A DNA stretch of 64,000 nt. It comes from a virus (lineage: Duplodnaviria; Caudoviricetes). Below the pieces are notes generated by a model. That model was not told the origin of the DNA. It saw only the letters and a list, made by a program, of their open reading frames with translations, and did no database searches. A program made the position numbers and the translations under genes. Numbering within the stretch: position 1 is the first letter of the stretch; every line of letters starts with the position of its first letter. The stretch lies in the IMG/VR virus record IMGVR_UViG_3300013426_000014, positions 96,001 through 160,000 of that record; one strand, written 5' to 3'. Shown here one piece after another: positions 1-64,000 of this stretch.

Positions 1-522
1 CAGGAGCCGCTTTTATTCTGGCTGCAGGGTGTCGACCAGCAGACGGTCAAGGTGATAATAAGCTGGATAACGGGCGCGCTGCTGCCGGTGATAGCACTCG
101 GCATGACCGGGATGGTCGCGTCGAATATCAGGCTTGTCCGCGGCGCCGGTGATTTACCAGCGGAGAATGACGCTGAAACCGCGGTGAATGTCGCCGATAA
201 GCCGGTTCTGGGGATAGAACATGCGCATCCTGCCGAAAACTCAGACGCGCCGGTCAACGATACCGATGCTCCGGATTCGTCGGATGAAAATGTGGCATCA
301 GACTTGTCAATTGACATGGATGAAGCCGCGCCCGTGAATTCTGCCGACGAGACGGTTGTCGATGATATGAAGTTTCCTGTAGAGGAAACTGCCCGCACGA
401 CTGGCCCGACTGATGACGCGGTCAAGATAAACATGCTTGAACCTGTCATACCGGACGACGGATCATCCGGCGGGCGGACCGAACTTCGTTTCATGCCGCG
501 GAATCTTAAACGTAAAAGGTAA
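1..522 (+). CDS. Membrane protein with acidic low-complexity C-terminal tail (5'-partial)
   Basis: Frame is open from base 1 (QEPLLFWLQG...VIISWITGALLPVIALGMTGMVA hydrophobic helix), followed by a D/E/P-rich tail and a TAA stop. Confidence 0.7.
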   Translation, partial: QEPLLFWLQGVDQQTVKVIISWITGALLPVIALGMTGMVASNIRLVRGAGDLPAENDAETAVNVADKPVLGIEHAHPAENSDAPVNDTDAPDSSDENVASDLSIDMDEAAPVNSADETVVDDMKFPVEETARTTGPTDDAVKINMLEPVIPDDGSSGGRTELRFMPRNLKRKR

Positions 523-540
523 CATCTTGACATATAATAA

Positions 541-569
541 AAAATGGACGGTTGAATACCGTCCATTTT
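541..569. terminator. Bidirectional rho-independent terminator
   Basis: AAAATGGACGGT-TGAAT-ACCGTCCATTTT perfect hairpin with A/T tails between convergent genes. Confidence 0.85.
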
Positions 570-588
570 CATATACGCGTTCTGGTTG

Positions 589-1365
589 CTACCCTATCAT
601 CACCTTGTTCGACAGCACTGAGTTTATCTGAAACGGGTCCGGGTTGCTTGGCGTCACCGGATATTTCTGTGCGATTTCCGACGCGAGCAGTCTGAGAACC
701 TTGACCAGCTCTTCGCCCAGTACGGCGTGCTGGTTGGCGCCGGCGCCCAACGTCACGGTGTTGCCGTCCAGGTTGATTGTCGACCCGTCCACGTTCACTT
801 CGTTCGCGCCAGATATGTTGACGGATGAGTTGCCCGCTATGGTTATTTTCCCGTCCTGCATTTGTATCACGCTCGACATCCCCTGATGCGCTATTGTCAG
901 CATAGAGTCCGGCGTTATCTGTATATAGCTTCCCTGATAGTATATCCTGAGACCGGTGTTCACCTGGAACACGACCGCGAGATCCCGTTCTGAGTCATAT
1001 GCCAACACATGCGTCCCCTGATAGTCATCTCGCACGAAATCGGCGAGATTCGGGTCGACGTTCTGAATGGCGGTGTATTCACCCGACAGTATGTCGTCAT
1101 TCGCGAATCTTACCCTGACTATCGCGCCGACTTTAGGGACAGACAGCGATCCGGATCCGATCCCGTTGCCGGCGCTGCCTGAGAATATGTTCGAACTTAT
1201 CGGCGCGAACCACGGCAGCATGTCATCCGGTATACTGTAGTTTCCCTGATCGTCCGTCGAGTCGAGCAGACCGAACACACGGACCTTACACCGTCCCGAA
1301 AAGTCCGGGTCGTCCGTGTAAACGACCCTGCCTATATAGTTTTGTTTCGACAGGTCTTTTGTCAT
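589..1365 (-). CDS. Baseplate hub/spike protein, T4 gp5/VgrG-like OB-fold plus beta-helix
   Basis: YIGRVVYTDDPDFSGRCKVRVFGL...PWFAP...SVPKVGAIVRVRF OB-fold signature; C-terminal beta repeats and AVLGEEL. Confidence 0.8.
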   Translation of the reverse strand: MTKDLSKQNYIGRVVYTDDPDFSGRCKVRVFGLLDSTDDQGNYSIPDDMLPWFAPISSNIFSGSAGNGIGSGSLSVPKVGAIVRVRFANDDILSGEYTAIQNVDPNLADFVRDDYQGTHVLAYDSERDLAVVFQVNTGLRIYYQGSYIQITPDSMLTIAHQGMSSVIQMQDGKITIAGNSSVNISGANEVNVDGSTINLDGNTVTLGAGANQHAVLGEELVKVLRLLASEIAQKYPVTPSNPDPFQINSVLSNKVMIG

Positions 1366-1369
1366 ATTG

Positions 1370-4300
1370 TTATTCTGTCTGTTTCTTTATGCTCGCGTCG
1401 GTTGTCGACCTGAACGGCGCTGGATTCTCGACCGGGCCGACCGGTCTCAAATAAAGCCGTCTGTCGACGTTTTCCATGTAATCCTGTATAGTTATATCCT
1501 TTTTCTTGCCGGCTTCATCTGTGGCTTCGAAAACAGCCTTTATGATTGTCTTTTCCTCCGCTGTCATCCCGTCCGGGTTCTTGTATGCGGCGATCACAGT
1601 TTTTTTGAAGTCTGACGCGTTGTCGCCGGCGATTTTTTTGATTTCTGACTTTCTGAGCACCGCATATACGGCCGCGGCCGTCGTTTTTATACGGTTGTTC
1701 CCGTCCGTCGCCTTCGACAGCGCGTAACGTCGGAGTTCCGTCAGCATGTCGGCGAATCCGGACGGCAGCGATTTTTTCTTTTCTGATATTGACACGTCCG
1801 CCGGCATATCGATCTCCGTCGCCGGTCTGTCCGCCGCCGCGTTGATGTCATCGACCGCCGCCTTGAGCTCCGCCATGTTCGACGCGGACCGTTTTTCGCC
1901 GGCGCCGTCGACATCTACCGTCATGCCGGCGAATATCTTGAAGAAGTCGTCCATCTCGTCTGATGTCAGGTCGGCGTCATCCAGTATTTTCGCTATCGAT
2001 ATGACGTGATCCGTCGTTGTGTCCAGTGATTCCGCGATCTTCTTTATCTCGTCGAGCGTCGGCTTGCTTGTGCTTGTTCCGTCCTCTTTGTACGGCGATT
2101 TTATTGAACTATTCTTTTCCGGCCCGTATTGCGGGTAATCCACCGGGCTTGACACTTTATTGTGGATGTGTCCATCGCCGTCTATTTCGGGTGACTGTAT
2201 AACGTCGCTTTTCTCGTCGTCTTCTGTATCCTCATATGGATTTGTCATACTGGATCTCTCGCCGTCGGCGATGTCCTCGTACGGGTTGTCGACTGATTCC
2301 TTTTTCTCGTTTTCACCGTTGTCCTTGTACGGGTTGTCGAGATCCGGATTCTTCCTGTCTGCAGTGTCCTTGTACGGGTTGTCTATATCGATCCGTTTGC
2401 TTTCTGCTGTTTCCTCATACGGATCGTTGATGTCGGTCCGCCTGACGTCTTCCGTTTCTTCGTATGGGTTGTCAAGATCTGTTTTCTTCGCGTCGGCGCC
2501 GTCTTCATACGGATCGTTGATGTCAGTCCGCTTGACGTCTTCCGTTTCCTCATATGGGTTGTCGACGTTTTCTTTCCTGCCATCCAGCCCGTCCTCGTAC
2601 GGTGAGTCTATAAAGTCGTCCGGGATGTAGTCTGAATCGATCCCGATTTTTGATATGTTCCCGTCGTCCCGCGTCGCCTCTGAAAGATGCCGGAACATTC
2701 CCTCGTTCTCATTGTATTGCCTGTTGAAATCCTCATAGTTTGTGTATATCGAGTCGTGCCCGTTGCTGACGCGGTCCCGGTCGGTCGCCGACGGCGGCAT
2801 CGGATCCGGATATCCGGCGGAGAACATGCCCTCATGCTCGTGCTCCGCCCCATACGGCTCCGGCGCGCGCATCGTCCCGTCTGGCTCGCTGCCGTATACC
2901 GACACGTCCTGTATGGTTCCGGCCGCTCTGTCCGGCTCGTCCGTGTACGGGTTGTCCACCGTGTCCGAATGGTATTCAGTCCCGTATATCGACACGTCTT
3001 CTATCTTCCGCGTCTTTTCCGTGTCGTCCGGAATGTCTGGCGTCATGACGTCCTCATGATGGACGGACGCATCCTGCCTGTTTGTTGTCATGACGCTTTT
3101 CTTGTAGTTCGACATGATTTCCTCCGCCGCGATTTTCTTCTCGATCGCCGTCGCCGTTGACACAGGCATCTTCGCGATTTCTTTGATGTATGTTTTGAAT
3201 GCGTTGTCCGCCAGCGTTATATTTCGATTTTTCTTATCCTGCTCTTTTAATTCCGAACTCTTGTTCATTGCATCGCGGATGGTGGCGTACATGGTGACTA
3301 TATCTTTGGAGTTCAACGCGTTCATCGCCTCGTTAAATGTCGGTCCTTTACCAATCGGCGTGTTCATCAGTTTCTTCAGCGCGTCATTCGCCTTGTTGTC
3401 GAGTCAGTTGACGCCGTACGTTATCGCGTTGTTTATCGTCGACTGCAGCAGTCCGCCGACCATGCCGGATTTTGACGGCTGAGATTCATAATACGCGTTG
3501 CTGTCGGTTCCACTGAATTTTGTGTATCCGCCGCGGCCGTATTTCGTGTCGAGCATATCCATGACGGTATATTTCGCCGACCCGTACGACGTCGTCCTGT
3601 ACAGTTCCTCGTCGTCTATCCTGTCGTAGTTGCCGTACGCGTTTACGCTCGCCCCTGCCGCGTTGTTGACTTTCTCCGCCGATGTGTAAGTCATCGCCTT
3701 GTCACCGGATAGCGGGTATGCCTGTGCTTCTGATATGTTCCCGACCCGTATCTTGATCTGCAGGTCCTCTGCCGCTTCCTTATTAGACGAAGACAGCTGA
3801 CCGAGGTGCTGCATCGTGTCGTCAATTACGAACTCGCACTGGTTGCATGTCACACATATGGTCGGCATGTAGTCGTTCAGCGAGTTGTTCATCATCCCCC
3901 ACGCGTCAGTCGACGTGAACTTGCCGATCCATGACTTGACCGTGTTCAGTACGCCGGATATCGTATCCAACACCTTGAGCCGGCCCCGCGCCATGTCGTT
4001 GACCGACTCGTTCGCCGGCGATTCAGACGATCTGTTGCTTATGTGGAAGTTGCGAATTTCCGATACATATATTTTCATCTGAAAGTACCGCATCATGTCA
4101 GGCAGGACCCACCGCTGGTATACGTCGTCCCACGCTATCTTCCTGTACATGCTGAGCATTTCCGTTATCCTGAGATCGAGCGCCTCGTGACACTTTATCG
4201 TCAGTATCCCGTTTTCCGGCGTTATCCTTATCCCCGCCGCCGGGTCGACCTTCAGCAGTCCGGAAAGTCCCTCCACTGATTTGAAGTAATAAGGGTAATC

Positions 4301-4777
4301 ATTCTGGATCGACATCAGCATCGATCTGAACTTTGACAGCATCCCGGCGCGGGTCGACTCCTTCTGGTCGACAAGGTAGTCGTATGTCGAGTAGTTCTTC
4401 TCGTTCGTGTACTCATCGTCCGCGGCGGTCGGCTCGGCCGACCCGTTGTCCCAGTTGATCCTGTCGGTCAGCGGCGTGTTCGCCGCCTCCATCACAGAGA
4501 ACAACCCCGGATCCGTCTTCGTCTTGCTCGTCGGTGGGGCGAGCAGCGGCATGGGCATGTCGTTGTAACTGTTTTCCGATGACGGGTTTTCGAATGTGAA
4601 CGCGATCCGGAACGTCAGGTATGTCGGCTCGTCGTAATCGCCCTTGAAATATGAATTCTTCGGGGCGTTGTTATGAAAATCGTTCAGGAACGCGCGCCGG
4701 ATACTCTCGTTCCCGCGGTCCTTGCCGTTCAGTATCGACGGCCCTGATATGGGGAACACCCCCGTTGTCTTGCCCAT
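1370..4777 (-). CDS. Virion structural protein (tail-tube-like N-domain, acidic repeat C-domain), 1135 aa with TGA=Trp
   Basis: ORFs 3404..4777 and 1370..3367 are in frame, joined by TGA at 3404-3406 (YGVN-W-LDNKANDALKKLMNTP); lies in the baseplate operon. Confidence 0.75.
2200..2610 (-). repeat. About 9 tandem 15-aa (45-nt) coding repeats, consensus (D/N)(N/D)PYE(E/D)xxDxK(R/K)xD(I/L)
   Basis: DSPYEDGLDGRKENV/DNPYEETEDVKRTDI/NDPYEDGADAKKTDL/DNPYEETEDVRRTDI/NDPYEETAESKRIDI/DNPYKDTADRKNPDL etc. Confidence 0.85.
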
Positions 4778-4780
4778 CCG

Positions 4781-6403
4781 TTATTTCGATTTCTTTTCCG
4801 TCTCGTCCGTGTAAGGCGCCGGTCATTCCCTCCGTTTCAGTATGAACTCCGTTTTGTATCCGACCATCTTGTCGTCGTCGCTTTTCGGATGTTCGTACCT
4901 GTATGTGACACCGGCGACGTAATACCAGCCGGAGTAGAATATGTTAAAGCCCGCCGCGATTTTGTCGCCATTGACTACTTGCGCCATAGTGTTTGACGGC
5001 ATATATAGGATCACCGGTATTTTCTCGCCGCGTATTATCTGGGTATTCAACCCATTGACTTTCACTTTAATATAGAGTTTGTCCAGCTCCTTGCTATTTA
5101 TCAGGTTGTGATATTCCGCCCTATTATAGTTCGCGTGCGTATTGCCTGACCATGTGTTCGTGCTCATCATGTCCTCTGAATCGTCGTCTGACATGACGTA
5201 TTCGATTCCGGATCACGGTTTTCTGATATATATGTCCTTGTAACTGTAGTTCGCGCGGGACTGTCTTTTCGCCGACGCGTCCGACGCGGAGCTGTCTGCC
5301 GCCCTGCCGCGGAGGATGATATGGTCATTGATTTTTGTCTGGTTATATGCCGGGACGTTCGACAGGTTTTCAAGCGGGTCGTCTTCGTTGTTGTATATGT
5401 TCTGGTTGTGTCTGAACGCGCCGGATATGATCTCTGTACCGATGTCGAACGTGACCGACGTCGACTTGTTCTCGACCGACCAGTCTGTTATGTAAAATAC
5501 CGTGTTCTTGAACACTTCGTTGTTTATCAGCCCTTTATAACAGATTTCGGCATTCTTCTGTTCCGACGATTCCGGATTCGGGTTGAGCCACGCTGTGCGC
5601 ATCGCCGACGTGATCGCGGCCACGTCCATGCTTGTGTCCGGCGAGTTGATGCACTTGTTCACCTCGACGTACGTCAGGTTGTAATATGGATCAAATCAAG
5701 CGTCGTAAAATGAAGTCTCATCCTTCCATGAGTGCCGCATCACATTTTTGATGTAGTCACGGACGGACTGTGTGTAGCACAGTCACAGCTGCGTGTCGTC
5801 CGACTCGTCCTCGTCGTTGGACGCGAATCCTGCGCCCAGCCGTCGGGCGGTGTCCTTCATCGCGTCTTTCGACGTTCCGATGAATCCGAAACAGCTTTTG
5901 TCTGTGTCAAGGCCGGGTATGAACATGTCGCCAGACATCGATATCGTCTGCTTTCCCGCCCCCGTCACCCCGGCGCCGGACGTCGTCATGCTTTTGATGA
6001 CGAAATCACACCGCAATGTCTTGTACACATCGTTCTTCGGCCGGAGGGCGACCGATATCATGTCGCCGTCCTTCGGCGTGTTTTTTATCAGGAACGTGTT
6101 CGCGTTCGGACGGATGACGAGCGTGATCCGCGGCAGGAACCCGGTCGCGTCTATTGAGAATCATGATATGTCAGATTGTTCGACGATATAGTCGTTCACG
6201 CGGATTACCGGAAGTTCGAAACCCTCTGTCTGAGGGACCGATCTTGTCTCGCCCGGGTTTTCCATGTTGGGTATCGACAGCTCGTCGAGCTCTATCGTCG
6301 GCTTGATTTCCGGATCGGCGTACACGCGGACGATTCCGTCCGGATCCTGCCCGGCGGACGCGTCCGACGCCGTGCCGACTCCGGTGAATTTGTAATCCGC
6401 CAT
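4781..6403 (-). CDS. Baseplate hub protein (T4 gp27/GpD-like), 540 aa with TGA=Trp
   Basis: Four track ORFs are in one frame joined by TGA (6161, 5783, ~5697, 5213, 4823); C-terminus SGWYYVAGVTYRY...YKTEFILKRREWP is typical of hub proteins. Confidence 0.7.
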
Positions 6404-6404
6404 A

Positions 6405-7580
6405 TTAGCCCTTTATCTTGTTTTTGATACTGTCCGTCATGTAGTCGCCGGCCGACATGCCGTTGTCCGCGCATCCGACGCTCGTGTCAGACCCGAAATA
6501 AACGCGACCGTTCTTCGTCTCGACGCCGGATTTGTCGATCATGCCGGAGTTCGGTGAGACAACAGATGACTTATCCGCTGCTTTCTGACTCGCGATGTTC
6601 TGGATCGCCGCCGGTGTCATACCGGCCGCGGCGAGTGTTCTTGCGGCGTTGCCTGATGCCCCGCCTCCATTGACGGCGCTGATCACGTCGTTTATATAAC
6701 TGTTTGACATACCTGCGTCACGAAGTGATTTCACTGTGTCCGCATACGCGCCGGATTCAGCGCCGGATGTGGCCGCGCGCATCAGGTCGACCGTCATGTC
6801 GGCGACATTGATATCCGATATTATCTCGTCTGCAGTTCTCACCGCGCCGCCCTGTCCGTACTCGCCAGATATGATGTTTGCCGTCATATTCGACAGACTG
6901 TCTGTCGTTGATTCAGCAACAGACGATATCCCGGACGCCGCATTCTTGCCAACGCTTCCGTTGTATGAGCTCATTATCGACGACAGGCTGTTCGCGGTCC
7001 TTAATGACGAATTTCCTTTCGACGAATAGTTCGTGGCGTTTGCTCCAAAATAGACACGGCCGTTCTTTATCTCGACCGCCGGCACACCGATACCAGCCAT
7101 GTTCGGCGGTAGCACCGCCGCGGCCTGTTTGCCGGAGGCCGACATCCTTCTGTTTTTCGACACGACCGCCGCGTTCCGCTGCGACCCCGCCGTGTCAGGC
7201 GCTTTCGACCTGTCGATGTACTTACTTAGCAACGCCCCGTTATTTTTTGTCCGGACGGATGAATCCGTATCGTATGATGGTTCGTACACGTTGTTGTAAA
7301 CGCTCTGCAACGACACGAGATTGATGACATCATCTTTCTGTATTGTGAAAGGGTTGCGGAAATCATTATATGCGCATACGATTTCCGTGTATTTGTCTGT
7401 CCCGTACATCGACAGCGACACTTTGTCCGGCCGCATCTCCATGTCATCCGGGACTTTGTACACGGAATACAGCTCGACCTCTGCTCCGTCAGGGTTGAGG
7501 AAACTCTCGCCTATATCGGTCGTCTCGACCCCGTATTCGTCGATAAACAGCGGTTTTTCGTCTATACTTTTGTCGAACAT
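6405..7580 (-). CDS. Baseplate wedge protein, T4 gp53/LysM-like N-domain
   Basis: YKVPDDMEMRPDKVSLSMYGTDKYTEIVCAYNDFRNPFTIQKDDVI; internal duplicated KNGRVYFG motif. Confidence 0.7.
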   Translation of the reverse strand: MFDKSIDEKPLFIDEYGVETTDIGESFLNPDGAEVELYSVYKVPDDMEMRPDKVSLSMYGTDKYTEIVCAYNDFRNPFTIQKDDVINLVSLQSVYNNVYEPSYDTDSSVRTKNNGALLSKYIDRSKAPDTAGSQRNAAVVSKNRRMSASGKQAAAVLPPNMAGIGVPAVEIKNGRVYFGANATNYSSKGNSSLRTANSLSSIMSSYNGSVGKNAASGISSVAESTTDSLSNMTANIISGEYGQGGAVRTADEIISDINVADMTVDLMRAATSGAESGAYADTVKSLRDAGMSNSYINDVISAVNGGGASGNAARTLAAAGMTPAAIQNIASQKAADKSSVVSPNSGMIDKSGVETKNGRVYFGSDTSVGCADNGMSAGDYMTDSIKNKIKG

Positions 7581-7584
7581 TCCG

Positions 7585-9636
7585 TTACATTATGTTTTTG
7601 ATGGCCCATGGCGCCAGTACATGACTTGACAGTCCGATGCTGGTCGAGCTCGCCGCGGCAAGATCGGATATCGTGTCGAGATCGTTCTGTGCCGACGAGT
7701 TCGTGAATTTGAGTGTGCTACCGGTGGACTGATATCCCGGCTTGAGCCGCATCTCACCCATCGATCTGCCGTTCCGCCCTTGCCCCGTGATGACCGGTCC
7801 AATCAGGTCCGGCTTGCTGGACGTGCTCTGTGTTTGGTCATCGACCTTTGTCTGCTTGTCTGCGGATGACGACATGTCGTCGGATATCTCGTATATCCGG
7901 CCGGCGCCGCGGTTGAACATTGACTCTATCGCGTCCCTGTCACGCGGCATGCCGTGCTTGAGTGTTATCGTAGCGGTGAATCCTATCGGGAAGTCGTCTG
8001 GTCCCAACTCGTCGTCGAAGTCGATCTTAAGACTGTCACACACGAGGTTCCCGATCATCGCTATGGGATTCATCGGGTTCCCTATTGTCAGGTGTCAGTC
8101 GCCGATCGGCTCGCCGGTGAACAACGCTCGCATGCCGGTGAGGTATGGCACCGTGCCGACATTATGCCGCATCTCGTTTCCGAGCACCGGCATCATGTGT
8201 TTTGTTATGTCCGACAGCGTCATGTTATCTATATTAAGACCCTTGAACGGATCTCCGCTCGAGAATATGCTTGACACCGCCGTGCTGAGCCATGTCGCCG
8301 CGTCCTTGAGCACCGATCCGAGACCGGAAAGCAGCTGTTTTCCGACATCGCCGATCTTGTAGTCCTGTGACGATTTGCCGGCGAGACGCTGCGAGAATAT
8401 GTCAACTAACGTCTCAGCCGCACCGGGCGTGCGCTGCCCGTCCTTCCCGTAAGTCGTGAGCAGCTGTCCCTTGTACATCTTCGAGAAGAACGCGCTGTTG
8501 TTGAAAGGGTATCTGTTCGGCTCGAGCATAAACCTGTGTGCGCCGCCGAAGAACTGAGCCGACGCGGAGCACATGGTCATTATGTTGCCGAGTATGTCGA
8601 GTAGCGCGGCTTTCGCGTTGATTCCGCCGACCGGCCTTGCGACGTAATGGAATTTCAGTGTCAGCCCGTCCATTGAAAACTTGAGACCGCGCTTCCGCTT
8701 CATCACCTTGTTTATGACGTTGACAGGCCCGATCACCCTGTTTTCGTAAGGCCCGTTGCTGTATGGATCCGGTGGCAGGCCATTCGCCTCCGCCGCGTTG
8801 AACTCGTCCGGATTGAATATTCCCATGACGTCGACTATCGATCTCGCATGCTGTGATATCCAGTTGTTTGACCCGAACATGTTGAGTGTTTCCTCCATGC
8901 CCTCTGTCTGACCGGTGACGTCTCATATGTCAGACTGTATCTCGTCCCATTCAAGACCCGTCGTGAAGCTGAGTATGTCTGACAGTTTGTTGTCGGTCCC
9001 CCCGCCGAAATATGTCACCGCCGTCGCGAGCGGATGCATGCGGGTTTTTACGTCCGTCCCGCCGCTTTCCTTCCCGCTCTTATCGACTTCCGTACTGCTT
9101 GTCATGGTGGGGTAGTTCAGATTGTCGAGTATCGGATTTGGATAACGTCGCAGCGTTATCATCCTGTTGTTCGGTATCTTGTTCCAGTATTTGCAGAATA
9201 CAAAGTCCTGATATTGGTACGGCGTTCTTGATCACGTATCGCCGTTGCCCCAGTTTATTATCGCGGCGGTGGTCGGGTTTTTCGCGTAACCACCTTTGTC
9301 GTCTGTCCCGTTTATCTCGTAATATTTACGTGATTTGGAGCTGTCAATCAAGTATTTGCCGCCATGCGCCCCGTACAGTCTCGTCATCGTGTACGGATTC
9401 ATCAGAGAATTCGTGACGGCCCACGGTGAGTTGCTGTCATTATGCATGCTGTCCTTAATTGCAGCCGCCCTTGTTTTCGCCGCGTCGTCATTCTTGATGC
9501 TGTATTCATCCGGCACGATACCGGTCGTCGCGAATGCCTTGATATCCGACATCGGTGACACTATGTAAGAATCACTCGCGCTCTGCTCGAATGATATCAC
9601 GCGGTCCAGCCGCTTGTCCCATGGAGATCCGGCCAT
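7585..9636 (-). CDS. Baseplate/tail-tube-cap-like structural protein, 683 aa with TGA=Trp
   Basis: Four in-frame ORFs joined by TGA at 9232, 8923, 8095 (GEPIGD-W-HLTIGNPMNPIAMIGNL); tube-like C-terminus ELGPDDFPIGFTATITLKH. Confidence 0.7.
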
Positions 9637-9647
9637 CGTCTAATTCT

Positions 9648-11153
9648 TTATTTTTCCTTTCATACGTACGGCATGTTGAGATGCACGTCCGCCGAGTCGT
9701 TTATTATCGCGTGGCTGTCGTCCGGTATCTCGCTCGTCACGATGTCCTGTATGCGTGCGGAGACACTCGTGTTCGCTGTATCGTACAGTCTGATGTTCGT
9801 TACTCACATGTCCGACGCTGGTATTGCGAATCCTGATATGGAACCGCCGTTCCACCGCATCGGCGACTCGACGACACTGTACGTCTTAAGCTTTGGATCC
9901 GCCCCGTACAGGGTGACATCCGCGCTTTTCCCCATGTTGATCACGATGCCGTATCATGCGTCATTCTTGACTTGCGTCCGGAGATCCACGACAGTCTCGT
10001 CCTCCCCGCACGTGATAGACACGAACCTTCCGCTTATCAGCCGTATCTCGATTCCGTCGACACCGTTACCCTTCAGCAACGTATAAACCAAAGCCTTTCC
10101 TATCTTGTATCCGTCGAGTGACGGCCAGTTCGACGGCAGTTTTCTCGTCACATCCGCCGGGACGGTGAGCGTATTGTCTTTGACTACGCCGTACAGTTTG
10201 ACCGCGCCCCGTTCCGCGTACGCCGGCCCGTCCTCCATCAGTCCTGCCGGGAGCGCGACCGATGTTGATCTCGCTGTCCGGACCACTTTTCCGAATTTTA
10301 CCGGGCTCATGTCGGATGATCCGTGAAGGTTCACCCACGCCGACAGACAGCGTGTGTCGTCCGCCGTTCATGAGTCTTTCACCATGTATGTGACGACTGA
10401 CTCGTCTGACACCGCCATGCAGTCGTAATATGACCGCGCGACGAGATGTCCGTCGACCTTCAACCCGTCCGGCATGTTGACCGCGACCGTCACTTTCCTT
10501 TGTATTGATCCGGCGGTTTTCGACGCCGGGGACTTCTTGTATGGGTCCTTCACTGATGCTATCAACCCCGACGTCTGTGGATCATCGACGAGATCCTGTA
10601 TAGTTCCCGCTATCTCGCTGCCATATTGTTTCTCTGTGCTGACTGTATTCACGTCGATCGCCTCCGCCAGCGCGTCACCAGTATGCCTGTGCGCGGACGG
10701 CTGGTATTTCCGGCATGACAGCTTATATGACGTCACTTGCCCCGCCGTCTTGCCGGGGTTCATCGACGCGACCTCTCACAGCTTCTCCGTCATCGGTATC
10801 CATATTATGTCGCCCGCCTGAGGCACGGTCGCGTCATTCGACACAGCCGCCTCCCATGACTTTGTGTCAATTTCCAGTGTCAGCGGCGATTGATAGTCCA
10901 TGCCCAGCGTCGAGAATATGTATGAGCTCTCATCATACGACGTGTTCGAGTACATCATCTTGATCTCGAGCGGGCATTGCTCGACATTATACAGTGTGTA
11001 GTCGTGAAACAGGAAGTCTGATTCGCCCTTGACCGGCGTCGACCTGAAGTACATGACGTCCACGCCGGCCGTCTTGGTCGCGGCTGAATTAATTGTTGAC
11101 AGTATGCTGTTCGCGAACGCCGCGGCGGCGTCCTGCAGGTTTGTAGTCGACAT
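9648..11153 (-). CDS. Neck/head-completion protein (T4 gp14-like) with C-terminal extension, 501 aa with TGA=Trp
   Basis: PQAGDIIWIPMTEKL-W-EV resembles the gp14 PKEGDLIYFPM motif; fragments joined by TGA at 10776, 10368, 9954; TAA at 9648. Confidence 0.7.
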
Positions 11154-11179
11154 ATAAAAAAGAAATGACGTCTTTGCCT

Positions 11180-11187
11180 TATTTATC
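11180..11187 (-). promoter_or_regulatory. Putative late promoter GATAAATA
   Basis: About 26 nt upstream of the gp14-like ATG; the same octamer recurs before other structural operons. Confidence 0.6.
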
Positions 11188-11219
11188 GACAAAGACGTCA
11201 AATCCTGGTTTTTAACGCG

Positions 11220-12800
11220 CTATATGAGCGAGTTCGTTGATCCGTCCGGCGCGAGCTTCACAGAGAATGTTTGGTATGGGAAACCGCGCTGCCTGTATAT
11301 CTTTTCCCTCTCTTTGAAATGTCTGTATAAGTAGTTGTCCTTCTGATACCCGGTCCCGGCCCGCATGTCGTCACCGAAGTCGATGAAAATCACTTTGTCC
11401 TTGCCGACGGAACGGCGCATGCCGCGGCCGATGAGCTGCGATATCTGGACCTCAGACTTCGTCGACTCGGCGAGGAATATATTGTATATGTTCGACACAT
11501 CGATACCTTCTGAGAATGTGCCGACCGAGGCGACGATCACGGTGTTACCGTCCGCGTCGTCCTCCATCCTATTCTTCGCGTAATCGCGGGTGCTTGAGTC
11601 AACACCGCCGTCGACATAGAACACCGTCTTGTCCGTGTTCTCCCTCAGCCACTCGTATATCCGCCTGCCGTACTCATTCTGTATGTCGGAGAAAATGACC
11701 AGCGAATTTTTCGTCGTCTTCGCGATCATGCCCGTCACGTAATTGAACCGCGCCCGTGACTTGCGCGCGATGTCCTTCTCGAGGTTGAGAAGCTTGCCGC
11801 CGGCGGTGATGTCGTCCCTGTCTTTTGTACATCTCGCGTCATACAGCGCGTTCTTGCGGTCGTCCGTCAGGTAGTCCATCGCGATGCCGACGACATTGAT
11901 AGGCGTCGCGAACTGCTCCTTGTTGATCAGGTCGTAACTTGACAGCCTGAATACGATCGGCCCGATGTATGCCTGCTCGATGAAACTGTCGTATGTTCCC
12001 TCTTTCGGAAACGTGCCGGTCATGCCGACCTTATATCCGGCGTTGTAACATTTTTTTATGATCCCCTTAATGGATGTCGCCGTGGCGTGCTGTACCTCGT
12101 CTATCAGTATGCAGTCGATATCCTTGAAGAACTCGACTCCCTTCTTGCACAGCGATTGGTAGTTGCCGAATATTATGTTGTCGTCATACGTCTTCTTCTT
12201 TTTTGCCTTCGCGTGAATTTCCGAGTACGTCCAGTCGGTCGGCACGCCGTTCCCGCTGTCATACTCGATGAACTTCTCCGCCGACTGAGACGTTAGGTTC
12301 GTATTCGGCGTCACGAACAGTATCTTGCGGAGGTGTAACATGTCCTTCATATACCGGAAGAGCAGGTACGACACGAGCGTCTTGCCACCGGACGTCGAGA
12401 TCTCAACGCAGCAATTGCGGTATGACAATATCGAGTACGCCGCCTGTATCTGGTAGTCTTTTGGCTTCTTGTCGTTTTTCGCGAAAAGGTTATCTGCATA
12501 TTCCTTGAATCCGCCGAACGATATCGAGCAATTCCGTATCTTGCAGTCGAATCCGTCGATGAACTCAATGTCATATCCATACTCCTTGCAGACGTTGACG
12601 AGCTCGAGATACAGGCCGCGTGGTATGATGCAGCCGTTCGACATGAAGCTTTCCTCCACGTTTGCGTACGGCGCCTTGTTCTTGATGATCCACCAGTTGT
12701 TTATCTTTTTGGTGAAAGACATCTCGATCTGCCGCCGCTCGATCTGCGTCATTTGTTCGAGTATTATGAATTTTTCGTCTGATGTAAGTCTCGCCGTCAT
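11220..12800 (-). CDS. uvsW: SF2 DNA helicase, UvsW-like
   Basis: YQIQA Q-motif, ISTSGGKT Walker A, DEVQH, GMTGT, QLIGRGMR motif VI; no in-frame TGA. Confidence 0.9.
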   Translation of the reverse strand: MTARLTSDEKFIILEQMTQIERRQIEMSFTKKINNWWIIKNKAPYANVEESFMSNGCIIPRGLYLELVNVCKEYGYDIEFIDGFDCKIRNCSISFGGFKEYADNLFAKNDKKPKDYQIQAAYSILSYRNCCVEISTSGGKTLVSYLLFRYMKDMLHLRKILFVTPNTNLTSQSAEKFIEYDSGNGVPTDWTYSEIHAKAKKKKTYDDNIIFGNYQSLCKKGVEFFKDIDCILIDEVQHATATSIKGIIKKCYNAGYKVGMTGTFPKEGTYDSFIEQAYIGPIVFRLSSYDLINKEQFATPINVVGIAMDYLTDDRKNALYDARCTKDRDDITAGGKLLNLEKDIARKSRARFNYVTGMIAKTTKNSLVIFSDIQNEYGRRIYEWLRENTDKTVFYVDGGVDSSTRDYAKNRMEDDADGNTVIVASVGTFSEGIDVSNIYNIFLAESTKSEVQISQLIGRGMRRSVGKDKVIFIDFGDDMRAGTGYQKDNYLYRHFKEREKIYRQRGFPYQTFSVKLAPDGSTNSLI

Positions 12801-12862
12801 ATATCAAAAATAAAGTGTTCAACAAAACCATATATTTTATAGGTAAACTATTACATTATTTT

Positions 12863-13480
12863 ATGACCGACCGTTTCAGAATATACATAAAGGCGCGGAT
12901 CACGCTCCGGCAGATGTGACGCCGGGTCATGTCGTCTCGTGCCGGGACGGCTGTCCGTGAAAGTATCGAGGATTTCAGATGCTGTATTGATGAGTACGGA
13001 TTCCGGTATGGGGTCAGGATGTGGATGTTCCCGCCGATGTCGGCAGAGAAATTCTGCGAGATTATGATTGATTACGAGCTGCGACATTACCCCGGCGTGA
13101 CGTTCAGATACCTGATGTCATTGCCGAAGCAGGACCGTGCGCCGTCGTCATACGAGTGGAAGAACGTGTTCGGGAGCGGATCTGATCCAGTGAAAGTAAA
13201 TAAGGTCCGGAAAGAGATGCTTGACTTCGTCAGAGGCAATGTTATGAAAATGAACGTGTATTACCGGGACGGCGTCAGGACCGAATATCAGGATGACTGG
13301 TACCGGAGGTATAGGTTCAAGTCGAAGAGAGAGTTCGAACAGTTCAAACGGAAATTCTTCAGGCTTTACCCGAAGACGAAGCCATATAAGATAAACAAGG
13401 ATGAAATATCCAGATCGTTCTCGATGTTTGACCTACAGTACGGGTTGATGCGGGATTACGACGAAGGATATGATTTGTAA
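12863..13480 (+). CDS. Hypothetical basic protein (205 aa if TGA at 12917 is Trp)
   Basis: ATG at 12863 is in frame with track ORF 12929..13480; TAA stop. Confidence 0.6.
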
Positions 13481-13501
13481 AGATAATAGAACTATATAGA
13501 T

Positions 13502-13678
13502 ATGGATAACAATACGCTTTACGCTGATTTCGAGATAAACGGCGACGACATGTTTGTTGTCACGCCGGAAGGCAATTATTTTAATTTTCCCGCGGGGAGT
13601 TATGACGAGTCACATCCAGACGAAACGGTGATCGATCCGGAAAGTCACAAGGTATATACCGTCAAATTTGGCGAGTAA
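13502..13678 (+). CDS. Small hypothetical protein, 58 aa
   Basis: MDNNTLYADFEINGDDMFVVTPEG...KFGE*; fills the gap between neighbours exactly. Confidence 0.6.
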   Translation: MDNNTLYADFEINGDDMFVVTPEGNYFNFPAGSYDESHPDETVIDPESHKVYTVKFGE

Positions 13679-13681
13679 TTT

Positions 13682-14572
13682 ATGTCGAAGATTACAAGGC
13701 TCGGCCTTTCTATTGTCGCGTTTGACGGAACGGAGCATCTAAAGAATATATTGTATGAGCTTCGCGGCTTGTGCGATGTCATCCATGTATGCCTGCAGCG
13801 AAAATCTTACCACGGTGATCCCATCGCGGCGAAGGATGTCGACGAGGTCGATTTGCTCAGCAGACTCGGTTTTGTTGACAGGATCATCTGATATGATCCG
13901 GATTTATCATATTTGTCTGGAAAGTTTGACATGTCCATCCCGCGTCGTCTCGAGTGCGCGAAACGGAACATGATGCTTGACGAGCTTGAGAAGGAAGGAT
14001 GTTCACACAGCATCATTACGGATTCGGACGAGTTTTATGATTATGACGAGTTCAAAAAGGCGAAGGACCTTATAGACGGGCTCGATTACGTACGGGTAAC
14101 GTATTGTCAGTACGTCAACTACTACAATGCGTATGATCGGATCCTTTTGTATCCGTGGCCGGCGTATGTCCCATTCATAACGGAGTCATCATACAGGTTT
14201 GAGTTTGATTCTGGTGATTTCGACAGACCATCCGACCCGACCAGACGGTACAAGCTTGAGCCGGGGCCAGACGGAAAGAAGAATTTCCAGATAATCGATT
14301 GAGATACGGTCCATATGCATCATTTATCATGGATTCGCCGCGACATAGAGAAGAAACTTGACTGCTGGTCCGCGAAACGGTATTTCGAAAATGTTGCTGG
14401 TCTGCGCGGCCGGATTCTCGACCGGTATTATAACTGGACGCAGGGCGAGAACGCGTATCTCATGTTCGGTGTTCCAGACAACCAGGTCATTGTTCAGAGA
14501 TTAGACGATCAATATATAAATCCCCGATGGAGTCTTACTGAGTCTCCTGAAAAACTTGAATACAGAAAATAG
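13682..14572 (+). CDS. Glycosyltransferase (GT-A fold, family 2-like), 296 aa with TGA=Trp
   Basis: Three in-frame fragments joined at TGA 13889 and 14300; ECAKRN, DSDEFY (DxD) and MHHLSWIR motifs. Confidence 0.75.
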
Positions 14573-14580
14573 GAACGGAC

Positions 14581-15555
14581 ATGAGAGTCGCTGTGATGAT
14601 AATGTCGGCGTCGGTCGAGCCGGCAGTGAGGAATACGGAGGCGGTACTTAAGTATATCGCGGACGACTGTTCTGATATGGCAAGGCGCGGTGAGCTGGTT
14701 AATGAATATGTGTTCTACCCGTATCTGACAGACGGTGGAAAATCCGGTGTGTATCCGGTTGACGGGCATGACGGCTGCTTCCGCATCGTGACTTCCGCGC
14801 CGGATGACATATATGGAACTTTTGAGAAGACGGTTGAGGCTTACCGCATGATACCGAAGGATTTCGATTTCATCATCCGGATAAACATATCATCCTTTCT
14901 TAATGTCAGGATGCTCGATTCGATGATTGACACTGCCGATCCGGATTCCATATATTGCAATACGGTCAATACGGTCATATCATCATATAAATACAGCAAC
15001 TTACTGTATCCGCGGGGCGATTTCTGGATGATGTCTGCCGCTGTTGCCGACAAGGTATTCAGTATGGCAGACAAATTCACTGTCAGTAGGGGCGATCCTG
15101 CGGACTTTATGAAGATGACCACGAATCTCGATCATGTGGACGACGTGTTGACCGGGATGTGCGCCGCCGCGGCGTACGGGAAGAAATATACCGGCATGAT
15201 AAAGCCGATTTATTACCAGTACATACCGAACGAGACGGATCCAGCCGGCCGGATTCCGGTAAGGCTGTGTGTACACGCGCTTACGTCAAGGGTGAAGACT
15301 GTGCCGTCGGGCATGTACAGCGGGTGGTCATGAGACGATAATGAATACCGCCGGCATGATGTCGTCAAGATGCGTGCGTTGTCTGATTTTTATAAGAAAA
15401 CGTCACGCGCGGATTATGATGGCGTGACGTTCGATGACATTGTCGTTCCGGACAGTGATTGCAATTCGAATATTTGTTATTCATTAGTCCGCTCGTCACT
15501 CACCGACGCACGGGAAATAGCCGGGAAAAAGGATTACGACACTTTGTTCAGATAG
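14581..15555 (+). CDS. Glycosyltransferase (GT31/galactosyltransferase-like), 324 aa with TGA=Trp
   Basis: EKTVEAY..FDFIIRINISSFLN, HVDDVLTG; joined across TGA at 15331. Confidence 0.6.
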
Positions 15556-16889
15556 CCGTTGATATCGTCGATATATTTCGATATCTTATCCTTATACTCC
15601 TTTATATTCTCTTTTAGCACGTTGACTCTTATTTCGTTCATTCACGGGTCGACGTGTTCGGTGTTGAGTTCTTTTTTGATTCCTGTGTAATATTCGAAGC
15701 ACATTATGATCGCCGACAACGCATTTGACACCGACCTGACATCGGACGCGCTTTGTTCGAACAGCTTCGGCATCGCCGCACTGACCTTGGATATGATGTT
15801 TTTCACGTCGGCGTCGACCGTATCCGATTTGAGCATGTTCGACGCGATGATGAGTTTATACCGCGTGATGTTGTCGTTCAGTATCTTTATGTAGTCGTTC
15901 ATTCTATTGTATTCATTGTCCTGCCGAATCATGCCATTCCTCGCGTCCTTCCTGTCCTGCCGTTTTTTTCGCATCTCATTGCTGGATTCGACGGTACTGT
16001 CAGAATACCGCAATGCGATGACCTTTATGTCATATCCATGCTTCGCCCCGTATGGCGCGTTGCCGCTGATCTCGCTGGCCATCGTGTCGAATATATCTTT
16101 CACTTTATAGTAATATGTCGACGTATTGTTGAGGGCGTGCGATCAGATCACGTCGGGGCCGTGCGTCACAGCGACAAGCCGGTCTGTATCCTTGAAACCA
16201 AGGAACTCTGGATCTTTCGAAAACATTCAGAAAAGGACATCGTTATAAGCTTTGCTTGATGACGACATCGTTTTCGGCGCCTTTTTCAGTATGTAGAAGT
16301 CGGAGTCCTTCACCGCATCGGGTGCGAATCCGGCGAACTTGATACTGTCCATTATATACCGCGTCGATCTTTTGCGGTTAAACGACATGTAATTATTGTT
16401 CGGCGCGTTCAATGATTTCGTATTATGCCATTCGTCATTTGTGATATTACCCAGTCCTGTCGCGAGGTTAGTTAGCGCTTCGACTACGTTCAATGATTCT
16501 ATGTAACTGTTCGACAACACCTTTCCCCGGACGTCATCAATGAATTTGGATTTGCCACGATTTCCTCCATAATTGTACGGCATATGGATGCAGTCCAACA
16601 TCGACGCGTTCTGCATATCGAACCCTTTATTCGACGAGTTCGCATAATCCAGCAATTTCTTTGTGAACACGGTCGCGTCGTGATCTTCATATTTCAACTG
16701 TTTCAGGATTTCCGCGCCGGCTTTCTTCAGTCCGTCGAGGTCGTTCCATGCCTTGTTGTATGAGGATTTGATGTTTTTGTCCAGTTCCCTCAGTATGTTA
16801 CAATTGAACGCCTCGTTCAAGTCAGATTCATTAGAAGTTCTTGTCACCGATGAAAATCTGCCTGTATTGCGTCTGATATTCCCTGACAT
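15534..16889 (-). CDS. Hypothetical (possible head/internal) protein, about 451 aa with TGA=Trp
   Basis: Track ORFs 16227..16895 and 15642..16103 join in frame via TGA; TAA at 15534; N-terminal LNEAF; start codon uncertain. Confidence 0.6.
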
Positions 16890-17346
16890 AACCAATCAGT
16901 ATTATTCTTTTTATCTTGTTTTCAGATTGCTCGTTATATACGATATCTGTTTTACATGTCGAAGTGTTTACACTATCTCATTCTTTTATGGTCACGACCC
17001 GGTCTGGATTCGACGCGCTGGATGCGTTTCATGTGTCGCCGTCATGGTAAAATATGTACGCGTCAATCCTCAGGTCGTCTATTCGCCTGAAATCTACACC
17101 ATAATTTATCATGTATTTCGTCACGGCCTGACCTTCTTCTGTATACACATTATAACTCAGCGACGTCAGCGTGCACGAATCGGTCCGTATGGAGAAATCA
17201 TTGTTTACATCGAGTGATACATCGCTGTCGGACAGTATGTATGTTCCGGTTGATGATTTCGTCATCGTGAAACCGTCCGCCCCGTCTGCCCCGTCCTCGC
17301 CAGGTATCCCGATCCCGGGTAGTCCGTATATTTTTTCTGTCGTCAT
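16831..17346 (-). CDS. Small structural protein with short collagen-like GXY run
   Basis: YGLPGIGIPGEDGADGADG; reads through TGA at 17029 and ~16978 to TAA at 16831. Confidence 0.6.
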
Positions 17347-17350
17347 GTGG

Positions 17351-17965
17351 TTAATTCAATATCAACATTTCTTTTGTCGACAGGTTGCGCGCCATCACGA
17401 CGTCGTTCGTTGTCCACATCGAGTTGGGCTCCATGTCGAATGTTATCGACGTCAAAGCGCCGCTTCTGTATTTTCATACGTCGACCGCCCATCCGTCAAC
17501 CCTGCTCGTGTATGACGTCGATTTCAGCCCGAGGTCTCGTCTGAGCTTTGATACAGAATACATCGAATCGACATCTGCTGTGTAGTCGACGCCGTCTTTA
17601 CCCGCCTTTCCCGCTTTGCCGGTCACACCATATGTCGACAACCCGGGTATCGTCTCGTTGACTGCCGGCCGCGACTTCACCGCCTTCGCCGTCTTCATGA
17701 CGACGGTCCCGGCAGACTGGTTGATTTCGATGCTTTGACCTCCGCATGTCACGCGTACGGTCCGGACGGCACCGGTGTTTTCCGGTATCTGTATCGTTAC
17801 CGGTGTCACCATATTACCGGTGACGTCAACGAATGACGGTGTGACCGCGTTCTCGCCTGATATGACGGTACGGCCGGCGCCGTCTGACATTACGCCTATA
17901 TTAAATATCCCGCCATCCGCCGGTATCACATCTGGCCGTTTCGGCCATGTCAGTCTGATATTCAT
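17351..17965 (-). CDS. BACON-like domain plus collagen-like GXY protein
   Basis: IPADGG...IQIPENTGAVRTVRVT...INQSA (BACON-like); PGLSTYGVTGKAGKAGKDG; TGA at 17474 read through. Confidence 0.6.
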
Positions 17966-17984
17966 GACAATAAACGACAAAATT

Positions 17985-18542
17985 TTACGTCTCGCTCTCG
18001 ACCGCCGCGTCATATATCAGGAACCTGCCGGTGTTTGGATCTTTTATCCTCACGCGTATGTCGCTGTATGCGCCGGATATAACGGCGGAACCGTTTATAT
18101 TCCTGATGATCCGTTCCCGTCCGCTCCCGTCCTTCCACATGAGATCATATCTGTTGTGTGAGTTCTCTTCCGCTGTGAATGTGAACGTCCCGTCAGATGA
18201 CATGCTCGCGTCGGTTATGGAGTTTGATACGCGCGGCGTTTCTGTCATGTCATCTTGTTTCAGCTCAGATTTTCCGGCGCTGATTATTCACGTGATCCCG
18301 TTCGTGTCTGAAATTATATCGCCGTCCTGATAAGGCCGTTCATCCGGCAGTTTCGACACGGAGTCGTCGAACGTCGTATTCGACTTGATCCGCGCCAGCA
18401 CGAAATCTTTGTTGTTCGACGTGCGGAGATCGTACGGCGCATAAAACACAGCAGATCCGTTCTTCCCCCGCGGCCCCCGCGGCCCGCGTTTTCCGTCGAC
18501 CGCCATGCCTGGCGTCAGGACGCTCGCGTCAAATACAACCAT
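17985..18542 (-). CDS. Small structural protein with collagen-like GXY run
   Basis: PGMAVDGKRGPRGPRGKNGS; two track ORFs joined at TGA 18288. Confidence 0.65.
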
Positions 18543-18569
18543 TCCCGGAACAACTACATTTTTACGATG

Positions 18570-18577
18570 TATTTATC
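18570..18577 (-). promoter_or_regulatory. Putative late promoter GATAAATA
   Basis: About 27 nt upstream of the ATG at 18542. Confidence 0.55.
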
Positions 18578-18606
18578 CCGGGAATGGTCGGATATCGGTT
18601 ACGCCG

Positions 18607-21600
18607 TTAGTATTTAAGCTTCATTATGAAGCAGTATGGATGTTGTTCCGTTATGTCAAACGTCAGCGTCTTCGATCCGTCTGATTCCGTTTCAAACTTC
18701 GTGCCGATGTTCGTCATCCTCGTTCATCCATCGCCGGCACCGTCTGAGACAGACAGCCCGTCTGTCGATGTATCCGCTCATATCTCGACCGCTGAATCTG
18801 CGTTAACGATGATGTTCGGAAGTATCACGTTCTTGATGTATTCCGTCTTTGCGTGCGTTATGTTGTCCGGGTCGTTGATGTATGCTCACGCCGCGTTAAA
18901 CGCCGGGGTGTGGAGGATCGAGTCGACAAGCGCGTCGGTTATGTTAATCTTGACGCCGTCATCCTCTGTCCAGTGCGTCGCAAAGTTCGACACAGTTATC
19001 ACAGGGTTTTTCTTCCTGTTGAACGCGACAGCTTTGGAGTTGAAGAAGTTCTTCACCTCGCAACCGCCGAGATATCCGGCAATCGACTCCTTCGGAAGGA
19101 AATACGGCCGGATCGTCTCAGGATCCTTCTCGATACGGAACGCCTGATATACGAACGATTTCACTTCGCCCGATATCACCTCGCCTTTGACCCATTCTGA
19201 TTTGTCTGCCGCCCCGTGTCGGTAATCCGCCTTTATGACAGCCTTGTACTCGTATTCGGAATCAATCTTGAACTTTATCATATTGTTCGTGTACGCGAGG
19301 CACGCTGTATACATGTCAGGATCTTTGGTATTTGTCAGTATCGGTTTGAAATCCTTGTCTTTATACTTTGACTGCCAGATTTCTATCCATTTGTTGTTCC
19401 CTTTCTTTCTGATCATTATACCTCAGTCCGTGATGTCACATTGACCTTTCGACCTGCTGATTATGTTGTAATTGGCGACGGACCCGTCCTTATCCTTGAT
19501 TTCGCCGAAATCAAAATTCGACTGTTTGTCCGCGGACACATACGCCGGTATACCGATGTTGTAGTACATATACGTCGCGTTCTGCTGCGTGACCGCAACG
19601 CCGGTCGAAACGGCCGGGCGGTAATCCTCCATGCCACCCTGTACGACCTGCAACCGGATTTTTTTCGACATATTGTCATTGACGTCATAACCGGTGAACG
19701 TGAACATGCCGATGATCTGTTCGTCATTGAGTTCCGTGTCGTCGACAGTCAGTAACACATGCGATTCTCCGTCTGAATCGAACACTCCGTTCGTGTTGTC
19801 AATCCGCGCGACAATTTTGCCGTTGAACTCGATTTCCTGCTTATCTGCTTCTCATCTGTACGCCGCGTATTGCTTCGACGTCTGCCTTGTGTACAGAGTC
19901 ACGTCTATCTCCTTGCCGTCGATTACCACTGGAGCTTGCATTTCAGTTACGACGGACGGATCCGTATCATCACTGATTTTGTCGAATGATATCAGCGGCA
20001 ATCCGAGCGTCGACACGCGGTAGTCGCAGATCTGTGTTGTCGTGTTCGTCGTGTCGTCAGAACCCAGATATGCCCTGACGTATACCGTGCATTTTTTGAC
20101 GGTCGTCCTTGACTCGTTGGTCGGCGCGTATACCCACAGTTCCTTGCCGTCATTCTGTTTGGACACTCGGAACTCGTCACCGGTCGTGCCGATTTCCTCT
20201 TTCTCGAATGACCAGTTCGTCTGCAGCTTGTCGTTTTTTGCATCGTCCCTGCCGATTGTCACACTGGCCGTTATGTGCGGTCCCAGACTGCCGTCCGTTT
20301 CGAGTGCGTCGAATATCTTCGTCTCTGGCTCGACTTTCAGCGTCAGATATCCGGCGGCGTTCACTGTATATGTGCATGTCGTCTTTCATGTCCTGTCCCC
20401 GTCTTCGTATCCGTAAGTGAACGTGATGACGCATTCTTTCTGCTTCTCCGCTGTCGTGTTCTCCGGCATCCGCATCCGGATGCCTTCTGACCCGTTGTCC
20501 CTGACGTCGAACTCGTCACCGTCTGTTCCGCGTTCGGTTTTCGTCCACGACCATACCGTCCGCAGCGTGTCGGGGTCTCCCGTCACCTTGACGGCGATGT
20601 CGAACATCCTTTCCAGCGCCGTGCTCTCGTTGTCAGGATCCGTATAACCGTACCCGTCCGCTGATCCGACAGCCTGAGGCGGATCCACTGTAATCGTCAC
20701 TTCGCCCGCCGGCGGCACTGTATATTTGCAGATATACGTCCTGCTTGAATCCCCGCCTTCATAACCATAAGTAAACGTCAACGTGCATTCTTTGTTCTTC
20801 GATACCGACTGGTTCTGAGGGGCGACAAGCCGCAGCACATTCGGGTCCGCGGTCCGGACCACGGTAAACTCATCACCATCGGTCCCGCGCTCGTCCTTGA
20901 CAAAACTCCATACAACCGGCACGTTGTCCGCGCCGCCCTTGTATGTTACGGTCAGTTTCTGATCATCCAATCCGCTGTCTGTCATGATTTTGCCATCCGC
21001 CCGCAGCATCATGTTTTGTGGATCGACACTAAATTCGATATCAGAGTTCGGCATCACTATGAACGTGTATGTGTCAGACCATCTCGTATCGGATCCGACA
21101 TAACCATATGTAAATGTCAGCACGCATTTTTTCTCCCTTGACACGGACGCGTTCGACGGGCAGTCAACGGTGATCCTGTCGCCCGACCGTTTAACGACGA
21201 ACTCGTCACCGTCTGTTCCTTTCTCCTCTTTTGACCAGTCTCATTCGGTCTCGAGTCCCGGCTCGCCCGTGTCTGCATCCGCTCTCGCGTTGTCACCTGG
21301 CTGCAGGTCTGCTGTCAGCACGAACCCACCGCCGGCCGCGGTTATCACCCGCCGCCTGCCGTCCGACGCGTCATCGGTGATGTCCAAAGTCGGAGTATTA
21401 TCATCAGAAAGAGCCGTATTTACATCCCATACCGGGTTGTCCGCGGCGGCGACGACGTACGTGCCGGTCGCGGACCATGTTTTCTTGCCGTCGCCGTCCG
21501 CGTACCAGCATGTGAACGTGATGTCGCATTTTTTCTGCCTGTCTGTTGACGTGTTTTTCGGCGGCGTAATGGCCAGTTGAAAATCCTGCTCCGTAAACTG

Positions 21601-24600
21601 CCTTATCAGAAAGTCGTCCGTGTTGTTCGATTCGACTTTTTCATAATCTCATGATACCGGTAGCGGCAAGTTTGCATTATTTTCATCTGTCACATTCATC
21701 ATAATATTGAATGGATTGACTTCGCCTGGCTTTAATAATACAGAAGACGGTTCCAAAGTGATTTTCATTTGCGGGGCGGGCTCTACTGAATATACCGCAG
21801 TGAACGTTTTCTTCTCGTCCGATCCCTCGTATCCGTATTCGAACGTGACGTGACATTCTTTGTAATTCACAGTCGATGGGTTGACTGGCGGACGTACAGT
21901 CAAGCAGTCCGTCCCATCTGTCTTGCCGCGGCGGATGACGAATTCCGACCCGTCCGTGCCATACTCATTTCTTGTGTACGTCCATGTAATGAGCTTCGAC
22001 ATCGCGGCGTTTCCGCCGGCGTCGACATACACTTTTACCGTCAATGGGTTGTCCGGTTGCGCGTCACATTTTCATGTATGTCCGCCGTTCTCGTCGACCG
22101 GATCTATCGTGAATGATATCGCCGGTGCCGGCTCGACGACGCATCGTATCATGATTGATTCGTCCTGATCATGATCAGGCACGTCTGAACCCCAATTGTA
22201 ATATACGGTTATGTTGCACACCAGTGATTCCGTCGTCGACGTGTTGACCGGCGGCGTCACCTTGATACCATTTGACGCACGCTCCACGTTGAAACTATTA
22301 TTTGATGACTCGAACAAATATTCGGCGTTGTATATATGTGTAACGCCGCCGATATTAAATGAGTTCGCTGTCGTTATTTCAAATGTGTATGGATTGTCAT
22401 TACAGTTGAAACTGTGCGATGTCCCGCCTGTTACCTGTATCGCTGGTTTAGGGAATCGGAAGATGCCGAAATTGATAGATCTGGTCGTGGTGTTACCACT
22501 ACATAACGCCGTCGCCGAAATCGATCCGCTGCCGGATAAACCGACATTCGATGACATTTTGTTCGTACATCCGACACGGACTGTCGTGTATGCCGACGAT
22601 GTCGCCGGAGATGCCGCGGCGTAGCTCACGTTGTTCGGTTTACCTACCGACCATATACATTCCGCACCCTGTGTTTCGGTCACGCTGAACGTTCTTGTTC
22701 CCGCCGCTGGGCCGAACAGATATATCGGCGTCGTTCCTGACGGCGTCAGATATGAATCACCGTAATCTGATATGATTATTGTCGGGACGAGCGTGGATTT
22801 TACTGTATATGAGAATGTCCTGATAAAAGGTGTCGACTTGTTATATTTGTCGGATTTCACATCCGCGTCATCGTAATAACATTCGACTGTCACCGTGATG
22901 AATTGATCATATAACGTTTTATTCTGAATCGTATTATAATGAAATTCAGTACCGTTTGTAAGTTTTTGCGGTCATGTTACAGATGATATGCCGTTCAGTA
23001 TCAAATCACCCGCGTACGCGCTATCCGCCGACGCTGATCATTTTAATTTATCGTCATGTCCAGCCGGGAGATCTGCCAGTATGAAATATGGGGTTTCTGT
23101 TGTAATGGTCGATCCCTGTGGCATTATGTCGCCGTATGTATTTTCGGATTTTCATCTGCGGACGGTAAGGCTGAATGACGGTTCCGGTCATGCGTCCTGC
23201 GATCATGAAACAGTCTTCGACATGCTGTAGTCGTTGTAATCCTGCACTGTGACGGCGAGTCCGGTCCTTGTCTCAGTCGTCTTATTCGGTGATATTGTGA
23301 TTTTGAAGGTTTTCTTCGATCCAGGACCGACAAATTCAGTCAACGCGGTATCCGACGACATCGATTGACTATAAGCTGTTTCACATGACACGATATATTT
23401 CGATTGAACCGTTCCGGTATTGGTGATGATGCCGGTTAATGTCATTCCGTCTTTCTTGATTACACCTTCTATCTGGTTACCATACCTATCATACCAGTCG
23501 AGTGTGAATCCTTTCGCTCCGCCTAACTGTGTTACCGTGATGAGTCGTTCGTCTTGAACCGGTGATGTCTGCATGACGGATATTGTGGCGGATCTGTTCT
23601 CCGTTGTCAGAACGTTTTCATTTATCGTGAATCGCACATCGCCGAAATCGTTTTTCGCCACAGTGATATTGGTGTCACCGATGAATTTAAGCCAGTTTTC
23701 TTTTGACGTGATTGATATTTTGAATGTCGCCGGGACGTTTCCAACGTTCTTTATGTAAAACGCGTATGATCCGCCTATTCGCGGAATATTCGAGAACGCA
23801 TTGGACTGCAGCAGGTTCTGTTTGTTCTGATCATAAAGCTCGAAACCTGATATTTCCGCGGCCTTTCCCTGTGTTATGTTTATTGTTTTGACAACGAACA
23901 GATCGGTGTTCGCTGTGGCGTCTGATGAACTTACGGTTGCGTATGTCTTGTTTGACGGCAATATTCGTGATCAGAATGCCGTTTTGAATGTCCGGTCAAC
24001 GTCGACATTCTCGTTTTCTGGTACAGAAAACGTTATCAGTGAATCTGTCAGTGCCGGCAATATACTGGTCGTTCCGTTGATTGTCGTGCTGCCGTTCGGA
24101 AGAGTTTCTTGCGTTTTTGTTAGTTTCGGATTCGTATCGGATGGATACCCATAATTCCAGTAATTTGATGATCTTACACGGAATATTATTGTTCCACCGT
24201 CAGAGCTAAATCCTGACGCCGGCTGATCGGTATTAATATCAAAAATTGCTTTGTCTTGTGAGACTGTGATTATTTTGTTCTTTTTCTTGTCATTCGTCTT
24301 GTCGATAAGATTTCCGTCTTTTGTGTATCCAAAAGTGAGTGTGTATGCGGTATTATTGTTATAATTACGACTGGCCGGTATTAATAAATTATATGTTGTC
24401 TCATTTTCATTCGCGGCATTCTTGCTGTCTGATTTCACAGTGACGCCGTTCATTGTTTGTAAATAAGGCTTGTCTGGATTCGCCGTCTGGACGGTATACG
24501 TCCACGGGGCGGATGATCGCACATGTATAATTGGCGGCGTGACTAATGGATTATTGTTATACTTGATTTCACTGCCATACGGAGAAAAACCACTCAATCC

Positions 24601-26859
24601 GGCGGCATCATTACCATTATCATCATATATGATTTCGAATATGCCCGGTGATTGTGTAATAGTGTATTCCTTATAGTATACATCATTGGTTATCCAGCTT
24701 GTATCATTTTTGCTAGCGTTTACTGGCCTTGCATATATACGGACCGTGTATGTCCATGTCTGTGCATTGTAGTCTTCCTTATTTTCATATGAATATGGCG
24801 TGTCAATTTCTACGTTATTTGTACCATTCGACCCTTCATATTTCTGTCCGATCCAATCTTCCGCCATATCATTCTTCGTGTCCATGCATTGGAGATACCA
24901 TGGATTCGAAGATGACATTGAAAAGTTTGCTGACGTCGCCCCGGCGGAGATCTGTGTCTGCGGATTTGCGAATAGAATTGACGGTTCTTTCTGCTTCACT
25001 GTCAATAATACATTCGATGCCCAGTCGACGCTCGCGCCTTCGATCTTGAGATAAAAATTATATCACACGGCAATATTGCCGTCTTTGTGCCCCTTTCTTA
25101 CGTTTTCTGGAAATTCTGCCGTGACCGTTACTTTCGTATTGCCGCCAGTAATGGCCAGCTGCCCATTACCCATATTTCCCGCTGCTGTCAGCTTGACATT
25201 CGTATCAACGGAAGATTCGAATGCGTTTCCATCATATGACTTATAAACAGAAAGCGTTCACTTTGATGTGCTGGTATATGAATTGTCTCGTATCTCTATA
25301 TCAAGATTTCTACTGATTTTCCCAGCAGTCTCATAAGACGGTATTGCCGCGAAATCCGTAAAATCAGCAGAAGGGTATACCGTTCCGTTCGCCGGATATC
25401 CGAATTGCAATAGATATAAAGATGTAAATTGTTTCGTTCCTTCGTTATAATATATCCGGCTATTGTCAATATCCGCATAATTTATTGCTTGTACGATGAC
25501 ACCATAATAATGTGGATTTGTATCATCGCTACTTAATTCTTTAATTGTGACATCTACCACATCATCTGGAAGTTCCACGATTGCGGATGGTGGTATAGTG
25601 TAACCGTCAGTTCCGCCTGATAATTGGATATGAGACGAATCTGAATCATATGTTGTGCCAGCCGGAACTGTACTATCATTGATTGTACCAGATGCTATAC
25701 TCGCTTTGTACATTACATGCTCCGCGTCCCATATTATTACAGATTCATCTGTGTTATTTTTCACTACAAGTTTCGGTGGATCATTCGTATCTTTTTTGTA
25801 ACCTGTATAATCAATTGCCCCTGTTGTCACATTTGTTTTGTCATCATCCATTCTTCATCCTACCGTTATTGACGTTTTTTTTATTATATACGGTTGCTGT
25901 ATGAATAAAACGGGAACGACGATATATAAATAAAAATTAGACATACCAAGCACACCGCCGCCCACGGATGAATAATCTGATCAGTTATAATACTCTTCTG
26001 CTTTTATTTGAATATATCGCAAACACCATCTTTTACTAGTTTGATTTATGTTTCTTTGAACCGATAATGCAGTAGATTGCGTATTAGTGTAAATTTGATT
26101 TATGTTATTTTTTTTTGATAATAATACAGTATCTCGGTTGTACACGAAGTCGGTTTCCTCGTTTAACTTTGGCTGATTTGATGATTCGGTTACATTATAA
26201 ATTAAATTATATATATCTGTATTATATTTTTCTACATTTGATTTTATACTGTTCAAAATATTCTTTTTTGCGGTCGGCGAAGGATTTCTTAATAACGCAT
26301 CAATATACGCTTCCTCGTATTTTATGCGATCATATGGATTTGAATTTATCGTATCTGGTGTTCTACCGCATGCGATATTAACGGCAATATTGATATATGA
26401 TCCGTAATCGAAATCATCTCCATTATAACCGATGATAGATCCGACGATATCAGTATATATTGCTGTATTTATATTTAATGTCGTGTATTTTCCATTTTCT
26501 ATATTAATTATGATTGGATTTACAGCAACCTGCCCTAAATCACCAAGTCCATCATTGTATACAGGATTCGGTGCTACAAAATTTGGTTTGTCCACTCAAT
26601 ATGAACAAATATTGTAATCTTCAGCACTGTCATGATATGGTCGGTTAAATGATATCGATACATTTTGTGCTGTATTTGAATTCGACGGTATTGTATTTAT
26701 ACCCAAAATATAATTATTGGATATTAATGGATTTCAATTATCCGCTAAATACCCACTCTGATCAGCATCTGGCATCCAGCTTCCGCCAGATTCTTCAAAT
26801 CAACCAAGTATATTTGTGTCTCGATGTCCTCATACGCCACACCATCCTGTTGTCAACAT
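18607..26859 (-). CDS. Giant fibre/adhesin-like protein with BACON/Ig-like tandem domains, 2750 aa with TGA=Trp
   Basis: Ten track ORFs lie in one frame interrupted only by TGA; ATG at 26859, TAA at 18607; BACON-like motifs (SSSNPW, ENRSATISVMQ, ITVTQLG). Confidence 0.75.
20050..22050 (-). repeat. About 6 tandem ~115-aa domains with W-x(4-5)-E-x-GTDGDEF...P-x-N...K-x-C-x-x-TFTYGY
   Basis: Repeated motif seen at about 21950, 21615, 21205, 20875, 20515 and 20180. Confidence 0.75.
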
Positions 26860-26863
26860 AATA

Positions 26864-29800
26864 TTATCTGTTAAAATTTGGGCTTTCGACATTATATGAA
26901 ACGGATTTCTTGTCCGCATTCCACACATTGTTCACGTCATCGTTATATGACGACGCGTTAAAAATCTCCTGTGACACCTCGACGCCGGACTTCACGTCCG
27001 ATATCTCGATGTTCGTCGTCGACAGCAGGTATTCCGGCGTCTTCGGAAGGTAGTCGTACACGCATGAATCCGTCGTCGTCCCCCTGTCACTGATGATAAA
27101 GTTCCGCGAGCTGTCCAGATTGATCCTGTCATACCTGTCCTGATCCGGATCCCTCGCGTATTTATTGAAAAAATTATCACTCCACGCCGACCGCACGACG
27201 CTCCAATCCCGTTCGAAATCAATGCCTAAGCCGAACGCGGTCGCGTTCGTGTTGACGCAGTATTTCGTGTCCTCTGAATATTTGTTGAACCACATCTGCC
27301 CGTCCGCCGCGACGTTCTCCGCCGACACGTTCGCCGATCTGAAATCAACACCCATCGTCTCGGATAATTCTTTGTTGTTGAATTTCCAGTCGATCCCACT
27401 CACCGTCTCCGGCTCGAAATATGTCGGATGGACCCAGAACCGCTCCGCCGATCTGTTTGTCTTTATGAATGTCTGGTCAACCGGATCGACGACCGTCACG
27501 CCGAACAGATCCGCCGTCACGTTGTCGTAATATTTCACACCGTCCGCCGTCTTCACCCACATCACCGCGTCTTTTACCGCTGACTTGAAGTCATCGTATG
27601 TCGTTCCGGCATGGTCTGATCCGCCGTCGTTCGCCCCGATTTTTCATATGACCGCCGGACCGTCCGTCTCTGTCCTCGCTGTCAGCAGGTTGAACGTCTG
27701 ATCATCCTTCACATATGATCCGGCTGCCGTTCGGATGTCATCGTTTCCGTCTGAATAAAGTCTGTTCACGTTTTTGTCCGTCCCGGCTGGTTTGACCTCC
27801 TTCGCTTTCGAGTGTGCGGTGAATCCCGGGCCGGACGATTCGATGAAGAATTCGTCGCCCGCCGCGAATCGGATCTTCATTTTGGACGGGATTGCCGTCC
27901 GTCATCCTTCGCCGGCGACATGTTCCGAATATACCCGCTCTGATTTCACGGCGGACGGCATTTTCATCGCCGTGAGCCCGCCGAAGTCAATAGATCTGTT
28001 CCTGTCAGCGTACACGAGCGTCGACATGTTCTTATGCCATATGATCGCGATCTCCCGCGCGGTCTCGTCCACGACGATCTCCATGTCATGGTCCGATCCG
28101 TCCTTCACGACGGCGATGATCCCCGCGAAATTGTCTCACTTGTCCGTGTTTATGACGTTCTTCCTTTGTGACGATATGTTGATCTTCACACCGCCCGACA
28201 CCATCTCGACGGTGTTCATCCCCCTTGAATAGAGCGTCGAGAATTTCGGCAGGTGGTTGCTTTCCGTCATCAACATGTCGGATATAGTCAGGTTCCCCGC
28301 GAGGTTCTCGTCCGTCGACAGGAACGTCCCCTCGAAATATTTCCGGTATGTCCCGCCTGATATCTCAGGGCATGACATGTATCCTATCTGAGACGCGAAT
28401 TTCGAGTTCGCCGCATTGCCGTCATAGTCCGCCGGTATGAAGAATGACGTCACCGTGTCGGCCGAGCTGTTGGGATTGTATCTCAACATGCTGTTGTTAT
28501 ATGTCAACTTGATGTTGACGCCGCGGGTATCCGTTCCGACCGCCCGTCATTTGCAGTTGTACGGCGACACGAGCGACACCTGCGATCTCGTGATGTTCCG
28601 CTCATACTTGTGACGGAGGTACTTGTTCATCGACAGCTCCACCGGGTACTTATACGTGTACGGCGTTGTGTTGTAGTCGGTTATCGGGTTTTGCGCGTAA
28701 AGCGGGACGGAGTCGTCCTTCCCGATGTAGCTTGAGAACACCTCCGATGGTCTGTCGGACAGCGTCTTGTCCGCGTCATCCTCGTATATCTCCTCCCCTT
28801 CCGTCGCGCCGCGGTCCGATATCACCTTCTCCGACTCGCCTGCCATCGCGATGTTCGACACGTTGTCCATCACGTCGAAATTGTAGTCCCGCACGGGGAA
28901 TATCCCGCACACGCCGTAATCGAACTCCATCGGTATGTACAGGTATACCGACCGGCTCGTGTCGAGCGGCGACTCCGTGAATATGACGGCACGTTCCGGG
29001 TTGTTATATGAGTACATGTATCCGCCGCCGATCTTCGACAGGTATACATATTTCCCGGACGCGTCCATCGTCATGACCGGCCGTCCGGCCACTGCCTTTT
29101 TGTAGTTGTCGATGTACTGCACCTCGTATGTGTTCAGGCCGGATGCGTCCATGAACTCGACCGTCCACGCCGGCCGCGGGCCGAGCACCTCGAAATTGAT
29201 CGGCGTCAGAGCCGGGTCGTCGTAATCCGACGTTAGCGCGATCTCCGGTTGCTCACCGTTCGAGAAGAACGACACGGCGGCGGATTCTTTTTTGTACGTC
29301 TCCATCATGTCGGCCGACGCGGCGGTATATCTCGATACCCGTTGGAACGTCAGTTTCTTGTCCGATGTTACAGACAGGTTACGGTATGTGGCCTTCGCCT
29401 CGTACGGCCCGTCAAGAATGTTCAGCGCGGCCGCTATGACGGCGCACTGATCGGTCACGCTTTCTCGCTCCGCGTACATAGAGACGCGGGTTATCGTGTA
29501 TTTCCTCCCGTCCGTATCATCCGTTCCGGCGTTGACTGTTACATGGCTGACGCCTTTCTTCTTGTACAGTGGACTGTCGGAGAATATCAGCTCGTATATC
29601 CGTGTGTCAGACTCGTTCGTCTCGTCTATTATTCTGAAATGCTCGCCCGCATGCAGCGCGTCGTTCAGACGCATCGTCACGAACCGCCTCGACTCGATTT
29701 TCCGCGCCATCCCGACAAATACATTGTGACCGGGTTTGTCTTTATATATGTCCGCGTAACCGGATCCCATCATTGTCCCCGATATCCGCCTGCATCGGTC

Positions 29801-31048
29801 AGAATCGGCGCAGCAGTACAGTACGTCAGATCCGGACGCGTCCCAGTCATATGACACCGCATTGCCGTCCGCGTCGATGAACTGACCTCCCACATTATAC
29901 AGCGGACCGTATCCGTTCATCTTAATGTACAGTCCGAAATATGTGTCGATGCTGAACGTGTCCGAATCCGGGTCGTCGAACATGAACTCGAAGTTGACGA
30001 CGCTGTCCGACAGCATGCCGTTGCGCTCGAAACCCAACGTGTAGAAGTTGTCCGCCTGCACCTGGTTCCTGTATTTCAGCGCGTAAGGCGACTCGTATAT
30101 GGTCGACACCGCGCCCTTGTCCAGACTTATGCCAGTGTATGTGTTGAACTGTGTCGGGTTATATGCGACATAAAGCTGGGCGTGCGTCGATTTCGCCCGG
30201 TCCTGTATCGTCCTGACGTAACGGCCGAGCCGCGAGCCCTGCCGCATGTCGTATGACTTGATAATCTTTCCGTCCGCCATCATTTTCTTGAATACGGCCG
30301 TGTCCGACATCGCGGATGTCAGGTCGACTGTTCCCGGGACCTTCATCACGATGAAGAAGTCCGGCAGCGTCTCGCCGATTTTCAGCGGCGCGAGCAGAGC
30401 GAAGTTCTCGCTGTACAGCTTGTCTGTGTTCGTCGTCACGCCGTACCTGTACATGTCGACGTACTGGTCCTTGAAGTCATTGACGACGCTGAATATCTTG
30501 TGTCACTCGTCCGGTACGGCGTACATATATGACTTCGCCGGCATGTTCGCCGCGTATGCCGCCACATTTCTGCCGTAATAGTCGGTGTGCCTTACCGGCA
30601 CGCGCCTGTATTTCCGCCTCGACAGCTCTGCGTTGACCTTGAACGCGTCCAGAAACAGGTCACTGTCAGAGTCGACGACGACCTTCACGTTCCCGGATAT
30701 TTTAGGGTTGACGCGGAGCATCATGTACGACCCCCGCGGCTTATTCAGGTCTACCGCTTTTCGCATATTCGGATCCAGCAAAACCGATTTCGGCCGCTCC
30801 CATGTGAAAGTGGTCTGCACTTCGTCAATCACGAGATGGATCTCTGTCTGATCCGCCTTGATTTTCCTGTCAATGCGGATGGATATTATGGTCGGCTTCC
30901 CGTAATTGATACCTTCTTTCGGTAATTTTGACAACGGCCACGCATTCACCAATATATGGTCGAGCGCGTCCGCGTCCAATGACGACACGTCGCCGGCCTT
31001 GACCGACGACGCCCGCACGAGATATTCGTTGTCTATAAGCGCCGGCAT
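26864..31048 (-). CDS. Large virion structural (baseplate/tail) protein, 1394 aa with TGA=Trp
   Basis: Six in-frame track ORFs joined at TGA 30503, 28547, 28136, 27902, 27644 (e.g. SPYNCK-W-RAVGTD). Confidence 0.75.
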
Positions 31049-31068
31049 CCTCGCCTGTCGTTATGTTT

Positions 31069-33234
31069 CTATTTTTCCTCCAGCGACTCGACCCTGCTGT
31101 TCAGCTCCGCTATGAGCTTGAGCGCCGCGGTCATCGTGTCGGAAAGCGGGGTGGTGACGACGGTCACGTTACCCTGATCGTCCGTTATCCGCTGCTGGAA
31201 GAATATGTTGTCAGCAGAGTGCTTATACTGCTCCGTCGCGTCATTCAGATGCGTGTACACGCCCGCGGCATCCATTGTCTGCTGCAGCACGACCGCGGTC
31301 ACGTCGTCCTTCGACGACTCCACTATCTCAGACACGCTGTCGTTCGTCGAAAGGTTCTCAGGGAACTCTACTATCACGGAGTCGCTCCACCTCGACTTCG
31401 CCGGGTTGCGCGGATATCCCGCCTCTGATATCGATCTCGCCTTGATCTCGACCTTCTCGCCATATCGTATCGGTATGTCTATCTGGTTGATGTTGATGAC
31501 GTCGCCGTCGGCGGACTGCTCATCCTTCCATATGTACGTCCCGGTCTCGTCGTCCCATACCTGTTCGCGTGTTAGCGACGTGACCATGTTCCAGTCGGAG
31601 AACACCGCCTTCGCCGTCTCTGTCGTCCCGTCCGCCGCCGTCTTTGTATACGTGAACGTGTCGAGCGACACGCCGGAGTCGTTGGTGTGCAAGTATCTGT
31701 ACATTATGTCGAACCCTATCACCTCTTGACGGCCGAGCCCGTTCGCCGAGTCGGCGTATTGAGCGTCCGGTATCTGGAAGAATCCGCGTATGTGGTATTT
31801 CGGACTGTAACTTATCGCGCCGGATTTGTTCAACAGCGTGTTTAGGTCCGTCACGGCCGACTCGTACCGCTGCGTCGCGTTCTGCAGTTTCGCCGTGTCG
31901 GAGTCGATCAGGTTTTTCAATGTCGTGATGTTCGTCTCTGAAGTTTCCGTCACGAGCTGGTTCTTGTATCCTGATATATTGGTATTCAATGAGTTGACCT
32001 CACTCCTGGTCGACTCGACTTCCCTGACGAGTGAGTTGTACTCCTTCGAGTTGAATGTCGCCTCCAGCTGCTTGTTTATCTGCACTACCTCCAAGTCGTC
32101 GGCGTTGATCACCGGCGCGTTCGGCGTTATAGCTGCCGTCGCCAGCACGGTGTTGCTTTTCGCGTCGTCCATCCACTTCGCGCCGAGGTCGGTGACGTAC
32201 CGCCTGTAATATTCGGCGAACGTCATGTCACCGCCGTCGAGCGTCAGCTCGTTCGTGATGAATGATACCGGGTCTGACCACTCGTGTGAGACGACATTGT
32301 AGTCGTCGTTTATCGCCTTGAAGTAGACCGTGTCGATTTCGTCGAAACCGAATCCGACGTCAACGGTTTTCGTCTCGAACGGCGCGTTGTAATAATGGAA
32401 CGCCCCGCCGACCGCCGGCTGGTCGTAACCGGTGTTATATTCGATCCTGATCCTCGACAAGTCCTTGTCTATGTCCTTGATTTTGAACAGACTATCCGCG
32501 TAACGTACAAGCGATCCCTTCGACAGCGCGTAATCATTGCCGGTCATGTTCCCGTTCCTGTCTATCGCGTTGTACATGATTGTGTCCAGGTAGTATCACA
32601 GATCCGTCCCGCCGTCACCCACCGCCTCCGCGGATTGTATTGTGAATTCACCAGTGAATTTCTCATATCCCATCGGCAGGTCGACTGTGTCGTAATCCTC
32701 CGAATATGATATTTCCGACCCGTTCAGGAGCGTTATCAGATCCGGATACGGCAGGTTTCTGCCCAGTATGTTCTGTGTGTAAAAATCAGTGTATTCCGTC
32801 GACAGTATGACCCTATTGACGATGACCCGGTCCGCGTCGTCGTCGATTTTCCCCTTGAGATCGATCTGGACCTTGCATTTCGGGAACATCAGGTCCTCGA
32901 ATATCCAGTTGCTGTCTGTCACGAATGATACCGGCGTCTCGACTCCCTCTATTTTCGCCGGTGCTTTCGGGACCGTCGTCACCTTGACCCGCCTGTATGT
33001 CGAGTCATCTGTCTGCACGACGCCGTTCCCCTTGACGAACGCCGCCACCGTGTTCTCCGCCCGCTGCAGGCGCGTTATGACGCTCGAATATGACGGGACC
33101 GTCACGCCGTCGATGGTGACAGAGTCTGATTCGGAGAACATTGACTCGTTTATCGCGTTCAGCGCCGACATCGCGTTATTGACATTCGCGGTCAGCCGCT
33201 CCGTGTTCTCGCTCAATGAGTTTATATTGGCCAT
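31069..33234 (-). CDS. Structural protein with central coiled coil, 721 aa with TGA=Trp
   Basis: Two ORFs joined at TGA 32596 (GGTDL-W-YYLDTI); heptad-rich region EYNSLVREVESTRSEVNSLN. Confidence 0.75.
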
Positions 33235-33257
33235 TGCCCTTGTCTTACTTTACTGAA

Positions 33258-33265
33258 TATTTATC
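33258..33265 (-). promoter_or_regulatory. Putative late promoter GATAAATA
   Basis: About 23 nt upstream of the ATG at 33234, at the head of a long structural operon. Confidence 0.6.
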
Positions 33266-33336
33266 GACCCGACACGGCCGGAGCAAAAAAAACCGGAAAC
33301 ATCTTTAATAATATATTCGGTTAAAATACAGATAGG

Positions 33337-34938
33337 ATGAACCAGCAGACAGAGACGATTATATATCATTATGCGCTCGCCAATCCAGAGCTCGCGCTTA
33401 AGATAAAACCCGACTTTTTTGACGCGAAATATCTCCGTGAGCTTTTCGAGATAGGACGTGATTACTCGATCAAGTACCACAGCGCGCCGACGGCGGACCA
33501 GATGAAGCAGCTTGTCACCATTGCCGGCAAGCAGGACAAACTGCCGGCGGACGTCATTGACATTATATACGCGCAGAAACGTGACATGTCTCAGTATGAC
33601 GAGACATGGCTGTATGACACGACGACGGCGTGGGCGCAGTGGGAGAATTTCACCGCCGCCGTTATCGATTCCGTGCAGTTCGTCAAGCTGCATAATGACG
33701 AGATAACGGCGGAGAACGTCAGGGAGTATACAGAAAAGGCGAAGGGAACGTTCAACCGTAACGCGATAATGGAGTTCGGCGAGCAGGACAATGGGTCAGA
33801 TTTCTATGACGCGGCCGCGCATAAGCCGTCGCAGCTCGTTCACTCGCCGACTGGTGTCGATTATATAGATAAATGCCTTGCCGGCGGCGGATGGCCGGGC
33901 GCGCTTATCGGTTTCGCCGGCGCGCCGAAGATAGGAAAGTCGGTGTGGCTGCAGAACTTGTGCGCCGCATCTGTCAAAGCCGGGCAGGATTCATTGTACG
34001 TGTCGCTTGAGCTGCCGGAGGAGATGATCATACAGCGTATCGGATCAAACCTCCTTGGCATTCCGTCTGGCGATTACAGCAAGATGGCGGAGGATGAACA
34101 GTATATGAAGGATAGGATCCGGCAGTTCAGGGAGTCGAATCTCGTCCCACCGGGACGTCTCGTTGTCAAGAGTTTCCCGACGTCGACGCTGACGTCGATA
34201 GAGTTCGAGGCGTTTATACTTAAACTGGAGGAGGAGTTTTCGACGTCAGACAAGCCGTTCAAGTTCAAGAACATATATCTTGACTATATCAACATCATGA
34301 AGAATTATCGGAATCCTAATTCCGAGAACACCTACATGAAAATTAAGTGTCTCGCGGAAGATGTCAAGGCGGTGGCGATAAAGAACGACTGGTGTGTGTA
34401 CACGGCGACGCAGACGAACAGGGGACAGTTCGACCAGACCGACATGACCGCCAATCAGATTTCGGAGTCCGCCGGTTTCGGCGCCACGGTTGACGCGTTG
34501 TTCGGAATTATCGCCGACCAGATACAGAAGTCACAGGGCATCTACTTTCTAAAATGTTTGTACGACCGCGTCTATCCGATGGACAACACCAGAAAGAAAT
34601 TCAACTTCGACAAGCGGTATCTCAGGATAACAGAGGATATGGAGTCACAGATCGAGACCGCGGAGGATATATACAGATCCGTTACCGTCCCGGGATTTAA
34701 TGAGAACATGCGCCGTGGCGGCGGTCCCGGATCGGATCGTCAGTGGAGTGAGCACAGGGAACGCGCGGCGTCTGTCCCGGTCGCCCCGTCATTCGGTGAT
34801 TCCGCCCCGCTCACACTCGATACCGGTCGGAACGGCTCCGACCTGACGCAGACCGCAGACGATTTCGACGCGCAGGGATCCGCTGCCGCGGTGTTCAACC
34901 AGACGCCGCCTATTTATACTGGCGCCGGATTGTTTTAG
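33337..34938 (+). CDS. Replicative DNA helicase (DnaB/T4 gp41-like)
   Basis: GAPKIGKS Walker A, YVSLEL, LDYINIM, TATQTNRG, ISESAG; no in-frame TGA. Confidence 0.92.
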   Translation: MNQQTETIIYHYALANPELALKIKPDFFDAKYLRELFEIGRDYSIKYHSAPTADQMKQLVTIAGKQDKLPADVIDIIYAQKRDMSQYDETWLYDTTTAWAQWENFTAAVIDSVQFVKLHNDEITAENVREYTEKAKGTFNRNAIMEFGEQDNGSDFYDAAAHKPSQLVHSPTGVDYIDKCLAGGGWPGALIGFAGAPKIGKSVWLQNLCAASVKAGQDSLYVSLELPEEMIIQRIGSNLLGIPSGDYSKMAEDEQYMKDRIRQFRESNLVPPGRLVVKSFPTSTLTSIEFEAFILKLEEEFSTSDKPFKFKNIYLDYINIMKNYRNPNSENTYMKIKCLAEDVKAVAIKNDWCVYTATQTNRGQFDQTDMTANQISESAGFGATVDALFGIIADQIQKSQGIYFLKCLYDRVYPMDNTRKKFNFDKRYLRITEDMESQIETAEDIYRSVTVPGFNENMRRGGGPGSDRQWSEHRERAASVPVAPSFGDSAPLTLDTGRNGSDLTQTADDFDAQGSAAAVFNQTPPIYTGAGLF

Positions 34939-34990
34939 AAAAATGAGTGACAGCCGTTTATATAATATTTAGAAAAATGATTAGATATGA

Positions 34991-35458
34991 ATGGGTGTCA
35001 AACTAAATAAACTTTTCAACTCCGGCTGAAACGCGGTCGATTATGGTGAGGAACGGTCGAGAAACGCCGACATAGCGGTGCTGCCGCTCGTCAGTGACAT
35101 GTACGAGGAAAGCACGACGTCCGACATAACGGGCGTCATCACACGGAAGAGTATGAACGAGGATATGTACAGGGTGTTCACTGCGTCGCCGTGATTTGAG
35201 AAGTATTCGGAGGATGGCAGACGCGTCGACAAGAAAGACATGCCGTCTGTTTATTTTTACTTTCGAGACGAGATGATGAAGAAGAACGACTACAATCTCG
35301 TTGAGGTGCTGTGCGCGATATGCGAGTTTTTTGACCTTAATTATTCGTATATGTATAATAATGTGCTCAGCCTTGCCGATAAGTCGAAGGTTCTCGAAAT
35401 ACTGGAGGACGATTACGGGCTGTCGGACAGATTCGGCAAAACGAACAGGCTGTTTTAA
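34991..35458 (+). CDS. Hypothetical protein (weak resemblance to T4 gp33-type late-transcription accessory factor), 155 aa with TGA=Trp
   Basis: ATG at 34991 in frame with 35240..35458 through TGA at 35027 and 35192; VEVLCAICEFFDLN helix; lies next to gp47/46. Confidence 0.5.
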
Positions 35459-36561
35459 TGGAGATGTCTTTGAAACATATTGACATGACGGACGTCAAAT
35501 ACGCCGTACTCATATCGGACGTGCATCTCGGGTGTAGGAACGCGAGTATAGAGTGGATTGATAACATCACCTTGTACATGCGTGATTTTTTTGTGCCGCT
35601 CGTCAGGCGGACGGCGGTGAAAGGCAAGACGATCGTCATTGTCGCCGGCGACTGATACGATAACAGGCTGTCGATTGACATAAACGTCATGAACAGGGGG
35701 ATGGATCTAATGCGCGGCATCGCGTCCGTCGCTCCGGTGTACATGATAACAGGAAACCATGACGTTTATAAGAAGAACGGAAACGACGTCAACTCGATAC
35801 GGTATCTCGGCCTGCTCGACAATGTCACGGTCGTCGAGAACCCCACGGTCATGGATTTCGATAGGATGAGATTCCTGCTGTATCCTTGATCTGGTGATAT
35901 CAAGAAAGATACCGATTTCATATCGGCTGTCGACGGTGTCGATTATATGATCATGCATGATGATGTCAAGGGCCAGACGTATGACAACGGACGCAAAATA
36001 TTGTCAGGTCTGGATGCAGGCGTGTTTTCTGGCAAAGGAATATATTCCGGCCATATACACAAAAGGCAGGAGAACGGAAGGGTGACTTACATTGGATCGC
36101 CTTATCAGCTGCGTCGGTCAGATATAGGGAACGTGTGCGGCGTGTACACGCTCGACGTCTCTGATGATGATGTCGTCCGGACGTTTGACGCGAACACGGT
36201 CAGCCCGGAGTTCATAAAGATACGGCTCGATGATGTGCTCGACCTGCCGTACGGCGCAGTCAAGGGGATGATGACCGGCAATTACGTCGATTTTGTTGTT
36301 CGGAAATCCGCGCTTGTGTCGGTTTGCATGGCAGATATGATGCGCGCGCTTGATTCGGCCGGCGCGAAGAAGGTCCGCGTCGTCGTTGAGCAGGATGTTG
36401 ACCCGTCTGTGTCAGATACTGTGACGAAAGCTGTGACTGTCGATGACATGATTAAGAAAAAGATTGATGCGTTCGACTTGTCGGACGAGCAGAAAAAAAC
36501 GATACTTGACTTGAACGGCCGGTATATGACGGCGTTTAATGAGATGTCGATCAGCGAGTAA
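35458..36561 (+). CDS. Recombination nuclease, Mre11/SbcD/T4 gp47-like, 367 aa with TGA=Trp
   Basis: ISDVHLG, AGD-W(TGA)-YDNR, GNHD, LYP-W(TGA), SGHIH, YIGSPYQ metallophosphoesterase motifs. Confidence 0.92.
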
Positions 36562-36575
36562 AAAAACGGAATTAT

Positions 36576-38243
36576 ATGAGGATAACTGAATTGCAGTGGA
36601 GGAATCTGTTCTCGTACGGGAACGACATACAGACGTTGGATCTGTCAGACGGCGGCAAGCTCTGGCAAGTTGCCGGCAGGTCCGGCGCCGGCAAGTCTGT
36701 CATCATGTCGCTGCCGAAGCTTCTTTTCTTCGGCAGAACGGACGGCGTGTCAGTCAACTCGGTCGCGAACAGGATCAACAAGAACGGTTGGCTTCGCGGC
36801 GTGGTGTCAAAAAACGGTGACACGTACGTCATAGAGCGGACGTTTTCGCCGTCAGGACTTACCGTGTCGAAGAACGGTGTCGATATAGACAAGGCTGGCA
36901 AGAAGAATATGGAGGACGTCATATCGCAGGAAATACTGGACGGCATGCCGTACCACATCTTCGCGAACGTCATTAACCTGTCGCTCAAGAAGTTCAAGTC
37001 ATTCATATCGATGACGCCGGCGGATAAGCGGCTGATCATTGACCGGATATTTTCGCTTGACGTGCTCAACGCGGTCCATGAGATGGTGGCGAAGGACATC
37101 AGGGACGTCGGAAATGTCATCAATATGAACAAGGGACAGATATTCACCATCGAACAGAACATAAAAAGGTCGGAGGACGAACTTGATCGACTGACAAAAA
37201 AGACCGCGGAGGAGGACACTGCCGCCGCCGCGGAGCTTGAGACGAGCATCACCCGGATCGATGGGGAGATTAACAAGCAGAAGACAGACGAGGAGAAGTA
37301 CACGGCGAAATCGCTTGAGCTGATACAGAAGTCCGGCGCGGTGAAAAACGCCCTTTCCGGCATGCGCTTCGAACTGAACAATGTACTTAATATGATCGCG
37401 CTGTATAATCAGAACAAGTGTCCTACATGCGGGACGCCGTTCACCGGCGCCGGCTTCGACGAGGTTCGGAAAGGTCTCGCGGACAAGAAAGCGGAGATAG
37501 AGACGAACATATCGCAATATGACGCGGCAGTCCGGTCGTACGACGACATGATATCAAAGGTTGACACATGCGTCCAGACACTCAGGAACAATGTACAGTC
37601 GCTCGACCGGCTTAGATCCGCCGCCGTCATCAAGCTGAATGACATCCGGTCGGCGGAAGGACGCCGCGGGCAGGCGGCGGCGATCAACAACATCATAACG
37701 GCGGCGAAGGAGAGCAAGGTCGAGATGGACAAGATCGTCGGCGAGAACACCGCCAACATGGAATGCCTTAACATCCTTGAGGAACTTTACGGGTCGGACG
37801 GCGTGAAGAAGGAGATGATGACGGCGTATTTGCCGGAGTTGAATGAAGATATCATGTCGTCGCTGTCGTCGATGTCATTTCCGTACTCACTCGAGTTTGA
37901 CGGAAACTTTGACCCGCACATCGACGATCTTGGTGAGGAAATATCGCCCGACACTTTGAGCGAGGGGGAGCGCAAGCGCGTCGATATTGCGGTCATATGC
38001 GCGCTCGTCAAGCTGATAAAACGGAAATATCCGCAGCTCAACATGATAGCGCTCGACGAAACGTTGGGATCGTTGGATCCGGAGACGTCATGTGACTTGT
38101 TGAGATACCTCGGCGAGCTTGCTGAAGAAATCGACATCAACGTGTTTATCGTGAGTCACGCCGCCCTTGATGAGTCGTTGTTCGACAAAAGGATCACGGT
38201 CACGAAGGAGAACGGTTTCAGCTCGATCGACATATCGGCATAA
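36576..38243 (+). CDS. Recombination ATPase, Rad50/SbcC/T4 gp46-like
   Basis: GRSGAGKS, CPTCG zinc hook, LSEGERKR signature, LDE Walker B, IVSH; no TGA. Confidence 0.93.
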   Translation: MRITELQWRNLFSYGNDIQTLDLSDGGKLWQVAGRSGAGKSVIMSLPKLLFFGRTDGVSVNSVANRINKNGWLRGVVSKNGDTYVIERTFSPSGLTVSKNGVDIDKAGKKNMEDVISQEILDGMPYHIFANVINLSLKKFKSFISMTPADKRLIIDRIFSLDVLNAVHEMVAKDIRDVGNVINMNKGQIFTIEQNIKRSEDELDRLTKKTAEEDTAAAAELETSITRIDGEINKQKTDEEKYTAKSLELIQKSGAVKNALSGMRFELNNVLNMIALYNQNKCPTCGTPFTGAGFDEVRKGLADKKAEIETNISQYDAAVRSYDDMISKVDTCVQTLRNNVQSLDRLRSAAVIKLNDIRSAEGRRGQAAAINNIITAAKESKVEMDKIVGENTANMECLNILEELYGSDGVKKEMMTAYLPELNEDIMSSLSSMSFPYSLEFDGNFDPHIDDLGEEISPDTLSEGERKRVDIAVICALVKLIKRKYPQLNMIALDETLGSLDPETSCDLLRYLGELAEEIDINVFIVSHAALDESLFDKRITVTKENGFSSIDISA

Positions 38244-38328
38244 GGTGTAAATAATTGAAAAATGACAGGGACGTGAACAACGTTCCCGTTTTTTGTTTTA
38301 TATTCGCGGTATCATAAAATAACATATT

Positions 38329-38916
38329 ATGAAAAGAATTATAACTATTATCACATTATTGTTCTTTTACACATTTGCTTCTGCACAAAAGACAAGTTAC
38401 AAAGAAACGATACAAAATTGGAACAGCGGATTTACATTGGGAATGAATTGCGGTATTGTTCCGTCTGTTATACGTTCTGACATGCACGGCGCGGCCGGCG
38501 CATTCATCGGGCTTAACCTGAATATTGCAGGATTTGATATAAATGCGCATTTCAAAAGCAGAAAACATGGAAGTACGATAGAAGTCGGCAAATGGGAAGA
38601 TGAATATAGAGGCGCATTATATCAATTTGGATACAGATTACCGGTTATTTCAAAATGGGTATGTGTAACTCCTTTATTGGGATTATATAAAGAACAATGG
38701 GGTACGACAAACGGTTATGAATACACGATTGATCATAATGGCAGTATCACGAATGGATATAATATTGATATGACAATACTTGATTTTGATTACGGTGGAA
38801 AAATCGAAATAGCTGTAACACGGAATTCCAATATCAGAATGTTATGTTCAATAACAGTGACCAATCATTTTGTTTCTTATGGCATCGCGTTACATTGTTC
38901 GCCTATTTGTTTTTAA
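38329..38916 (+). CDS. Signal-peptide-bearing outer-membrane beta-barrel-like protein (AT-rich moron)
   Basis: MKRIITIITLLFFYTFASAQ signal peptide; alternating G/aromatic strands (YQFGYRLP, FDYGGKIEI); lower GC than flanks. Confidence 0.65.
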   Translation: MKRIITIITLLFFYTFASAQKTSYKETIQNWNSGFTLGMNCGIVPSVIRSDMHGAAGAFIGLNLNIAGFDINAHFKSRKHGSTIEVGKWEDEYRGALYQFGYRLPVISKWVCVTPLLGLYKEQWGTTNGYEYTIDHNGSITNGYNIDMTILDFDYGGKIEIAVTRNSNIRMLCSITVTNHFVSYGIALHCSPICF

Positions 38917-38973
38917 GATAAAATAAATTGATACATAATCACATATAATTTTTGAAATATAAATCAGAAAGTT

Positions 38974-39756
38974 ATGTGATCAAGTCATAATGAAACCGAA
39001 TTCTTCAAAGGTGAGTTCGTGCTCGACCGGCAGATAGAAGATTTCTGCACTTCATATTCTGGAGCGCCATATGATTATGAGTTTATTAGGACTGTTGAGG
39101 ACGGGCTGCAGGAACGATTGAACAACACCGAATGGGTGTCGACAGAGACGGGACGGCGGAAAGATGGGACGATCATAGACCAGTACTCGATACCGTCTGC
39201 CGATGGTTTCGGCAGCAGGGCGGAGAATTACGTGTACAACGCCCTTGTCGATATGGATATCGTCGACGAGCCGAAGAATCCGAATGGCCCAATGAAGTTT
39301 CCCGACTATATCGCGAAAAATGGGACATGGATCGATTCAAAGGCGGTGATTTGTAAAAGTCCGAAACGGAAAACTGGACGGTGGATCCCGAACTATAATT
39401 CGGGTTTGGGCGACAGGGACGAGATACTGAAAACAGTCGAGCACTTGAAAACGTGACGAAATCACAATTCGGAATCATCGGCGTTGATAATTCTGACATT
39501 TTACGCCATACAGAACGGGTATATCGAATTACTGTATGTCAAAGTTGTGCCGGAGTTGCTTTACATATCAGTGTACAAGGATCTGCATGACTTTCAGATG
39601 AAAAGAGTCGACCGGAAAACCGGCGAGATCAAGAACGCGAACGTGCAGGGACGGCTGACTGTCAGGACGTACACGGATAATAATAAATCATCCGCCGTCT
39701 ATATCGACAGACTGTTCGACACGGTGGACAATATTCGGAAACGGGAGAAACGATAA
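38974..39756 (+). CDS. PD-(D/E)xK restriction-endonuclease-like protein, 260 aa with TGA=Trp
   Basis: FGSRAENYV...KFPDYIAKNGTWIDSKA; ATG-TGA start in frame; joined across TGA at 39454. Confidence 0.6.
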
Positions 39757-39759
39757 ACG

Positions 39760-39788
39760 AACGGCGGATTGCACATCCGCCGTTTTTT
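39760..39788 (+). terminator. Rho-independent terminator
   Basis: AACGGCGGAT-TGCAC-ATCCGCCGTTTTTT. Confidence 0.8.
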
Positions 39789-39827
39789 AATAAATATCAA
39801 GAACGTAATAGAACGTAATCGGTAATC

Positions 39828-40076
39828 ATGGAAAAACTGTCGGCGAAAGGGGTCAAGATACAGAGAATGATACATGACCTGTATACGGAATGCCTATCGT
39901 ACTGCCGCGCGGCGGAAAAGATCGGCGCGTGCCGTCAGGAACGGACGTACAAGATCGCCGACACACTTGATACGTTCCTTTCAAGATTCATCAACCTGAA
40001 CAATCATGTCATCGCCGTCGAGAACGACAGGGAAACTGACACATCCGGCACAATATATCCGGATCGTCATATTTAG
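39828..40076 (+). CDS. Hypothetical protein, 82 aa
   Basis: Clean ORF after AATAAATA; TAG stop. Confidence 0.6.
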   Translation: MEKLSAKGVKIQRMIHDLYTECLSYCRAAEKIGACRQERTYKIADTLDTFLSRFINLNNHVIAVENDRETDTSGTIYPDRHI

Positions 40077-40224
40077 CGCGTATTTCACTTCTGACGCGAT
40101 GTTATGTATCATATGCGCAATCTATCATTTACTATAAAATCGCGCGTCTGGACGTGAATAAACAGTCAAGAAACAAATTTGAATAAAATAATCGGAAACA
40201 TGTACGTGTTTCCGAATTTTTTAT

Positions 40225-40232
40225 TATATTTG
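40225..40232 (+). promoter_or_regulatory. Bacteroidota sigma-A -7 element (TAnnTTTG)
   Basis: TATATTTG just upstream of ATG 40237; related TATATTCG at 33312 and 38299. Confidence 0.45.
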
Positions 40233-40236
40233 CGGT

Positions 40237-40632
40237 ATGAATGATTCTTGCAGTATTATGACGAAAGTAAACCGCAGACAATATACGCCGAAACGTTGGC
40301 GGAGGATGATCGATATGCTGATACCGGACGCCGATAATGACGATCTGCTTAATTACGACAACAGGCACCGATCTGCATGGTATACAATTAATATCGAATG
40401 CAGAAACAAGCTTTTTATTGATCCGGACAAGGACCGTGTCTGTGGCATCCGGTCTGGCATTATATTGCCACATCTCCGAATGGAGCCGATGCTGCCGGCG
40501 AGGTATGAGAAGCGGACAGAAATGTTCAGTAATCTTCTATACGGACAGAGCGTGAAGCGCCGCATTGTCGTTTGGTACCCGACACCGAAACAGTATGGTG
40601 ATTACGGAAGGATTTCACCGGGACGGACATAA
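40237..40632 (+). CDS. Hypothetical protein, 131 aa
   Basis: ORF track; TAA stop. Confidence 0.6.
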   Translation: MNDSCSIMTKVNRRQYTPKRWRRMIDMLIPDADNDDLLNYDNRHRSAWYTINIECRNKLFIDPDKDRVCGIRSGIILPHLRMEPMLPARYEKRTEMFSNLLYGQSVKRRIVVWYPTPKQYGDYGRISPGRT

Positions 40633-40642
40633 ATAAAATGAT

Positions 40643-40960
40643 ATGACACCGGAATGGAACAGCAAAAAGAAAAAATTCGCGTCGTCACGTTATTATTGCG
40701 TGACGCGGACGTATTCGCCGTCATTCAAGAATCCGGGAATGCAGAACGTCACGTGCAGTATATACGCGGCGGACGACATTAATACTGTCACCGCATATTC
40801 ACAGACAGAGCCGAAGATCAAGGTGACATATCAGATAACGGATGACGAATGGCGCCGTAGGATGGAGTTGAATGAATCTGATTCACTCCGCCGGCGCGGA
40901 AAGGATATGTGGTATTCAAGTGTAATTTTCTCTTATCCGATGTCAACTAAAGAATCATAA
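40643..40960 (+). CDS. Hypothetical protein, 105 aa
   Basis: ORF track; tandem with previous gene. Confidence 0.6.
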   Translation: MTPEWNSKKKKFASSRYYCVTRTYSPSFKNPGMQNVTCSIYAADDINTVTAYSQTEPKIKVTYQITDDEWRRRMELNESDSLRRRGKDMWYSSVIFSYPMSTKES

Positions 40961-41048
40961 CGGAACACGAATAATTTTACGGAATGCCTGATATAATTTA
41001 TATCAGGTTAATTTATTATATTGCTTGACAAACATAAAAGATTTCTGT

Positions 41049-41360
41049 ATGGAATACAGGCTGGTCGAGCCGTACGAGCGGAAGGCGAGATCGATCGAGG
41101 AAAGTCTCGGCGGGCTCGACACGATAAAGGCGGGGACGCCGACAGAACGGGTCGTGATAAAGATGCGGATGGCCGGGGCGCCATACGCGCGAATACAGTC
41201 GGCGCTGGGCATGATACCAAAACGGACGATATCGATGATACTGAAGGAGAACGCTCCGGAGCTGGTGTCGATTGATGTGAATAATCACAAAATACCTGAT
41301 GACCTGCATAAGGATTATGACTGATCATGAGATGATTTCTGCCGCAAAAAGATAAGATAA
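41049..41360 (+). CDS. Small HTH-like DNA-binding protein, about 103 aa with TGA=Trp
   Basis: ERVVIKMRMAGAPYARIQSALGMIPKRTIS helix-turn-helix-like; ends KDYD-W-S-W-DDFCRKKIR* using two TGA. Confidence 0.55.
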
Positions 41361-41367
41361 TGACAAG

Positions 41368-41775
41368 GTGAACATAAATGACATCAAATCGATACGTCAT
41401 GGATCCGCCGTATATGTGGTGTTTCCGGACGGCGACGTTGAGAGACGTACTGTAAGAACCGTGAACTGGACGAATGACGATCCGCCAAAGATATACACGT
41501 ACGGGGATCATGATGATATGAACGCGACATGCGGGCCGTACAGGCCGGACGAGATAGAGGGTGTTCCGCTCGCGCAGATGGATAAATCACAGCTAGTGTC
41601 AGTCGGTTTTGATCCGGATACATGTGTCATATGGCTGAGTGATAACCTGTATTTCTGTAAGGATGAGGACGGCGTCATCTGGCTCGGCTTTGATGAGTAT
41701 TACGTGACGTCAATCGATTTCCTTCATGAGCTGCAAAACATATACTTCGACATAACGAAAAAAGAGCTGCTTTAA
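41368..41775 (+). CDS. Hypothetical phage protein, 135 aa
   Basis: IEGVPL...IDFLHELQNIYFDITKKEL C-terminus resembles small Bacteroidota-phage proteins. Confidence 0.7.
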   Translation: MNINDIKSIRHGSAVYVVFPDGDVERRTVRTVNWTNDDPPKIYTYGDHDDMNATCGPYRPDEIEGVPLAQMDKSQLVSVGFDPDTCVIWLSDNLYFCKDEDGVIWLGFDEYYVTSIDFLHELQNIYFDITKKELL

Positions 41776-41787
41776 CAGCTCTTTTTT
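41760..41787 (+). terminator. Rho-independent terminator
   Basis: AAAAGAGCTG-CTTTAA-CAGCTCTTTTTT. Confidence 0.8.
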
Positions 41788-41951
41788 CATTTACGCGGGC
41801 GATGCCGTGAATCATACGGGCGCCCGCCGCGGGAAGTGACCGCGTTCTGCCCGGTTTTTGTGATGTGTGTCAGGGCGTCACATCGCCCCGCTATATGCGG
41901 AATGTCCGGACTATCCGCATCATATGGAACATATTATTTATCAGCAGATCC

Positions 41952-41959
41952 GATAAATA
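41952..41959 (+). promoter_or_regulatory. Putative late promoter GATAAATA
   Basis: About 24 nt upstream of ATG 41984. Confidence 0.55.
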
Positions 41960-41983
41960 TCAGGTAATTAACAATCATGGATT

Positions 41984-42685
41984 ATGATTAATGAAGAGTT
42001 CGATTTGAGCAAAGTGGACAACGTCGACTGGACTGACACGTTCACCGAGGCGGATGACAACGCGATGAATGACAAGATACAAGAATTCATCGACAAGCAC
42101 GTTGAAATCTTTTATATAGACAAAGACTGACATGCCACATACAACACACCGTCGTTCGCCATCACGACGGACGGGAAGGTTATGCTATGTATGCCGGATG
42201 GTAAACCGTTGGACGAAGGCGTTACCGTGCAAATCGGCGACAAGAACCCGATTAATCGTATCATGAAACCGGGGGATCCATTTGATTCAATAAAAGACAT
42301 GCTTTGCGGCATGAGCCTGGCCGATATGCCTGATACTAAAATCGATGTGATTAATATGGATATTGAACATCTTTACGGTTTGCCGGATTCTGTCGGCGGC
42401 TTATGAGTCACCGATTGCGCGTATCTTGCCGATCTGTCCGGCATACCGAAGAATGTAAACGGCAATCTCAAGCTGAATCTTCACATAACGACATGTGTCA
42501 ACACGATGCCGGAACGAATCAAATACCTATATATAGGAGACGGTTATTTCGATCTGACAAAGGATGTAATCGACATGCTTCCGTATGACATACAATACAT
42601 AAAAGTTGTCTCAACATACGAGCAGCCGGATCAGAAGCTTATCTCGCTTCTTAGTGGACATTGTAAAAGTTTGACGACAAAATAA
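41984..42685 (+). CDS. Phage LRR-like protein, 233 aa with TGA=Trp
   Basis: MINEEFDL start; LYGLPDSVGGL-W-VTDCAYLADLSGIPKNVNGNL LRR-like units; TGA at 42128 and 42404. Confidence 0.65.
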
Positions 42686-43807
42686 TTATATCGAGACAAT
42701 GTCGAACAGTCCGTCACTCCAGTATCTTTTGTCATAGAAATTGATATATCTGGTATTGGGATTCATCTTTGCCCACTTGACGACGTCATTGACATCCCAT
42801 TTCTTCGCGTCGGGGATATTGTTTTCCCTTCTGAACATGTTCCACAGGAAAACCTTCCCGCCTTCTTTGATCTTGTCAACAGCATGCGCCCTGCCGGTAT
42901 CATCGTCGTCGAACAACCACCGGAAATCACCCATGAACGGCATCGTCTTCGCCGCGCCGCACAGCGCTATTGCGTTCTTTATAAGAAACGCGTCGAGCGG
43001 TCCCTCCGTTACAATTACCGGTCTCGTATAATCGACGGTAAGTGAGTTGAACACCATCGACAGCGTGTCTATCTCCGGCGGGACGGTGACATTTAGCGTC
43101 AGGATGTTCTTCATCATCATGCCGTAAATATTGGTCAGGTTAAACGTCCTGTACTTCGGCTCGTTTTTCGGCCGATTCTTTTTGAGCGATCTCGTCTGCA
43201 CACCGAATATCCGTCCGGATTTAGTAAGGTTCAATATATATAGTTCGTCTTTCTTGACCGAATACAGAAATCTTGACCGGTCAAACTGCATCCTGTTTTT
43301 AAGATATACATCCGCTTTATTTTCTACCGCCTCGTCGAGTCGCAGCAGCGATTTGAATGTCTCGCGCCTGAACGCAAACTTGTCGACCTCCGCTTGATCA
43401 TATATCTCGATCGACACACTGACAGACGAATCGCCCGCGCTGACGTCCGCCGGCTTATTCGCCGTGACATAATCGATGATGTCAAGTGGCACGGATCCAC
43501 CGCTGTATTTCTTCAGGAACTCGGTCACCGGCATCGACACGCCGCAATTAAAGCATTTGTACAAGTTCGCGAAACGGCCGGACAGTCCAATGTTCGCCCG
43601 TTTTTTCGACGGGTCAGACATCGAGTCACCACAGACGGGGCAGCAAAAATTAAGCCGGTTCGACTGCCGGCGCACGTTCTGCCTCCGCCTGTCGTCCGGA
43701 AATCGACGCTCAAGAATATCACCGACCATCGCCGCGAGCCGGTCGCTGTACTCCTCCGGCGTCAAATCGTTCTGACCGAATAGTTTGTCGATTTTGCTGC
43801 TGTCCAT
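42686..43807 (-). CDS. DNA primase (T4 gp61-like)
   Basis: CCPVCGDS...YKCFNCG zinc ribbon, VTEGPLDA and FDDD TOPRIM motifs; no TGA. Confidence 0.88.
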   Translation of the reverse strand: MDSSKIDKLFGQNDLTPEEYSDRLAAMVGDILERRFPDDRRRQNVRRQSNRLNFCCPVCGDSMSDPSKKRANIGLSGRFANLYKCFNCGVSMPVTEFLKKYSGGSVPLDIIDYVTANKPADVSAGDSSVSVSIEIYDQAEVDKFAFRRETFKSLLRLDEAVENKADVYLKNRMQFDRSRFLYSVKKDELYILNLTKSGRIFGVQTRSLKKNRPKNEPKYRTFNLTNIYGMMMKNILTLNVTVPPEIDTLSMVFNSLTVDYTRPVIVTEGPLDAFLIKNAIALCGAAKTMPFMGDFRWLFDDDDTGRAHAVDKIKEGGKVFLWNMFRRENNIPDAKKWDVNDVVKWAKMNPNTRYINFYDKRYWSDGLFDIVSI

Positions 43808-43864
43808 AATATAAAACCTTATAAAACCTCAAATCATTATATTATTGACATGCCTTGTTTTTTC

Positions 43865-43872
43865 GATAAATA
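43865..43872 (+). promoter_or_regulatory. Putative late promoter GATAAATA
   Basis: About 23 nt upstream of the neck gene ATG at 43896. Confidence 0.6.
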
Positions 43873-43895
43873 TTGGTAGAAATACACCGCGCAAA

Positions 43896-44627
43896 ATGAC
43901 AAGAAAGGAACTGATATCAACCGTCAGCGATGACATAACGATCAGCGGGCAGATGGAGTTGAATATACCGGAAAAAGAGATCAATCGTATAATAGACCAG
44001 GAGGAACGTGTCGCGTACAAGACATGACGCGACACCGTCGAGGTACAGTACGCCGTCATGAATCCTGCCGCGTTCGAGACGGAGGAGTTCAAAGGCAGCA
44101 GATCGATACAGTTGCCGAAGTGCGTGTGGGGGATAAACATGTTCAAGGAGATAAAGGACGGGTCGAGATTCTTTGGTATCAACGACATGGATCTCACAAT
44201 GGACAAGGTGTTCGGGTCAGACCTGTTTCTGAGTCCGTTCTCCAGTGACATCATAACGACGCGGACGGTGACATGGTCGTGATTCGATCTCGCGAAGACG
44301 TTCACACTCACCGACATAGGCTTCAGATTTAATCAGAACTCACACCGGATAACAGTGACAGGACGCACGCCGCGGTTCCCGGTTGTAATACAGGCGTATG
44401 TCGGGATACCGGAGCAGGATCTGTTCGATGATTATTATTTTCAGCGTCTTGTCATCGCGAGGTCGAAGATGCAGCTTCACCGCATGCTCAAGACGTTCGA
44501 CTACCAGGTAGTCGGCGGCGTGCAGATCATAAACACGCTAATGGACGAGGGAAAGTCTGAATATGATTCGATAATCGAGACGAAGCAGAAGCAGGACCCG
44601 GCGGACTGGTTTATCATGACGCCATAA
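43896..44627 (+). CDS. Neck protein (T4 gp13-like), 243 aa with TGA=Trp
   Basis: Three fragments joined at TGA 44025 and 44280; LPKCVWGI and YFQRLVIARSKMQLHRMLKTFDYQVVGGVQI resemble gp13. Confidence 0.7.
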
Positions 44628-44648
44628 TGGAAGGATTCATATAAAAGC

Positions 44649-44673
44649 AAAAGGCCGGAAACACCGGTCTTTT
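44649..44673. terminator. Bidirectional terminator
   Basis: AAAAGGCCGG-AAACA-CCGGTCTTTT between convergent genes. Confidence 0.75.
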
Positions 44674-44702
44674 ATCGTATTATTTCAAAAAAACCAACTA
44701 AA

Positions 44703-45077
44703 TTATTCCGCCGTCACTTCAACCGCCTTCGCCGCGAGCCGGGCGCTCCACTCACGTCATTCCTGCATTTTCTTCATACGGAGTTTGTCCTCGTCCGAAT
44801 CATCGGCATTGAGTATGATGGCAATTTGGTCGTCATTTGAATATCTCGCGTTCACGAACTGTGTCTTGTACGCGGAATATCCCTGCCCGGTTCTCGCCGC
44901 GCATATCGGGATGTCATTAATTCACAGCATCCCCGCCCGTTTTGTCATTGTGTCAAGATCGAGTGACACTTCCGTCACGTTATCTTTCATCGACGTATCC
45001 GTAACGAAATATCTCGCGGCGCCGGCGGAAAGCACCTTGCCGGCGTCGGAGAAAATTCTGTCTTTCAGTATATACAT
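44703..45077 (-). CDS. Tail-fibre-associated small protein, 124 aa (absent from track), TGA=Trp
   Basis: RYSNDDQIAIILN...KMQE-W(TGA)-REWSA; follows the giant fibre gene. Confidence 0.7.
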
Positions 45078-45094
45078 TGTTAATAATCTTCTTT

Positions 45095-48000
45095 TTATGA
45101 TAGTGTCGCGCTCACAGTGAAACCGCCATACTCAGAATTGAGCAGGTTCCCGCCGAGATCTGTGCCGGTCCACGCGGCCGGATCCGCGCCGGATTTGACA
45201 TATAGGATATTGCCGCCCGAATTCCTGCCGTTGTAACCGGCCGTACTCGTGCCCTGACCGAACGGGAATCATCTGCCATTGTTCCGCTGTCCGATCACAG
45301 GGGCAGAGGCTGATCACATGATCGTCTTCATGTCGAGATTGTTCCTGAACGCATTGTAAGCTATAGCGACGCCTGCCGGTAGACTGAGCGTCTTTATCGT
45401 CGGCAGCGCGCCTGGCGATCAGTTCGAATTCTCAGCAAACGCCTCGATACCGATAGTTTTGAGCGATAATGACTTAGATAAATCTACCGTATCGAACATA
45501 TTTGAGTTAAACGCATAATCGCCAATCGTCTCGAGATTTACACACTCGTCAAGATTACATTCGGTGAACACCCTTTCGATTGATGTCATGCTGAATGCGG
45601 TGTTCCCGATCGTGACAACCGATGTCGGAAGCTTGACAGATTTAAGGTTATTGCATCCCATCATGAAATCATCCGGAATGGCGGTCAGACCAGACGCCTT
45701 CAGATCCGCGTCCGTGACAGTCGTTCTCCTGAATTGCTGACTTCCCGTCAGTTTTATCGATTTCGCGATTTTAAGCGATCCGACCATCGCGCGGAGAAAT
45801 CCATTGCTCTGTATTTCGGTGAGATTCTGAAAATGCGTATCATCTACCACAAAATCCCTTTGTGACAAGCTTCCATCAGAAGATATCCTCGCGTACGAGC
45901 TCATCGATCCCGGTCCGATCACATTGATACTATATAAGTCGTCATCTTCTGCCGCGGCGCCGCACAGCACGACCGTTATCACGCCAGAATCGTTCCTGTA
46001 TATGAAATTCGTCTCTTTCCCTGACAGACGCGAGCTGAACACAGGATTCGCAGCGTCAACCTTGACCGTTCGGATCTTTGACCCAAATGGTGTGATTCCG
46101 ATTGACATAATGCTCGCCGGCAGAGACACGTCGTCGATTTTCGCCCCGCCGTCATATGCATATTCAGACACGAATGCGTAATCGCCTATCGTCTCCACCC
46201 CGTTCTCGAAATCAATCGATCGAATCGACGAGCACTCCGTGACCGCCTCCCTTTCAACCGTGCGCAACGATGACGGAAATATGAATCCTGTAAGGTTCGA
46301 CAAGTTCATTATCGAGTTCCGGCGTATCATCTTGAGATTTGTCAGCGACCGCAAATCGGCGACACCATTTCAGTTCTGGTTATGCAGTCCGTCATTGTTA
46401 TTGTCTTCCGGTGTACTGCCGAATGACACAAATGAATTGTAACACAATGATTCAGTAATATCAGGAAGGATTGTCGAGCCGCACGTGCACACCGTCCCGC
46501 GTTTGTCCCATCCGCTCGACATGTTGGAATAAGTGTCGTTCGCTGCCAGTATGAAGTTCCGGCCGCCGATCCGCTTGCCGTCGACGACGGAGTCGGATCC
46601 ATAAAATTCCGTATTATCCGGATCGACCGTTATCGTCTCGACTGTCGAGCAATATGCAATGATGCCAGAACCGATGGATGTCACAGACGCCGGGATGTGC
46701 AGTGTCTTGATGCCTGAAAACCAGAACACACCGTTTCCAATTGTCTTCACCGTATTCGGTATATCCAATTTTTCCAGTGACATGCAGGATTGGAACGCAT
46801 TTGATGATATCGTCTCGAGACGTGGATACCGACCGAAAGTGATGTTCGTCAGATTCTGACAATTGCTGAACGCGTAATCCTTTATGATGGTGACATTGTC
46901 CTTTATATAGAAGTCCGTAAACTTCGGCGCCTCATATCCATTATCATTCTGTCCGAACGCGTACCTCCCGATTGATGTGACAGTCGCCGGGATTTCTATT
47001 TGCTCAAGCTGGCTGCAGTCAGCGAACATATAGTCAATGATCTCTGTGACATTCGTGAACTTCGCGAACTCATTGAATGTTTTGATATTGGATCTCCGGA
47101 ATTTGGTGCCGATCATAGACGTCGTGAATTCCTCCGCGTCTGTCAGCGTTATGTATGTGCGCCCGTCATCCCAGTCTATGAACACGGTCGGGTCATTCTG
47201 CCGCGCCGTCCGTATGATACCGGCGAGAATATCAAACACCTCCGGGTTGGTATCCTGTGTAAGCAGTATGTTCGGATCCATCATGACCGTGTCGATCGTC
47301 TTCGTGCACAGCTCGCTGCCGTCGTATTTCTTCGTAAACTTGAACCCACAATATCCATTTATATAGGTCTCGCCGCTCATCGCGCCGTCGATCTGTGTCA
47401 CCGTGACGCCGCCGTAAAATTTGTCGTCTGACTTGATCGGCGTCACGTCGGCCTTGCCTTTGAACTCATCTGACATCACAAACTCCACGTCAAACTCGCC
47501 GGTGACGGCGGTGTTGTCGCACCGCCATGTGAAACGGGCGGTCGACCCGCTTATCGATGACGGGCCGGTCACGGTCAAATCTGATTCGGTCGGATACGTT
47601 TTCCGTCTGACCGTCACATTCATGTAGCTGGAATCTGAAATCGGCTCGTCCCCCTCCGCGTCATTGACTGACCGCATCGTCGCCGTAATCCTGACCGTGA
47701 CGTCGCCATTTTCATTATCCTCCACCGCGGTAAGCACATGTGTCGATCTGTTGAACGTCAGTCCCTCGCGACTGTTTGACACGAATATGTTCGAATCATC
47801 CGCGCTTATGCTGGCGGGCGACATCGAATACTGTACGGCGAACTCCCTGTGCATCTCAGCGACAGGTATGAACGTCACCGCCGTATATTCGGCGCTCGAC
47901 CCGTCAAGCAATTCAGACGGGCCGGATATCACGATCTTCGGCGAATTCGCCGTGATGAACAGTCCGCGGCCGTAACTTGACTTGTCAAACACGTTCTTGC

Positions 48001-51000
48001 CGTATATCGCCTGTATCTTCGCGATCTGCCCCGCGTCCGGGACGGACGACAACTGTATGAATCCGGTCAACGTCAATGACTTCATCCCGGCGCCGAACTC
48101 AACGAGCGCGTCCGGCGACACACCGTCCCATGATATGTTCGACACATTGAGTGTGCATTCCGAGTTGGGAATGTTGTTCGTGACACGGGCGTCATGCCAC
48201 TTGCGGAAGAACTGCCATGATGACTGTAACGTCGGACAGTTCCTGACTGTCATCGATGTCACATTCTTGCCTCCACCATCTTCGCCGAGCCGCAGGCCGG
48301 ATAATTCCAGCTTCGTCAGACCGGAGAAGTTGACGGTCGTTATCGAATCCGGCAGGACGACCTCTGTGAGCGGCGCACCGTCGGCGAACCTTATTGACGT
48401 CAGGCCGGACTCTGCCGCCCAGAATTTCTTAAGGTAATTCAGCTTGACCAGATCCGCGCCGATGTCCTTAAGCCCGGTGAATCCCGTTATGTCAAGCTCC
48501 TCCAGTGACGCGAGACTTCCGAGGCCGGAATAGTTCGTGCCCTGAAGACCGGTGTTCCGTATCCCGCTCTTCGTGTGGTCACCGAGATACAGCCGCCGCA
48601 TCTTTGATCCAAGGTCGGCATTCCACGCGCCGCCAATGTTCAGACGCGTCAGCGCATAGCTCGAACCGTCCGACCCCTGACTGACGAGATTCCTGAGGTC
48701 AAGCTCCTCGATGTTTCACGGGTTGTACACCGCGACCGGCGAGCCGACCTGAAGGGTCATGTACAGCTCGAACCCGTGTCGCGTCTCTGACTCCGGCCTG
48801 ACATTGCCGTCGGCGTCGACTGATCCGTTCGCGTAAAGGTGTACGCCTGACTCCTGCACGCGGTTGTTTGTCCCGTACGCGAAATATGCGTCGTTACCGG
48901 ACGTTATGTAGAACTTCGTCCCTATCTGTACGGCCGGCGCGAGGAACGTGATCGCCTGTTTCTTGTAACTCTCGTTCATGAACAACGCGTCATAATAGTC
49001 GAAACGGTGTGACAGTCACCAGCGCCTGTGTGTCTTTCTTGAACCCTGCAGCGAGCCAAGGTAGTTCTCGTTGTCGGTCAGATACGAATCGATGTACTTG
49101 TACTCCGCGTCGATGTTGAACACCTTCTCTGGTCACTGCCCGCTCTGCAGGTTCTCGAACATGTTGAGCACGCCGCTGTATGTCAGGCCGGCGTTGTTCA
49201 GCGCGCTGTCGACCGCCGGAACTATCGACTTCATGAACTCGTCGTCTGCCTCCAGACAGTTCCACAGCGTGGACTCGCGGGCAGCATAGCAGAAGTCGTT
49301 GATCTCATTATCGAAACTGTTCCTCGTGATCTCTGGCCCGTACTTGAGCAGACCGTCGTTCCTGACGCCGAGTATGGTGTCGTTATCATAATTGATGTAG
49401 TACCAGTGCTGTCCGTCCTCTGACGTGAACATCGCGTTCTTGACTGTCTGATCGACGGCGGCGAAACGTATGAGATAGATGTAATATGCCGCTATCTTAT
49501 ACATGTCGAAGTGCTCCCACTTCTCCGCCGCGAAACGGTCGGGATTTTTCCAGCTTATTATCTTGTTGTAAACGTTCGCCTCCGACTGAGCGAAATACCT
49601 GTTCGTCGTCCGCGTCCCCGCCACCTCGTTTCCGTTTTGGTCCTTCTCCACATATACGTAACCTGAATCCTTGTCGTCGAAATATATGTACGGCGACGGC
49701 TCGACCCTCCCCGTGAGACCGTCCTTGTGATAAAGCGTGGTCTTGAACTCCGATATTTTGCCGGCGGCGTATAGTGTCCTGAATTCTGTTATCAAATCAT
49801 CCGTGATCGGATTGTTCATCGCGCTGTCAGTGAACAGCCGCGGCTTGTCGAGGACCGTTCCGTCCTCGTTTCGCGGCGTGAGCGACAACTCTTCCACATG
49901 GGCACTGTTGCCAGACAGTTGACTCGGCAATACCTCGTCGAACACGGCGTACGTGACGACGTCAGGCACATTGTCGCCCTTTATCTCGCGCTCTATCACA
50001 CAGTCGTTCCTTATGCCGCACATCCATTTCGCGAACGGCAGCACATACTTCTCCCATCTCAGGAACGCGTCCGGCCTTGTCTTGACCCCGGTGTCGGTAT
50101 CAAGTTCATAACCGTCAGACGTCAGTCCATCCGGCTGATCGTCTGGATACCTGGCCTCGAAACCGCGTGCCCAACCAAACGTCTCGATACCGGCGTCATA
50201 GTCATCCCACCCGTCTATGTTCTTATACAGCGCGATGTCATTACCGGAGTCGATAAGCTCTCAACACTGCATCGTGTCCTTGTACTTGAGCGTCCGCGCC
50301 TCGTCCGCCGAAACGGATCCGCCCAGCGCCGCGGAATATTTGACCGGGTCGACGTCGATGACCGAATCGTCGAACGACCACTGTTTCTCCGGCGGAACTT
50401 CAACGTTCTTGTCGTAATTGAGTGAATGCTCCCAGTCGACATCACAGAACCCGAACACCGCCTCATTCGACTTGTCATTGTTGAAATTGTACTTGCCCAT
50501 GAACACCAGATCAGATTTCTCGTCCTTCTGGTAGAACATGACGATAGGGAATCCGTCGACCGTCGTCCTGACATCATATCCGAAGCCGTTCGCGTCCGCC
50601 ATCGTCTGTGCCTTTGTCCTCAGCACTGTCTCATTGTTTGCCGACTGTGATGCATTCTGCTTCACGATAGCGAGACCGGTCCACATGTATGTCCCATCTT
50701 CGTATTTCTTTACAGGCTTATTCGCCTCGACCGACGACGGGTCGGTCGACTTGTCCCATATATCAATGCTGTCATCTGACATATAACCGCTAATCACAGT
50801 ATAATCTACCTGCACATAAACGAAACGGTCATACCCATCGATAAGTTCATCTGTCAATATCCCGTCTGCGTTGTATTCCGTAAGCGATTTTGTATCAGTG
50901 ACGCCATCCTTTACACCACATACTCAATAATACGAGCTGCCGATTGCCGGTGTATACGTTACACGGGCATTATATAAGATATTATTCCATAGTCTGGCGA

Positions 51001-53599
51001 TACCAGTGTTGTGGGAAGAAGATGATTCCGCGAAGTCCGCCTTTATTGTCCAGCGTGGCACAGCCTGTGGCTCACCGTTCTCCCAATCACCTCTATTGCG
51101 GAATGAGAAATAGTATTTGCGTTTGTCCTTATCACCGGGTTTCTTCGGCGCCTTGCCTTTTGGATCCAGCTTCGTTCAGAACGCAGATGAGTCTTCTGAT
51201 ATATTATCTTTTGACATCTTGTAGAAGATGCAGTCATCCGCGTTTCATTTCGCCGGGGTGTTATCTGGCGTCTCTGTCGGCTTCTGCATCTTACTGAACT
51301 CACCGTATAACCTATAGTTACGTTTCGGATATGTCATCGACGATGTTCCTTGCGGACCCATACCGGCGTTAAGATAGACAAAACACGTTTCCTTGTTCTC
51401 TGTACCACAGTTGACATAATCATAGTACTTGATCTTCGGTACGATAATAACCGCTTTCTTGTTTGTGCCTTTTTCATCGAGTACATTAAGGTATCCCGTC
51501 ACGACCATGACTGGAATGGTTGCGGCAAGTTTATCTATAGAAATAGCATTATTCTCTGATATATTGTTGCTGTTGAATAGATTAAGCATTTCTGCCGTCG
51601 TATCACGGTAAAGAATGTAGTTATTAAGAACCTCATCATTCTGCAGTGCGCGGTTATAGACGCGGATCTGCTTAAGCGATATCTCCGCCGTCTGCTTGCC
51701 CGTGAACTTTATCGTCGACGGAGTGACGAAGCTGTCGTCCGCCGTATAGTTAATCGCGCCCGATATGACGCCATTAACAAATAACAATATGACGCGGCGC
51801 CCCGTGTCAGCGGCCGGTTTAATGACGAACGACAGACGGATGTTCTCACCGGACTTATACTTGACCGACACCTTCTGCCCCGCCGCCGTTATAAGCGACG
51901 CCTCCGACGCGGTCACGGTGATACCGGCGCCGGTCGGCTCGCCGTCCGTGCCCGTCCGCCGCATCTCGCACAGGACGGCGGTGTCGTCATTAACGTTCAT
52001 CGTGTTGAACTCGAACTCTATCGTCCGGCCGGCGTTCATTATCACGGTGTCGTCAGAGAATGGCATGAAGTTTTTGAAGTCAACGGACGCGCCGTTGTTT
52101 ATGTTGAGTCTGTTGTCCGACCATCCGGACGCGGCGGACCAGTCGAAATTCTGAAAATCCGCGACGCAAGTCGTCCTCGTGCCCGGTATCTTGTATGTTC
52201 AGTCCGCCTTGTTCGACGAGCTGTTTGTCCTGCCGTTCGCGGCGAACGCGAAGATGAGACCGTTGTCCTCGCCTATCTCGCCGATGCCCATTGTGTTTTG
52301 TGCGACGTCGATGTCGATGTCGCGGACGTAATTGTCGGACTGTATTCTCACCTTCCCTGGACCTGTGAACGGCGGCGTGAACGTCACGCTGTCCTGTTCA
52401 CCGGCAGAAATCGACCGCTCCGCTATGAGATCGGTTGCTGATCCTGTCCCTTCCGTGAGATATATCTTGACTGGTATGTCGGTCCTTGAATCAGGGGAGT
52501 ATACCGCGTAATACAGGGTGTACGGCGTGTATTGTGTGAGATCGTAAAGCGTTGGCGCCTTATTCGCCCCGTCAGCCGTGATCTTGACCTTGTCTTTCGG
52601 TATTACCGTCTTGATCGCCGACATGAACGGGCCGATTCCGGAACGAGTGAACATGAAGTCTCTGTACAGCATGTCGGAATAGAACCTGGTCGCGCCGTCG
52701 CCGGCGATGATGTACGCCCTGTACTGAACGGTGTGCACGCCAGCTGCCGCGTTCTCCAAATTGATCATCCTCGTTTTCGTCATGCCGCCCGGCTGCAGCG
52801 TCCCCTCCGACACGGTCGAGTCGAGCTCGCCATCGACATACCACTCCGTATACGCCGTGCCGTTACCCGCTATGTTATACACAACATCGAGCGTCATCTT
52901 CTCATCAAGATCCTGTACGACGGATATGTCGGCCGAATCAGTCAGCGTCAGGTTGATGACGTTAAAACTAAATGGATATGTAGCGGAAACCTTGTGAACC
53001 TGTCCGGTAATGGTAACGGTGACGGTCAATGACGCGTTAATTGCGACGCCGTCCTCATAAAGGAAGTCGTCAAGCTGTATCGTGACATCGGTGTTCGACG
53101 CCGACAACGGCATCGATCTCGTCACCGCCGGACGCACGTCATTCGCGTAACGCACGACATAAGTGCAGTTGACCGCCTCGCCGGTCGGTATCGGCGATCC
53201 AGTCGACGTCTGCACAAGTGACCATTCGAACCTGATTCTGTTGTTAAGTTCACCGGTAAACACATACTGTTTTTCTGTCCCGTCGAGCGGTTTTATCGAC
53301 GCCGCGTATTTGGACGGGACCTCGAAATAGCCAATGACGAGATCCGCGGTGTCGGCATGATTCTCCGACTTGTCCGCCGCCCATTTCTCGTAATCCGCCT
53401 CTGTCGAGAACACATAACACTGTGACGACTCCATATCTGTGTAGAAATAACCGGCCCTTTTCTTGAAGTTGTCCTTGATGTATTTCTGCACGACGGATCC
53501 GTCGAGCGGCAGGTTTTCTGTGGTGTCGTCGCCGACGCCCCAATCGAGCACGCTGTTGTTCCAGTCAATCGGTTTATCCCACGCCTTCTTCTTCGCCAT
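45095..53599 (-). CDS. Giant tail-fibre/adhesin: LamG-like + CotH-kinase-like + BspA (LRR_5) repeats, 2834 aa with TGA=Trp
   Basis: Seven track ORFs in one frame broken only by TGA; QGTSSMTYPKRNY, KADFAESSSSHNTG, FMGKYNFNNDKS, YDNDTILG; LRR_5 units such as IPATVTSIGRYAF. Confidence 0.82.
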
Positions 53600-53614
53600 A
53601 TGCTGATGTGTCTT

Positions 53615-53803
53615 TTATTCGTTGTTTTTCCACGGATCCGTATTGATCCACGGCTTGTCGTTTATCCAGTATCCGCGTCCGTAACAGGAGCGGACCGCCT
53701 GTCATACAAGACGGTCTCCCTTATAGATCGCGGTGATGTTTCTTTCCATCCCGTCGACGAAGCAGTGAACGCCCGTCACGTTTTTGCCGTCTTTATGTAT
53801 CAT
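53615..53803 (-). CDS. Small Trp-rich fibre-associated protein, 62 aa (absent from track)
   Basis: IYKGDRLV-W(TGA)-QAVRSCYGRGYWINDKPWINTDPWKN. Confidence 0.75.
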
Positions 53804-53819
53804 GTTTATTTACCGTCTG

Positions 53820-55706
53820 TTATTCATCCTCGTAAATGAAATATATCACGTCCGGATCGTGCGGGTTGGACTCGTACCAGTCCTCCGTCACAAACTGGTG
53901 TCCGTTTATGATCCGCCTGTACTCGGCCTCTATTATCGCGTCGAGCGTGAACGATCCGATGACTTTCCATTCTGTCCCGGTCCATGTGAACTCATAATAA
54001 AGCGGGTCGGATCCGGCCTTACGGGCGAGATACACCTTGTCGCCGACCGGATCCGCGACCGCGGCGGCGATTTCTACTGCAGTTCCGTCTGATATATCGG
54101 TGTCGACGACGATGAACGGATTCTCCGGCAGGCGCTCGTCGATATACTTCTGCATATCAGACCGGACGGAGTTGATCGACCCGGCAAGCGTGTTGTCCGC
54201 CGCTTTCATCGCCGATTCAATTTCATCATCCCTCTTGTCAAGCGCCACTATCTTTTTGTCATACACAGACGTGTCGACTTTTTCCGAAAGCGCGGATTTG
54301 ACAGCGCCAGACGACACGGGATCGTCCGACTCGTCGATCTCCGTCTTTATCCTCGCGTCGAGATATTCCTTGACGAAAGCCGCGACCGCGGCGGATGTCG
54401 GCACGGTCGAATCGGCGGACGCGACCATGCCGTCCGCCGTCCCCGTCACCGATTTGCCGCCGACACGATCTGCGTTGTCAGCCTGTGGCACCGATATGGC
54501 GCCCAGGTCGAGCGTAATGTCACCCATATTCGGGTCATACACCGCGGATCCCGACACGCCCGCCGCCGTCTTGTACTTCACTGTCAATGATGGATAGTCG
54601 CCGGTCGACAGGACCGGAAGCTGCACGCTTATCGTCTGGTCTTCGACCTCCGTTATATGGCCGTTCGCATCGTATGATGTCCGCGGAACGGTAAATGAGT
54701 ATACGGACGCATCATTGTCCTTCACCGCATGCGGTATGAATATATCAGTGTTATCCGCCGTATGACCGGCGGATATCTTGTTGACATGCCCGACAGTCAA
54801 GCCGTCGGATCCAATCTCAATGCCGTCCGTCCCGGTAATATGTTTTCACTCACGGTGATCGGTCAGCACCCTGCTTACATCAGTTGTCTCGCCAGTCGCC
54901 GGCGCGTAACCGGCGTTGGTCCTGTCATATAAATCGGACGGTGACTCGATGACGTTTCAGTGGACCGGACTGCCGTCCGATCCATCATTATCACAGATAA
55001 GTACGTCACCGGCGTTCTTCACGACAATGTCGACGGTGATTTCATTACCGACCGCGTCAGTCGATTTATAGTGGTATGTGTTCGCGTCTACCACCTTGTA
55101 CGACGCGCCGGCCTTCGGATTATCAGGCAGGTCATAATTGTCAGAGTATGTCCCGTCCGGGTTGAGCTTTGTTCCCTTGCCAATCACCTTCATGACGAAT
55201 GTCGATGCGTTCTCATTGATGAGATACATGACACGTGAGTTCGTCGCGAGTGACGCGTCCGCTGTGCCGGCGAGCTGATACTCGACAGTCGACACATCGA
55301 CGACGTGGCCGTACTCGTCTATCGTTATGAACGGGCATTTCAATGACGCCGTCTCGTTATCGTCCATGACGTTCCACTCCGATTTCAGCTTCTTTGCGTC
55401 CGCCGCCGACAAAGGATGTATGCTCCTAACGTCGACTGTCTTGTCCGCGGATCCATCATAGTCGAAAGAGTTTGTCCCATTCGTCACCGTCAGTGGATGC
55501 GCGACTGTCGCGTTTATCCGCCGCGCTTCACCGCCGTTCGACAGTGAGTCAAGAAAATACAGCGTGCTGTCATCCCGCACATAGATGATGGCGTTCCTGA
55601 TGCCGTCGTACAAACGCTGTATCTCGCCGGTCGTGTCTATCTTGTCGAGCATCACCGCGTCGACAGACACGAACTTGATCATATCGGCTATATTACTGTT
55701 CGCCAT
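53820..55706 (-). CDS. Tail fibre protein, 628 aa with TGA=Trp
   Basis: Two ORFs joined via TGA at 54957 and ~54846; YDANGHITEV, DKVYLAR...YYEFTWTGTEWKVIG, HDPDVIYFIYE fibre motifs. Confidence 0.72.
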
Positions 55707-55708
55707 CA

Positions 55709-57622
55709 CTAACTGATATTATTCTTTACGTAATCCTTCCTGTACGTCCTGCCGCGGAGCGTGACGTTGATGACACTCGATAGATTGTCGATATCGTCGT
55801 AATACTCGACGCCGGACGGGGACATGAACGACTCCGCGTTGACCGACCTGAACACCGGCAGTAGGTCCTGCACCTCCGTCTGCGTCCCGGCCGCGTCGGT
55901 GAGCTTGCGCGTCAGAATGATATCGCCAAACTCATCCAACCCGTAACTGCCGTCACCGTAATACGTCGAGTTGTTCCGGTCGGCATCGAAATAAACTGAC
56001 ACGGAATCAACACCGTCGATCCCTTCGATGGCCGCGACCAGATCGGACGACGGGATCCTGTCCCGTCTCGTGTTCGATATAAGGTAATCAGAAACGGCCG
56101 ACACGATCTCGTGCTTGACATTCTCAAAAGTGTAGCCCTCTCACATCTGTATGAAAATGTTGACTGCAAATTGTGGCATCTTCGGGTCGATGATCTCATT
56201 ATCCACCGTTATGATACGCTGACCGGACTCCTCTATCAGGTCAAGAATTCCCTTCTTCTCATCATCCGTTAGCTTGAAACATTTCGGGTCGCATGTAAAG
56301 TAATTTTCAGACACGCCCATCCGCTTCGATATGTCGGGTACAAGGAAAAGATATATGATATTGTCATCGAGCTTCGAGTCACGGACCGCCGCCTCCGCCT
56401 TGTCAAGCTCAGTCTCCGCGTCCTTAAACGCGGCAAGCTTGTCCTGTGCGAGAAGAGAGTTGACACCGGTCAGGTTGACCTGCGACTTATACTCATTTTG
56501 CACACGAAGGTAGTTGCTCATCGCCACGCCGTATTTCGTCTCGGCGGTCGAATCCTCGTATGTAGAGAAGCCGGATATCGTATCGATGACTGAGAACATG
56601 TTCAGTTTCCTCAGAAAATACTCATAATTGGTCGCGTTCGCCAAAACGAACGATCTCGATGCGTGCGGGGCGATGAGCCGCGTCACCGGTATTACCTCCG
56701 GCGTCGCCCCGAACAGGACGTCTGTCACGGCGGATATCGAAAATATCTCATTGAGCGACACCTCCTCCCCGCGGTCGTTCCAACCGTTCGACTCGAACGT
56801 CCACGCGTCGTTATCGGACACGGAAACGGACTCTATATTGCCGGCGTCGGCGGACGACACGAGATACTCGACCTTGATCGTTGACCCCTGATCCGGGACA
56901 CGTCCCTGAGCGCCGGTGCCGAAAAATATGTCTATCCCGCCGGACGCGCCGGTCTTGACTATGCACGCTTTCTCGTCGAATGTCATGTCGAGCAGCGACT
57001 CGACGACACGCCACCGCTCGCCGTTCACGTACACATTAACGAAGAACTGATCGATGTTGCCCTCTCCGCGAAACGGGACATTGAAGCTGTCGAGCGCGTA
57101 ACCCGAACCCGTGAACTGCTGGTATTTGACCGCGCCCTGTACAATAGGGACATCGATCGTCGACTCCGACGACCCGACTATCACGTACATCCGCTCCGAC
57201 GGCATGTTGAGTACATACTTCATGCCGTTCGCGTAATTCTTTATGACCGTGTAGTTCGGTATAATCACCGTGTCGCCGTCGTAATCGGTCGCGGATCTGC
57301 AGGTCAGTCTGACCGTTCCTCTGGCGGCGACACCCCTTGACGGATTATGCCCGGTCAGAGTGGCGAGCCCGCGGACCGAACGAGGGTGAAAGGCCCTTGT
57401 TATGTTGAGCTCGTTTATCGACGTCGATATATAGTACAATATCATTCTGCCGATATGCAGTATCACTTGTACTATCTGGAAGAACGGCGACGCCGTTGTG
57501 AACGTCTCACCATTATCTTTGTACACGCCTTTCAGATAGCCGATCACGTCCTCCCTCATCTGCGAGAAACGCAGACGGGAACGCTTGAATATGTTGAGCT
57601 CCTCGCCTTTCTTGCCTGCCAT
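55709..57622 (-). CDS. Baseplate wedge subunit (T4 gp6-like), 637 aa with TGA=Trp
   Basis: SVRGLATLTGHNPSRG, IFFGTGAQGRVP, YLVSS, VLANATNYEY; joined at TGA 56141. Confidence 0.85.
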
Positions 57623-57644
57623 TCGCCGAATATTATTTCTCAAA

Positions 57645-57695
57645 TATTTATCAATCTGAGCCGTCCGGCCAGCCGGGGCGGAAAACCGATAAATA
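57645..57695. promoter_or_regulatory. Divergent pair of putative late promoters GATAAATA (57645-57652 minus; 57688-57695 plus)
   Basis: Each is about 22 nt upstream of its ATG (57622 and 57718). Confidence 0.65.
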
Positions 57696-57717
57696 TGCAA
57701 AGAACATAACCCGTAAC

Positions 57718-58059
57718 ATGAAGAGACTGATTATTTTCATATTGTCCGCTGTGTTGCTCGCCGCGTGTGGGCCGGGGAACAAGGTGAACACCGGGACGGA
57801 TCCGGTGGCGTCGTCGATGCGGCTCGTTGAGTACAGGATGATCGGTCCATGACAGATCGACTCGATGATGACGGCGGAAAGACTGCCGGAAATCGAAAAA
57901 TGGACGCGGACCCTGCTCGTGTCGGATGAGACGAAAGATCCGGTGGAGCAGTGATTGACGACAATGAAGACAGACTCGACAAAGACCGACTTCACGCTGA
58001 CGCGTCTCGCCACGGCAGACACGTCGATGCTATACAGAAAGATAATATACAGATGGTAA
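57718..58059 (+). CDS. Lipoprotein, 113 aa with TGA=Trp (absent from track)
   Basis: MKRLIIFILSAVLLAA-C lipobox; two in-frame TGA; TAA overlaps the next ATG. Confidence 0.75.
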
Positions 58060-58694
58060 TGAATTACGGATGATCGCCGTCGCAGCTGGACGGCACCGAA
58101 CATATAGCGGCATATGACAACGCCGACATGCCGGATGCATTCTCGTTTAAGGACGCGATCCCGTCGGCGCTCAATCAGGGGTCGACATCGACATGCGTCC
58201 CGCACGCCTGCTCCGCGCTGTATGACTGGATGGAGTCGTTGAAGGCCGGATCACCGACGTCTTACGGGATGTCAATATACAACATATATGACAGGCGTCA
58301 AAACCGGCCGGAAGAGGGAATGAGTTTCAAGAACGCCCTTCACGACTTGCTGCATATCGGCGCGGTAAAGCCGGATGAGTACAAACGGCATGATTTCTCG
58401 AACGCGTGGAGGATCAAGGAGTACGCGATGGTCAGAAACATCATATCGCTCAAGAACTGTGTCATGATGAACGGCCCGGTCATGATAGCGACACTCGTCC
58501 GCGACCCGGATTCAACGAAATACTGGAACGGCGCCGGCAATTACGGCGGGCATGCTGTATGCTGTGTTGGATGAGACCGCAAGGGATTGATAATCAGAAA
58601 TTCATGAGGCAGGAATTGAGGAATCGGAGGATATACCCGTATGCCTTATGACGAGTTCGGCGCCGTGCTGGAGGCGTGAACCGCGATATTATAA
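58059..58694 (+). CDS. Papain-family (C1A) cysteine peptidase, 211 aa with TGA=Trp
   Basis: NQGSTSTC catalytic Cys, GGHAVCCVG-W-D, IRNS-W-GRN-W-GIGGY; five TGA (58071, 58572, 58605, 58617, 58677). Confidence 0.9.
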
Positions 58695-58703
58695 CGAACA
58701 GAC

Positions 58704-58955
58704 ATGATACAGTACAACAAGAAACCGAGGCTGTACAACGCCGTCCACTTCAGGGACAGAATCAGCGGACTGGGCTTTGACTACCACGGCAAGGTGTTCC
58801 GCAAGACAATGAGTCCTGCCGTGTTCGCGAACAAGAAGACGGCGGCGATGATCGACTATATAGGGAAAATGATCGACTTTCTTATCGACCAGGTCAAGCT
58901 GATCCCCGTGCATTTCTCGATAGCGCATGACAAGGGCAGCATCAACATAAACTAA
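58704..58955 (+). CDS. Hypothetical structural-operon protein, 83 aa
   Basis: Clean ORF tightly packed between neighbours. Confidence 0.65.
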   Translation: MIQYNKKPRLYNAVHFRDRISGLGFDYHGKVFRKTMSPAVFANKKTAAMIDYIGKMIDFLIDQVKLIPVHFSIAHDKGSININ

Positions 58956-58959
58956 CGCG

Positions 58960-61900
58960 ATGTTCGACTATTCATCGATACGGCTTTTCGACAAGAAAGG
59001 CAAGGCGCTGCCGGCGGACTATGTAAAAACGCCGGACACGTTCTTTTATATAAAATCCGAAATAAATTCTGGTCATGACGCGCTGCTGTATCCGGTGACA
59101 GATATGGACGGCGGGTTGACGAAATTCGCCGGCATATGTGTCGACGACGGCGGTCTGCTGTTCACGGATAACACGGAACGGCGGGTCGACATCAGATCCG
59201 TCACGACAGACGATATCGTCTGCACAGCGACGCTCAAATCCGCCGACTATATTGAGCTGAACACCGCGGACGGCAAGGTATACGGGGTGAAGAACGTCAC
59301 GGCAGACGGTGTGCCGGCGATGTCTGGAACGGGCTATACAGTTCCGTTCCCTTCGGTAAAAATCCGGTCCCGTGTCAACTTCAGCCCTGTGTCGACTGGA
59401 CTTTTCGAGACGGAATGTGTGTACGCGCTTACCGAAACAGCCGGTAAATGAACGAAACAACGTGACGACCGGTGGAACCTGATGGGAGTGATAGATCCGG
59501 CCGACACAGAGTTCAGGTTCTTCTCCGTCGACACGACGACAGAGGAAATAAGTTACACGTCAAGCGTGACGCTCGACCTGTCTTCCGGCGGATACAGGTT
59601 CGATTTATGTTTCACCGCGGAAGATGAAGGTGTTTACGACGGGACGATGTATATATGCCTTGTCGACAAACAAAACGGCAACGAGCCGTATATGTTGGGG
59701 ACGGTCGCGCTGCACGGCGAGGCGGTCGGCGAGGATGAGCGTTTCAGGACGCTGCTGACAGATTTCGGTGTGCCGGATCCGAAAGAATACATCAGTACGT
59801 TGAAGGAGTCTTCCGTCGACGAGTCGAAACCGGATATGGCGCTGCTCAACAGGAAGAGCAAACAGCTGTTCCTGACATATCCCGACATATTCCCGTATGC
59901 CGGCACATATAAGGCGCTGGTGAACGCCGTGAAGTTTATGGGTTATGATGACATCACGTTCAAGGAGTGGTTCCGGACTATAGGGTCTGATGGCCCGTCG
60001 AAATATGTAACCTATGACATAACGTATGACGGAGGATCCGGAACCGTCCACTCGGCGGGAATCGAGGAACGGGCGGGCATGCGGAAGATGAACTGACTGT
60101 CGATGATGTACAGGCTCAACCGCGAGAAGGAGACGATGTCGGAAGACGGGACGCCCGATGTGTTCAATGTGTACGACTATGACGGGGACGAGCTTATGGT
60201 GAAGCTGCAGTCATTACGCAAGTGACTGGAAAAGAATATCATAGCACAGAACTGCCGGATAGTAGAGGTCGTCGGCGAGGGTGTGTACTTTGAACGTTAC
60301 CGATATGACATATATGGGACGGCGACGGAAAGCGAGACATATGACGCGGAGATGCGGCTGAGCCCGTATATCAAAGGCGGCACCGACACGCGCGTGCTGA
60401 AGGACGGGACGGCGCGGATAACGATCGGAGTAAGGGAGATCGACAGCGCGCTGACAGAACATGACATGTCGATGTCGGATCTGTCGGTCAGGAATGTCGG
60501 CGGATATGATCCGGAAGGGCTGTATATTGACAAGGAGTCGATGTCCGTCCGGAAAATGTCGGACGGGTATGACGCGGCGAAGGCGGATGATGGCTTGCAG
60601 ATCCCGCTCGACCGGACGTTCGGCCGTCCCGGCGGGATAAAATCGGTCGGCGTCAGGGCGAGCGTCTCATGCGCGGAGCATGTGTTCGCCCCGCCGTTCA
60701 CTGATCCGTCGAAAGGACGGATGCTGCTGAGGGACGGCGAGCTGACATTCGTGACGAGCGAGTGGGAAGGCAGGACCGATCCGATGGAGTGTGTATTCGC
60801 GGTGACGCCTGACATATACGTTGAATCCGCCGTCATCCGCGACCCGAACAAACCGTGACGCGAATCCGCGCTGTACACGGTGTCGGAGGGAGACGGAAAA
60901 TTCGTGATCGCGGACCAGTCCGGGAAAACCGTCGCCGAATCGACGGATTATGTAAAAATCAAGGACGGAAAACTCAGATACACGACGGCGAACAGGCACG
61001 GACTGCCGATGCTGATGTGCTCCGGCATGGCGCTGACAGCGGACGGGAAAGACACCGGCCTGATGAAAACGGGGTCGGAATACATAATCGACATCCGCGA
61101 CGGCAGGCTCGCATGAGAGAACACCGTGTCGGATCATCCGGAGTTCGTTTATCTCAACTTCAGTTATGACACGGCCGGCGGCGAACAGGATATAACGGCG
61201 AATTTTGTGTTCACCACAGACGGGATGATGACAGATGAGACTGTATACGACGGCGAATTCGTCAAAAGGTATCTCGCCGATCCCGACACGGCGTTCAATT
61301 ACAGGACCGATTTCTCCGTCGACGTGTACAAGGCCGGTGAATACGACGTTACTATGACGGGGCATGACGGATACGGCGGGACGTTCGCCGCGGCGGTATG
61401 TCCGAAACCCGCCGTCATATCGACGGATCCGCCAGAGGATTACGGGCCGGCGCCGAAATGGATCATACAGGGTATAAGTGCGGATCCGGACGCCGGCGTC
61501 ATCACATATGACGACATAAGCTACGCGGTCGATACGCCGAAACCCGGGCAGACATTGCTGCTGATGAACCTCGGCGACAGGTTCCGGCTGTCGGGCGCAG
61601 GCGGGTCATACACGGCTGAGCGGTGGGGATCCGCCGAATCGCAGGTGTTCGACATGAAAACGAAACGGGCGTATGACAACGCGGCGACAAGGAAATGATG
61701 CGCCGTTCGGGTTTCCGTCGTGTCACAGACGGACGGACGGCTAATATATGATCTGGACGGGTCGCTGTATGTCAATAACGGAAAGTATGATGTGAAGGTT
61801 GACGGCGTCGACGCCGGATTCGATAAGGCGGTGGCGGAATCGGCCGGCGTCTGGATAAGGGACAACGCCGTATATACGGGGACGGCGAAAGGATCGAGTA

Positions 61901-62241
61901 GCGGGATTGTACTTTCCCTTGATAAAATCGGGACGGCGTCATGGACGGACGGCAGCACCCCATATAAAAAAGGTCAGAACATCAGGATAAAGACGGATGA
62001 CGGGACCGCCGTATACAAGGTGACGGAGAATAAATCCGGAATCTTGACAGCGCGCGGCCGTGTGCCCCTTACCGTAAGTCAGAAAGCGGCGGTGACCTAC
62101 CAGTCCGTGGTCACGGAGATGATGACGGCCGGCGTCGATGCGGCAGAAGAGACATCTGACGGATACTGTGTCGTATTCACAGACGGATCACCGGCGGTCC
62201 CGTTTATCGATGACACATTCTCGATGATTGTTACGGATTAG
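58960..62241 (+). CDS. Baseplate wedge-like protein (gp7-like), 1093 aa with TGA=Trp
   Basis: Six track ORFs in one frame joined by TGA; IFPYAGTYKALVNAVKFMGY motif; TAG at 62239. Confidence 0.7.
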
Positions 62242-62252
62242 GATGATTTGGA

Positions 62253-62410
62253 TACGCCGACTTCTCGTCCTACACGTCGAACTCCGACTACTTCTACATC
62301 AACCTGTACGGTCCGGGGACGACATCTTCGACGTTAATCTCGGGAAACGTACAGATGAAGTGGACGAAGGTCGCACAGGCTGTACACAAACTGAAGGTCA
62401 TCCTGGACGG
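62253..62410 (+). repeat. Left copy of a perfect 158-bp inverted repeat
   Basis: Exact reverse complement of 63238-63395; encodes YADFSSYTSNSDYFYINLYGPGTTSSTLISGNVQMKWTKVAQAVHKLKVILDG. Confidence 0.95.
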
Positions 62411-62783
62411 CGCGTCGGGCACGCCGAGCGGCGGCAATCCGTATCTCTACGCAAACTATGATAATAATAGTAAACTGCGATATGGCATATGCGGTAACAA
62501 CATACAGCAATCCGGAACAACTGTATATTTTTACATAGATAACAGTACAGAACTGGATACATGACAAATATGCTTAAATGATATAAACGCCAAAGCGTCA
62601 ATGGAAATGGGAATAACTATATCAAATGACGCATCAGTGATATGGGACTCCGAATATATACACACTTCCGGAACGGACTACCAATCTGTCGGCAACATAA
62701 TACAAGATTTAATAAACACGTATAATGCAGCGAGCACATCAAATCCGAAGACGTTCACGTTGTCGACACAAGATTTTACTTAA
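62253..62783 (+). pseudogene. Silent alternative C-terminal cassette for the fibre gene on the opposite strand
   Basis: No N-terminal part or obvious promoter; repeat-encoded segment followed by a divergent domain (TGA at 62562) ending FTLSTQDFT*. Confidence 0.75.
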
Positions 62784-62812
62784 TATAATGGTATGTAACT
62801 GTATATTTACAA

Positions 62813-62838
62813 AAAAGTCCGGATTACTCCGGACTTTT
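62813..62838. terminator. Bidirectional terminator at the centre of the invertible segment
   Basis: AAAAGTCCGGA-TTAC-TCCGGACTTTT. Confidence 0.85.
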
Positions 62839-62861
62839 ATAAATAGTTGAATACCGTTACA

Positions 62862-64000
62862 TTAAGTAAAATCTTGTGTTGATAATGTAAATGTCGATTC
62901 GCCGCTATTATATGCTGTTATCAGGTTTTGTATTATTGTACCGACTGTCTGATAGTCGGTTCCTCCGGTAGTACTTGCGTAGGATGAATCCCATATTGTA
63001 ACACCATCTTCTGTTATAGTGAACCCGCATTGCATCGACAGCATATTATCATTATATGTCATCATCTGTTGTCACGCGCTCAGTTCTGTTGAATTATCTA
63101 CATAAAAATACGCGTTTAATGAATTGTCCAGATTAAGGCTATTGCCGCATACGCCACATGACGTTTCACTGCCGCCAGAATTATCAACGTACTTTAATTC
63201 CGGGGTTGCACCTGTTTGAAACCCGGTATAGATTGTCCCGTCCAGGATGACCTTCAGTTTGTGTACAGCCTGTGCGACCTTCGTCCACTTCATCTGTACG
63301 TTTCCCGAGATTAACGTCGAAGATGTCGTCCCCGGACCGTACAGGTTGATGTAGAAGTAGTCGGAGTTCGACGTGTAGGACGAGAAGTCGGCGTAAATGT
63401 ACAGGTATGAACTGCCCGTTCCCGATATTGTCTTCGAACCGGTCGACGCGCCTGACTTCGCGGCGGACGCTGACGTTGTCGACAACCCGTATTTTACCGA
63501 GGATGAAATACCGCTTGTTGCAACTTTTCATCCGGATCTGCTCGTATCCGTTATGCGCACCGTATACGCGAAATCGCCGGAAGACGTTTGATTCTGTGCG
63601 GAAGCGTTCCAAGAAGGTTTCGAAACCACATTGGACGTCCATGTCATTTTCGCGGTTTGTATCACATTCGTGGATGACGTGCCCGGCCCGTATAATTTAA
63701 TGTTGAACCAGTCAGAACCAGTTCTCGCGGAAAAGTCCGCGTATAGATAAACATAGTCATTCCCGGTTTTACTTACCGAAAAATCAGACGCGCTGCCTGT
63801 CGTCGCTTTCGATTTCGCGTCAGATGAACCTGTAGTGGATAATCCGTATTTGACATTGGAAGATGTGTATTCAAGACCCACTTTTCATCCAGTGTTGCTT
63901 GTGTCGGTTACATATAACAAATATGTGAACTCACCGGAAGTGGTCTTGCTTTGTTCGGATGCGTTCCAGTAAGGATAGAGCACGCCAGCGGTTCCGACCT
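62862..64000 (-). CDS. Fibre/adhesin with ~119-aa BACON-like tandem repeats and variable C-terminus (5'-partial), TGA=Trp
   Basis: Frame is open to the window end through TGA at 63885, 63528 and 63072; repeats WNAS...VTDTS..GWKV...KYGLSTT...YADFS; ends FTLSTQDFT*. Confidence 0.82.
63238..63395 (-). repeat. Right copy of the perfect 158-bp inverted repeat
   Basis: Exact reverse complement of 62253-62410, inside the expressed fibre gene. Confidence 0.95.

Follow-up and report, generated by a model that had tools for sequence, protein, structure and literature searches.

The 64,000-bp window analysed here (bases 96001–160000 of a 269,322-bp phage contig) raises the question of whether a large phage of about 50% GC reads TGA as tryptophan and, if so, what decodes the codon and where such a code came from. 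The contig is estimated to be 87% complete, with ~13% of the genome missing and a full genome size of roughly 300 kb, and its GC content of 50.3% (42–55% along the window) bears out an earlier, sequence-only reading that had called it not AT-rich. T4-type modules were recognized by PHROG matches (baseplate wedge, hub/lysozyme, neck Hc2, tail sheath, portal, TerL, SbcCD, DnaB, primase and DNA polymerase), and the phage is a T4-like jumbo phage with a gp17-type terminase and a contractile tail; no major capsid protein was identified among the contig PHROG matches. We consider it very probable that this is a gut jumbo phage with T4 modules in which UGA specifies tryptophan, which encodes its own, intron-split tRNA(UCA), and whose recoding came from a low-GC ancestor.

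Under the standard code (table 11) the open reading frames of the window are fragmented, whereas taking TGA as sense joins them into genes of up to 2871 aa and 2834 aa, the second being the longest gene that the sequence-only reading had reported. Greedy ORF coverage of the whole contig rose from 79.3% under table 11 to 90.1% with TGA as sense, and the median ORF length from 191 to 304 aa. In control calculations with TAG or TAA as sense, coverage reached 80.6% and 83.3%, respectively, such that the proposed comparison of coding densities yielded a large gain for TGA only. At 50% GC, greedy longest-ORF calling with code 4 over-counts TGA (508–627 codons versus 275), and it was replaced by codon-usage scoring. 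The resulting set of 206 contig genes contains 275 in-frame TGA and 785 TGG codons, showing that TGG is kept for tryptophan beside TGA, and 96 of the 206 genes carry at least one TGA. Within the window there are 102 in-frame TGA codons, spread over 27 of the 37 genes and making up about one third of the tryptophan codons. It had also been claimed that all re-called genes end in TAA or TAG; this holds, but by construction under a code in which TGA is sense, and the independent support comes from the 110 contig genes without any TGA, which stop at TAA (84) or TAG (26). In the standard-code relatives, TGA ends 7–19% of ORFs.

TGA occurs within five codons of a gene end 11 times (about four expected) and immediately precedes TAA or TAG in four cases; some TGAs may therefore remain old or leaky terminators. 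The same slight excess would fit the alternative that the TGAs are true stops, in genes that are broken up or decaying, or whose expression relies on low-level read-through with no change of code. We regard this as highly improbable, since essential genes have TGA at tryptophan columns that are invariant (terminase W264, SbcD W144, portal and baseplate), the coding signal persists past each of the roughly 100 in-frame TGA codons in the window alone, close relatives use TGA in the same way, and a dedicated tRNA(UCA) is encoded.

The residue assigned to TGA was read from alignments. Eighty-seven TGA sites of the contig were compared with two standard-code relatives, giving 127 cells in which the TGA columns fell mostly opposite tryptophan, as had been predicted (W 55, Y 21, F 9, G 2, C 2). 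TGG sites behaved alike in the same comparison (W in 306 of 525 cells), with a background tryptophan frequency of 1.1%. The in-window subset followed suit (44 sites, 68 cells: W 31, Y 10, F 6, G 2, C 1). Summed BLOSUM62 scores at the TGA sites were best for tryptophan (559), with tyrosine second (226) and with cysteine (−219) and glycine (−271) negative. In TerL, TGA264 aligned with tryptophan in 120 of 120 homologues, the column being invariant in alignment A1. In SbcD, codon 144 was opposite tryptophan in 111 of 117 homologues, and codon 66 fell in an aromatic column (F 49, V 29, Y 28, W 5). A comparison among paralogues of the curated gene set covered 25 TGA sites and gave no clear partner residue, a low-scoring paralogue family having been dropped by the gene caller. 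A six-frame version of that comparison was discarded because repeated DNA, translated out of frame, dominated the result. The alignments confirm the observation that UGA is apparently decoded as tryptophan in this phage. Assignment to another residue, either glycine as in code 25 or cysteine or selenocysteine, has next to no chance of being correct: phages with code 25 do exist and ARAGORN's default naming labels the tRNA 'SeC(tca)', but both the cell counts and the BLOSUM62 sums favour tryptophan over glycine and cysteine, and the tRNA(UCA), at 73 nt with a short variable region, is not Sec-like.

Individual genes of the window illustrate this pattern, and all motifs quoted in the sequence-only reading were found with TGA at the place it had given (marked X below). 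The SbcD/gp47-like nuclease (35458–36561, + strand, 367 aa; PHROG 100, E = 1.6e-57; Pfam Metallophos) carries its TGA codons at positions 66 and 144 and contains AGD-X-YD and LYP-X. Within the window, the TGA share peaks in a 309-aa protein (57765–58694, + strand) that has seven TGA and four TGG codons; its VG-X-D and NS-X-G motifs make it a candidate papain-like peptidase, the family name resting on motifs of the NS-W-G type only. Codons 281 and 305 of this gene are tryptophan in one relative, G001, and its remaining TGAs are opposite phenylalanine or tyrosine. Both standard-code relatives have tryptophan at four of the five TGAs of a structural-module protein (4781–6403, − strand, 540 aa). 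The same is true of codon 514 of a 683-aa protein with three TGAs and the motif GD-X-HLTIGNP (7585–9636, − strand), codon 416 of a neck/head-closure protein resembling the T4 neck protein (Hc2; 9648–11201, − strand, 517 aa, five TGAs; PHROG 679, E = 3.9e-16), codon 520, the single TGA of a baseplate wedge subunit (55709–57700, − strand, 663 aa; PHROG 219, E = 2.9e-26), and codon 422 of a 1093-aa protein with six TGAs (58960–62241, + strand), in which codons 379 and 633 are tryptophan in G001. Tryptophan in G001 also matches codon 834 of a 1394-aa protein with five TGAs (26864–31048, − strand) and codons 1113, 1489 and 1528 of the 2834-aa protein, which has 12 TGAs and BspA-type leucine-rich repeats (45095–53599, − strand; Pfam LRR_5, E = 2.2e-57). 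The 2871-aa ORF (18607–27222, − strand) contains 25 TGAs and is continuous only if TGA is sense; a family search gave no match, and since the ORF overlaps the next gene, translation probably begins downstream of 27222. A small ORF of 62 aa (53615–53803, − strand) has one TGA, within LV-X-QAVRSC.

A phage tRNA(UCA) encoded outside the window had been predicted. The gene exists, but it is split by an intron. With default settings ARAGORN reported 33 tRNAs on the contig and none with a UCA anticodon, whereas its intron mode recovered a tRNA(tca) containing a 293-nt intron. The gene lies at genome positions 206860–207225, in the phage tRNA cluster about 47 kb past the window, and the intron separates nucleotides 34 and 35. 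The spliced tRNA of 73 nt has discriminator base G73 and the anticodon loop CU-UCA-AA, which differs from that of the phage tRNA-Trp(CCA) solely at position 34; tRNA-Trp(CCA) is also its nearest real tRNA in the genome (68% identity). A relative (L143) carries an uninterrupted tRNA(tca) that equals the two joined exons of the phage gene with 100% identity, and alignment of L143 with an intron-bearing relative (L138) showed 96% identity in both flanks and a break exactly at the exon junction. A BLAST search of the tRNA region against the large standard-code relatives yielded nothing beyond generic T-arm matches and a tRNA-Trp(CCA), and when viral contigs were scanned for the exact pattern of the 5′ exon, none matched. 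The intron sits inside the anticodon loop, and mature tRNA(UCA) would therefore be available only after splicing. Domains of RF1, RF2 and TrpRS (PF00472, PF03462, PF00579), of which the first and last had been proposed as further phage-encoded components, were without a match on the 87%-complete contig. On this reading the phage provides its own UGA decoder, the spliced tRNA(UCA) would presumably be charged by the host TrpRS, and the charged tRNA would compete with host RF2 at UGA; this scheme of decoding and splicing follows from sequence features.

The intron appears to be of the self-splicing group I type, an assignment backed by covariation. Its splice junction, CUU/u...g/CAAA, is fixed in position by the intronless allele. 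The 5′ splice site forms a U·G pair with the guide GGAG, which is invariant in seven variants, and the last intron base is G. Across the seven variants, 42 predicted pairs were 98.3% paired, compared with 25–48% in slid controls. Thirteen of the pairs had changed on both sides, and these changes fall in P2, P3, P5, an extra hairpin and P8. The fold includes a P3–P7 pseudoknot and a bulged A in P7; P4–P6 were assigned by eye only because this region hardly varies. Rfam Intron_gpI (RF00028) gave no match at E ≤ 10 for either the phage intron or a short variant, and the seed sequences of that model are not bacterial (Williams 2020). The intron shares its 3′ domain, at 88% identity, with the DnaB intron of Kolpuevirus 'frurule', which does score on Intron_gpI (42 bits, E = 4e-9). 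One variant contains an ORF for a PD-(D/E)XK homing endonuclease (PF11645, E = 1.8e-12; weak match to PDB 2OST).

Known tRNA introns of the group I type share the insertion point after U34 (CUU/intron/...), likewise end in G and have their −1 U wobble-paired. The PD-(D/E)XK endonuclease of some variants of the phage family resembles I-Ssp6803I of the tRNA-fMet intron. The phage intron differs in residing in a phage opal-suppressor tRNA, in going unscored by Rfam Intron_gpI, in a flipped P7 pair (GAGUA/UACUC instead of GACUA/UAGUC) and in an additional hairpin between P6 and P7. We found no published description of intron-split opal-suppressor tRNAs in phages. The same position is taken by this intron family in no fewer than four distinct tRNA(UCA) genes, which come from different phage contigs, several of them unrelated, and its carriers include a complete 103.5-kb TGA-recoded phage. 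That recurrence could suggest an adaptive timer, in which regulated splicing of the pre-tRNA sets the moment of the code switch and of late protein synthesis; the anticodon is complete only after splicing, and for theta ribozymes a role in controlling suppressor tRNAs at the RNA level has been proposed (PMC10879173). We nevertheless judge a timer improbable. The intronless allele in a 96%-identical relative and the homing endonuclease in one variant are both typical of a selfish, mobile intron that has no effect on the gene in which it resides, and no regulatory feature was found.

Use of TGA differs between genome regions (chi-square p = 2e-8). Most virion and accessory genes use the codon often; others lack it: DNA polymerase has none among 17 tryptophan codons and NrdD none among 11, and DnaB, some helicases and the tail sheath are also free of it. 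Within the window, TGA is absent from the DnaB-like helicase (33337–34938, + strand, seven TGG; PHROG 19, E = 1.7e-47), a DNA helicase (11220–12800, − strand, four TGG; PHROG 16, E = 3.8e-63) and the SbcC/gp46-like ATPase (36576–38243, + strand, three TGG; PHROG 77, E = 1.6e-73). TGA is present in SbcD, in one helicase and in a replication gene, the DNA primase (42686–44368, − strand, 560 aa, two TGAs; PHROG 47, E = 8.5e-29). TGA-free genes might be those that need translation before the suppressor builds up, and some highly expressed genes may avoid the codon. This early/late reading is based on gene function only, and both the tail sheath, a late gene without TGA, and the TGA codons of SbcD, primase and one helicase speak against such a split. 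The T4 late-promoter motif TATAAATA and a k-mer contrast gave no usable signal upstream of TGA-containing versus TGA-free genes.

The code-4 bacteria that are known combine small genomes with AT-rich DNA. The uneven use of TGA bears on a further alternative, namely that the host is itself a code-4 bacterium, such that the phage merely matches its code and the tRNA(UCA) is a supplement rather than a code switch. In its favour, phages that use code 4 are known from Mycoplasma and Spiroplasma (Cook et al, 2024, PMC11210395). However, phages that share the code of a recoded host have the recoded codons in-frame in about 90% of genes (Borges et al, bioRxiv 10.1101/2021.08.26.457843), whereas here fewer than half of the genes contain TGA, its use varies by region, and DNA polymerase and NrdD lack it altogether. 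The GC content of ~50%, T4-type baseplate genes, BspA leucine-rich repeat proteins and gut-labelled relatives also argue against a code-4 host, which we therefore hold to be very unlikely. The BspA-type repeats and a distant similarity to Prevotella Lak phages are hints of a Bacteroidota host. A host search of bacterial assemblies returned only three contigs that look mis-binned (from a Wujia MAG, a Bacteroidales MAG and another MAG) and are not informative.

The preferred reading, a phage that supplies its own decoder, can be compared with known recoded systems. In cellular code 4 (Mycoplasmatales and some insect endosymbionts), UGA is likewise read as tryptophan by tRNA-Trp(UCA) and TGG is retained. 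Those cells have lost RF2, their genomes are AT-rich and the change extends across the whole genome, whereas only about half of the phage genes use TGA and the host presumably retains RF2. Gut phages with TGA=Trp are known from the Jade and Agate clades and from some crAss-like phages (Borges et al, bioRxiv 10.1101/2021.08.26.457843; Yutin et al, 2021, PMC7886860). The present phage resembles them in its code, its own suppressor tRNA, its large genome and its gut metagenome source, and also in having recoding mainly in structural genes over several modules while some replication genes stay standard. It differs in its ~50% GC, recoded phages and their relatives having been reported as low in GC, and in its intron-split suppressor. 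The Jade 'code change module' combines a suppressor tRNA with RF1 and TrpRS, neither of which was found on the incomplete contig. By terminase (about 32% identity), and with a DnaB nucleotide match, the nearest GenBank phages are the Lak megaphages of Prevotella, which are also gut phages with an alternative code and many tRNAs, some of them with 'enigmatic introns' (Devoto et al, 2019, PMC6784885). Lak phages differ in recoding TAG rather than TGA, in size (about 540 kb) and in GC (26%), and their tRNA introns, reported in Tyr, Thr and other tRNAs, are unclassified (PMC6784885).

Related contigs fetched for the lineage come from gut-labelled metagenome assemblies. The nearest large relative is a 318-kb contig (ENA JS_HB1_S134_scaffold_565796) whose terminase is on record translated with TGA as W. 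In view of that record and of the published TGA=Trp gut phages (bioRxiv 10.1101/2021.08.26.457843), the suggestion of an undescribed recoded lineage is not supported as it was worded. In a TerL tree the ~50% GC lineage is nested inside a low-GC (24–38%), mostly TGA-recoded clade, and its high GC therefore looks derived, so that it does not break the association of low GC with the emergence of recoding. The lineage looks like a descendant that gained GC later rather than a case of independent recoding. A low-GC ancestor is the most likely source of the recoding, and a later rise to about 50% GC would have cut the TGA share of tryptophan codons to about 26%, as compared with 71% in a 25% GC relative.

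These findings bear on how such phages are catalogued and on how their code is maintained. Standard-code gene calling breaks about half of the genes of this phage, including terminase, portal, baseplate and three adhesin-like giants, and any table 11 catalogue entry for it is therefore wrong. Published surveys detected an opal-suppressor tRNA in only 15–35% of TGA-recoded phages and left the mechanism open; an intron at 34/35 that makes default tRNA finders miss the gene offers a concrete, testable explanation for the missing suppressors. A broader proposition, to which we attach only a low probability, is that suppressor introns are general in TGA-recoded phages, that in some of them splicing times the switch, and that recoding outlasts a rise in GC. 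If true, it would explain the low rate of Sup-TCA tRNA detection and would mean that low GC is needed for the origin of recoding, not for its maintenance. The accepted route to recoding starts at low GC, and a 50% GC member within a low-GC clade suggests that recoding can outlast the base composition that favoured it.

Under table 11 the ORFs of the window are broken up, and reading TGA as a sense codon fuses them, with the longest reaching 2871 and 2834 aa. The window covers positions 96001-160000 of one linear IMG/VR virus contig (269,322 bp, 50.3% GC; 87% complete by CheckV estimate), across which greedy ORF coverage was 79.3% with table 11 and 90.1% with TGA as sense, compared with 80.6% for TAG and 83.3% for TAA. 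Because the two remaining stops at 50% GC yield long spurious ORFs, ORFs were scored by codon usage, using a model trained on long table-11 ORFs. The resulting set of 206 genes contained 275 in-frame TGA and 785 TGG codons, with at least one TGA in 96 genes; 102 of the TGAs were located in the window, spread over 27 of its 37 genes. The sequence-only reading had claimed genome-wide recoding with TGG retained for Trp, and had suggested comparing coding density under tables 4 and 11; the counts and the gain in coverage show that the recoding is real, and every motif it quoted was found as described.

PHROG and Pfam matches on the contig indicated T4-type modules. In the window these comprised a gp5-like hub, a baseplate wedge, a neck/head-closure protein, SbcD and SbcC (gp47/gp46-like), DnaB, primase and helicases, together with a protein of 2834 aa bearing leucine-rich repeats of the BspA type, while tail sheath, portal, large terminase, DNA polymerase and NrdD lie elsewhere on the contig. 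The closest GenBank phages were Prevotella Lak megaphages and an uncultured huge phage, with a terminase identity of only ~32%. The terminase (genome 72296-74407; L005:12296-14407) appears to be interrupted or split: over its first ~158 aa the ORF aligns with an intein's C-terminal portion (consensus ...SHN/TTT), and Pfam Intein_splicing is present in its homologues. For the DNA polymerase (genome 190058-193149), gene calling gave two adjoining ORFs (493 and 536 aa), both free of TGA, the second of which matches PHROG families labelled homing/HNH endonuclease (E 1e-111).

Individual alignments placed SbcD TGA144 opposite W in 111 of 117 homologues, SbcD TGA66 in an aromatic column and terminase TGA264 in an invariant column (W in 120/120; alignment A1). 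For a genome-wide comparison, all phage proteins were aligned, with TGA masked as X, to those of two large relatives, G001 (364 kb, 35% GC) and G003 (323 kb, 28% GC), which serve as standard-code comparators since reading TGA as sense brought no gain in either. Opposite 87 TGA sites (127 cells) we found W 55 times, Y 21, F 9, G 2 and C 2; opposite TGG (525 cells) the counts were W 306, Y 59 and F 43, against a background of 1.1% W. Summed BLOSUM62 scores at TGA sites strongly favoured W (559) over Y (226) and G (−271), with the same ranking at the 44 sites within the window. Because both the residue counts and the BLOSUM62 sums favour W, comparative evidence assigns TGA to tryptophan, and not to Gly, Cys or Sec, in agreement with the earlier proposal.

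The TGA share of Trp codons was uneven by region (chi-square p = 2e-8): 0/27 at 0-11 kb (including the tail sheath), 223/700 at 11-170 kb, 13/94 at 170-200 kb and 13/110 at 232-257 kb. DNA polymerase (0/17 Trp codons), NrdD (0/11), DnaB and SbcC are TGA-free; SbcD, primase and one helicase carry TGA, so an early/late split is not clean, and no promoter motif separating TGA-containing from TGA-free genes was found. The highest share in the window (7/11) belongs to a candidate papain-like peptidase (window 57765-58694), which faces a rival opposite-strand ORF (57648-58553); homology was detected only for the plus-strand frame. TGA occurred within five codons of the gene end in 11 genes, compared with ~4 expected, and directly before TAA/TAG in four (genome 26277-28049, 64999-65826, 205102-205674 and 252613-253446). 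These codons look like former terminators now backed by the next stop codon, and some residual termination at TGA may occur.

Default ARAGORN identified 33 tRNAs at 202-222 kb, Trp(CCA) among them, and no UCA anticodon. Intron mode reported a tRNA(tca) interrupted after position 34 by an intron of 293 nt (genome 206893-207185). The two halves of this gene (genome 206860-207225) fold as a normal cloverleaf with the loop CU-UCA-AA and discriminator G; the tRNA(UCA) anticipated outside the window is thus present, but intron-split. Close relatives were reached in gut metagenome assemblies through the conserved DUF7873 gene adjoining tRNA(UCA). One relative, L143 (77-98% nucleotide identity to our contig), contains an unbroken tRNA(tca) that is the exact join of exons 1 and 2, and its alignment to the intron-bearing relative L138 (96% nucleotide identity, on both flanks) breaks precisely at the exon junction. 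At the level of sequence, this intronless allele and the comparison with L138 constitute decisive support for a split tRNA(UCA). Default ARAGORN called a false tRNA-Cys(gca) at genome 207154-207225, composed of the intron 3′ end and exon 2, and the call recurs in relatives L138-L141. Leaving this call aside, the most similar genomic tRNA is the phage's own tRNA-Trp(CCA), whose anticodon loop differs only by C34 in place of U34; tRNA(UCA) would be charged by host TrpRS. A domain search of the 87%-complete contig found no RF-1, PCRF or class Ib synthetase domain; hence the RF1 and TrpRS module described for Jade phages was not seen here, with 13% of the genome missing.

Rfam Intron_gpI gave no score for this intron or a short variant, even at E <= 10; the Rfam seeds are not bacterial (Williams, bioRxiv 10.1101/2020.01.27.920355). 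A structure comprising P2, P3, P4-P6, an extra hairpin, P8 and a P7 crossing P3 was 98.3% paired across seven distinct variants; both sides had changed in 13 of 42 pairs, and sliding the partners reduced pairing to 25-48%. P7 reads G-(bulged A)-GAGUA / UACUCC; compared with the consensus and the Rfam alignment, this corresponds to the classical R and S elements except for a single flipped pair. The terminal U of the 5′ exon forms a U.G pair with a GGAG guide that does not vary, and the last intron base is G. The classical tRNA-Leu intron occupies the same loop position (CUU/intron; Williams, bioRxiv 10.1101/2020.01.27.920355). Scanning public contigs with a 21-23-nt core pattern showed that several different tRNA(UCA) genes carry this intron, each at the identical position. 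In one variant (L151) the P1 loop contains a PD-(D/E)XK endonuclease ORF (PF11645, E 1.8e-12; weak match to PDB 2OST). This ORF (L151:505-900) has two in-frame TGAs, so that translating it would require the very tRNA interrupted by the intron in which it lies. The P7′-P9 end is 88% identical to an intron that splits DnaB in the cultured crAss-like phage Kolpuevirus 'frurule'; that intron harbours a GIY-YIG endonuclease and, unlike ours despite the shared 3′ domain, scores with Intron_gpI (42 bits, E 4e-9). There (OQ198718.1, 76449-77529; L162:511-1591) DnaB is annotated as two CDSs flanking the GIY endonuclease, with the intron in the gap. We conclude that the insert is a mobile, putatively self-splicing group I intron.

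The same intron family is carried by G019, a complete 103.5-kb phage genome (34% GC) that is clearly TGA-recoded (coverage 68% to 89% with TGA as sense) and whose sole candidate suppressor is its split tRNA(UCA) gene. That tRNA (IMGVR_UViG_3300045988_179403; L147:10972-11275) carries a long additional arm in its variable region; the hairpin loop of this arm, CUCCAAA, equals the anticodon loop of tRNA-Trp(CCA); the arm is also found in contigs L148-L150 and L152 and is absent from our suppressor. ARAGORN intron mode further called a candidate tRNA-Leu(UAA) with a 423-nt intron (66120-66628) and a candidate tRNA-Lys(UUU) with a 480-nt intron (281289-281842) in G001 (IMGVR_UViG_3300028833_000054), and similar candidates in G003. 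On these calls, tRNA introns may be common in their phage group.

Close relatives have 47-52% GC and are TGA-recoded as well. On a midpoint-rooted, thinly sampled terminase tree, our phage and L166 lie inside a clade with 100/99 support. Its other members are the recoded JS_HB1 scaffold (318 kb, 32% GC; terminase recorded only as TGA=W), L164 and L012 (31% GC, recoded), G016 (25% GC; coverage 56% to 94% with TGA as sense) and L165 (38% GC), the sole standard-code member. Sister clades are all standard code, at 28-42% GC. TGA makes up 71% of Trp codons in G016 versus 26% in our phage. On the simplest reading, recoding would have come first, in a low-GC ancestor, and GC gain later in this lineage; an origin at low GC is as Borges et al. 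propose (bioRxiv 10.1101/2021.08.26.457843).

For gut phages, the literature already describes TGA=Trp, its preference for structural and lysis genes, and phage-encoded suppressor tRNAs (including bioRxiv 10.1101/2021.08.26.457843), so recoding itself does not make this the undescribed lineage that the sequence-only reading had suggested it might be; what stands out is its high GC within a recoded clade and its intron-hidden suppressor. Sup-TCA was detected in 35% (Borges et al., bioRxiv 10.1101/2021.08.26.457843) or 15% (Cook et al., PMC11210395) of code-4 phages. Lak phages are reported to have 'enigmatic introns' in other tRNAs (PMC6784885), a survey from 2026 notes intronic sequences in tRNAs of jumbo phages, and our literature search found no paper on a group I intron within an opal-suppressor tRNA. 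The observation is real and the TGA=Trp reading correct: the phage belongs, as a GC-rich member, to a recoded clade that is distant kin of Lak phages, with its suppressor tRNA concealed, on comparative grounds, by a mobile group I intron. The false tRNA-Cys(gca) call could flag further hidden split suppressors.

Follow-up and report, generated by a model that had tools for sequence, protein, structure and literature searches.

Why do four core replication genes of a phage that reads the TGA stop codon as tryptophan (Trp) use TGG alone, when genes on either side of them carry TGA? The question is raised by a 64,000-nt stretch of DNA (the window) from the 269-kb contig of a gut jumbo phage with 50% GC; the contig is about 87% complete, and the genome size is 269 kb or more. 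An earlier note on the window had proposed that TGA is excluded from core replication genes and present in most structural genes, so that early genes are legible under the unmodified host code and late genes become translatable once a suppressor is made. Coordinates with the prefix w are window positions, and counts such as 0/4 give the TGA and TGG codons of a gene. Gene calling treated TGA and TGG as neutral and reproduced the genes and counts of the earlier note exactly. Of the 41 whole genes in the window, 29 have one or more TGA, and the total is 94 TGA and 181 TGG codons; across the whole contig, 89 of 232 genes (38%) have at least one TGA.

TGA-free replication genes in the window

The four genes that prompted the question are the following:

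w11220-12800, minus strand: UvsW-like SF2 DNA helicase, 526 aa; 0/4; no late promoter ahead
w33337-34938, plus strand: DnaB/gp41-like replicative helicase, 533 aa; 0/7
w36576-38243, plus strand: SbcC/Rad50/gp46-like ATPase, 555 aa; 0/3
w42686-43807, minus strand: gp61-like DNA primase, 373 aa; 0/5

The UvsW-like protein matches the PHROG DNA helicase family (E=4e-63), and its best match among solved structures is T4 UvsW (2oca, E=1e-33). The remaining three match the PHROG DnaB-like helicase (E=2e-47), SbcC-like (E=2e-73) and DNA primase (E=9e-29) families, the last also matching T4 primase structures. Ahead of the DnaB/gp41-like gene, at a distance of 25 nt, is a TATATTCG-type motif. (A 560-aa primase frame with two TGA codons was rejected as an artefact that overlaps a plus-strand gene.) On an independent gene call, the earlier count of 0 TGA to 19 TGG across the four genes is matched exactly; by chance, 19 Trp codons would all be TGG with a probability of 3.5e-4 if TGA occurs at the window rate, or 7e-3 if it occurs at the genome rate. 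With only 3-7 Trp codons per gene and a post hoc choice of genes, luck or local GC-richness could be thought to account for the absence of TGA. Against this, TGA use is significantly heterogeneous across genes (chi-square p=3e-9), and the classifications of the whole genome given below point the same way.

Late units and their promoter

The late genes and units of the window, with the promoter motifs that precede several of them, are these:

w11180-11187, minus strand: late-promoter motif GATAAATA, 34 nt before the ATG (w11153) of a neck-protein-like gene
w9648-11153, minus strand: neck-protein-like late gene (weak Pfam T4_neck-protein match); 5/5
w18607-26595, minus strand: giant late-region protein of at least 2662 aa; 19/28
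w26864-33234, minus strand: two late genes, 721 aa (1/7) and 1394 aa (5/12); GATAAATA at w33265
w43896-44627, plus strand: 243-aa late gene abutting the TGA-free primase; 2/3; GATAAATA at w43865
w45095-57622, minus strand: late unit, four genes named, headed by a baseplate wedge gene; GATAAATA at w57652
w55709-57622, minus strand: the baseplate wedge gene (PHROG baseplate wedge, E=3e-26); 1/3
w57718-62241, plus strand: late unit of four genes behind GATAAATA (w57688)

The first of these motifs opens a TGA-containing late unit (w589-11153) directly after the TGA-free UvsW-like helicase; beyond the neck-protein-like gene, the remaining genes down to w589 have counts of 3/8, 0/0, 5/5, 1/5 and 0/1. 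Besides the baseplate wedge gene, the w45095-57622 unit contains genes for proteins of 628 aa (2/4), 62 aa (1/3) and 2834 aa (12/34). The four products of the w57718-62241 unit are 113 aa (2/2), peptidase-like and 213 aa (5/3), 83 aa (0/0) and 1093 aa (6/7) in length.

The late promoter motif, (G/A)ATAAATA, is T4-like and has 57 sites in the genome. Forty-two sense sites fall within 100 nt upstream of gene starts, where 2.5 are expected, and their distances peak at 30-39 nt before the ATG; no information was found upstream of the octamer, and there is no -35 element. The motif stands ahead of 10 of 10 structural units vs 1 of 13 DNA-gene units (p=1e-5). It is kept upstream of orthologues in a standard-code relative, G001 (15/21 vs 9/72, p=4e-7), and is also conserved at orthologues in the closest recoded relative, G003. 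T4 late transcription uses TATAAATA promoters, which are read by gp55, gp33 and gp45. As in T4, the motif described here is an 8-nt, -10-type element without a -35 element, located about 30-40 nt before the starts of head, tail, portal and baseplate genes; unlike T4 TATAAATA, which begins with T, it begins with G or A. Homologues of gp55, gp33 and gp45 were not identified in this contig (about 87% complete). A clamp-loader gene is present, and a gene at genome positions 41735-42493 (0 TGA) has a weak sigma-factor-like match (PHROG RNA polymerase sigma factor, E=6e-7). A weak Bacteroidota-like motif of the TAnnTTTG type also occurs and is an indirect hint of a standard-code host.

A genome-wide partition of TGA codons

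When genes are grouped by function, 23 DNA, nucleotide and transcription genes have 3 TGA and 115 TGG codons vs 19 and 66 in 10 structural genes (Fisher p=1e-5; gene-level Mann-Whitney p=6e-4), and the early-late difference claimed for the window thus holds genome-wide by functional class. When grouped by promoter, late-promoter units have 158/364 (30% TGA) vs 22/207 (10%) in early-type units (p=1.5e-10; gene-level permutation p=2e-4), the early class resting on a weaker motif (16 sense vs 8 antisense sites) and on class inheritance along the unit, with 79 genes left unclassed. Genes with a late promoter of their own have 67/148, and those with an early-type motif of their own 5/63 (p=5e-5). 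Within the TGA-poor arm of the genome, opposite-strand genes with late motifs carry TGA (4/0 and 2/4), and their neighbours have none. The early/late codon partition is real across the genome and statistically strong: p ranges from 1e-5 to 1e-10 with the two independent classifications and from 2e-4 to 6e-4 in the gene-level tests.

Early genes terminate in TAA or TAG, never in TGA. Because they are also nearly free of internal TGA, they have the same reading under the standard code and code 4, which bears out the earlier proposal that early genes are legible under the standard code.

The difference cannot be put down to base composition. GC, GC3 and A-vs-G third-position use are equal in the two classes (0.353 vs 0.337), and the contrast persists within strata. 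At the neutral synonymous rate, late units would have 184 TGA codons (158 observed) and early units 77 (22 observed, a depletion of about 3.5-fold); the DNA gene set has 3 TGA vs 34.5 expected (p=4e-14). Luck and local composition are therefore rejected by the genome-wide and gene-level tests as the reason for the four TGA-free genes, and we give this reading practically no credence. Among late genes, TGA use follows the use of A-ending codons (rho 0.53, p=2e-5).

Departures from the partition

Two genes between the DnaB-like helicase and the gp46-like ATPase carry TGA:

w34991-35458, plus strand: 155-aa gene, function unassigned, between the DnaB-like helicase and SbcD; 2/0
w35458-36561, plus strand: SbcD/Mre11/gp47-like nuclease, 367 aa (Pfam Metallophos, E=1e-8), directly upstream of the gp46-like gene; 2/1

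Codon 144 of SbcD is TGA here and in G003 and aligns with a TGG-encoded Trp in G001. Codon 13 of the 155-aa gene is likewise TGA in G003, and the UvsX gene has one TGA. Since SbcD carries TGA at a conserved Trp, the class is strongly depleted in TGA and not strictly purged; the word "excluded" in the earlier note was too strong for SbcD and UvsX, although the depletion itself stands. In all, about 20 TGA codons are left in early-class units. The TGA-free DNA-metabolism genes include those for the polymerase, helicases, primase, ligase, clamp loader and SSB.

The TGA codons that survive in the recombination proteins SbcD (Trp144) and UvsX, and in the small gene before SbcD, might be signal, not noise, a suggestion that we regard as quite improbable. 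On this reading, the suppressor tRNA described below would gate the passage from origin-dependent to recombination-dependent replication, together with packaging, besides virion synthesis. If this were true, the tRNA intron would put an extra splicing step into the recombination-replication gate.

Probable codon regimes and competing explanations

The pattern is probably best explained by two codon regimes, in which early genes are purged of TGA and late genes use TGA, read by a phage tRNA-Trp(UCA). Early proteins would be made with little or no suppressor in a host for which TGA is a stop, and it is proposed that selection therefore strips TGA from early genes. Expression of the tRNA array would then allow TGA to be read as Trp and tolerated in late genes, which use it about as often as any A-ending synonymous codon, with the most abundant virion proteins avoiding it. 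We infer the order of these events, the standard code of the host and any regulatory benefit beyond that of the late promoters.

TGA could also be an adaptive timer, kept in late genes so that virion and lysis proteins are not translated too soon, before the suppressor is available; recoding would then be regulatory in its own right and more than a synonym that is tolerated. Borges et al. (10.1101/2021.08.26.457843) put forward such a model for gut phages, and the partitions by function and by promoter support it too. TGA occurs in every giant late protein, in a 1370-aa amidase-bearing late protein (five TGA codons) and in 7 of the 10 annotated structural genes. A dedicated lysis gene or cassette was not identified in this contig. 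However, late genes already possess a separate promoter class; their TGA use is at or slightly under the neutral A-ending rate and tracks the A-ending use of each gene; TGA codons are not clustered toward 5' ends (KS test vs TGG, p=0.25, with the first TGA at a median of codon 86); and TGA is wholly absent from 34 of the 89 genes in late units, including those for the major head, sheath and tube. Given their own late promoters and a near-neutral rate of TGA in late genes, purifying selection in early genes suffices and no timer is needed, which leaves the timer a possibility that we are inclined to doubt.

A third explanation, which we think unlikely, is that suppression is leaky or slow and that TGA is avoided according to the amount of protein needed, regardless of timing; replication genes would then be without TGA owing to strong expression and not to their early timing. 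The major head, sheath and tube genes, with 0 TGA in 18 Trp codons (P=0.0015 at the late-gene rate), would fit this explanation, as would the drop in late-gene TGA fraction with higher codon-usage score (rho -0.27, p=0.04) and the 1/14 of five high-scoring late genes at genome positions 170-178 kb. Yet the correlation with codon score is weak, and depletion extends to dozens of small, low-scoring genes of the early arm and to few-copy enzymes (primase, ligase, homing endonucleases and methyltransferase). The base following TGA is also unbiased (p=0.08), giving no sign of competition with a release factor.

A probable suppressor tRNA

When this phage (G000) is aligned with G001, 36 of 75 TGA codons face Trp, followed by Tyr (13) and Phe (9); conversely, of 68 G003 TGA codons, 50 are aligned with Trp in this phage. 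Neither the G001 nor the G003 comparison has an enrichment of Gly at aligned TGA positions. On the evidence of these alignments, TGA encodes Trp in this phage.

The sole TGA decoder found is a split tRNA-Trp(UCA) gene (genome 206860-207225), which lies outside the window in a tRNA array of the TGA-poor arm. With introns allowed, ARAGORN recovers a canonical tRNA(UCA) beginning 11 nt past the preceding tRNA; as a control, 0 of 2000 shuffles of the upstream DNA yield a UCA tRNA. Another complete phage has an intact tRNA(UCA) that is 77% identical and has the same anticodon arm. Within this genome, the split gene has tRNA-Trp(CCA) as its closest genuine paralogue, with G1-U72 and G73 in common.

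The insert that splits the gene is 293 nt long, is strongly structured (z=-5.7) with GNRA-type hairpin loops, and lies between anticodon nucleotides 34 and 35; U is the last base of the 5' exon and G that of the insert. Group I introns split the anticodon loops of cyanobacterial and plastid tRNA-Leu(UAA) and of Azoarcus tRNA-Ile. The insert resembles these in its 34/35 position, U/G boundaries, length of about 290 nt and strong structure; unlike them, it has no match to the group I intron model in an Rfam search up to E=10. Judged by position, boundaries and structure, it is compatible with a group I intron and may work like one. A single RNA-library contig spans the unspliced form, and a spliced joint was not found in the sequence runs examined, the RNA run consisting of contigs only. 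Introns in tRNA genes occur in alternative-code jumbo phages (PMC13037316). Because an L-like motif is found 245 nt upstream of the tRNA array, the suppressor itself could be late.

The host code and recoded relatives

In G003, TGA accounts for 64% of Trp codons, replication genes included: its orthologues have 3/1 (UvsW), 2/4 (DnaB), 1/2 (SbcC) and 1/1 (SbcD), and its contrast between DNA and late genes is not significant (7/8 vs 42/21, p=0.23). As G003 replication genes carry TGA, the partition is not a fixed trait of the lineage. Such heavy use would suit a host that reads TGA as an amino acid, in which case there would be no code switch; nor are RF1 and TrpRS genes present in this contig (about 87% complete). 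However, a recoded host gives no reason why early genes should be depleted of TGA by 3.5-fold to 12-fold, or why the phage should have a tRNA(UCA) of its own. Genes with the recoded codon make up 26-71% in recoded phages of standard-code hosts and about 90% in phages of recoded hosts (Borges et al., 10.1101/2021.08.26.457843), and the 38% of this phage falls inside the former span. Its nearest named phages are the Prevotella Lak phages, and relatives about 90% identical to it are found in pig-gut metagenomes. A recoded host is thus very improbable, and the two codon regimes set out above remain the probable account.

A switch from the host code to an alternative code has been proposed for code-4 gut phages of the Jade, Sapphire and Agate clades, in which use of the alternative code in replication genes is termed "variable" (Borges et al., 10.1101/2021.08.26.457843). 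The present phage agrees with that model in its reading of TGA as Trp, its 38% of recoded genes, its structural-gene bias and its phage tRNA(UCA), which makes it a fresh example of a phenomenon already known. Like those code-4 phages, it has in-frame TGA at Trp positions, a minority of recoded genes, a phage-encoded suppressor tRNA, and recoded structural modules scattered along the genome. It differs in the near-complete depletion of replication genes (3/115), measured here against a promoter-defined late class and a neutral expectation, and in a suppressor gene that is split by an insert; unlike Jade phages, this contig is without an RF1 or TrpRS operon. A passage in the same paper (Borges et al., 10.1101/2021.08.26.457843) has Lak phages using an alternative code in late genes. 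By its nearest named matches, this 50% GC phage is kin to the TAG-recoded Lak phages and seemingly not to the named TGA clades. These closest named relatives have a tail sheath 38% identical to its own, and both are large T4-like myophages of animal guts. Devoto and colleagues are said to have described in 2019 Prevotella Lak megaphages of 540-550 kb that are AT-rich and recode TAG to Gln. Unlike Lak (TAG to Gln), this phage recodes TGA to Trp in a genome of 269 kb or more with 50% GC.

Genome, gene calls and the meaning of TGA

The stretch comprises bases 96001-160000 of a single viral contig of 269,322 bp with a GC content of 50%, estimated by CheckV to be about 87% complete. Among named phages, the Lak megaphages of Prevotella are its closest relatives (38% identity in the tail sheath), and animal-gut sequencing runs, including pig-gut metagenomes, hold close strains and relatives that are about 90% identical. 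The open-frame mass of the contig more than doubles when TGA is read through, and in giant frames of 2,600-2,800 codons TGA is the sole interruption. Genes were chosen by dynamic programming with a codon-usage model in which both TGA and TGG scored zero, and two starts were refined afterwards. The resulting 232 genes cover 87.6% of the contig and contain 249 TGA and 841 TGG codons in frame (counts are given below as TGA/TGG; coordinates prefixed with w are those of the window, all others those of the contig). Most large proteins lack a PHROG or Pfam match, and the function-based gene classes are small for this reason.

Comparison with related phages indicates that TGA encodes tryptophan. The TGA codons of this phage align with W at 36 of 75 positions in a 364-kb standard-code relative (G001), followed by Y (13) and F (9), and 50 of the 68 TGA codons in the closest relative, a TGA-recoded 49.6-kb fragment (G003), lie opposite a tryptophan codon of this phage. 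When TGA and TGG are summed, tryptophan content is normal in each gene class.

One of the giant frames (w18607-27222, minus strand) spans 2,662 to 2,871 codons according to which start is taken. Its 5' part includes a stretch of 39-42% GC with a low codon-usage score, and an L-type motif at w27166 falls within the 3' end of the gene upstream. The family-B DNA polymerase is divided between two TGA-free genes about 90 kb apart (190064-191539, plus strand; 11184-12455, minus strand), with a homing-endonuclease gene directly after the N-terminal part.

Replication genes of the window

The earlier note held that TGA is excluded from core replication genes, on the basis of four genes in the window:

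w11220-12800, minus strand: UvsW-like helicase, 0/4 (best solved match, T4 UvsW)
w33337-34938, plus strand: DnaB/gp41-like helicase, 0/7
w36576-38243, plus strand: SbcC/gp46-like protein, 0/3
w42686-43807, minus strand: primase, 0/5

Recounting gave exactly the same result, 0 TGA and 19 TGG. The window has 41 whole genes, 29 of them with TGA (94/181 in total), and at this rate the chance of finding no TGA among 19 tryptophan codons is 3.5e-4. Exclusion in the strict sense does not stand, since UvsX has one TGA and an SbcD/gp47-like nuclease (Pfam Metallophos), which lies between the helicase and gp46 genes and was missed by the note, has two; what remains is a strong depletion. Trp144 of the SbcD-like protein is TGA both here and in G003, and TGG in the standard-code relative; a search of this protein against solved structures gave no match. 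A 560-aa primase frame with two TGA codons, produced by a first greedy call, was dropped when dynamic programming and a competing plus-strand gene placed the start at w43807.

A late promoter as an internal yardstick

The octamer (G/A)ATAAATA, which resembles the T4 late promoter TATAAATA, occurs at 57 sites in the genome. At 42 of these, against an expectation of 2.5, it reads in the sense orientation and precedes a start codon by no more than 100 nt; the distances peak sharply at 30-39 nt from the ATG, and no upstream element accompanies the octamer. The sites in the window are:

w11187, w18577, w33265, w39789, w41952, w43865, w57652, w57688

All 10 annotated virion genes (sheath, tube, major head protein, prohead protease, portal, terminase, baseplate wedge, neck-like, head closure, and an amidase-bearing 1370-aa protein) lie in units headed by the octamer, compared with only one of the 13 genes for DNA metabolism (p=1e-5). 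The octamer is conserved before orthologous genes in G001 (15/21 versus 9/72, p=4e-7) and likewise in G003.

A second, weaker motif, TATATT(T/C)G, precedes 16 genes, mostly in the small-gene arm, the tRNA array, and NrdD. A "middle" promoter motif (TATAATAT-like) was not used as a gene class because it is palindromic and equally frequent in antisense. A 252-aa protein (41735-42493, minus strand; TGA-free, 0/4) has a weak match to a phage RNA polymerase sigma factor (PHROG E=6e-7) and is a candidate late-promoter recognition factor.

Genome-wide distribution of TGA

TGA use is uneven among genes (heterogeneity p=3e-9) and follows the promoter classes. The counts are 67/148 for genes that have a late motif of their own and 5/63 for those with an early-type motif of their own (p=5e-5). 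When genes are assigned by transcription unit (late units lie behind the octamer), the counts are 158/364 for late and 22/207 for early units (p=1.5e-10; p=2e-4 with gene labels shuffled). The difference between functional classes anticipated by the earlier note also holds across the genome: 23 genes of a DNA-metabolism set have 3/115 and 10 structural genes 19/66 (p=1e-5; Mann-Whitney p=6e-4). The former set comprises the split PolB (two halves), UvsW, DnaB, a second helicase, primase, SSB, clamp loader, ligase, SbcC, SbcD, UvsX, exonucleases, NrdD, ThyA, a methyltransferase, the sigma-like factor, phosphoesterases, and homing or HNH endonucleases. Within a TGA-poor arm (178-265 kb), the few late-motif genes on the opposite strand have TGA (4/0, 2/4) and their neighbors have none. 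Low-scoring open frames with many TGA codons (5/1, 3/2) also occur in this arm, at 228091-231231 (plus strand).

Base composition is not the cause of this bias. GC and GC3 are equal in late and early units, the A-ending share in two-fold purine boxes is 0.353 in late and 0.337 in early units, and the contrast in TGA persists within strata of A-ending codon use. The same A-ending share served as a neutral yardstick for the number of TGA codons expected.

Observed and expected TGA codons by gene class
Class; observed; expected; p
Late units; 158; 184; 0.015
Structural set (10 genes); 19; 25.5; not significant
Early units; 22; 77; 2e-17
DNA-metabolism set (23 genes); 3; 34.5; 4e-14

TGA is thus near its neutral rate in late genes and far below it in early genes, which argues that it is an ordinary synonym in the former and has been purged from the latter. 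Within late genes, TGA use tracks each gene's own A-ending preference (rho 0.53). By this gene call, early genes stop only at TAA or TAG, without a preceding TGA; in the standard-code relative, 20% of large genes end in TGA.

A split suppressor tRNA

Standard searches found 33 tRNAs at 202-222 kb and no UCA anticodon among them. ARAGORN with introns allowed found one canonical tRNA(UCA) at 206860-207225, which starts 11 nt beyond the tRNA before it. Its anticodon is interrupted between nucleotides 34 and 35 by a 293-nt insert, so that tRNA finders with default settings miss the gene; U is the last base of the 5' exon and G that of the insert. Shuffling the upstream kilobase gave a UCA tRNA in 0 of 2000 trials. 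In the predicted precursor fold, the exons form a cloverleaf and the insert folds on its own into a strongly structured domain (z=-5.7). Once joined, the exons share 77% identity and the same anticodon arm with the uninterrupted tRNA(UCA) of a complete 168-kb phage that is unrelated, and the nearest real paralogue in the genome is tRNA-Trp(CCA), with G1-U72 and G73 common to both. In Rfam, the insert matched no group I intron model and the split gene no tRNA model. An intron-less "tRNA-Cys" at 207154-207225, without Rfam support, is probably an artefact of the 3' half of tRNA(UCA).

The insert is retained in pig-gut relatives apart from one variable segment toward its 5' part, where 51 nt replace 10 nt. 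The unspliced gene is spanned by one contig from an RNA library, which may derive from precursor RNA or from carried-over DNA; among the sequencing-run contigs searched, none showed a spliced joint, and contigs of this kind cannot demonstrate its absence. Searches for relatives of the gene adjoining the tRNA, and for the 5' exon pattern of tRNA(UCA), found none. RF1 (PF00472) and TrpRS (PF00579) have no match in the approximately 87% of the genome covered by the contig. Introns have been reported in tRNAs of alternative-code jumbo phages (PMC13037316).

A probable constraint on early genes

The three most abundant virion proteins have no TGA among 18 tryptophan codons (P=0.0015), and in late genes TGA falls as the codon-usage score rises (rho -0.27, p=0.04); together these observations suggest that TGA suppression carries a cost. 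The positions of TGA and TGG within late genes do not differ, with no early placement of TGA, and the base that follows does not differ between them (p=0.08). The +5 and +6 context does differ, which probably reflects gene composition.

Because G001 and another relative, G002, are essentially standard-code, G003 is the sole usable recoded replicate. Its orthologues of the replication genes include TGA (UvsW 3/1, DnaB 2/4, SbcC 1/2, SbcD 1/1), and in this 15%-complete fragment the contrast between DNA-metabolism and late genes is not significant. G003 is collinear with w1-41360, its proteins are 44-70% identical to those of this phage, and TGA accounts for 64% of its tryptophan codons. At 24.5% GC versus 50% here, the pair represents a very large compositional shift inside one phage lineage.

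The earlier note had read the pattern as a possible code-switch timer. Its partition of early from late genes is borne out, and selection against TGA in early genes is needed to explain the data; a timer role for TGA in late genes is not, because these genes already have their own promoter. The neutral rate in late genes, the TGA-free abundant virion proteins, and the TGA codons in G003 replication genes are arguments for a pattern that may come mainly from constraint on early genes and not from a purpose-built timer.

In a survey of TGA- and TAG-recoded gut phages, Borges et al. (10.1101/2021.08.26.457843) found the alternative code in structural and lysis genes and variably in replication genes, with only part of the genes recoded in phages of standard-code hosts and with suppressor tRNAs often going undetected, and proposed a code switch in mid-infection. 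The phage described here matches theirs in every feature testable here, and differs in lineage, GC content, the near-complete purge of TGA from DNA-metabolism genes, and the split suppressor gene. It is a clean and quantified new example of a published idea, that early genes stay readable by the host, and not a new phenomenon. As a moderate-GC relative of the Lak megaphages whose conserved T4-like promoter gives an inbuilt measure of "late", it bears on the evolution of recoding and on annotation, both in mixed-code gene calling and in intron-aware tRNA searches.

TGA codons near gene ends

The last 12 codons of genes are not enriched in TGA over TGG (19/249 versus 47/841). In about eight genes, a TGA lies one to three codons ahead of the TAA or TAG stop, for example those for the prohead protease and terminase; among the locations are:

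26277-28049
64999-65742
72296-74407
205264-205674
252613-253446

Such tandem ends would terminate nearly alike under both codes and may be what is left of earlier TGA stops.

Follow-up and report, generated by a model that had tools for sequence, protein, structure and literature searches.

A plausible homology-driven cassette for tip swapping at the 3′ end of a BACON fibre gene in a TGA-recoded, T4-like jumbo phage

Invertible tail-fibre switches are the textbook example of programmed host-range variation and, to our knowledge, all of the well-studied ones reside in temperate phages and are operated by a dedicated invertase. A locus in a viral contig of 269 kb (IMG/VR record IMGVR_UViG_3300013426_000014) raises the question of whether a phage can keep such a switch without the enzyme. 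The contig belongs to a TGA-recoded, T4-like jumbo phage, probably with a gut Bacteroidota host, and the stretch analysed here (positions 96,001 to 160,000 of the record, 64,000 nt, hereafter the window) contains a perfect inverted repeat enclosing two alternative C-terminal ends of a single fibre protein. A homology-driven tip-swap cassette is, in our assessment, a plausible interpretation of this locus. Specifically, we attach roughly an even chance (about 0.5) to the reading that the block at 62253-63395, at the 3′ end of the BACON fibre gene, is a recombination cassette that flips, most likely through general homologous recombination.

The layout of the block agrees with the original prediction, made from the sequence by inspection, of two exact reverse-complement arms read in one protein frame (Table 1). 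A repeat search recovered two arms of 158 nt, 100% complementary and separated by 827 nt, and a self-BLAST of the whole contig identified them as its sole long inverted repeat. Translated in the same frame, each arm yields an identical series of 52 residues, followed by two bases of a Gly codon, and covers the latter half of the final Ig-like shaft domain and the linker (residues 56-108 of the predicted structure). Reading arms and tips in this way requires genetic code 4 (TGA=Trp), with one in-frame TGA per tip at the same conserved Trp position. The constant part of the fibre lies outside the repeats and the two alternative C-termini lie inside, in opposite orientation and in frame with the repeat; apart from these two tip ends and a hairpin, the 827-nt core contains nothing, including no fibre-assembly (U/Tfa-type) genes. 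The two convergent tips are both intact and, as had been proposed, homologous yet divergent: identity is 61% when the repeat is counted and 48% over the variable part, and their last 11 codons and 3′ untranslated regions are 81% complementary to each other. The shared bidirectional terminator that had been predicted between them likely corresponds to the hairpin, which folds at -30.3 kcal/mol (z = -7) and is flanked by an A-run and a T-run, one at either side. The entire 1,143-bp block is a palindrome with its symmetry centre at 62824, in the loop of this hairpin, and probably originated through a fold-back duplication at the terminator.

Table 1. Features of the cassette and its surroundings, in window coordinates.
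Feature	Coordinates	Strand	Remarks
1,093-aa structural-module gene	58960..62241	+	code-4 ORF, six TGA=Trp codons, TAG at 62239-62241
11-nt spacer between TAG and left arm	62242..62252		this lineage only
Left arm	62253..62410	+	copy of last 52.7 codons of constant fibre
Tip A, spare unexpressed C-terminal domain	62411..62783	+	intact, one TGA=Trp, TAA stop 62781-62783
AT-rich spacer with hairpin	62784..62861		hairpin ~62811-62840, A- and T-runs either side
Tip B, expressed C-terminal fibre domain	62862..63237	-	stop codon 62862-62864
Right arm	63238..63395	-	belongs to expressed fibre gene
Fibre gene, constant part	63396..64000	-	continues beyond window to contig position 166748

A perfect repeat of this kind could have been created by an assembler that merged two tip variants, or the two orientations of a short-repeat switch, into one contig. 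This explanation is very improbable. Well inside the 269-kb contig, and not at one of its ends, a unique 11-nt junction joins the left arm to the unrelated 1,093-aa gene, and ENA contigs of other assemblies and samples are identical through the block (L008, 234 kb, assembled with SPAdes; L010, 993 nt). De Bruijn contigs end k-1 bases into an arm (L009 together with 10 similar contigs, and L005), as is expected of a true repeat. Furthermore, the layout recurs in relatives whose flanks are about 87% identical, and there the arms are imperfect, agreeing with each other at 117/120 positions in L006, 109/120 in L020 and 104/120 in L004 (98%, 92% and 87%, respectively). An assembler that writes one sequence twice cannot produce left-side copies with 2-13% mismatch between arms. 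The independent assemblies and the imperfect arms of the relatives contradict the possibility, named at the outset, that the left copy is an assembly chimera of strain variants; the cassette is genuine, inherited DNA.

The fibre gene that reads through the right arm encodes 2,628 aa and contains 21 TGA codons. Its description as a BACON-repeat shaft was correct in that Pfam recognizes PF13004 (BACON) at 47.7 bits (cut-off 25), but the domain accounts for two stretches only, the remaining shaft being built of other Ig-like repeats; the fibre homologue of L004 also matches BACON. A tblastn search with the fibre C-terminus found nothing among GenBank phages. A representative hit of 1,514 aa and 13 stretches (P0007) was set aside as repeat or low-complexity noise (Calx-beta). 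The tips match no Pfam or PHROGs family, and a protein homology search with tip B returned no homologues. The tip-only structure model of tip B (pLDDT 87, pTM 0.84) has no fold match (best VIA Z 3.9; Foldseek E > 0.1), and a two-domain model returned only generic Ig-like matches at residues 1-99 (VIA Z up to 6.4), with BFVD yielding nothing significant. Queries with the tip and with the C-terminus of the 1,093-aa protein retrieved no related loci from IMG/VR or the JGI metagenomes. Likewise without a match were an exact-pattern scan of IMG/VR with part of the arm, exact look-ups of two arm-plus-tip ORFs, and a 137-aa ORF spanning fibre flank, arm and tip that was meant as a recombinant-junction probe but carries no information on that point, database gene calls starting inside the arm. 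Judging from their position alone, the tips would bind receptors. With a GC content of 40%, versus 50-57% in the flanks, they might be taken for foreign DNA; this origin was rejected because the tips of relatives are likewise 8-10 points below their flanks, and low GC thus looks like a composition trait of the domain.

Tip A is in frame with the left arm and intact across its 124 variable codons. As had been noted, the plus-strand copy lacks an N-terminal part: its frame holds no start codon from the upstream stop to an ATG at 62355, which sits inside the repeat. The final part of the unrelated 1,093-aa gene overlaps this frame. The gene belongs to PHROG 28177 (unknown function) and to a cluster of 186 members, resembles Prevotella Lak megaphages and Flavobacteriia jumbo phages at about 30% identity, and is well conserved in the relatives (84% identity in protein, about 87% in DNA). 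The gene is outside the switch and sets the outer left boundary of the cassette. No terminator lies between it and tip A, which is therefore probably transcribed. The copy might thus be expressed separately, with no inversion at all, either as a 142-aa protein from the ATG at 62355 or through TAG read-through in the relatives, in which the arm comes directly after the TAG of the 1,093-aa gene and in frame with it. The ATG is indeed conserved and L004 has the same 142-aa ORF. However, this codon specifies a conserved shaft-domain Met, so that its conservation needs no extra reason, and in the structure model a start at 62355 would fall inside a beta-sandwich. In the window, an insert of 11 nt puts the copy out of frame with the 1,093-aa gene; ARAGORN found 33 tRNAs and no TAG suppressor among them; and the copy is dispensable in relatives, in which it has been frameshifted or truncated. 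Altogether, a separate product appears improbable.

Under the preferred reading, in which the block flips, tip A would be a spare part that is stored inverted, lacks its own promoter-proximal portion and is preceded by a 158-bp copy of the junction between shaft and tip. Reciprocal exchange anywhere within the identical arms would invert the 827-bp core, so that the 2,451 constant residues of the fibre would continue in frame into tip A, as originally proposed, and tip B would be parked in the silent position. Most likely, this exchange would rely on the phage's own general recombination, of the UvsX type, instead of a dedicated invertase. A RecA/UvsX-like protein, scoring 60.9 bits (above cut-off) against the RecA family, is encoded by the phage along with a DnaB-like helicase. 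The UvsW and gp47 functions that had been read from the window were recovered as a UvsW-like SF2 helicase (ResIII and Helicase_C) and an Mre11/gp47-like phosphoesterase (Metallophos nuclease). The reported absence of an invertase from the window not only stands but extends to seven recombinase and transposase families across the 269-kb contig: six-frame searches of the contig gave no match to Resolvase (PF00239, for which control genomes were positive), IS110/Piv, rve, Y1_Tnp or TnpB, nor did the contig match the large-serine Recombinase family (PF07508) or the tyrosine recombinases (PF00589, Phage_integrase).

Inversion could also be site-specific, with a serine or tyrosine invertase, encoded by the host or in an unassembled part of the phage, acting on a short core site within the arms. 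The contig is rated 87% complete, Bacteroidota have many orphan invertases, such an enzyme serves all the well-studied tail-fibre switches (Mu, P1, e14 and p15B), and in P1, too, the crossover sites are surrounded by long repeats (0.6 kb). Segments of the Gin/Cin/Pin type are bordered by 26-bp gix/cix/hix-type crossover sites with a 2-bp core. In addition, inversions that alter tail-fibre genes are enriched near recombinases (PMC9881135). Conversely, and beyond the seven unmatched families, two assemblies end at 269,286 and 269,322 bases, so that little of the genome may be missing. Crossover at a fixed site alone keeps neither 158 nt identical nor the arms evolving in concert (see below). What the arm retains across lineages is mainly sequence coding for motifs of the repeated shaft domain, LYGPG among them, and no conserved dyad-symmetric core was seen by eye in the arm alignment across lineages. 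Overall, a site-specific mechanism seems unlikely. A partial resemblance, again by eye, of the arm to a Bacteroides invertase site was dismissed, as it is not conserved in the relatives.

Comparison between lineages offers a view of how the arms and tips have behaved over time. The arms of the window are 100% identical to each other, but their identity to the arms of the other lineage is 65-72% in every case; at the level of sequence, the arms evolve in concert, which implies that they exchange sequence, either recombining or converting each other. Since the arms have diverged to this extent next to the conserved 1,093-aa gene, the left arm has followed the fast-evolving distal fibre instead of the gene beside it. 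Together with the arms and the tips, the last 600 aa of the fibre make up a single, highly divergent block beside this neighbour. In a maximum-likelihood tree of the variable tips, the silent tip A of the window groups with the expressed tips of L004, L006 and L020, and the expressed tip B groups with the silent tip of L004 (support 84.7/77); a tree following position received an AU p value of 0.056. Tip A also scores higher in tblastn against the expressed tips of relatives (82-97 bits) than against the silent tip of L004 (60 bits). This crosswise affinity fits at least one past flip.

As for the present orientation, no flipped molecule was found: the orientation of the window is shared by all four contigs of this strain that exceed 200 kb and by its 993-nt contig. 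In one SPAdes assembly (two samples; the orphan contig is in ERZ808284), the 827-nt core stands alone as a contig of exactly that extent (L011), which is what unresolved or mixed orientation would give. The single orientation of all resolved contigs would also suit a block that no longer flips, that is, a frozen relic of an old fold-back duplication or switch, with an unused spare tip and arms made perfect by a single recent gene-conversion event or by recent import of the entire distal-fibre block. Such a cassette would count only on an evolutionary timescale, supplying material from which tips are rarely replaced. Several trends in the relatives point in this direction. Among the spare cassettes, 1-nt frameshifts arose twice independently, in L006/L016 and in L020/L021, the arm itself is frameshifted in L012/L013, the cassette is truncated and followed by unrelated genes in L015 and L022-L025, and the arms have drifted to 87-98% identity. 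A silent module has a dN/dS of 0.66, a value that fits relaxed constraint and is no different from the 0.70 of an expressed tip, both values stemming from few changes (16 differences in the silent module), and a divergent block of distal fibre, arm and tip beside a conserved neighbour is what the import of a module would give. Given the decayed cassettes and drifted arms, the spare copy seems to be under weak selection and the family as a whole cannot be flipping often, which argues against a fast and well-maintained family-wide switch. By contrast, a relic does not sit well with a tip A that is fully intact despite its 48% identity to tip B, or with the 0 differences in 158 nt between arms whose flanks differ by ~13% between lineages. 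A static state would, moreover, need active suppression of crossover between the arms: in a T4-type system, perfect 158-bp inverted copies 827 bp apart, together with a UvsX-type recombinase, are expected to produce measurable crossover. We therefore regard a cassette frozen in the window's orientation as possible but rather doubtful.

For the preferred reading of a cassette inverted by homologous recombination, T4 provides a yardstick, as recombination between its short homologies proceeds at about 1e-4 to 1e-2 per generation. We infer that inversion is ongoing, and would expect it to take the form of an occasional flip at about that same frequency (1e-4 to 1e-2 per generation) as opposed to a 50:50 equilibrium. 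More tentatively, and with less confidence than in the cassette as such, the locus may represent a recombinase-free, reversible host-range switch in a virulent T4-like jumbo phage, flipping at a useful rate and presenting two tips of new fold on a 2,628-aa BACON fibre. If flips do occur by ordinary homologous recombination, strictly lytic gut jumbo phages could hedge their host range without a special enzyme, and phase variation could evolve in any phage possessing UvsX-type recombination, starting from no more than a fold-back duplication at a terminator. Switches of this kind would be missed by searches for recombinase genes and hidden by short-read assemblies, which break at the repeat or pick one orientation there. 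The family as a whole displays a life cycle of the cassette, intact in the window and frameshifted or truncated in the relatives.

Among known systems, the cassette resembles the G segment of Mu (Gin), the C segment of P1 (Cin), the P segment of e14 (Pin) and the Min system of p15B in that a constant N-terminal part lies outside and opposed alternative C-termini lie inside, with inverted repeats at the constant/variable junction and expression only of the copy joined to the constant part; long repeats are shared with P1. Unlike these switches of temperate phages, the cassette belongs to a virulent-type T4-like jumbo phage, known here from sequence in one orientation, with no invertase adjacent or elsewhere in the 269-kb contig and a segment consisting of just two 124-codon tips, devoid of fibre-assembly or chaperone genes. 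The intragenic inverted repeat, through which a specificity domain is swapped with a silent partial copy, is shared with the hsdS invertons, PilV/Rci and SusC/SusD (PMC9881135, PMC4948785). In pneumococcal hsdS, some inversions persist without PsrA, and deletion of recA has no detectable effect (PMC4948785). Those systems are cellular, usually with a tyrosine recombinase gene nearby, whereas the present one is in a phage genome in which none was found. Homology-driven flip-flop between inverted repeats is familiar from the plastid inverted repeat and from the L/S isomerisation of herpesviruses. A recombinase-free inverted-repeat flip has also been described for the 30-kb isomers of a cyanophage (bioRxiv 10.64898/2026.02.14.705889). 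With these systems the cassette has in common long, perfect or near-perfect repeats kept identical within a genome, active general recombination and the lack of a dedicated recombinase, although its arms are shorter (158 bp versus 400-700 bp or several kb). By contrast, the cyanophage, plastid and herpesvirus systems rearrange large segments with no coding change, whereas the repeat described here is intragenic and its flip would change the protein.

The distal end of the fibre gene lies in a palindromic cassette whose structure is certain. Two 158-nt arms, 100% complementary in a repeat search of the window and read in the same frame into the same residues under code 4, flank an 827-nt core, and self-BLAST of the whole contig (an IMG/VR phage sequence of 269,322 bases, of which the window is positions 96001-160000) detected this pair as its one long inverted repeat. 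Two convergent C-terminal domains occupy the core: a silent spare, tip A, and the expressed fibre C-terminus, tip B, both intact in code-4 translation. Their identity is 61% when the arm is counted and 48% over the variable part alone, and one TGA stands at the same conserved tryptophan position in each. Their last 11 codons and 3' UTRs are still 81% complementary, and folding places a strong hairpin, flanked by an A-run and a T-run, in the spacer between them. The hairpin loop contains the midpoint of the block (62824), and this symmetry makes the whole an imperfect palindrome of 1,143 bp whose outer ends are perfect; because its centre is the terminator loop, it may have originated by fold-back duplication at the terminator. 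The plus-strand copy lacks an N-terminal part, its sole in-frame start past the upstream stop being an ATG within the arm. The original prediction had described just such exact arms in one frame, head-to-head divergent homologous domains, a shared terminator and a headless plus-strand copy, all of which are borne out.

Features of the cassette, its surroundings and related contigs (window coordinates unless prefixed)
Feature	Position	Strand	Remarks
Left arm	62253-62410		158 nt
Right arm	63238-63395		158 nt
Core	62411-63237		827 nt
Palindrome	62253-63395		1,143 bp
Tip A	62411-62783	+	intact, after left arm; stop 62781-62783
Tip B	62862-63237	-	intact, after right arm; stop 62862-62864
Tip domain modelled alone	62865-63263	-	
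Shared terminator	62813-62838		as first predicted
1,093-aa gene	58960-62241	+	left neighbour
Gene-arm junction	62239-62255		contains 11-nt insert
309-aa ORF	57765-58694	+	just upstream of 1,093-aa gene
Fibre gene	contig 158865-166748	-	2,628 aa
Spare arm start, other lineage	L004:10214-10222; L006:7983-7994; L012-L025		directly after TAG, in frame
Different module, other lineage	L017:677-991; L006:8096-8452; L020:3630-3983		~118 aa
Two unrelated genes, other lineage	L022:3890-5013	-	also L012, L013, L016, L024, L025

TGA is read through in the genes here, and code 4 was applied: the upstream gene is then a single 1,093-aa ORF with six TGA codons, and the minus-strand gene that extends in over the right edge of the window a single 2,628-aa ORF whose tryptophans are encoded by 21 TGA versus 31 TGG codons. 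TGA is tryptophan across late genes, and all genes delimited here stop at TAA or TAG; ARAGORN at default settings found tRNA-Trp(CCA) and no tRNA-Trp(UCA). GC content is ~40% in both tips versus 50% in the genome and 53-57% in the adjacent arm and gene, and in relatives, too, the tips lie 8-10 points under their flanks.

The cassette is real DNA. The possibility, raised with the original prediction, that the left copy is an assembly chimera is contradicted by several lines of evidence. A 234-kb SPAdes contig from a different assembly (L008, ENA) is identical to the window through the block, and a 993-nt ENA contig from another assembly (L010), also identical, traverses the left arm into tip A. 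When k is smaller than the arm length, de Bruijn contigs end k-1 bases inside the arm, as they do at a true repeat (L009, k=119, with 10 similar contigs), and a Logan contig from a strain 97.5% identical (L005) likewise ends inside the arm. In the middle of the contig, a unique junction of 11 nt connects the left arm to the unrelated 1,093-aa gene. Finally, relatives with flanks ~87% identical share the layout, the fibre converging with a short arm-plus-cassette that abuts the stop codon of the 1,093-aa gene; their arms match each other imperfectly (117/120 in L006, 109/120 in L020/L021 and 104/120 in L004); an assembler cannot invent such diverged copies.

Sequence comparisons give good support to recombination between the arms. 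Identical to each other, the window's arms share only 65-72% identity with every arm from the other lineage, where arms are 85-100% identical among themselves; the left arm's neighbour, the 1,093-aa gene, shows 84% protein and ~87% DNA identity between lineages. The left arm has thus tracked the fast-evolving distal fibre, not its own surroundings, which calls for exchange between the arms, or for import of the whole block after such exchange in the donor. Homology-dependent exchange would maintain identity over 158 nt, whereas fixed-site crossover would not.

Six-frame searches of the whole contig for Resolvase, Phage_integrase, IS110/Piv-type, large-serine Recombinase, rve, Y1 and TnpB domains, in which control genomes were positive, found none, extending the predicted absence of an invertase from the window to 269 kb and seven recombinase or transposase families. 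The phage does encode a RecA/UvsX-family protein and, as anticipated, a UvsW-like helicase and an Mre11/gp47-like nuclease; a DnaB-like helicase is also present. In T4, recombination has a homology requirement of ~50 bp and beyond it rises with length, so crossover between two perfect inverted copies of 158 bp is expected to be frequent enough to measure. In relatives, the longest perfect runs between arms (42-64 nt) predict much less exchange, in line with the drift and decay of their cassettes.

The segment may flip today, and the evidence on this points both ways. A maximum-likelihood tree of the variable regions places silent tip A together with the tips that L004, L006 and L020 express, and expressed tip B with the silent tip of L004 (support 84.7/77), a grouping with which tblastn scores agree; in the AU test, the tree with tips kept in place had p = 0.056 and the within-genome tree p = 0.23. 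In addition, one SPAdes assembly, encountered in two samples, contains an 827-nt orphan contig (L011, ENA ERZ808284 NODE_25809, coverage 13) that is exactly the core. It fits an unresolved or mixed orientation, and may reflect paired reads supporting both. Tree, scores and orphan contig would all count for a flip. On the other side, in the window's strain each of the four contigs >200 kb, like the 993-nt contig, has the window's orientation, and no flipped contig was found among that strain's assembled contigs.

The spare cassette of the other lineage carries either the same kind of tip (intact in L004) or a different module resembling an internal fibre domain. In L017-L019 this module shares the arm's reading frame; elsewhere two 1-nt changes, independent of each other, have frameshifted it (one in L006/L016, one in L020/L021), and it is truncated, with unrelated genes following, in L015 and L022-L025; in L012 and L013 a frameshift lies inside the arm, with the same genes downstream. 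These two genes (194 aa, with a weak CBM_5_12 match, and 178 aa) occupy the expected position of the fibre 3' end, and the contigs end soon after. dN/dS, from small counts, is 0.66 for the different module, 0.70 for the expressed tip and 0.16 for the neighbour gene. Given the frameshifts, the truncations and a dN/dS near that of the expressed tip, the spare copy appears to be under weak selection in many genomes; the best-preserved version is that of the window's strain. The spare arm of the related lineage directly follows the TAG of the 1,093-aa gene in frame, and read-through would add half a shaft domain and a tip to that protein. In the window the 11-nt insert breaks this frame, and ARAGORN found no TAG-suppressor tRNA among 33 tRNAs.

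The predicted BACON-repeat shaft holds in part: Pfam BACON domains are present, also in the L004 homologue, and are confined to two stretches of the 2,628-aa fibre. The last 232 residues were modelled (pLDDT 82.5) as an Ig-like sandwich (residues 1-99; generic fold matches, Z ~6) with an alpha/beta tip after it. The repeat encodes model residues 56-108, which make up the latter half of the final shaft domain and the linker. Structure prediction, proposed at the outset, gave a confident alpha/beta model of the tip alone from only six sequences (pLDDT 87, pTM 0.84), with a fold that matches no solved structure (best VIA Z 3.9). Fibre identity to L004 falls from ~90% at the N-terminus to 30-60% over the last 600 residues; from this gradient and the tip's position we infer a role in receptor binding. 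Relatives of the 1,093-aa protein (~30% identical) occur in Prevotella Lak megaphages and jumbo phages of Flavobacteriia, and gut metagenomes are the source of the related contigs, so that the host is likely a member of Bacteroidota. The 309-aa ORF, within the tail and baseplate module, carries Cys and His peptidase-like motifs by eye.

The cassette can be likened in its working to the Mu G and P1 C switches, which, unlike it, carry fibre-assembly genes within the invertible segment and a serine invertase next to it. In mechanism, the nearest class is homology-driven inverted-repeat flip-flop, recently reported without a dedicated recombinase for 30-kb cyanophage segments (bioRxiv 10.64898/2026.02.14.705889). 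A further likeness is to gene-altering inversions that continue in the absence of their recombinase (PMC4948785; surveyed in PMC9881135).
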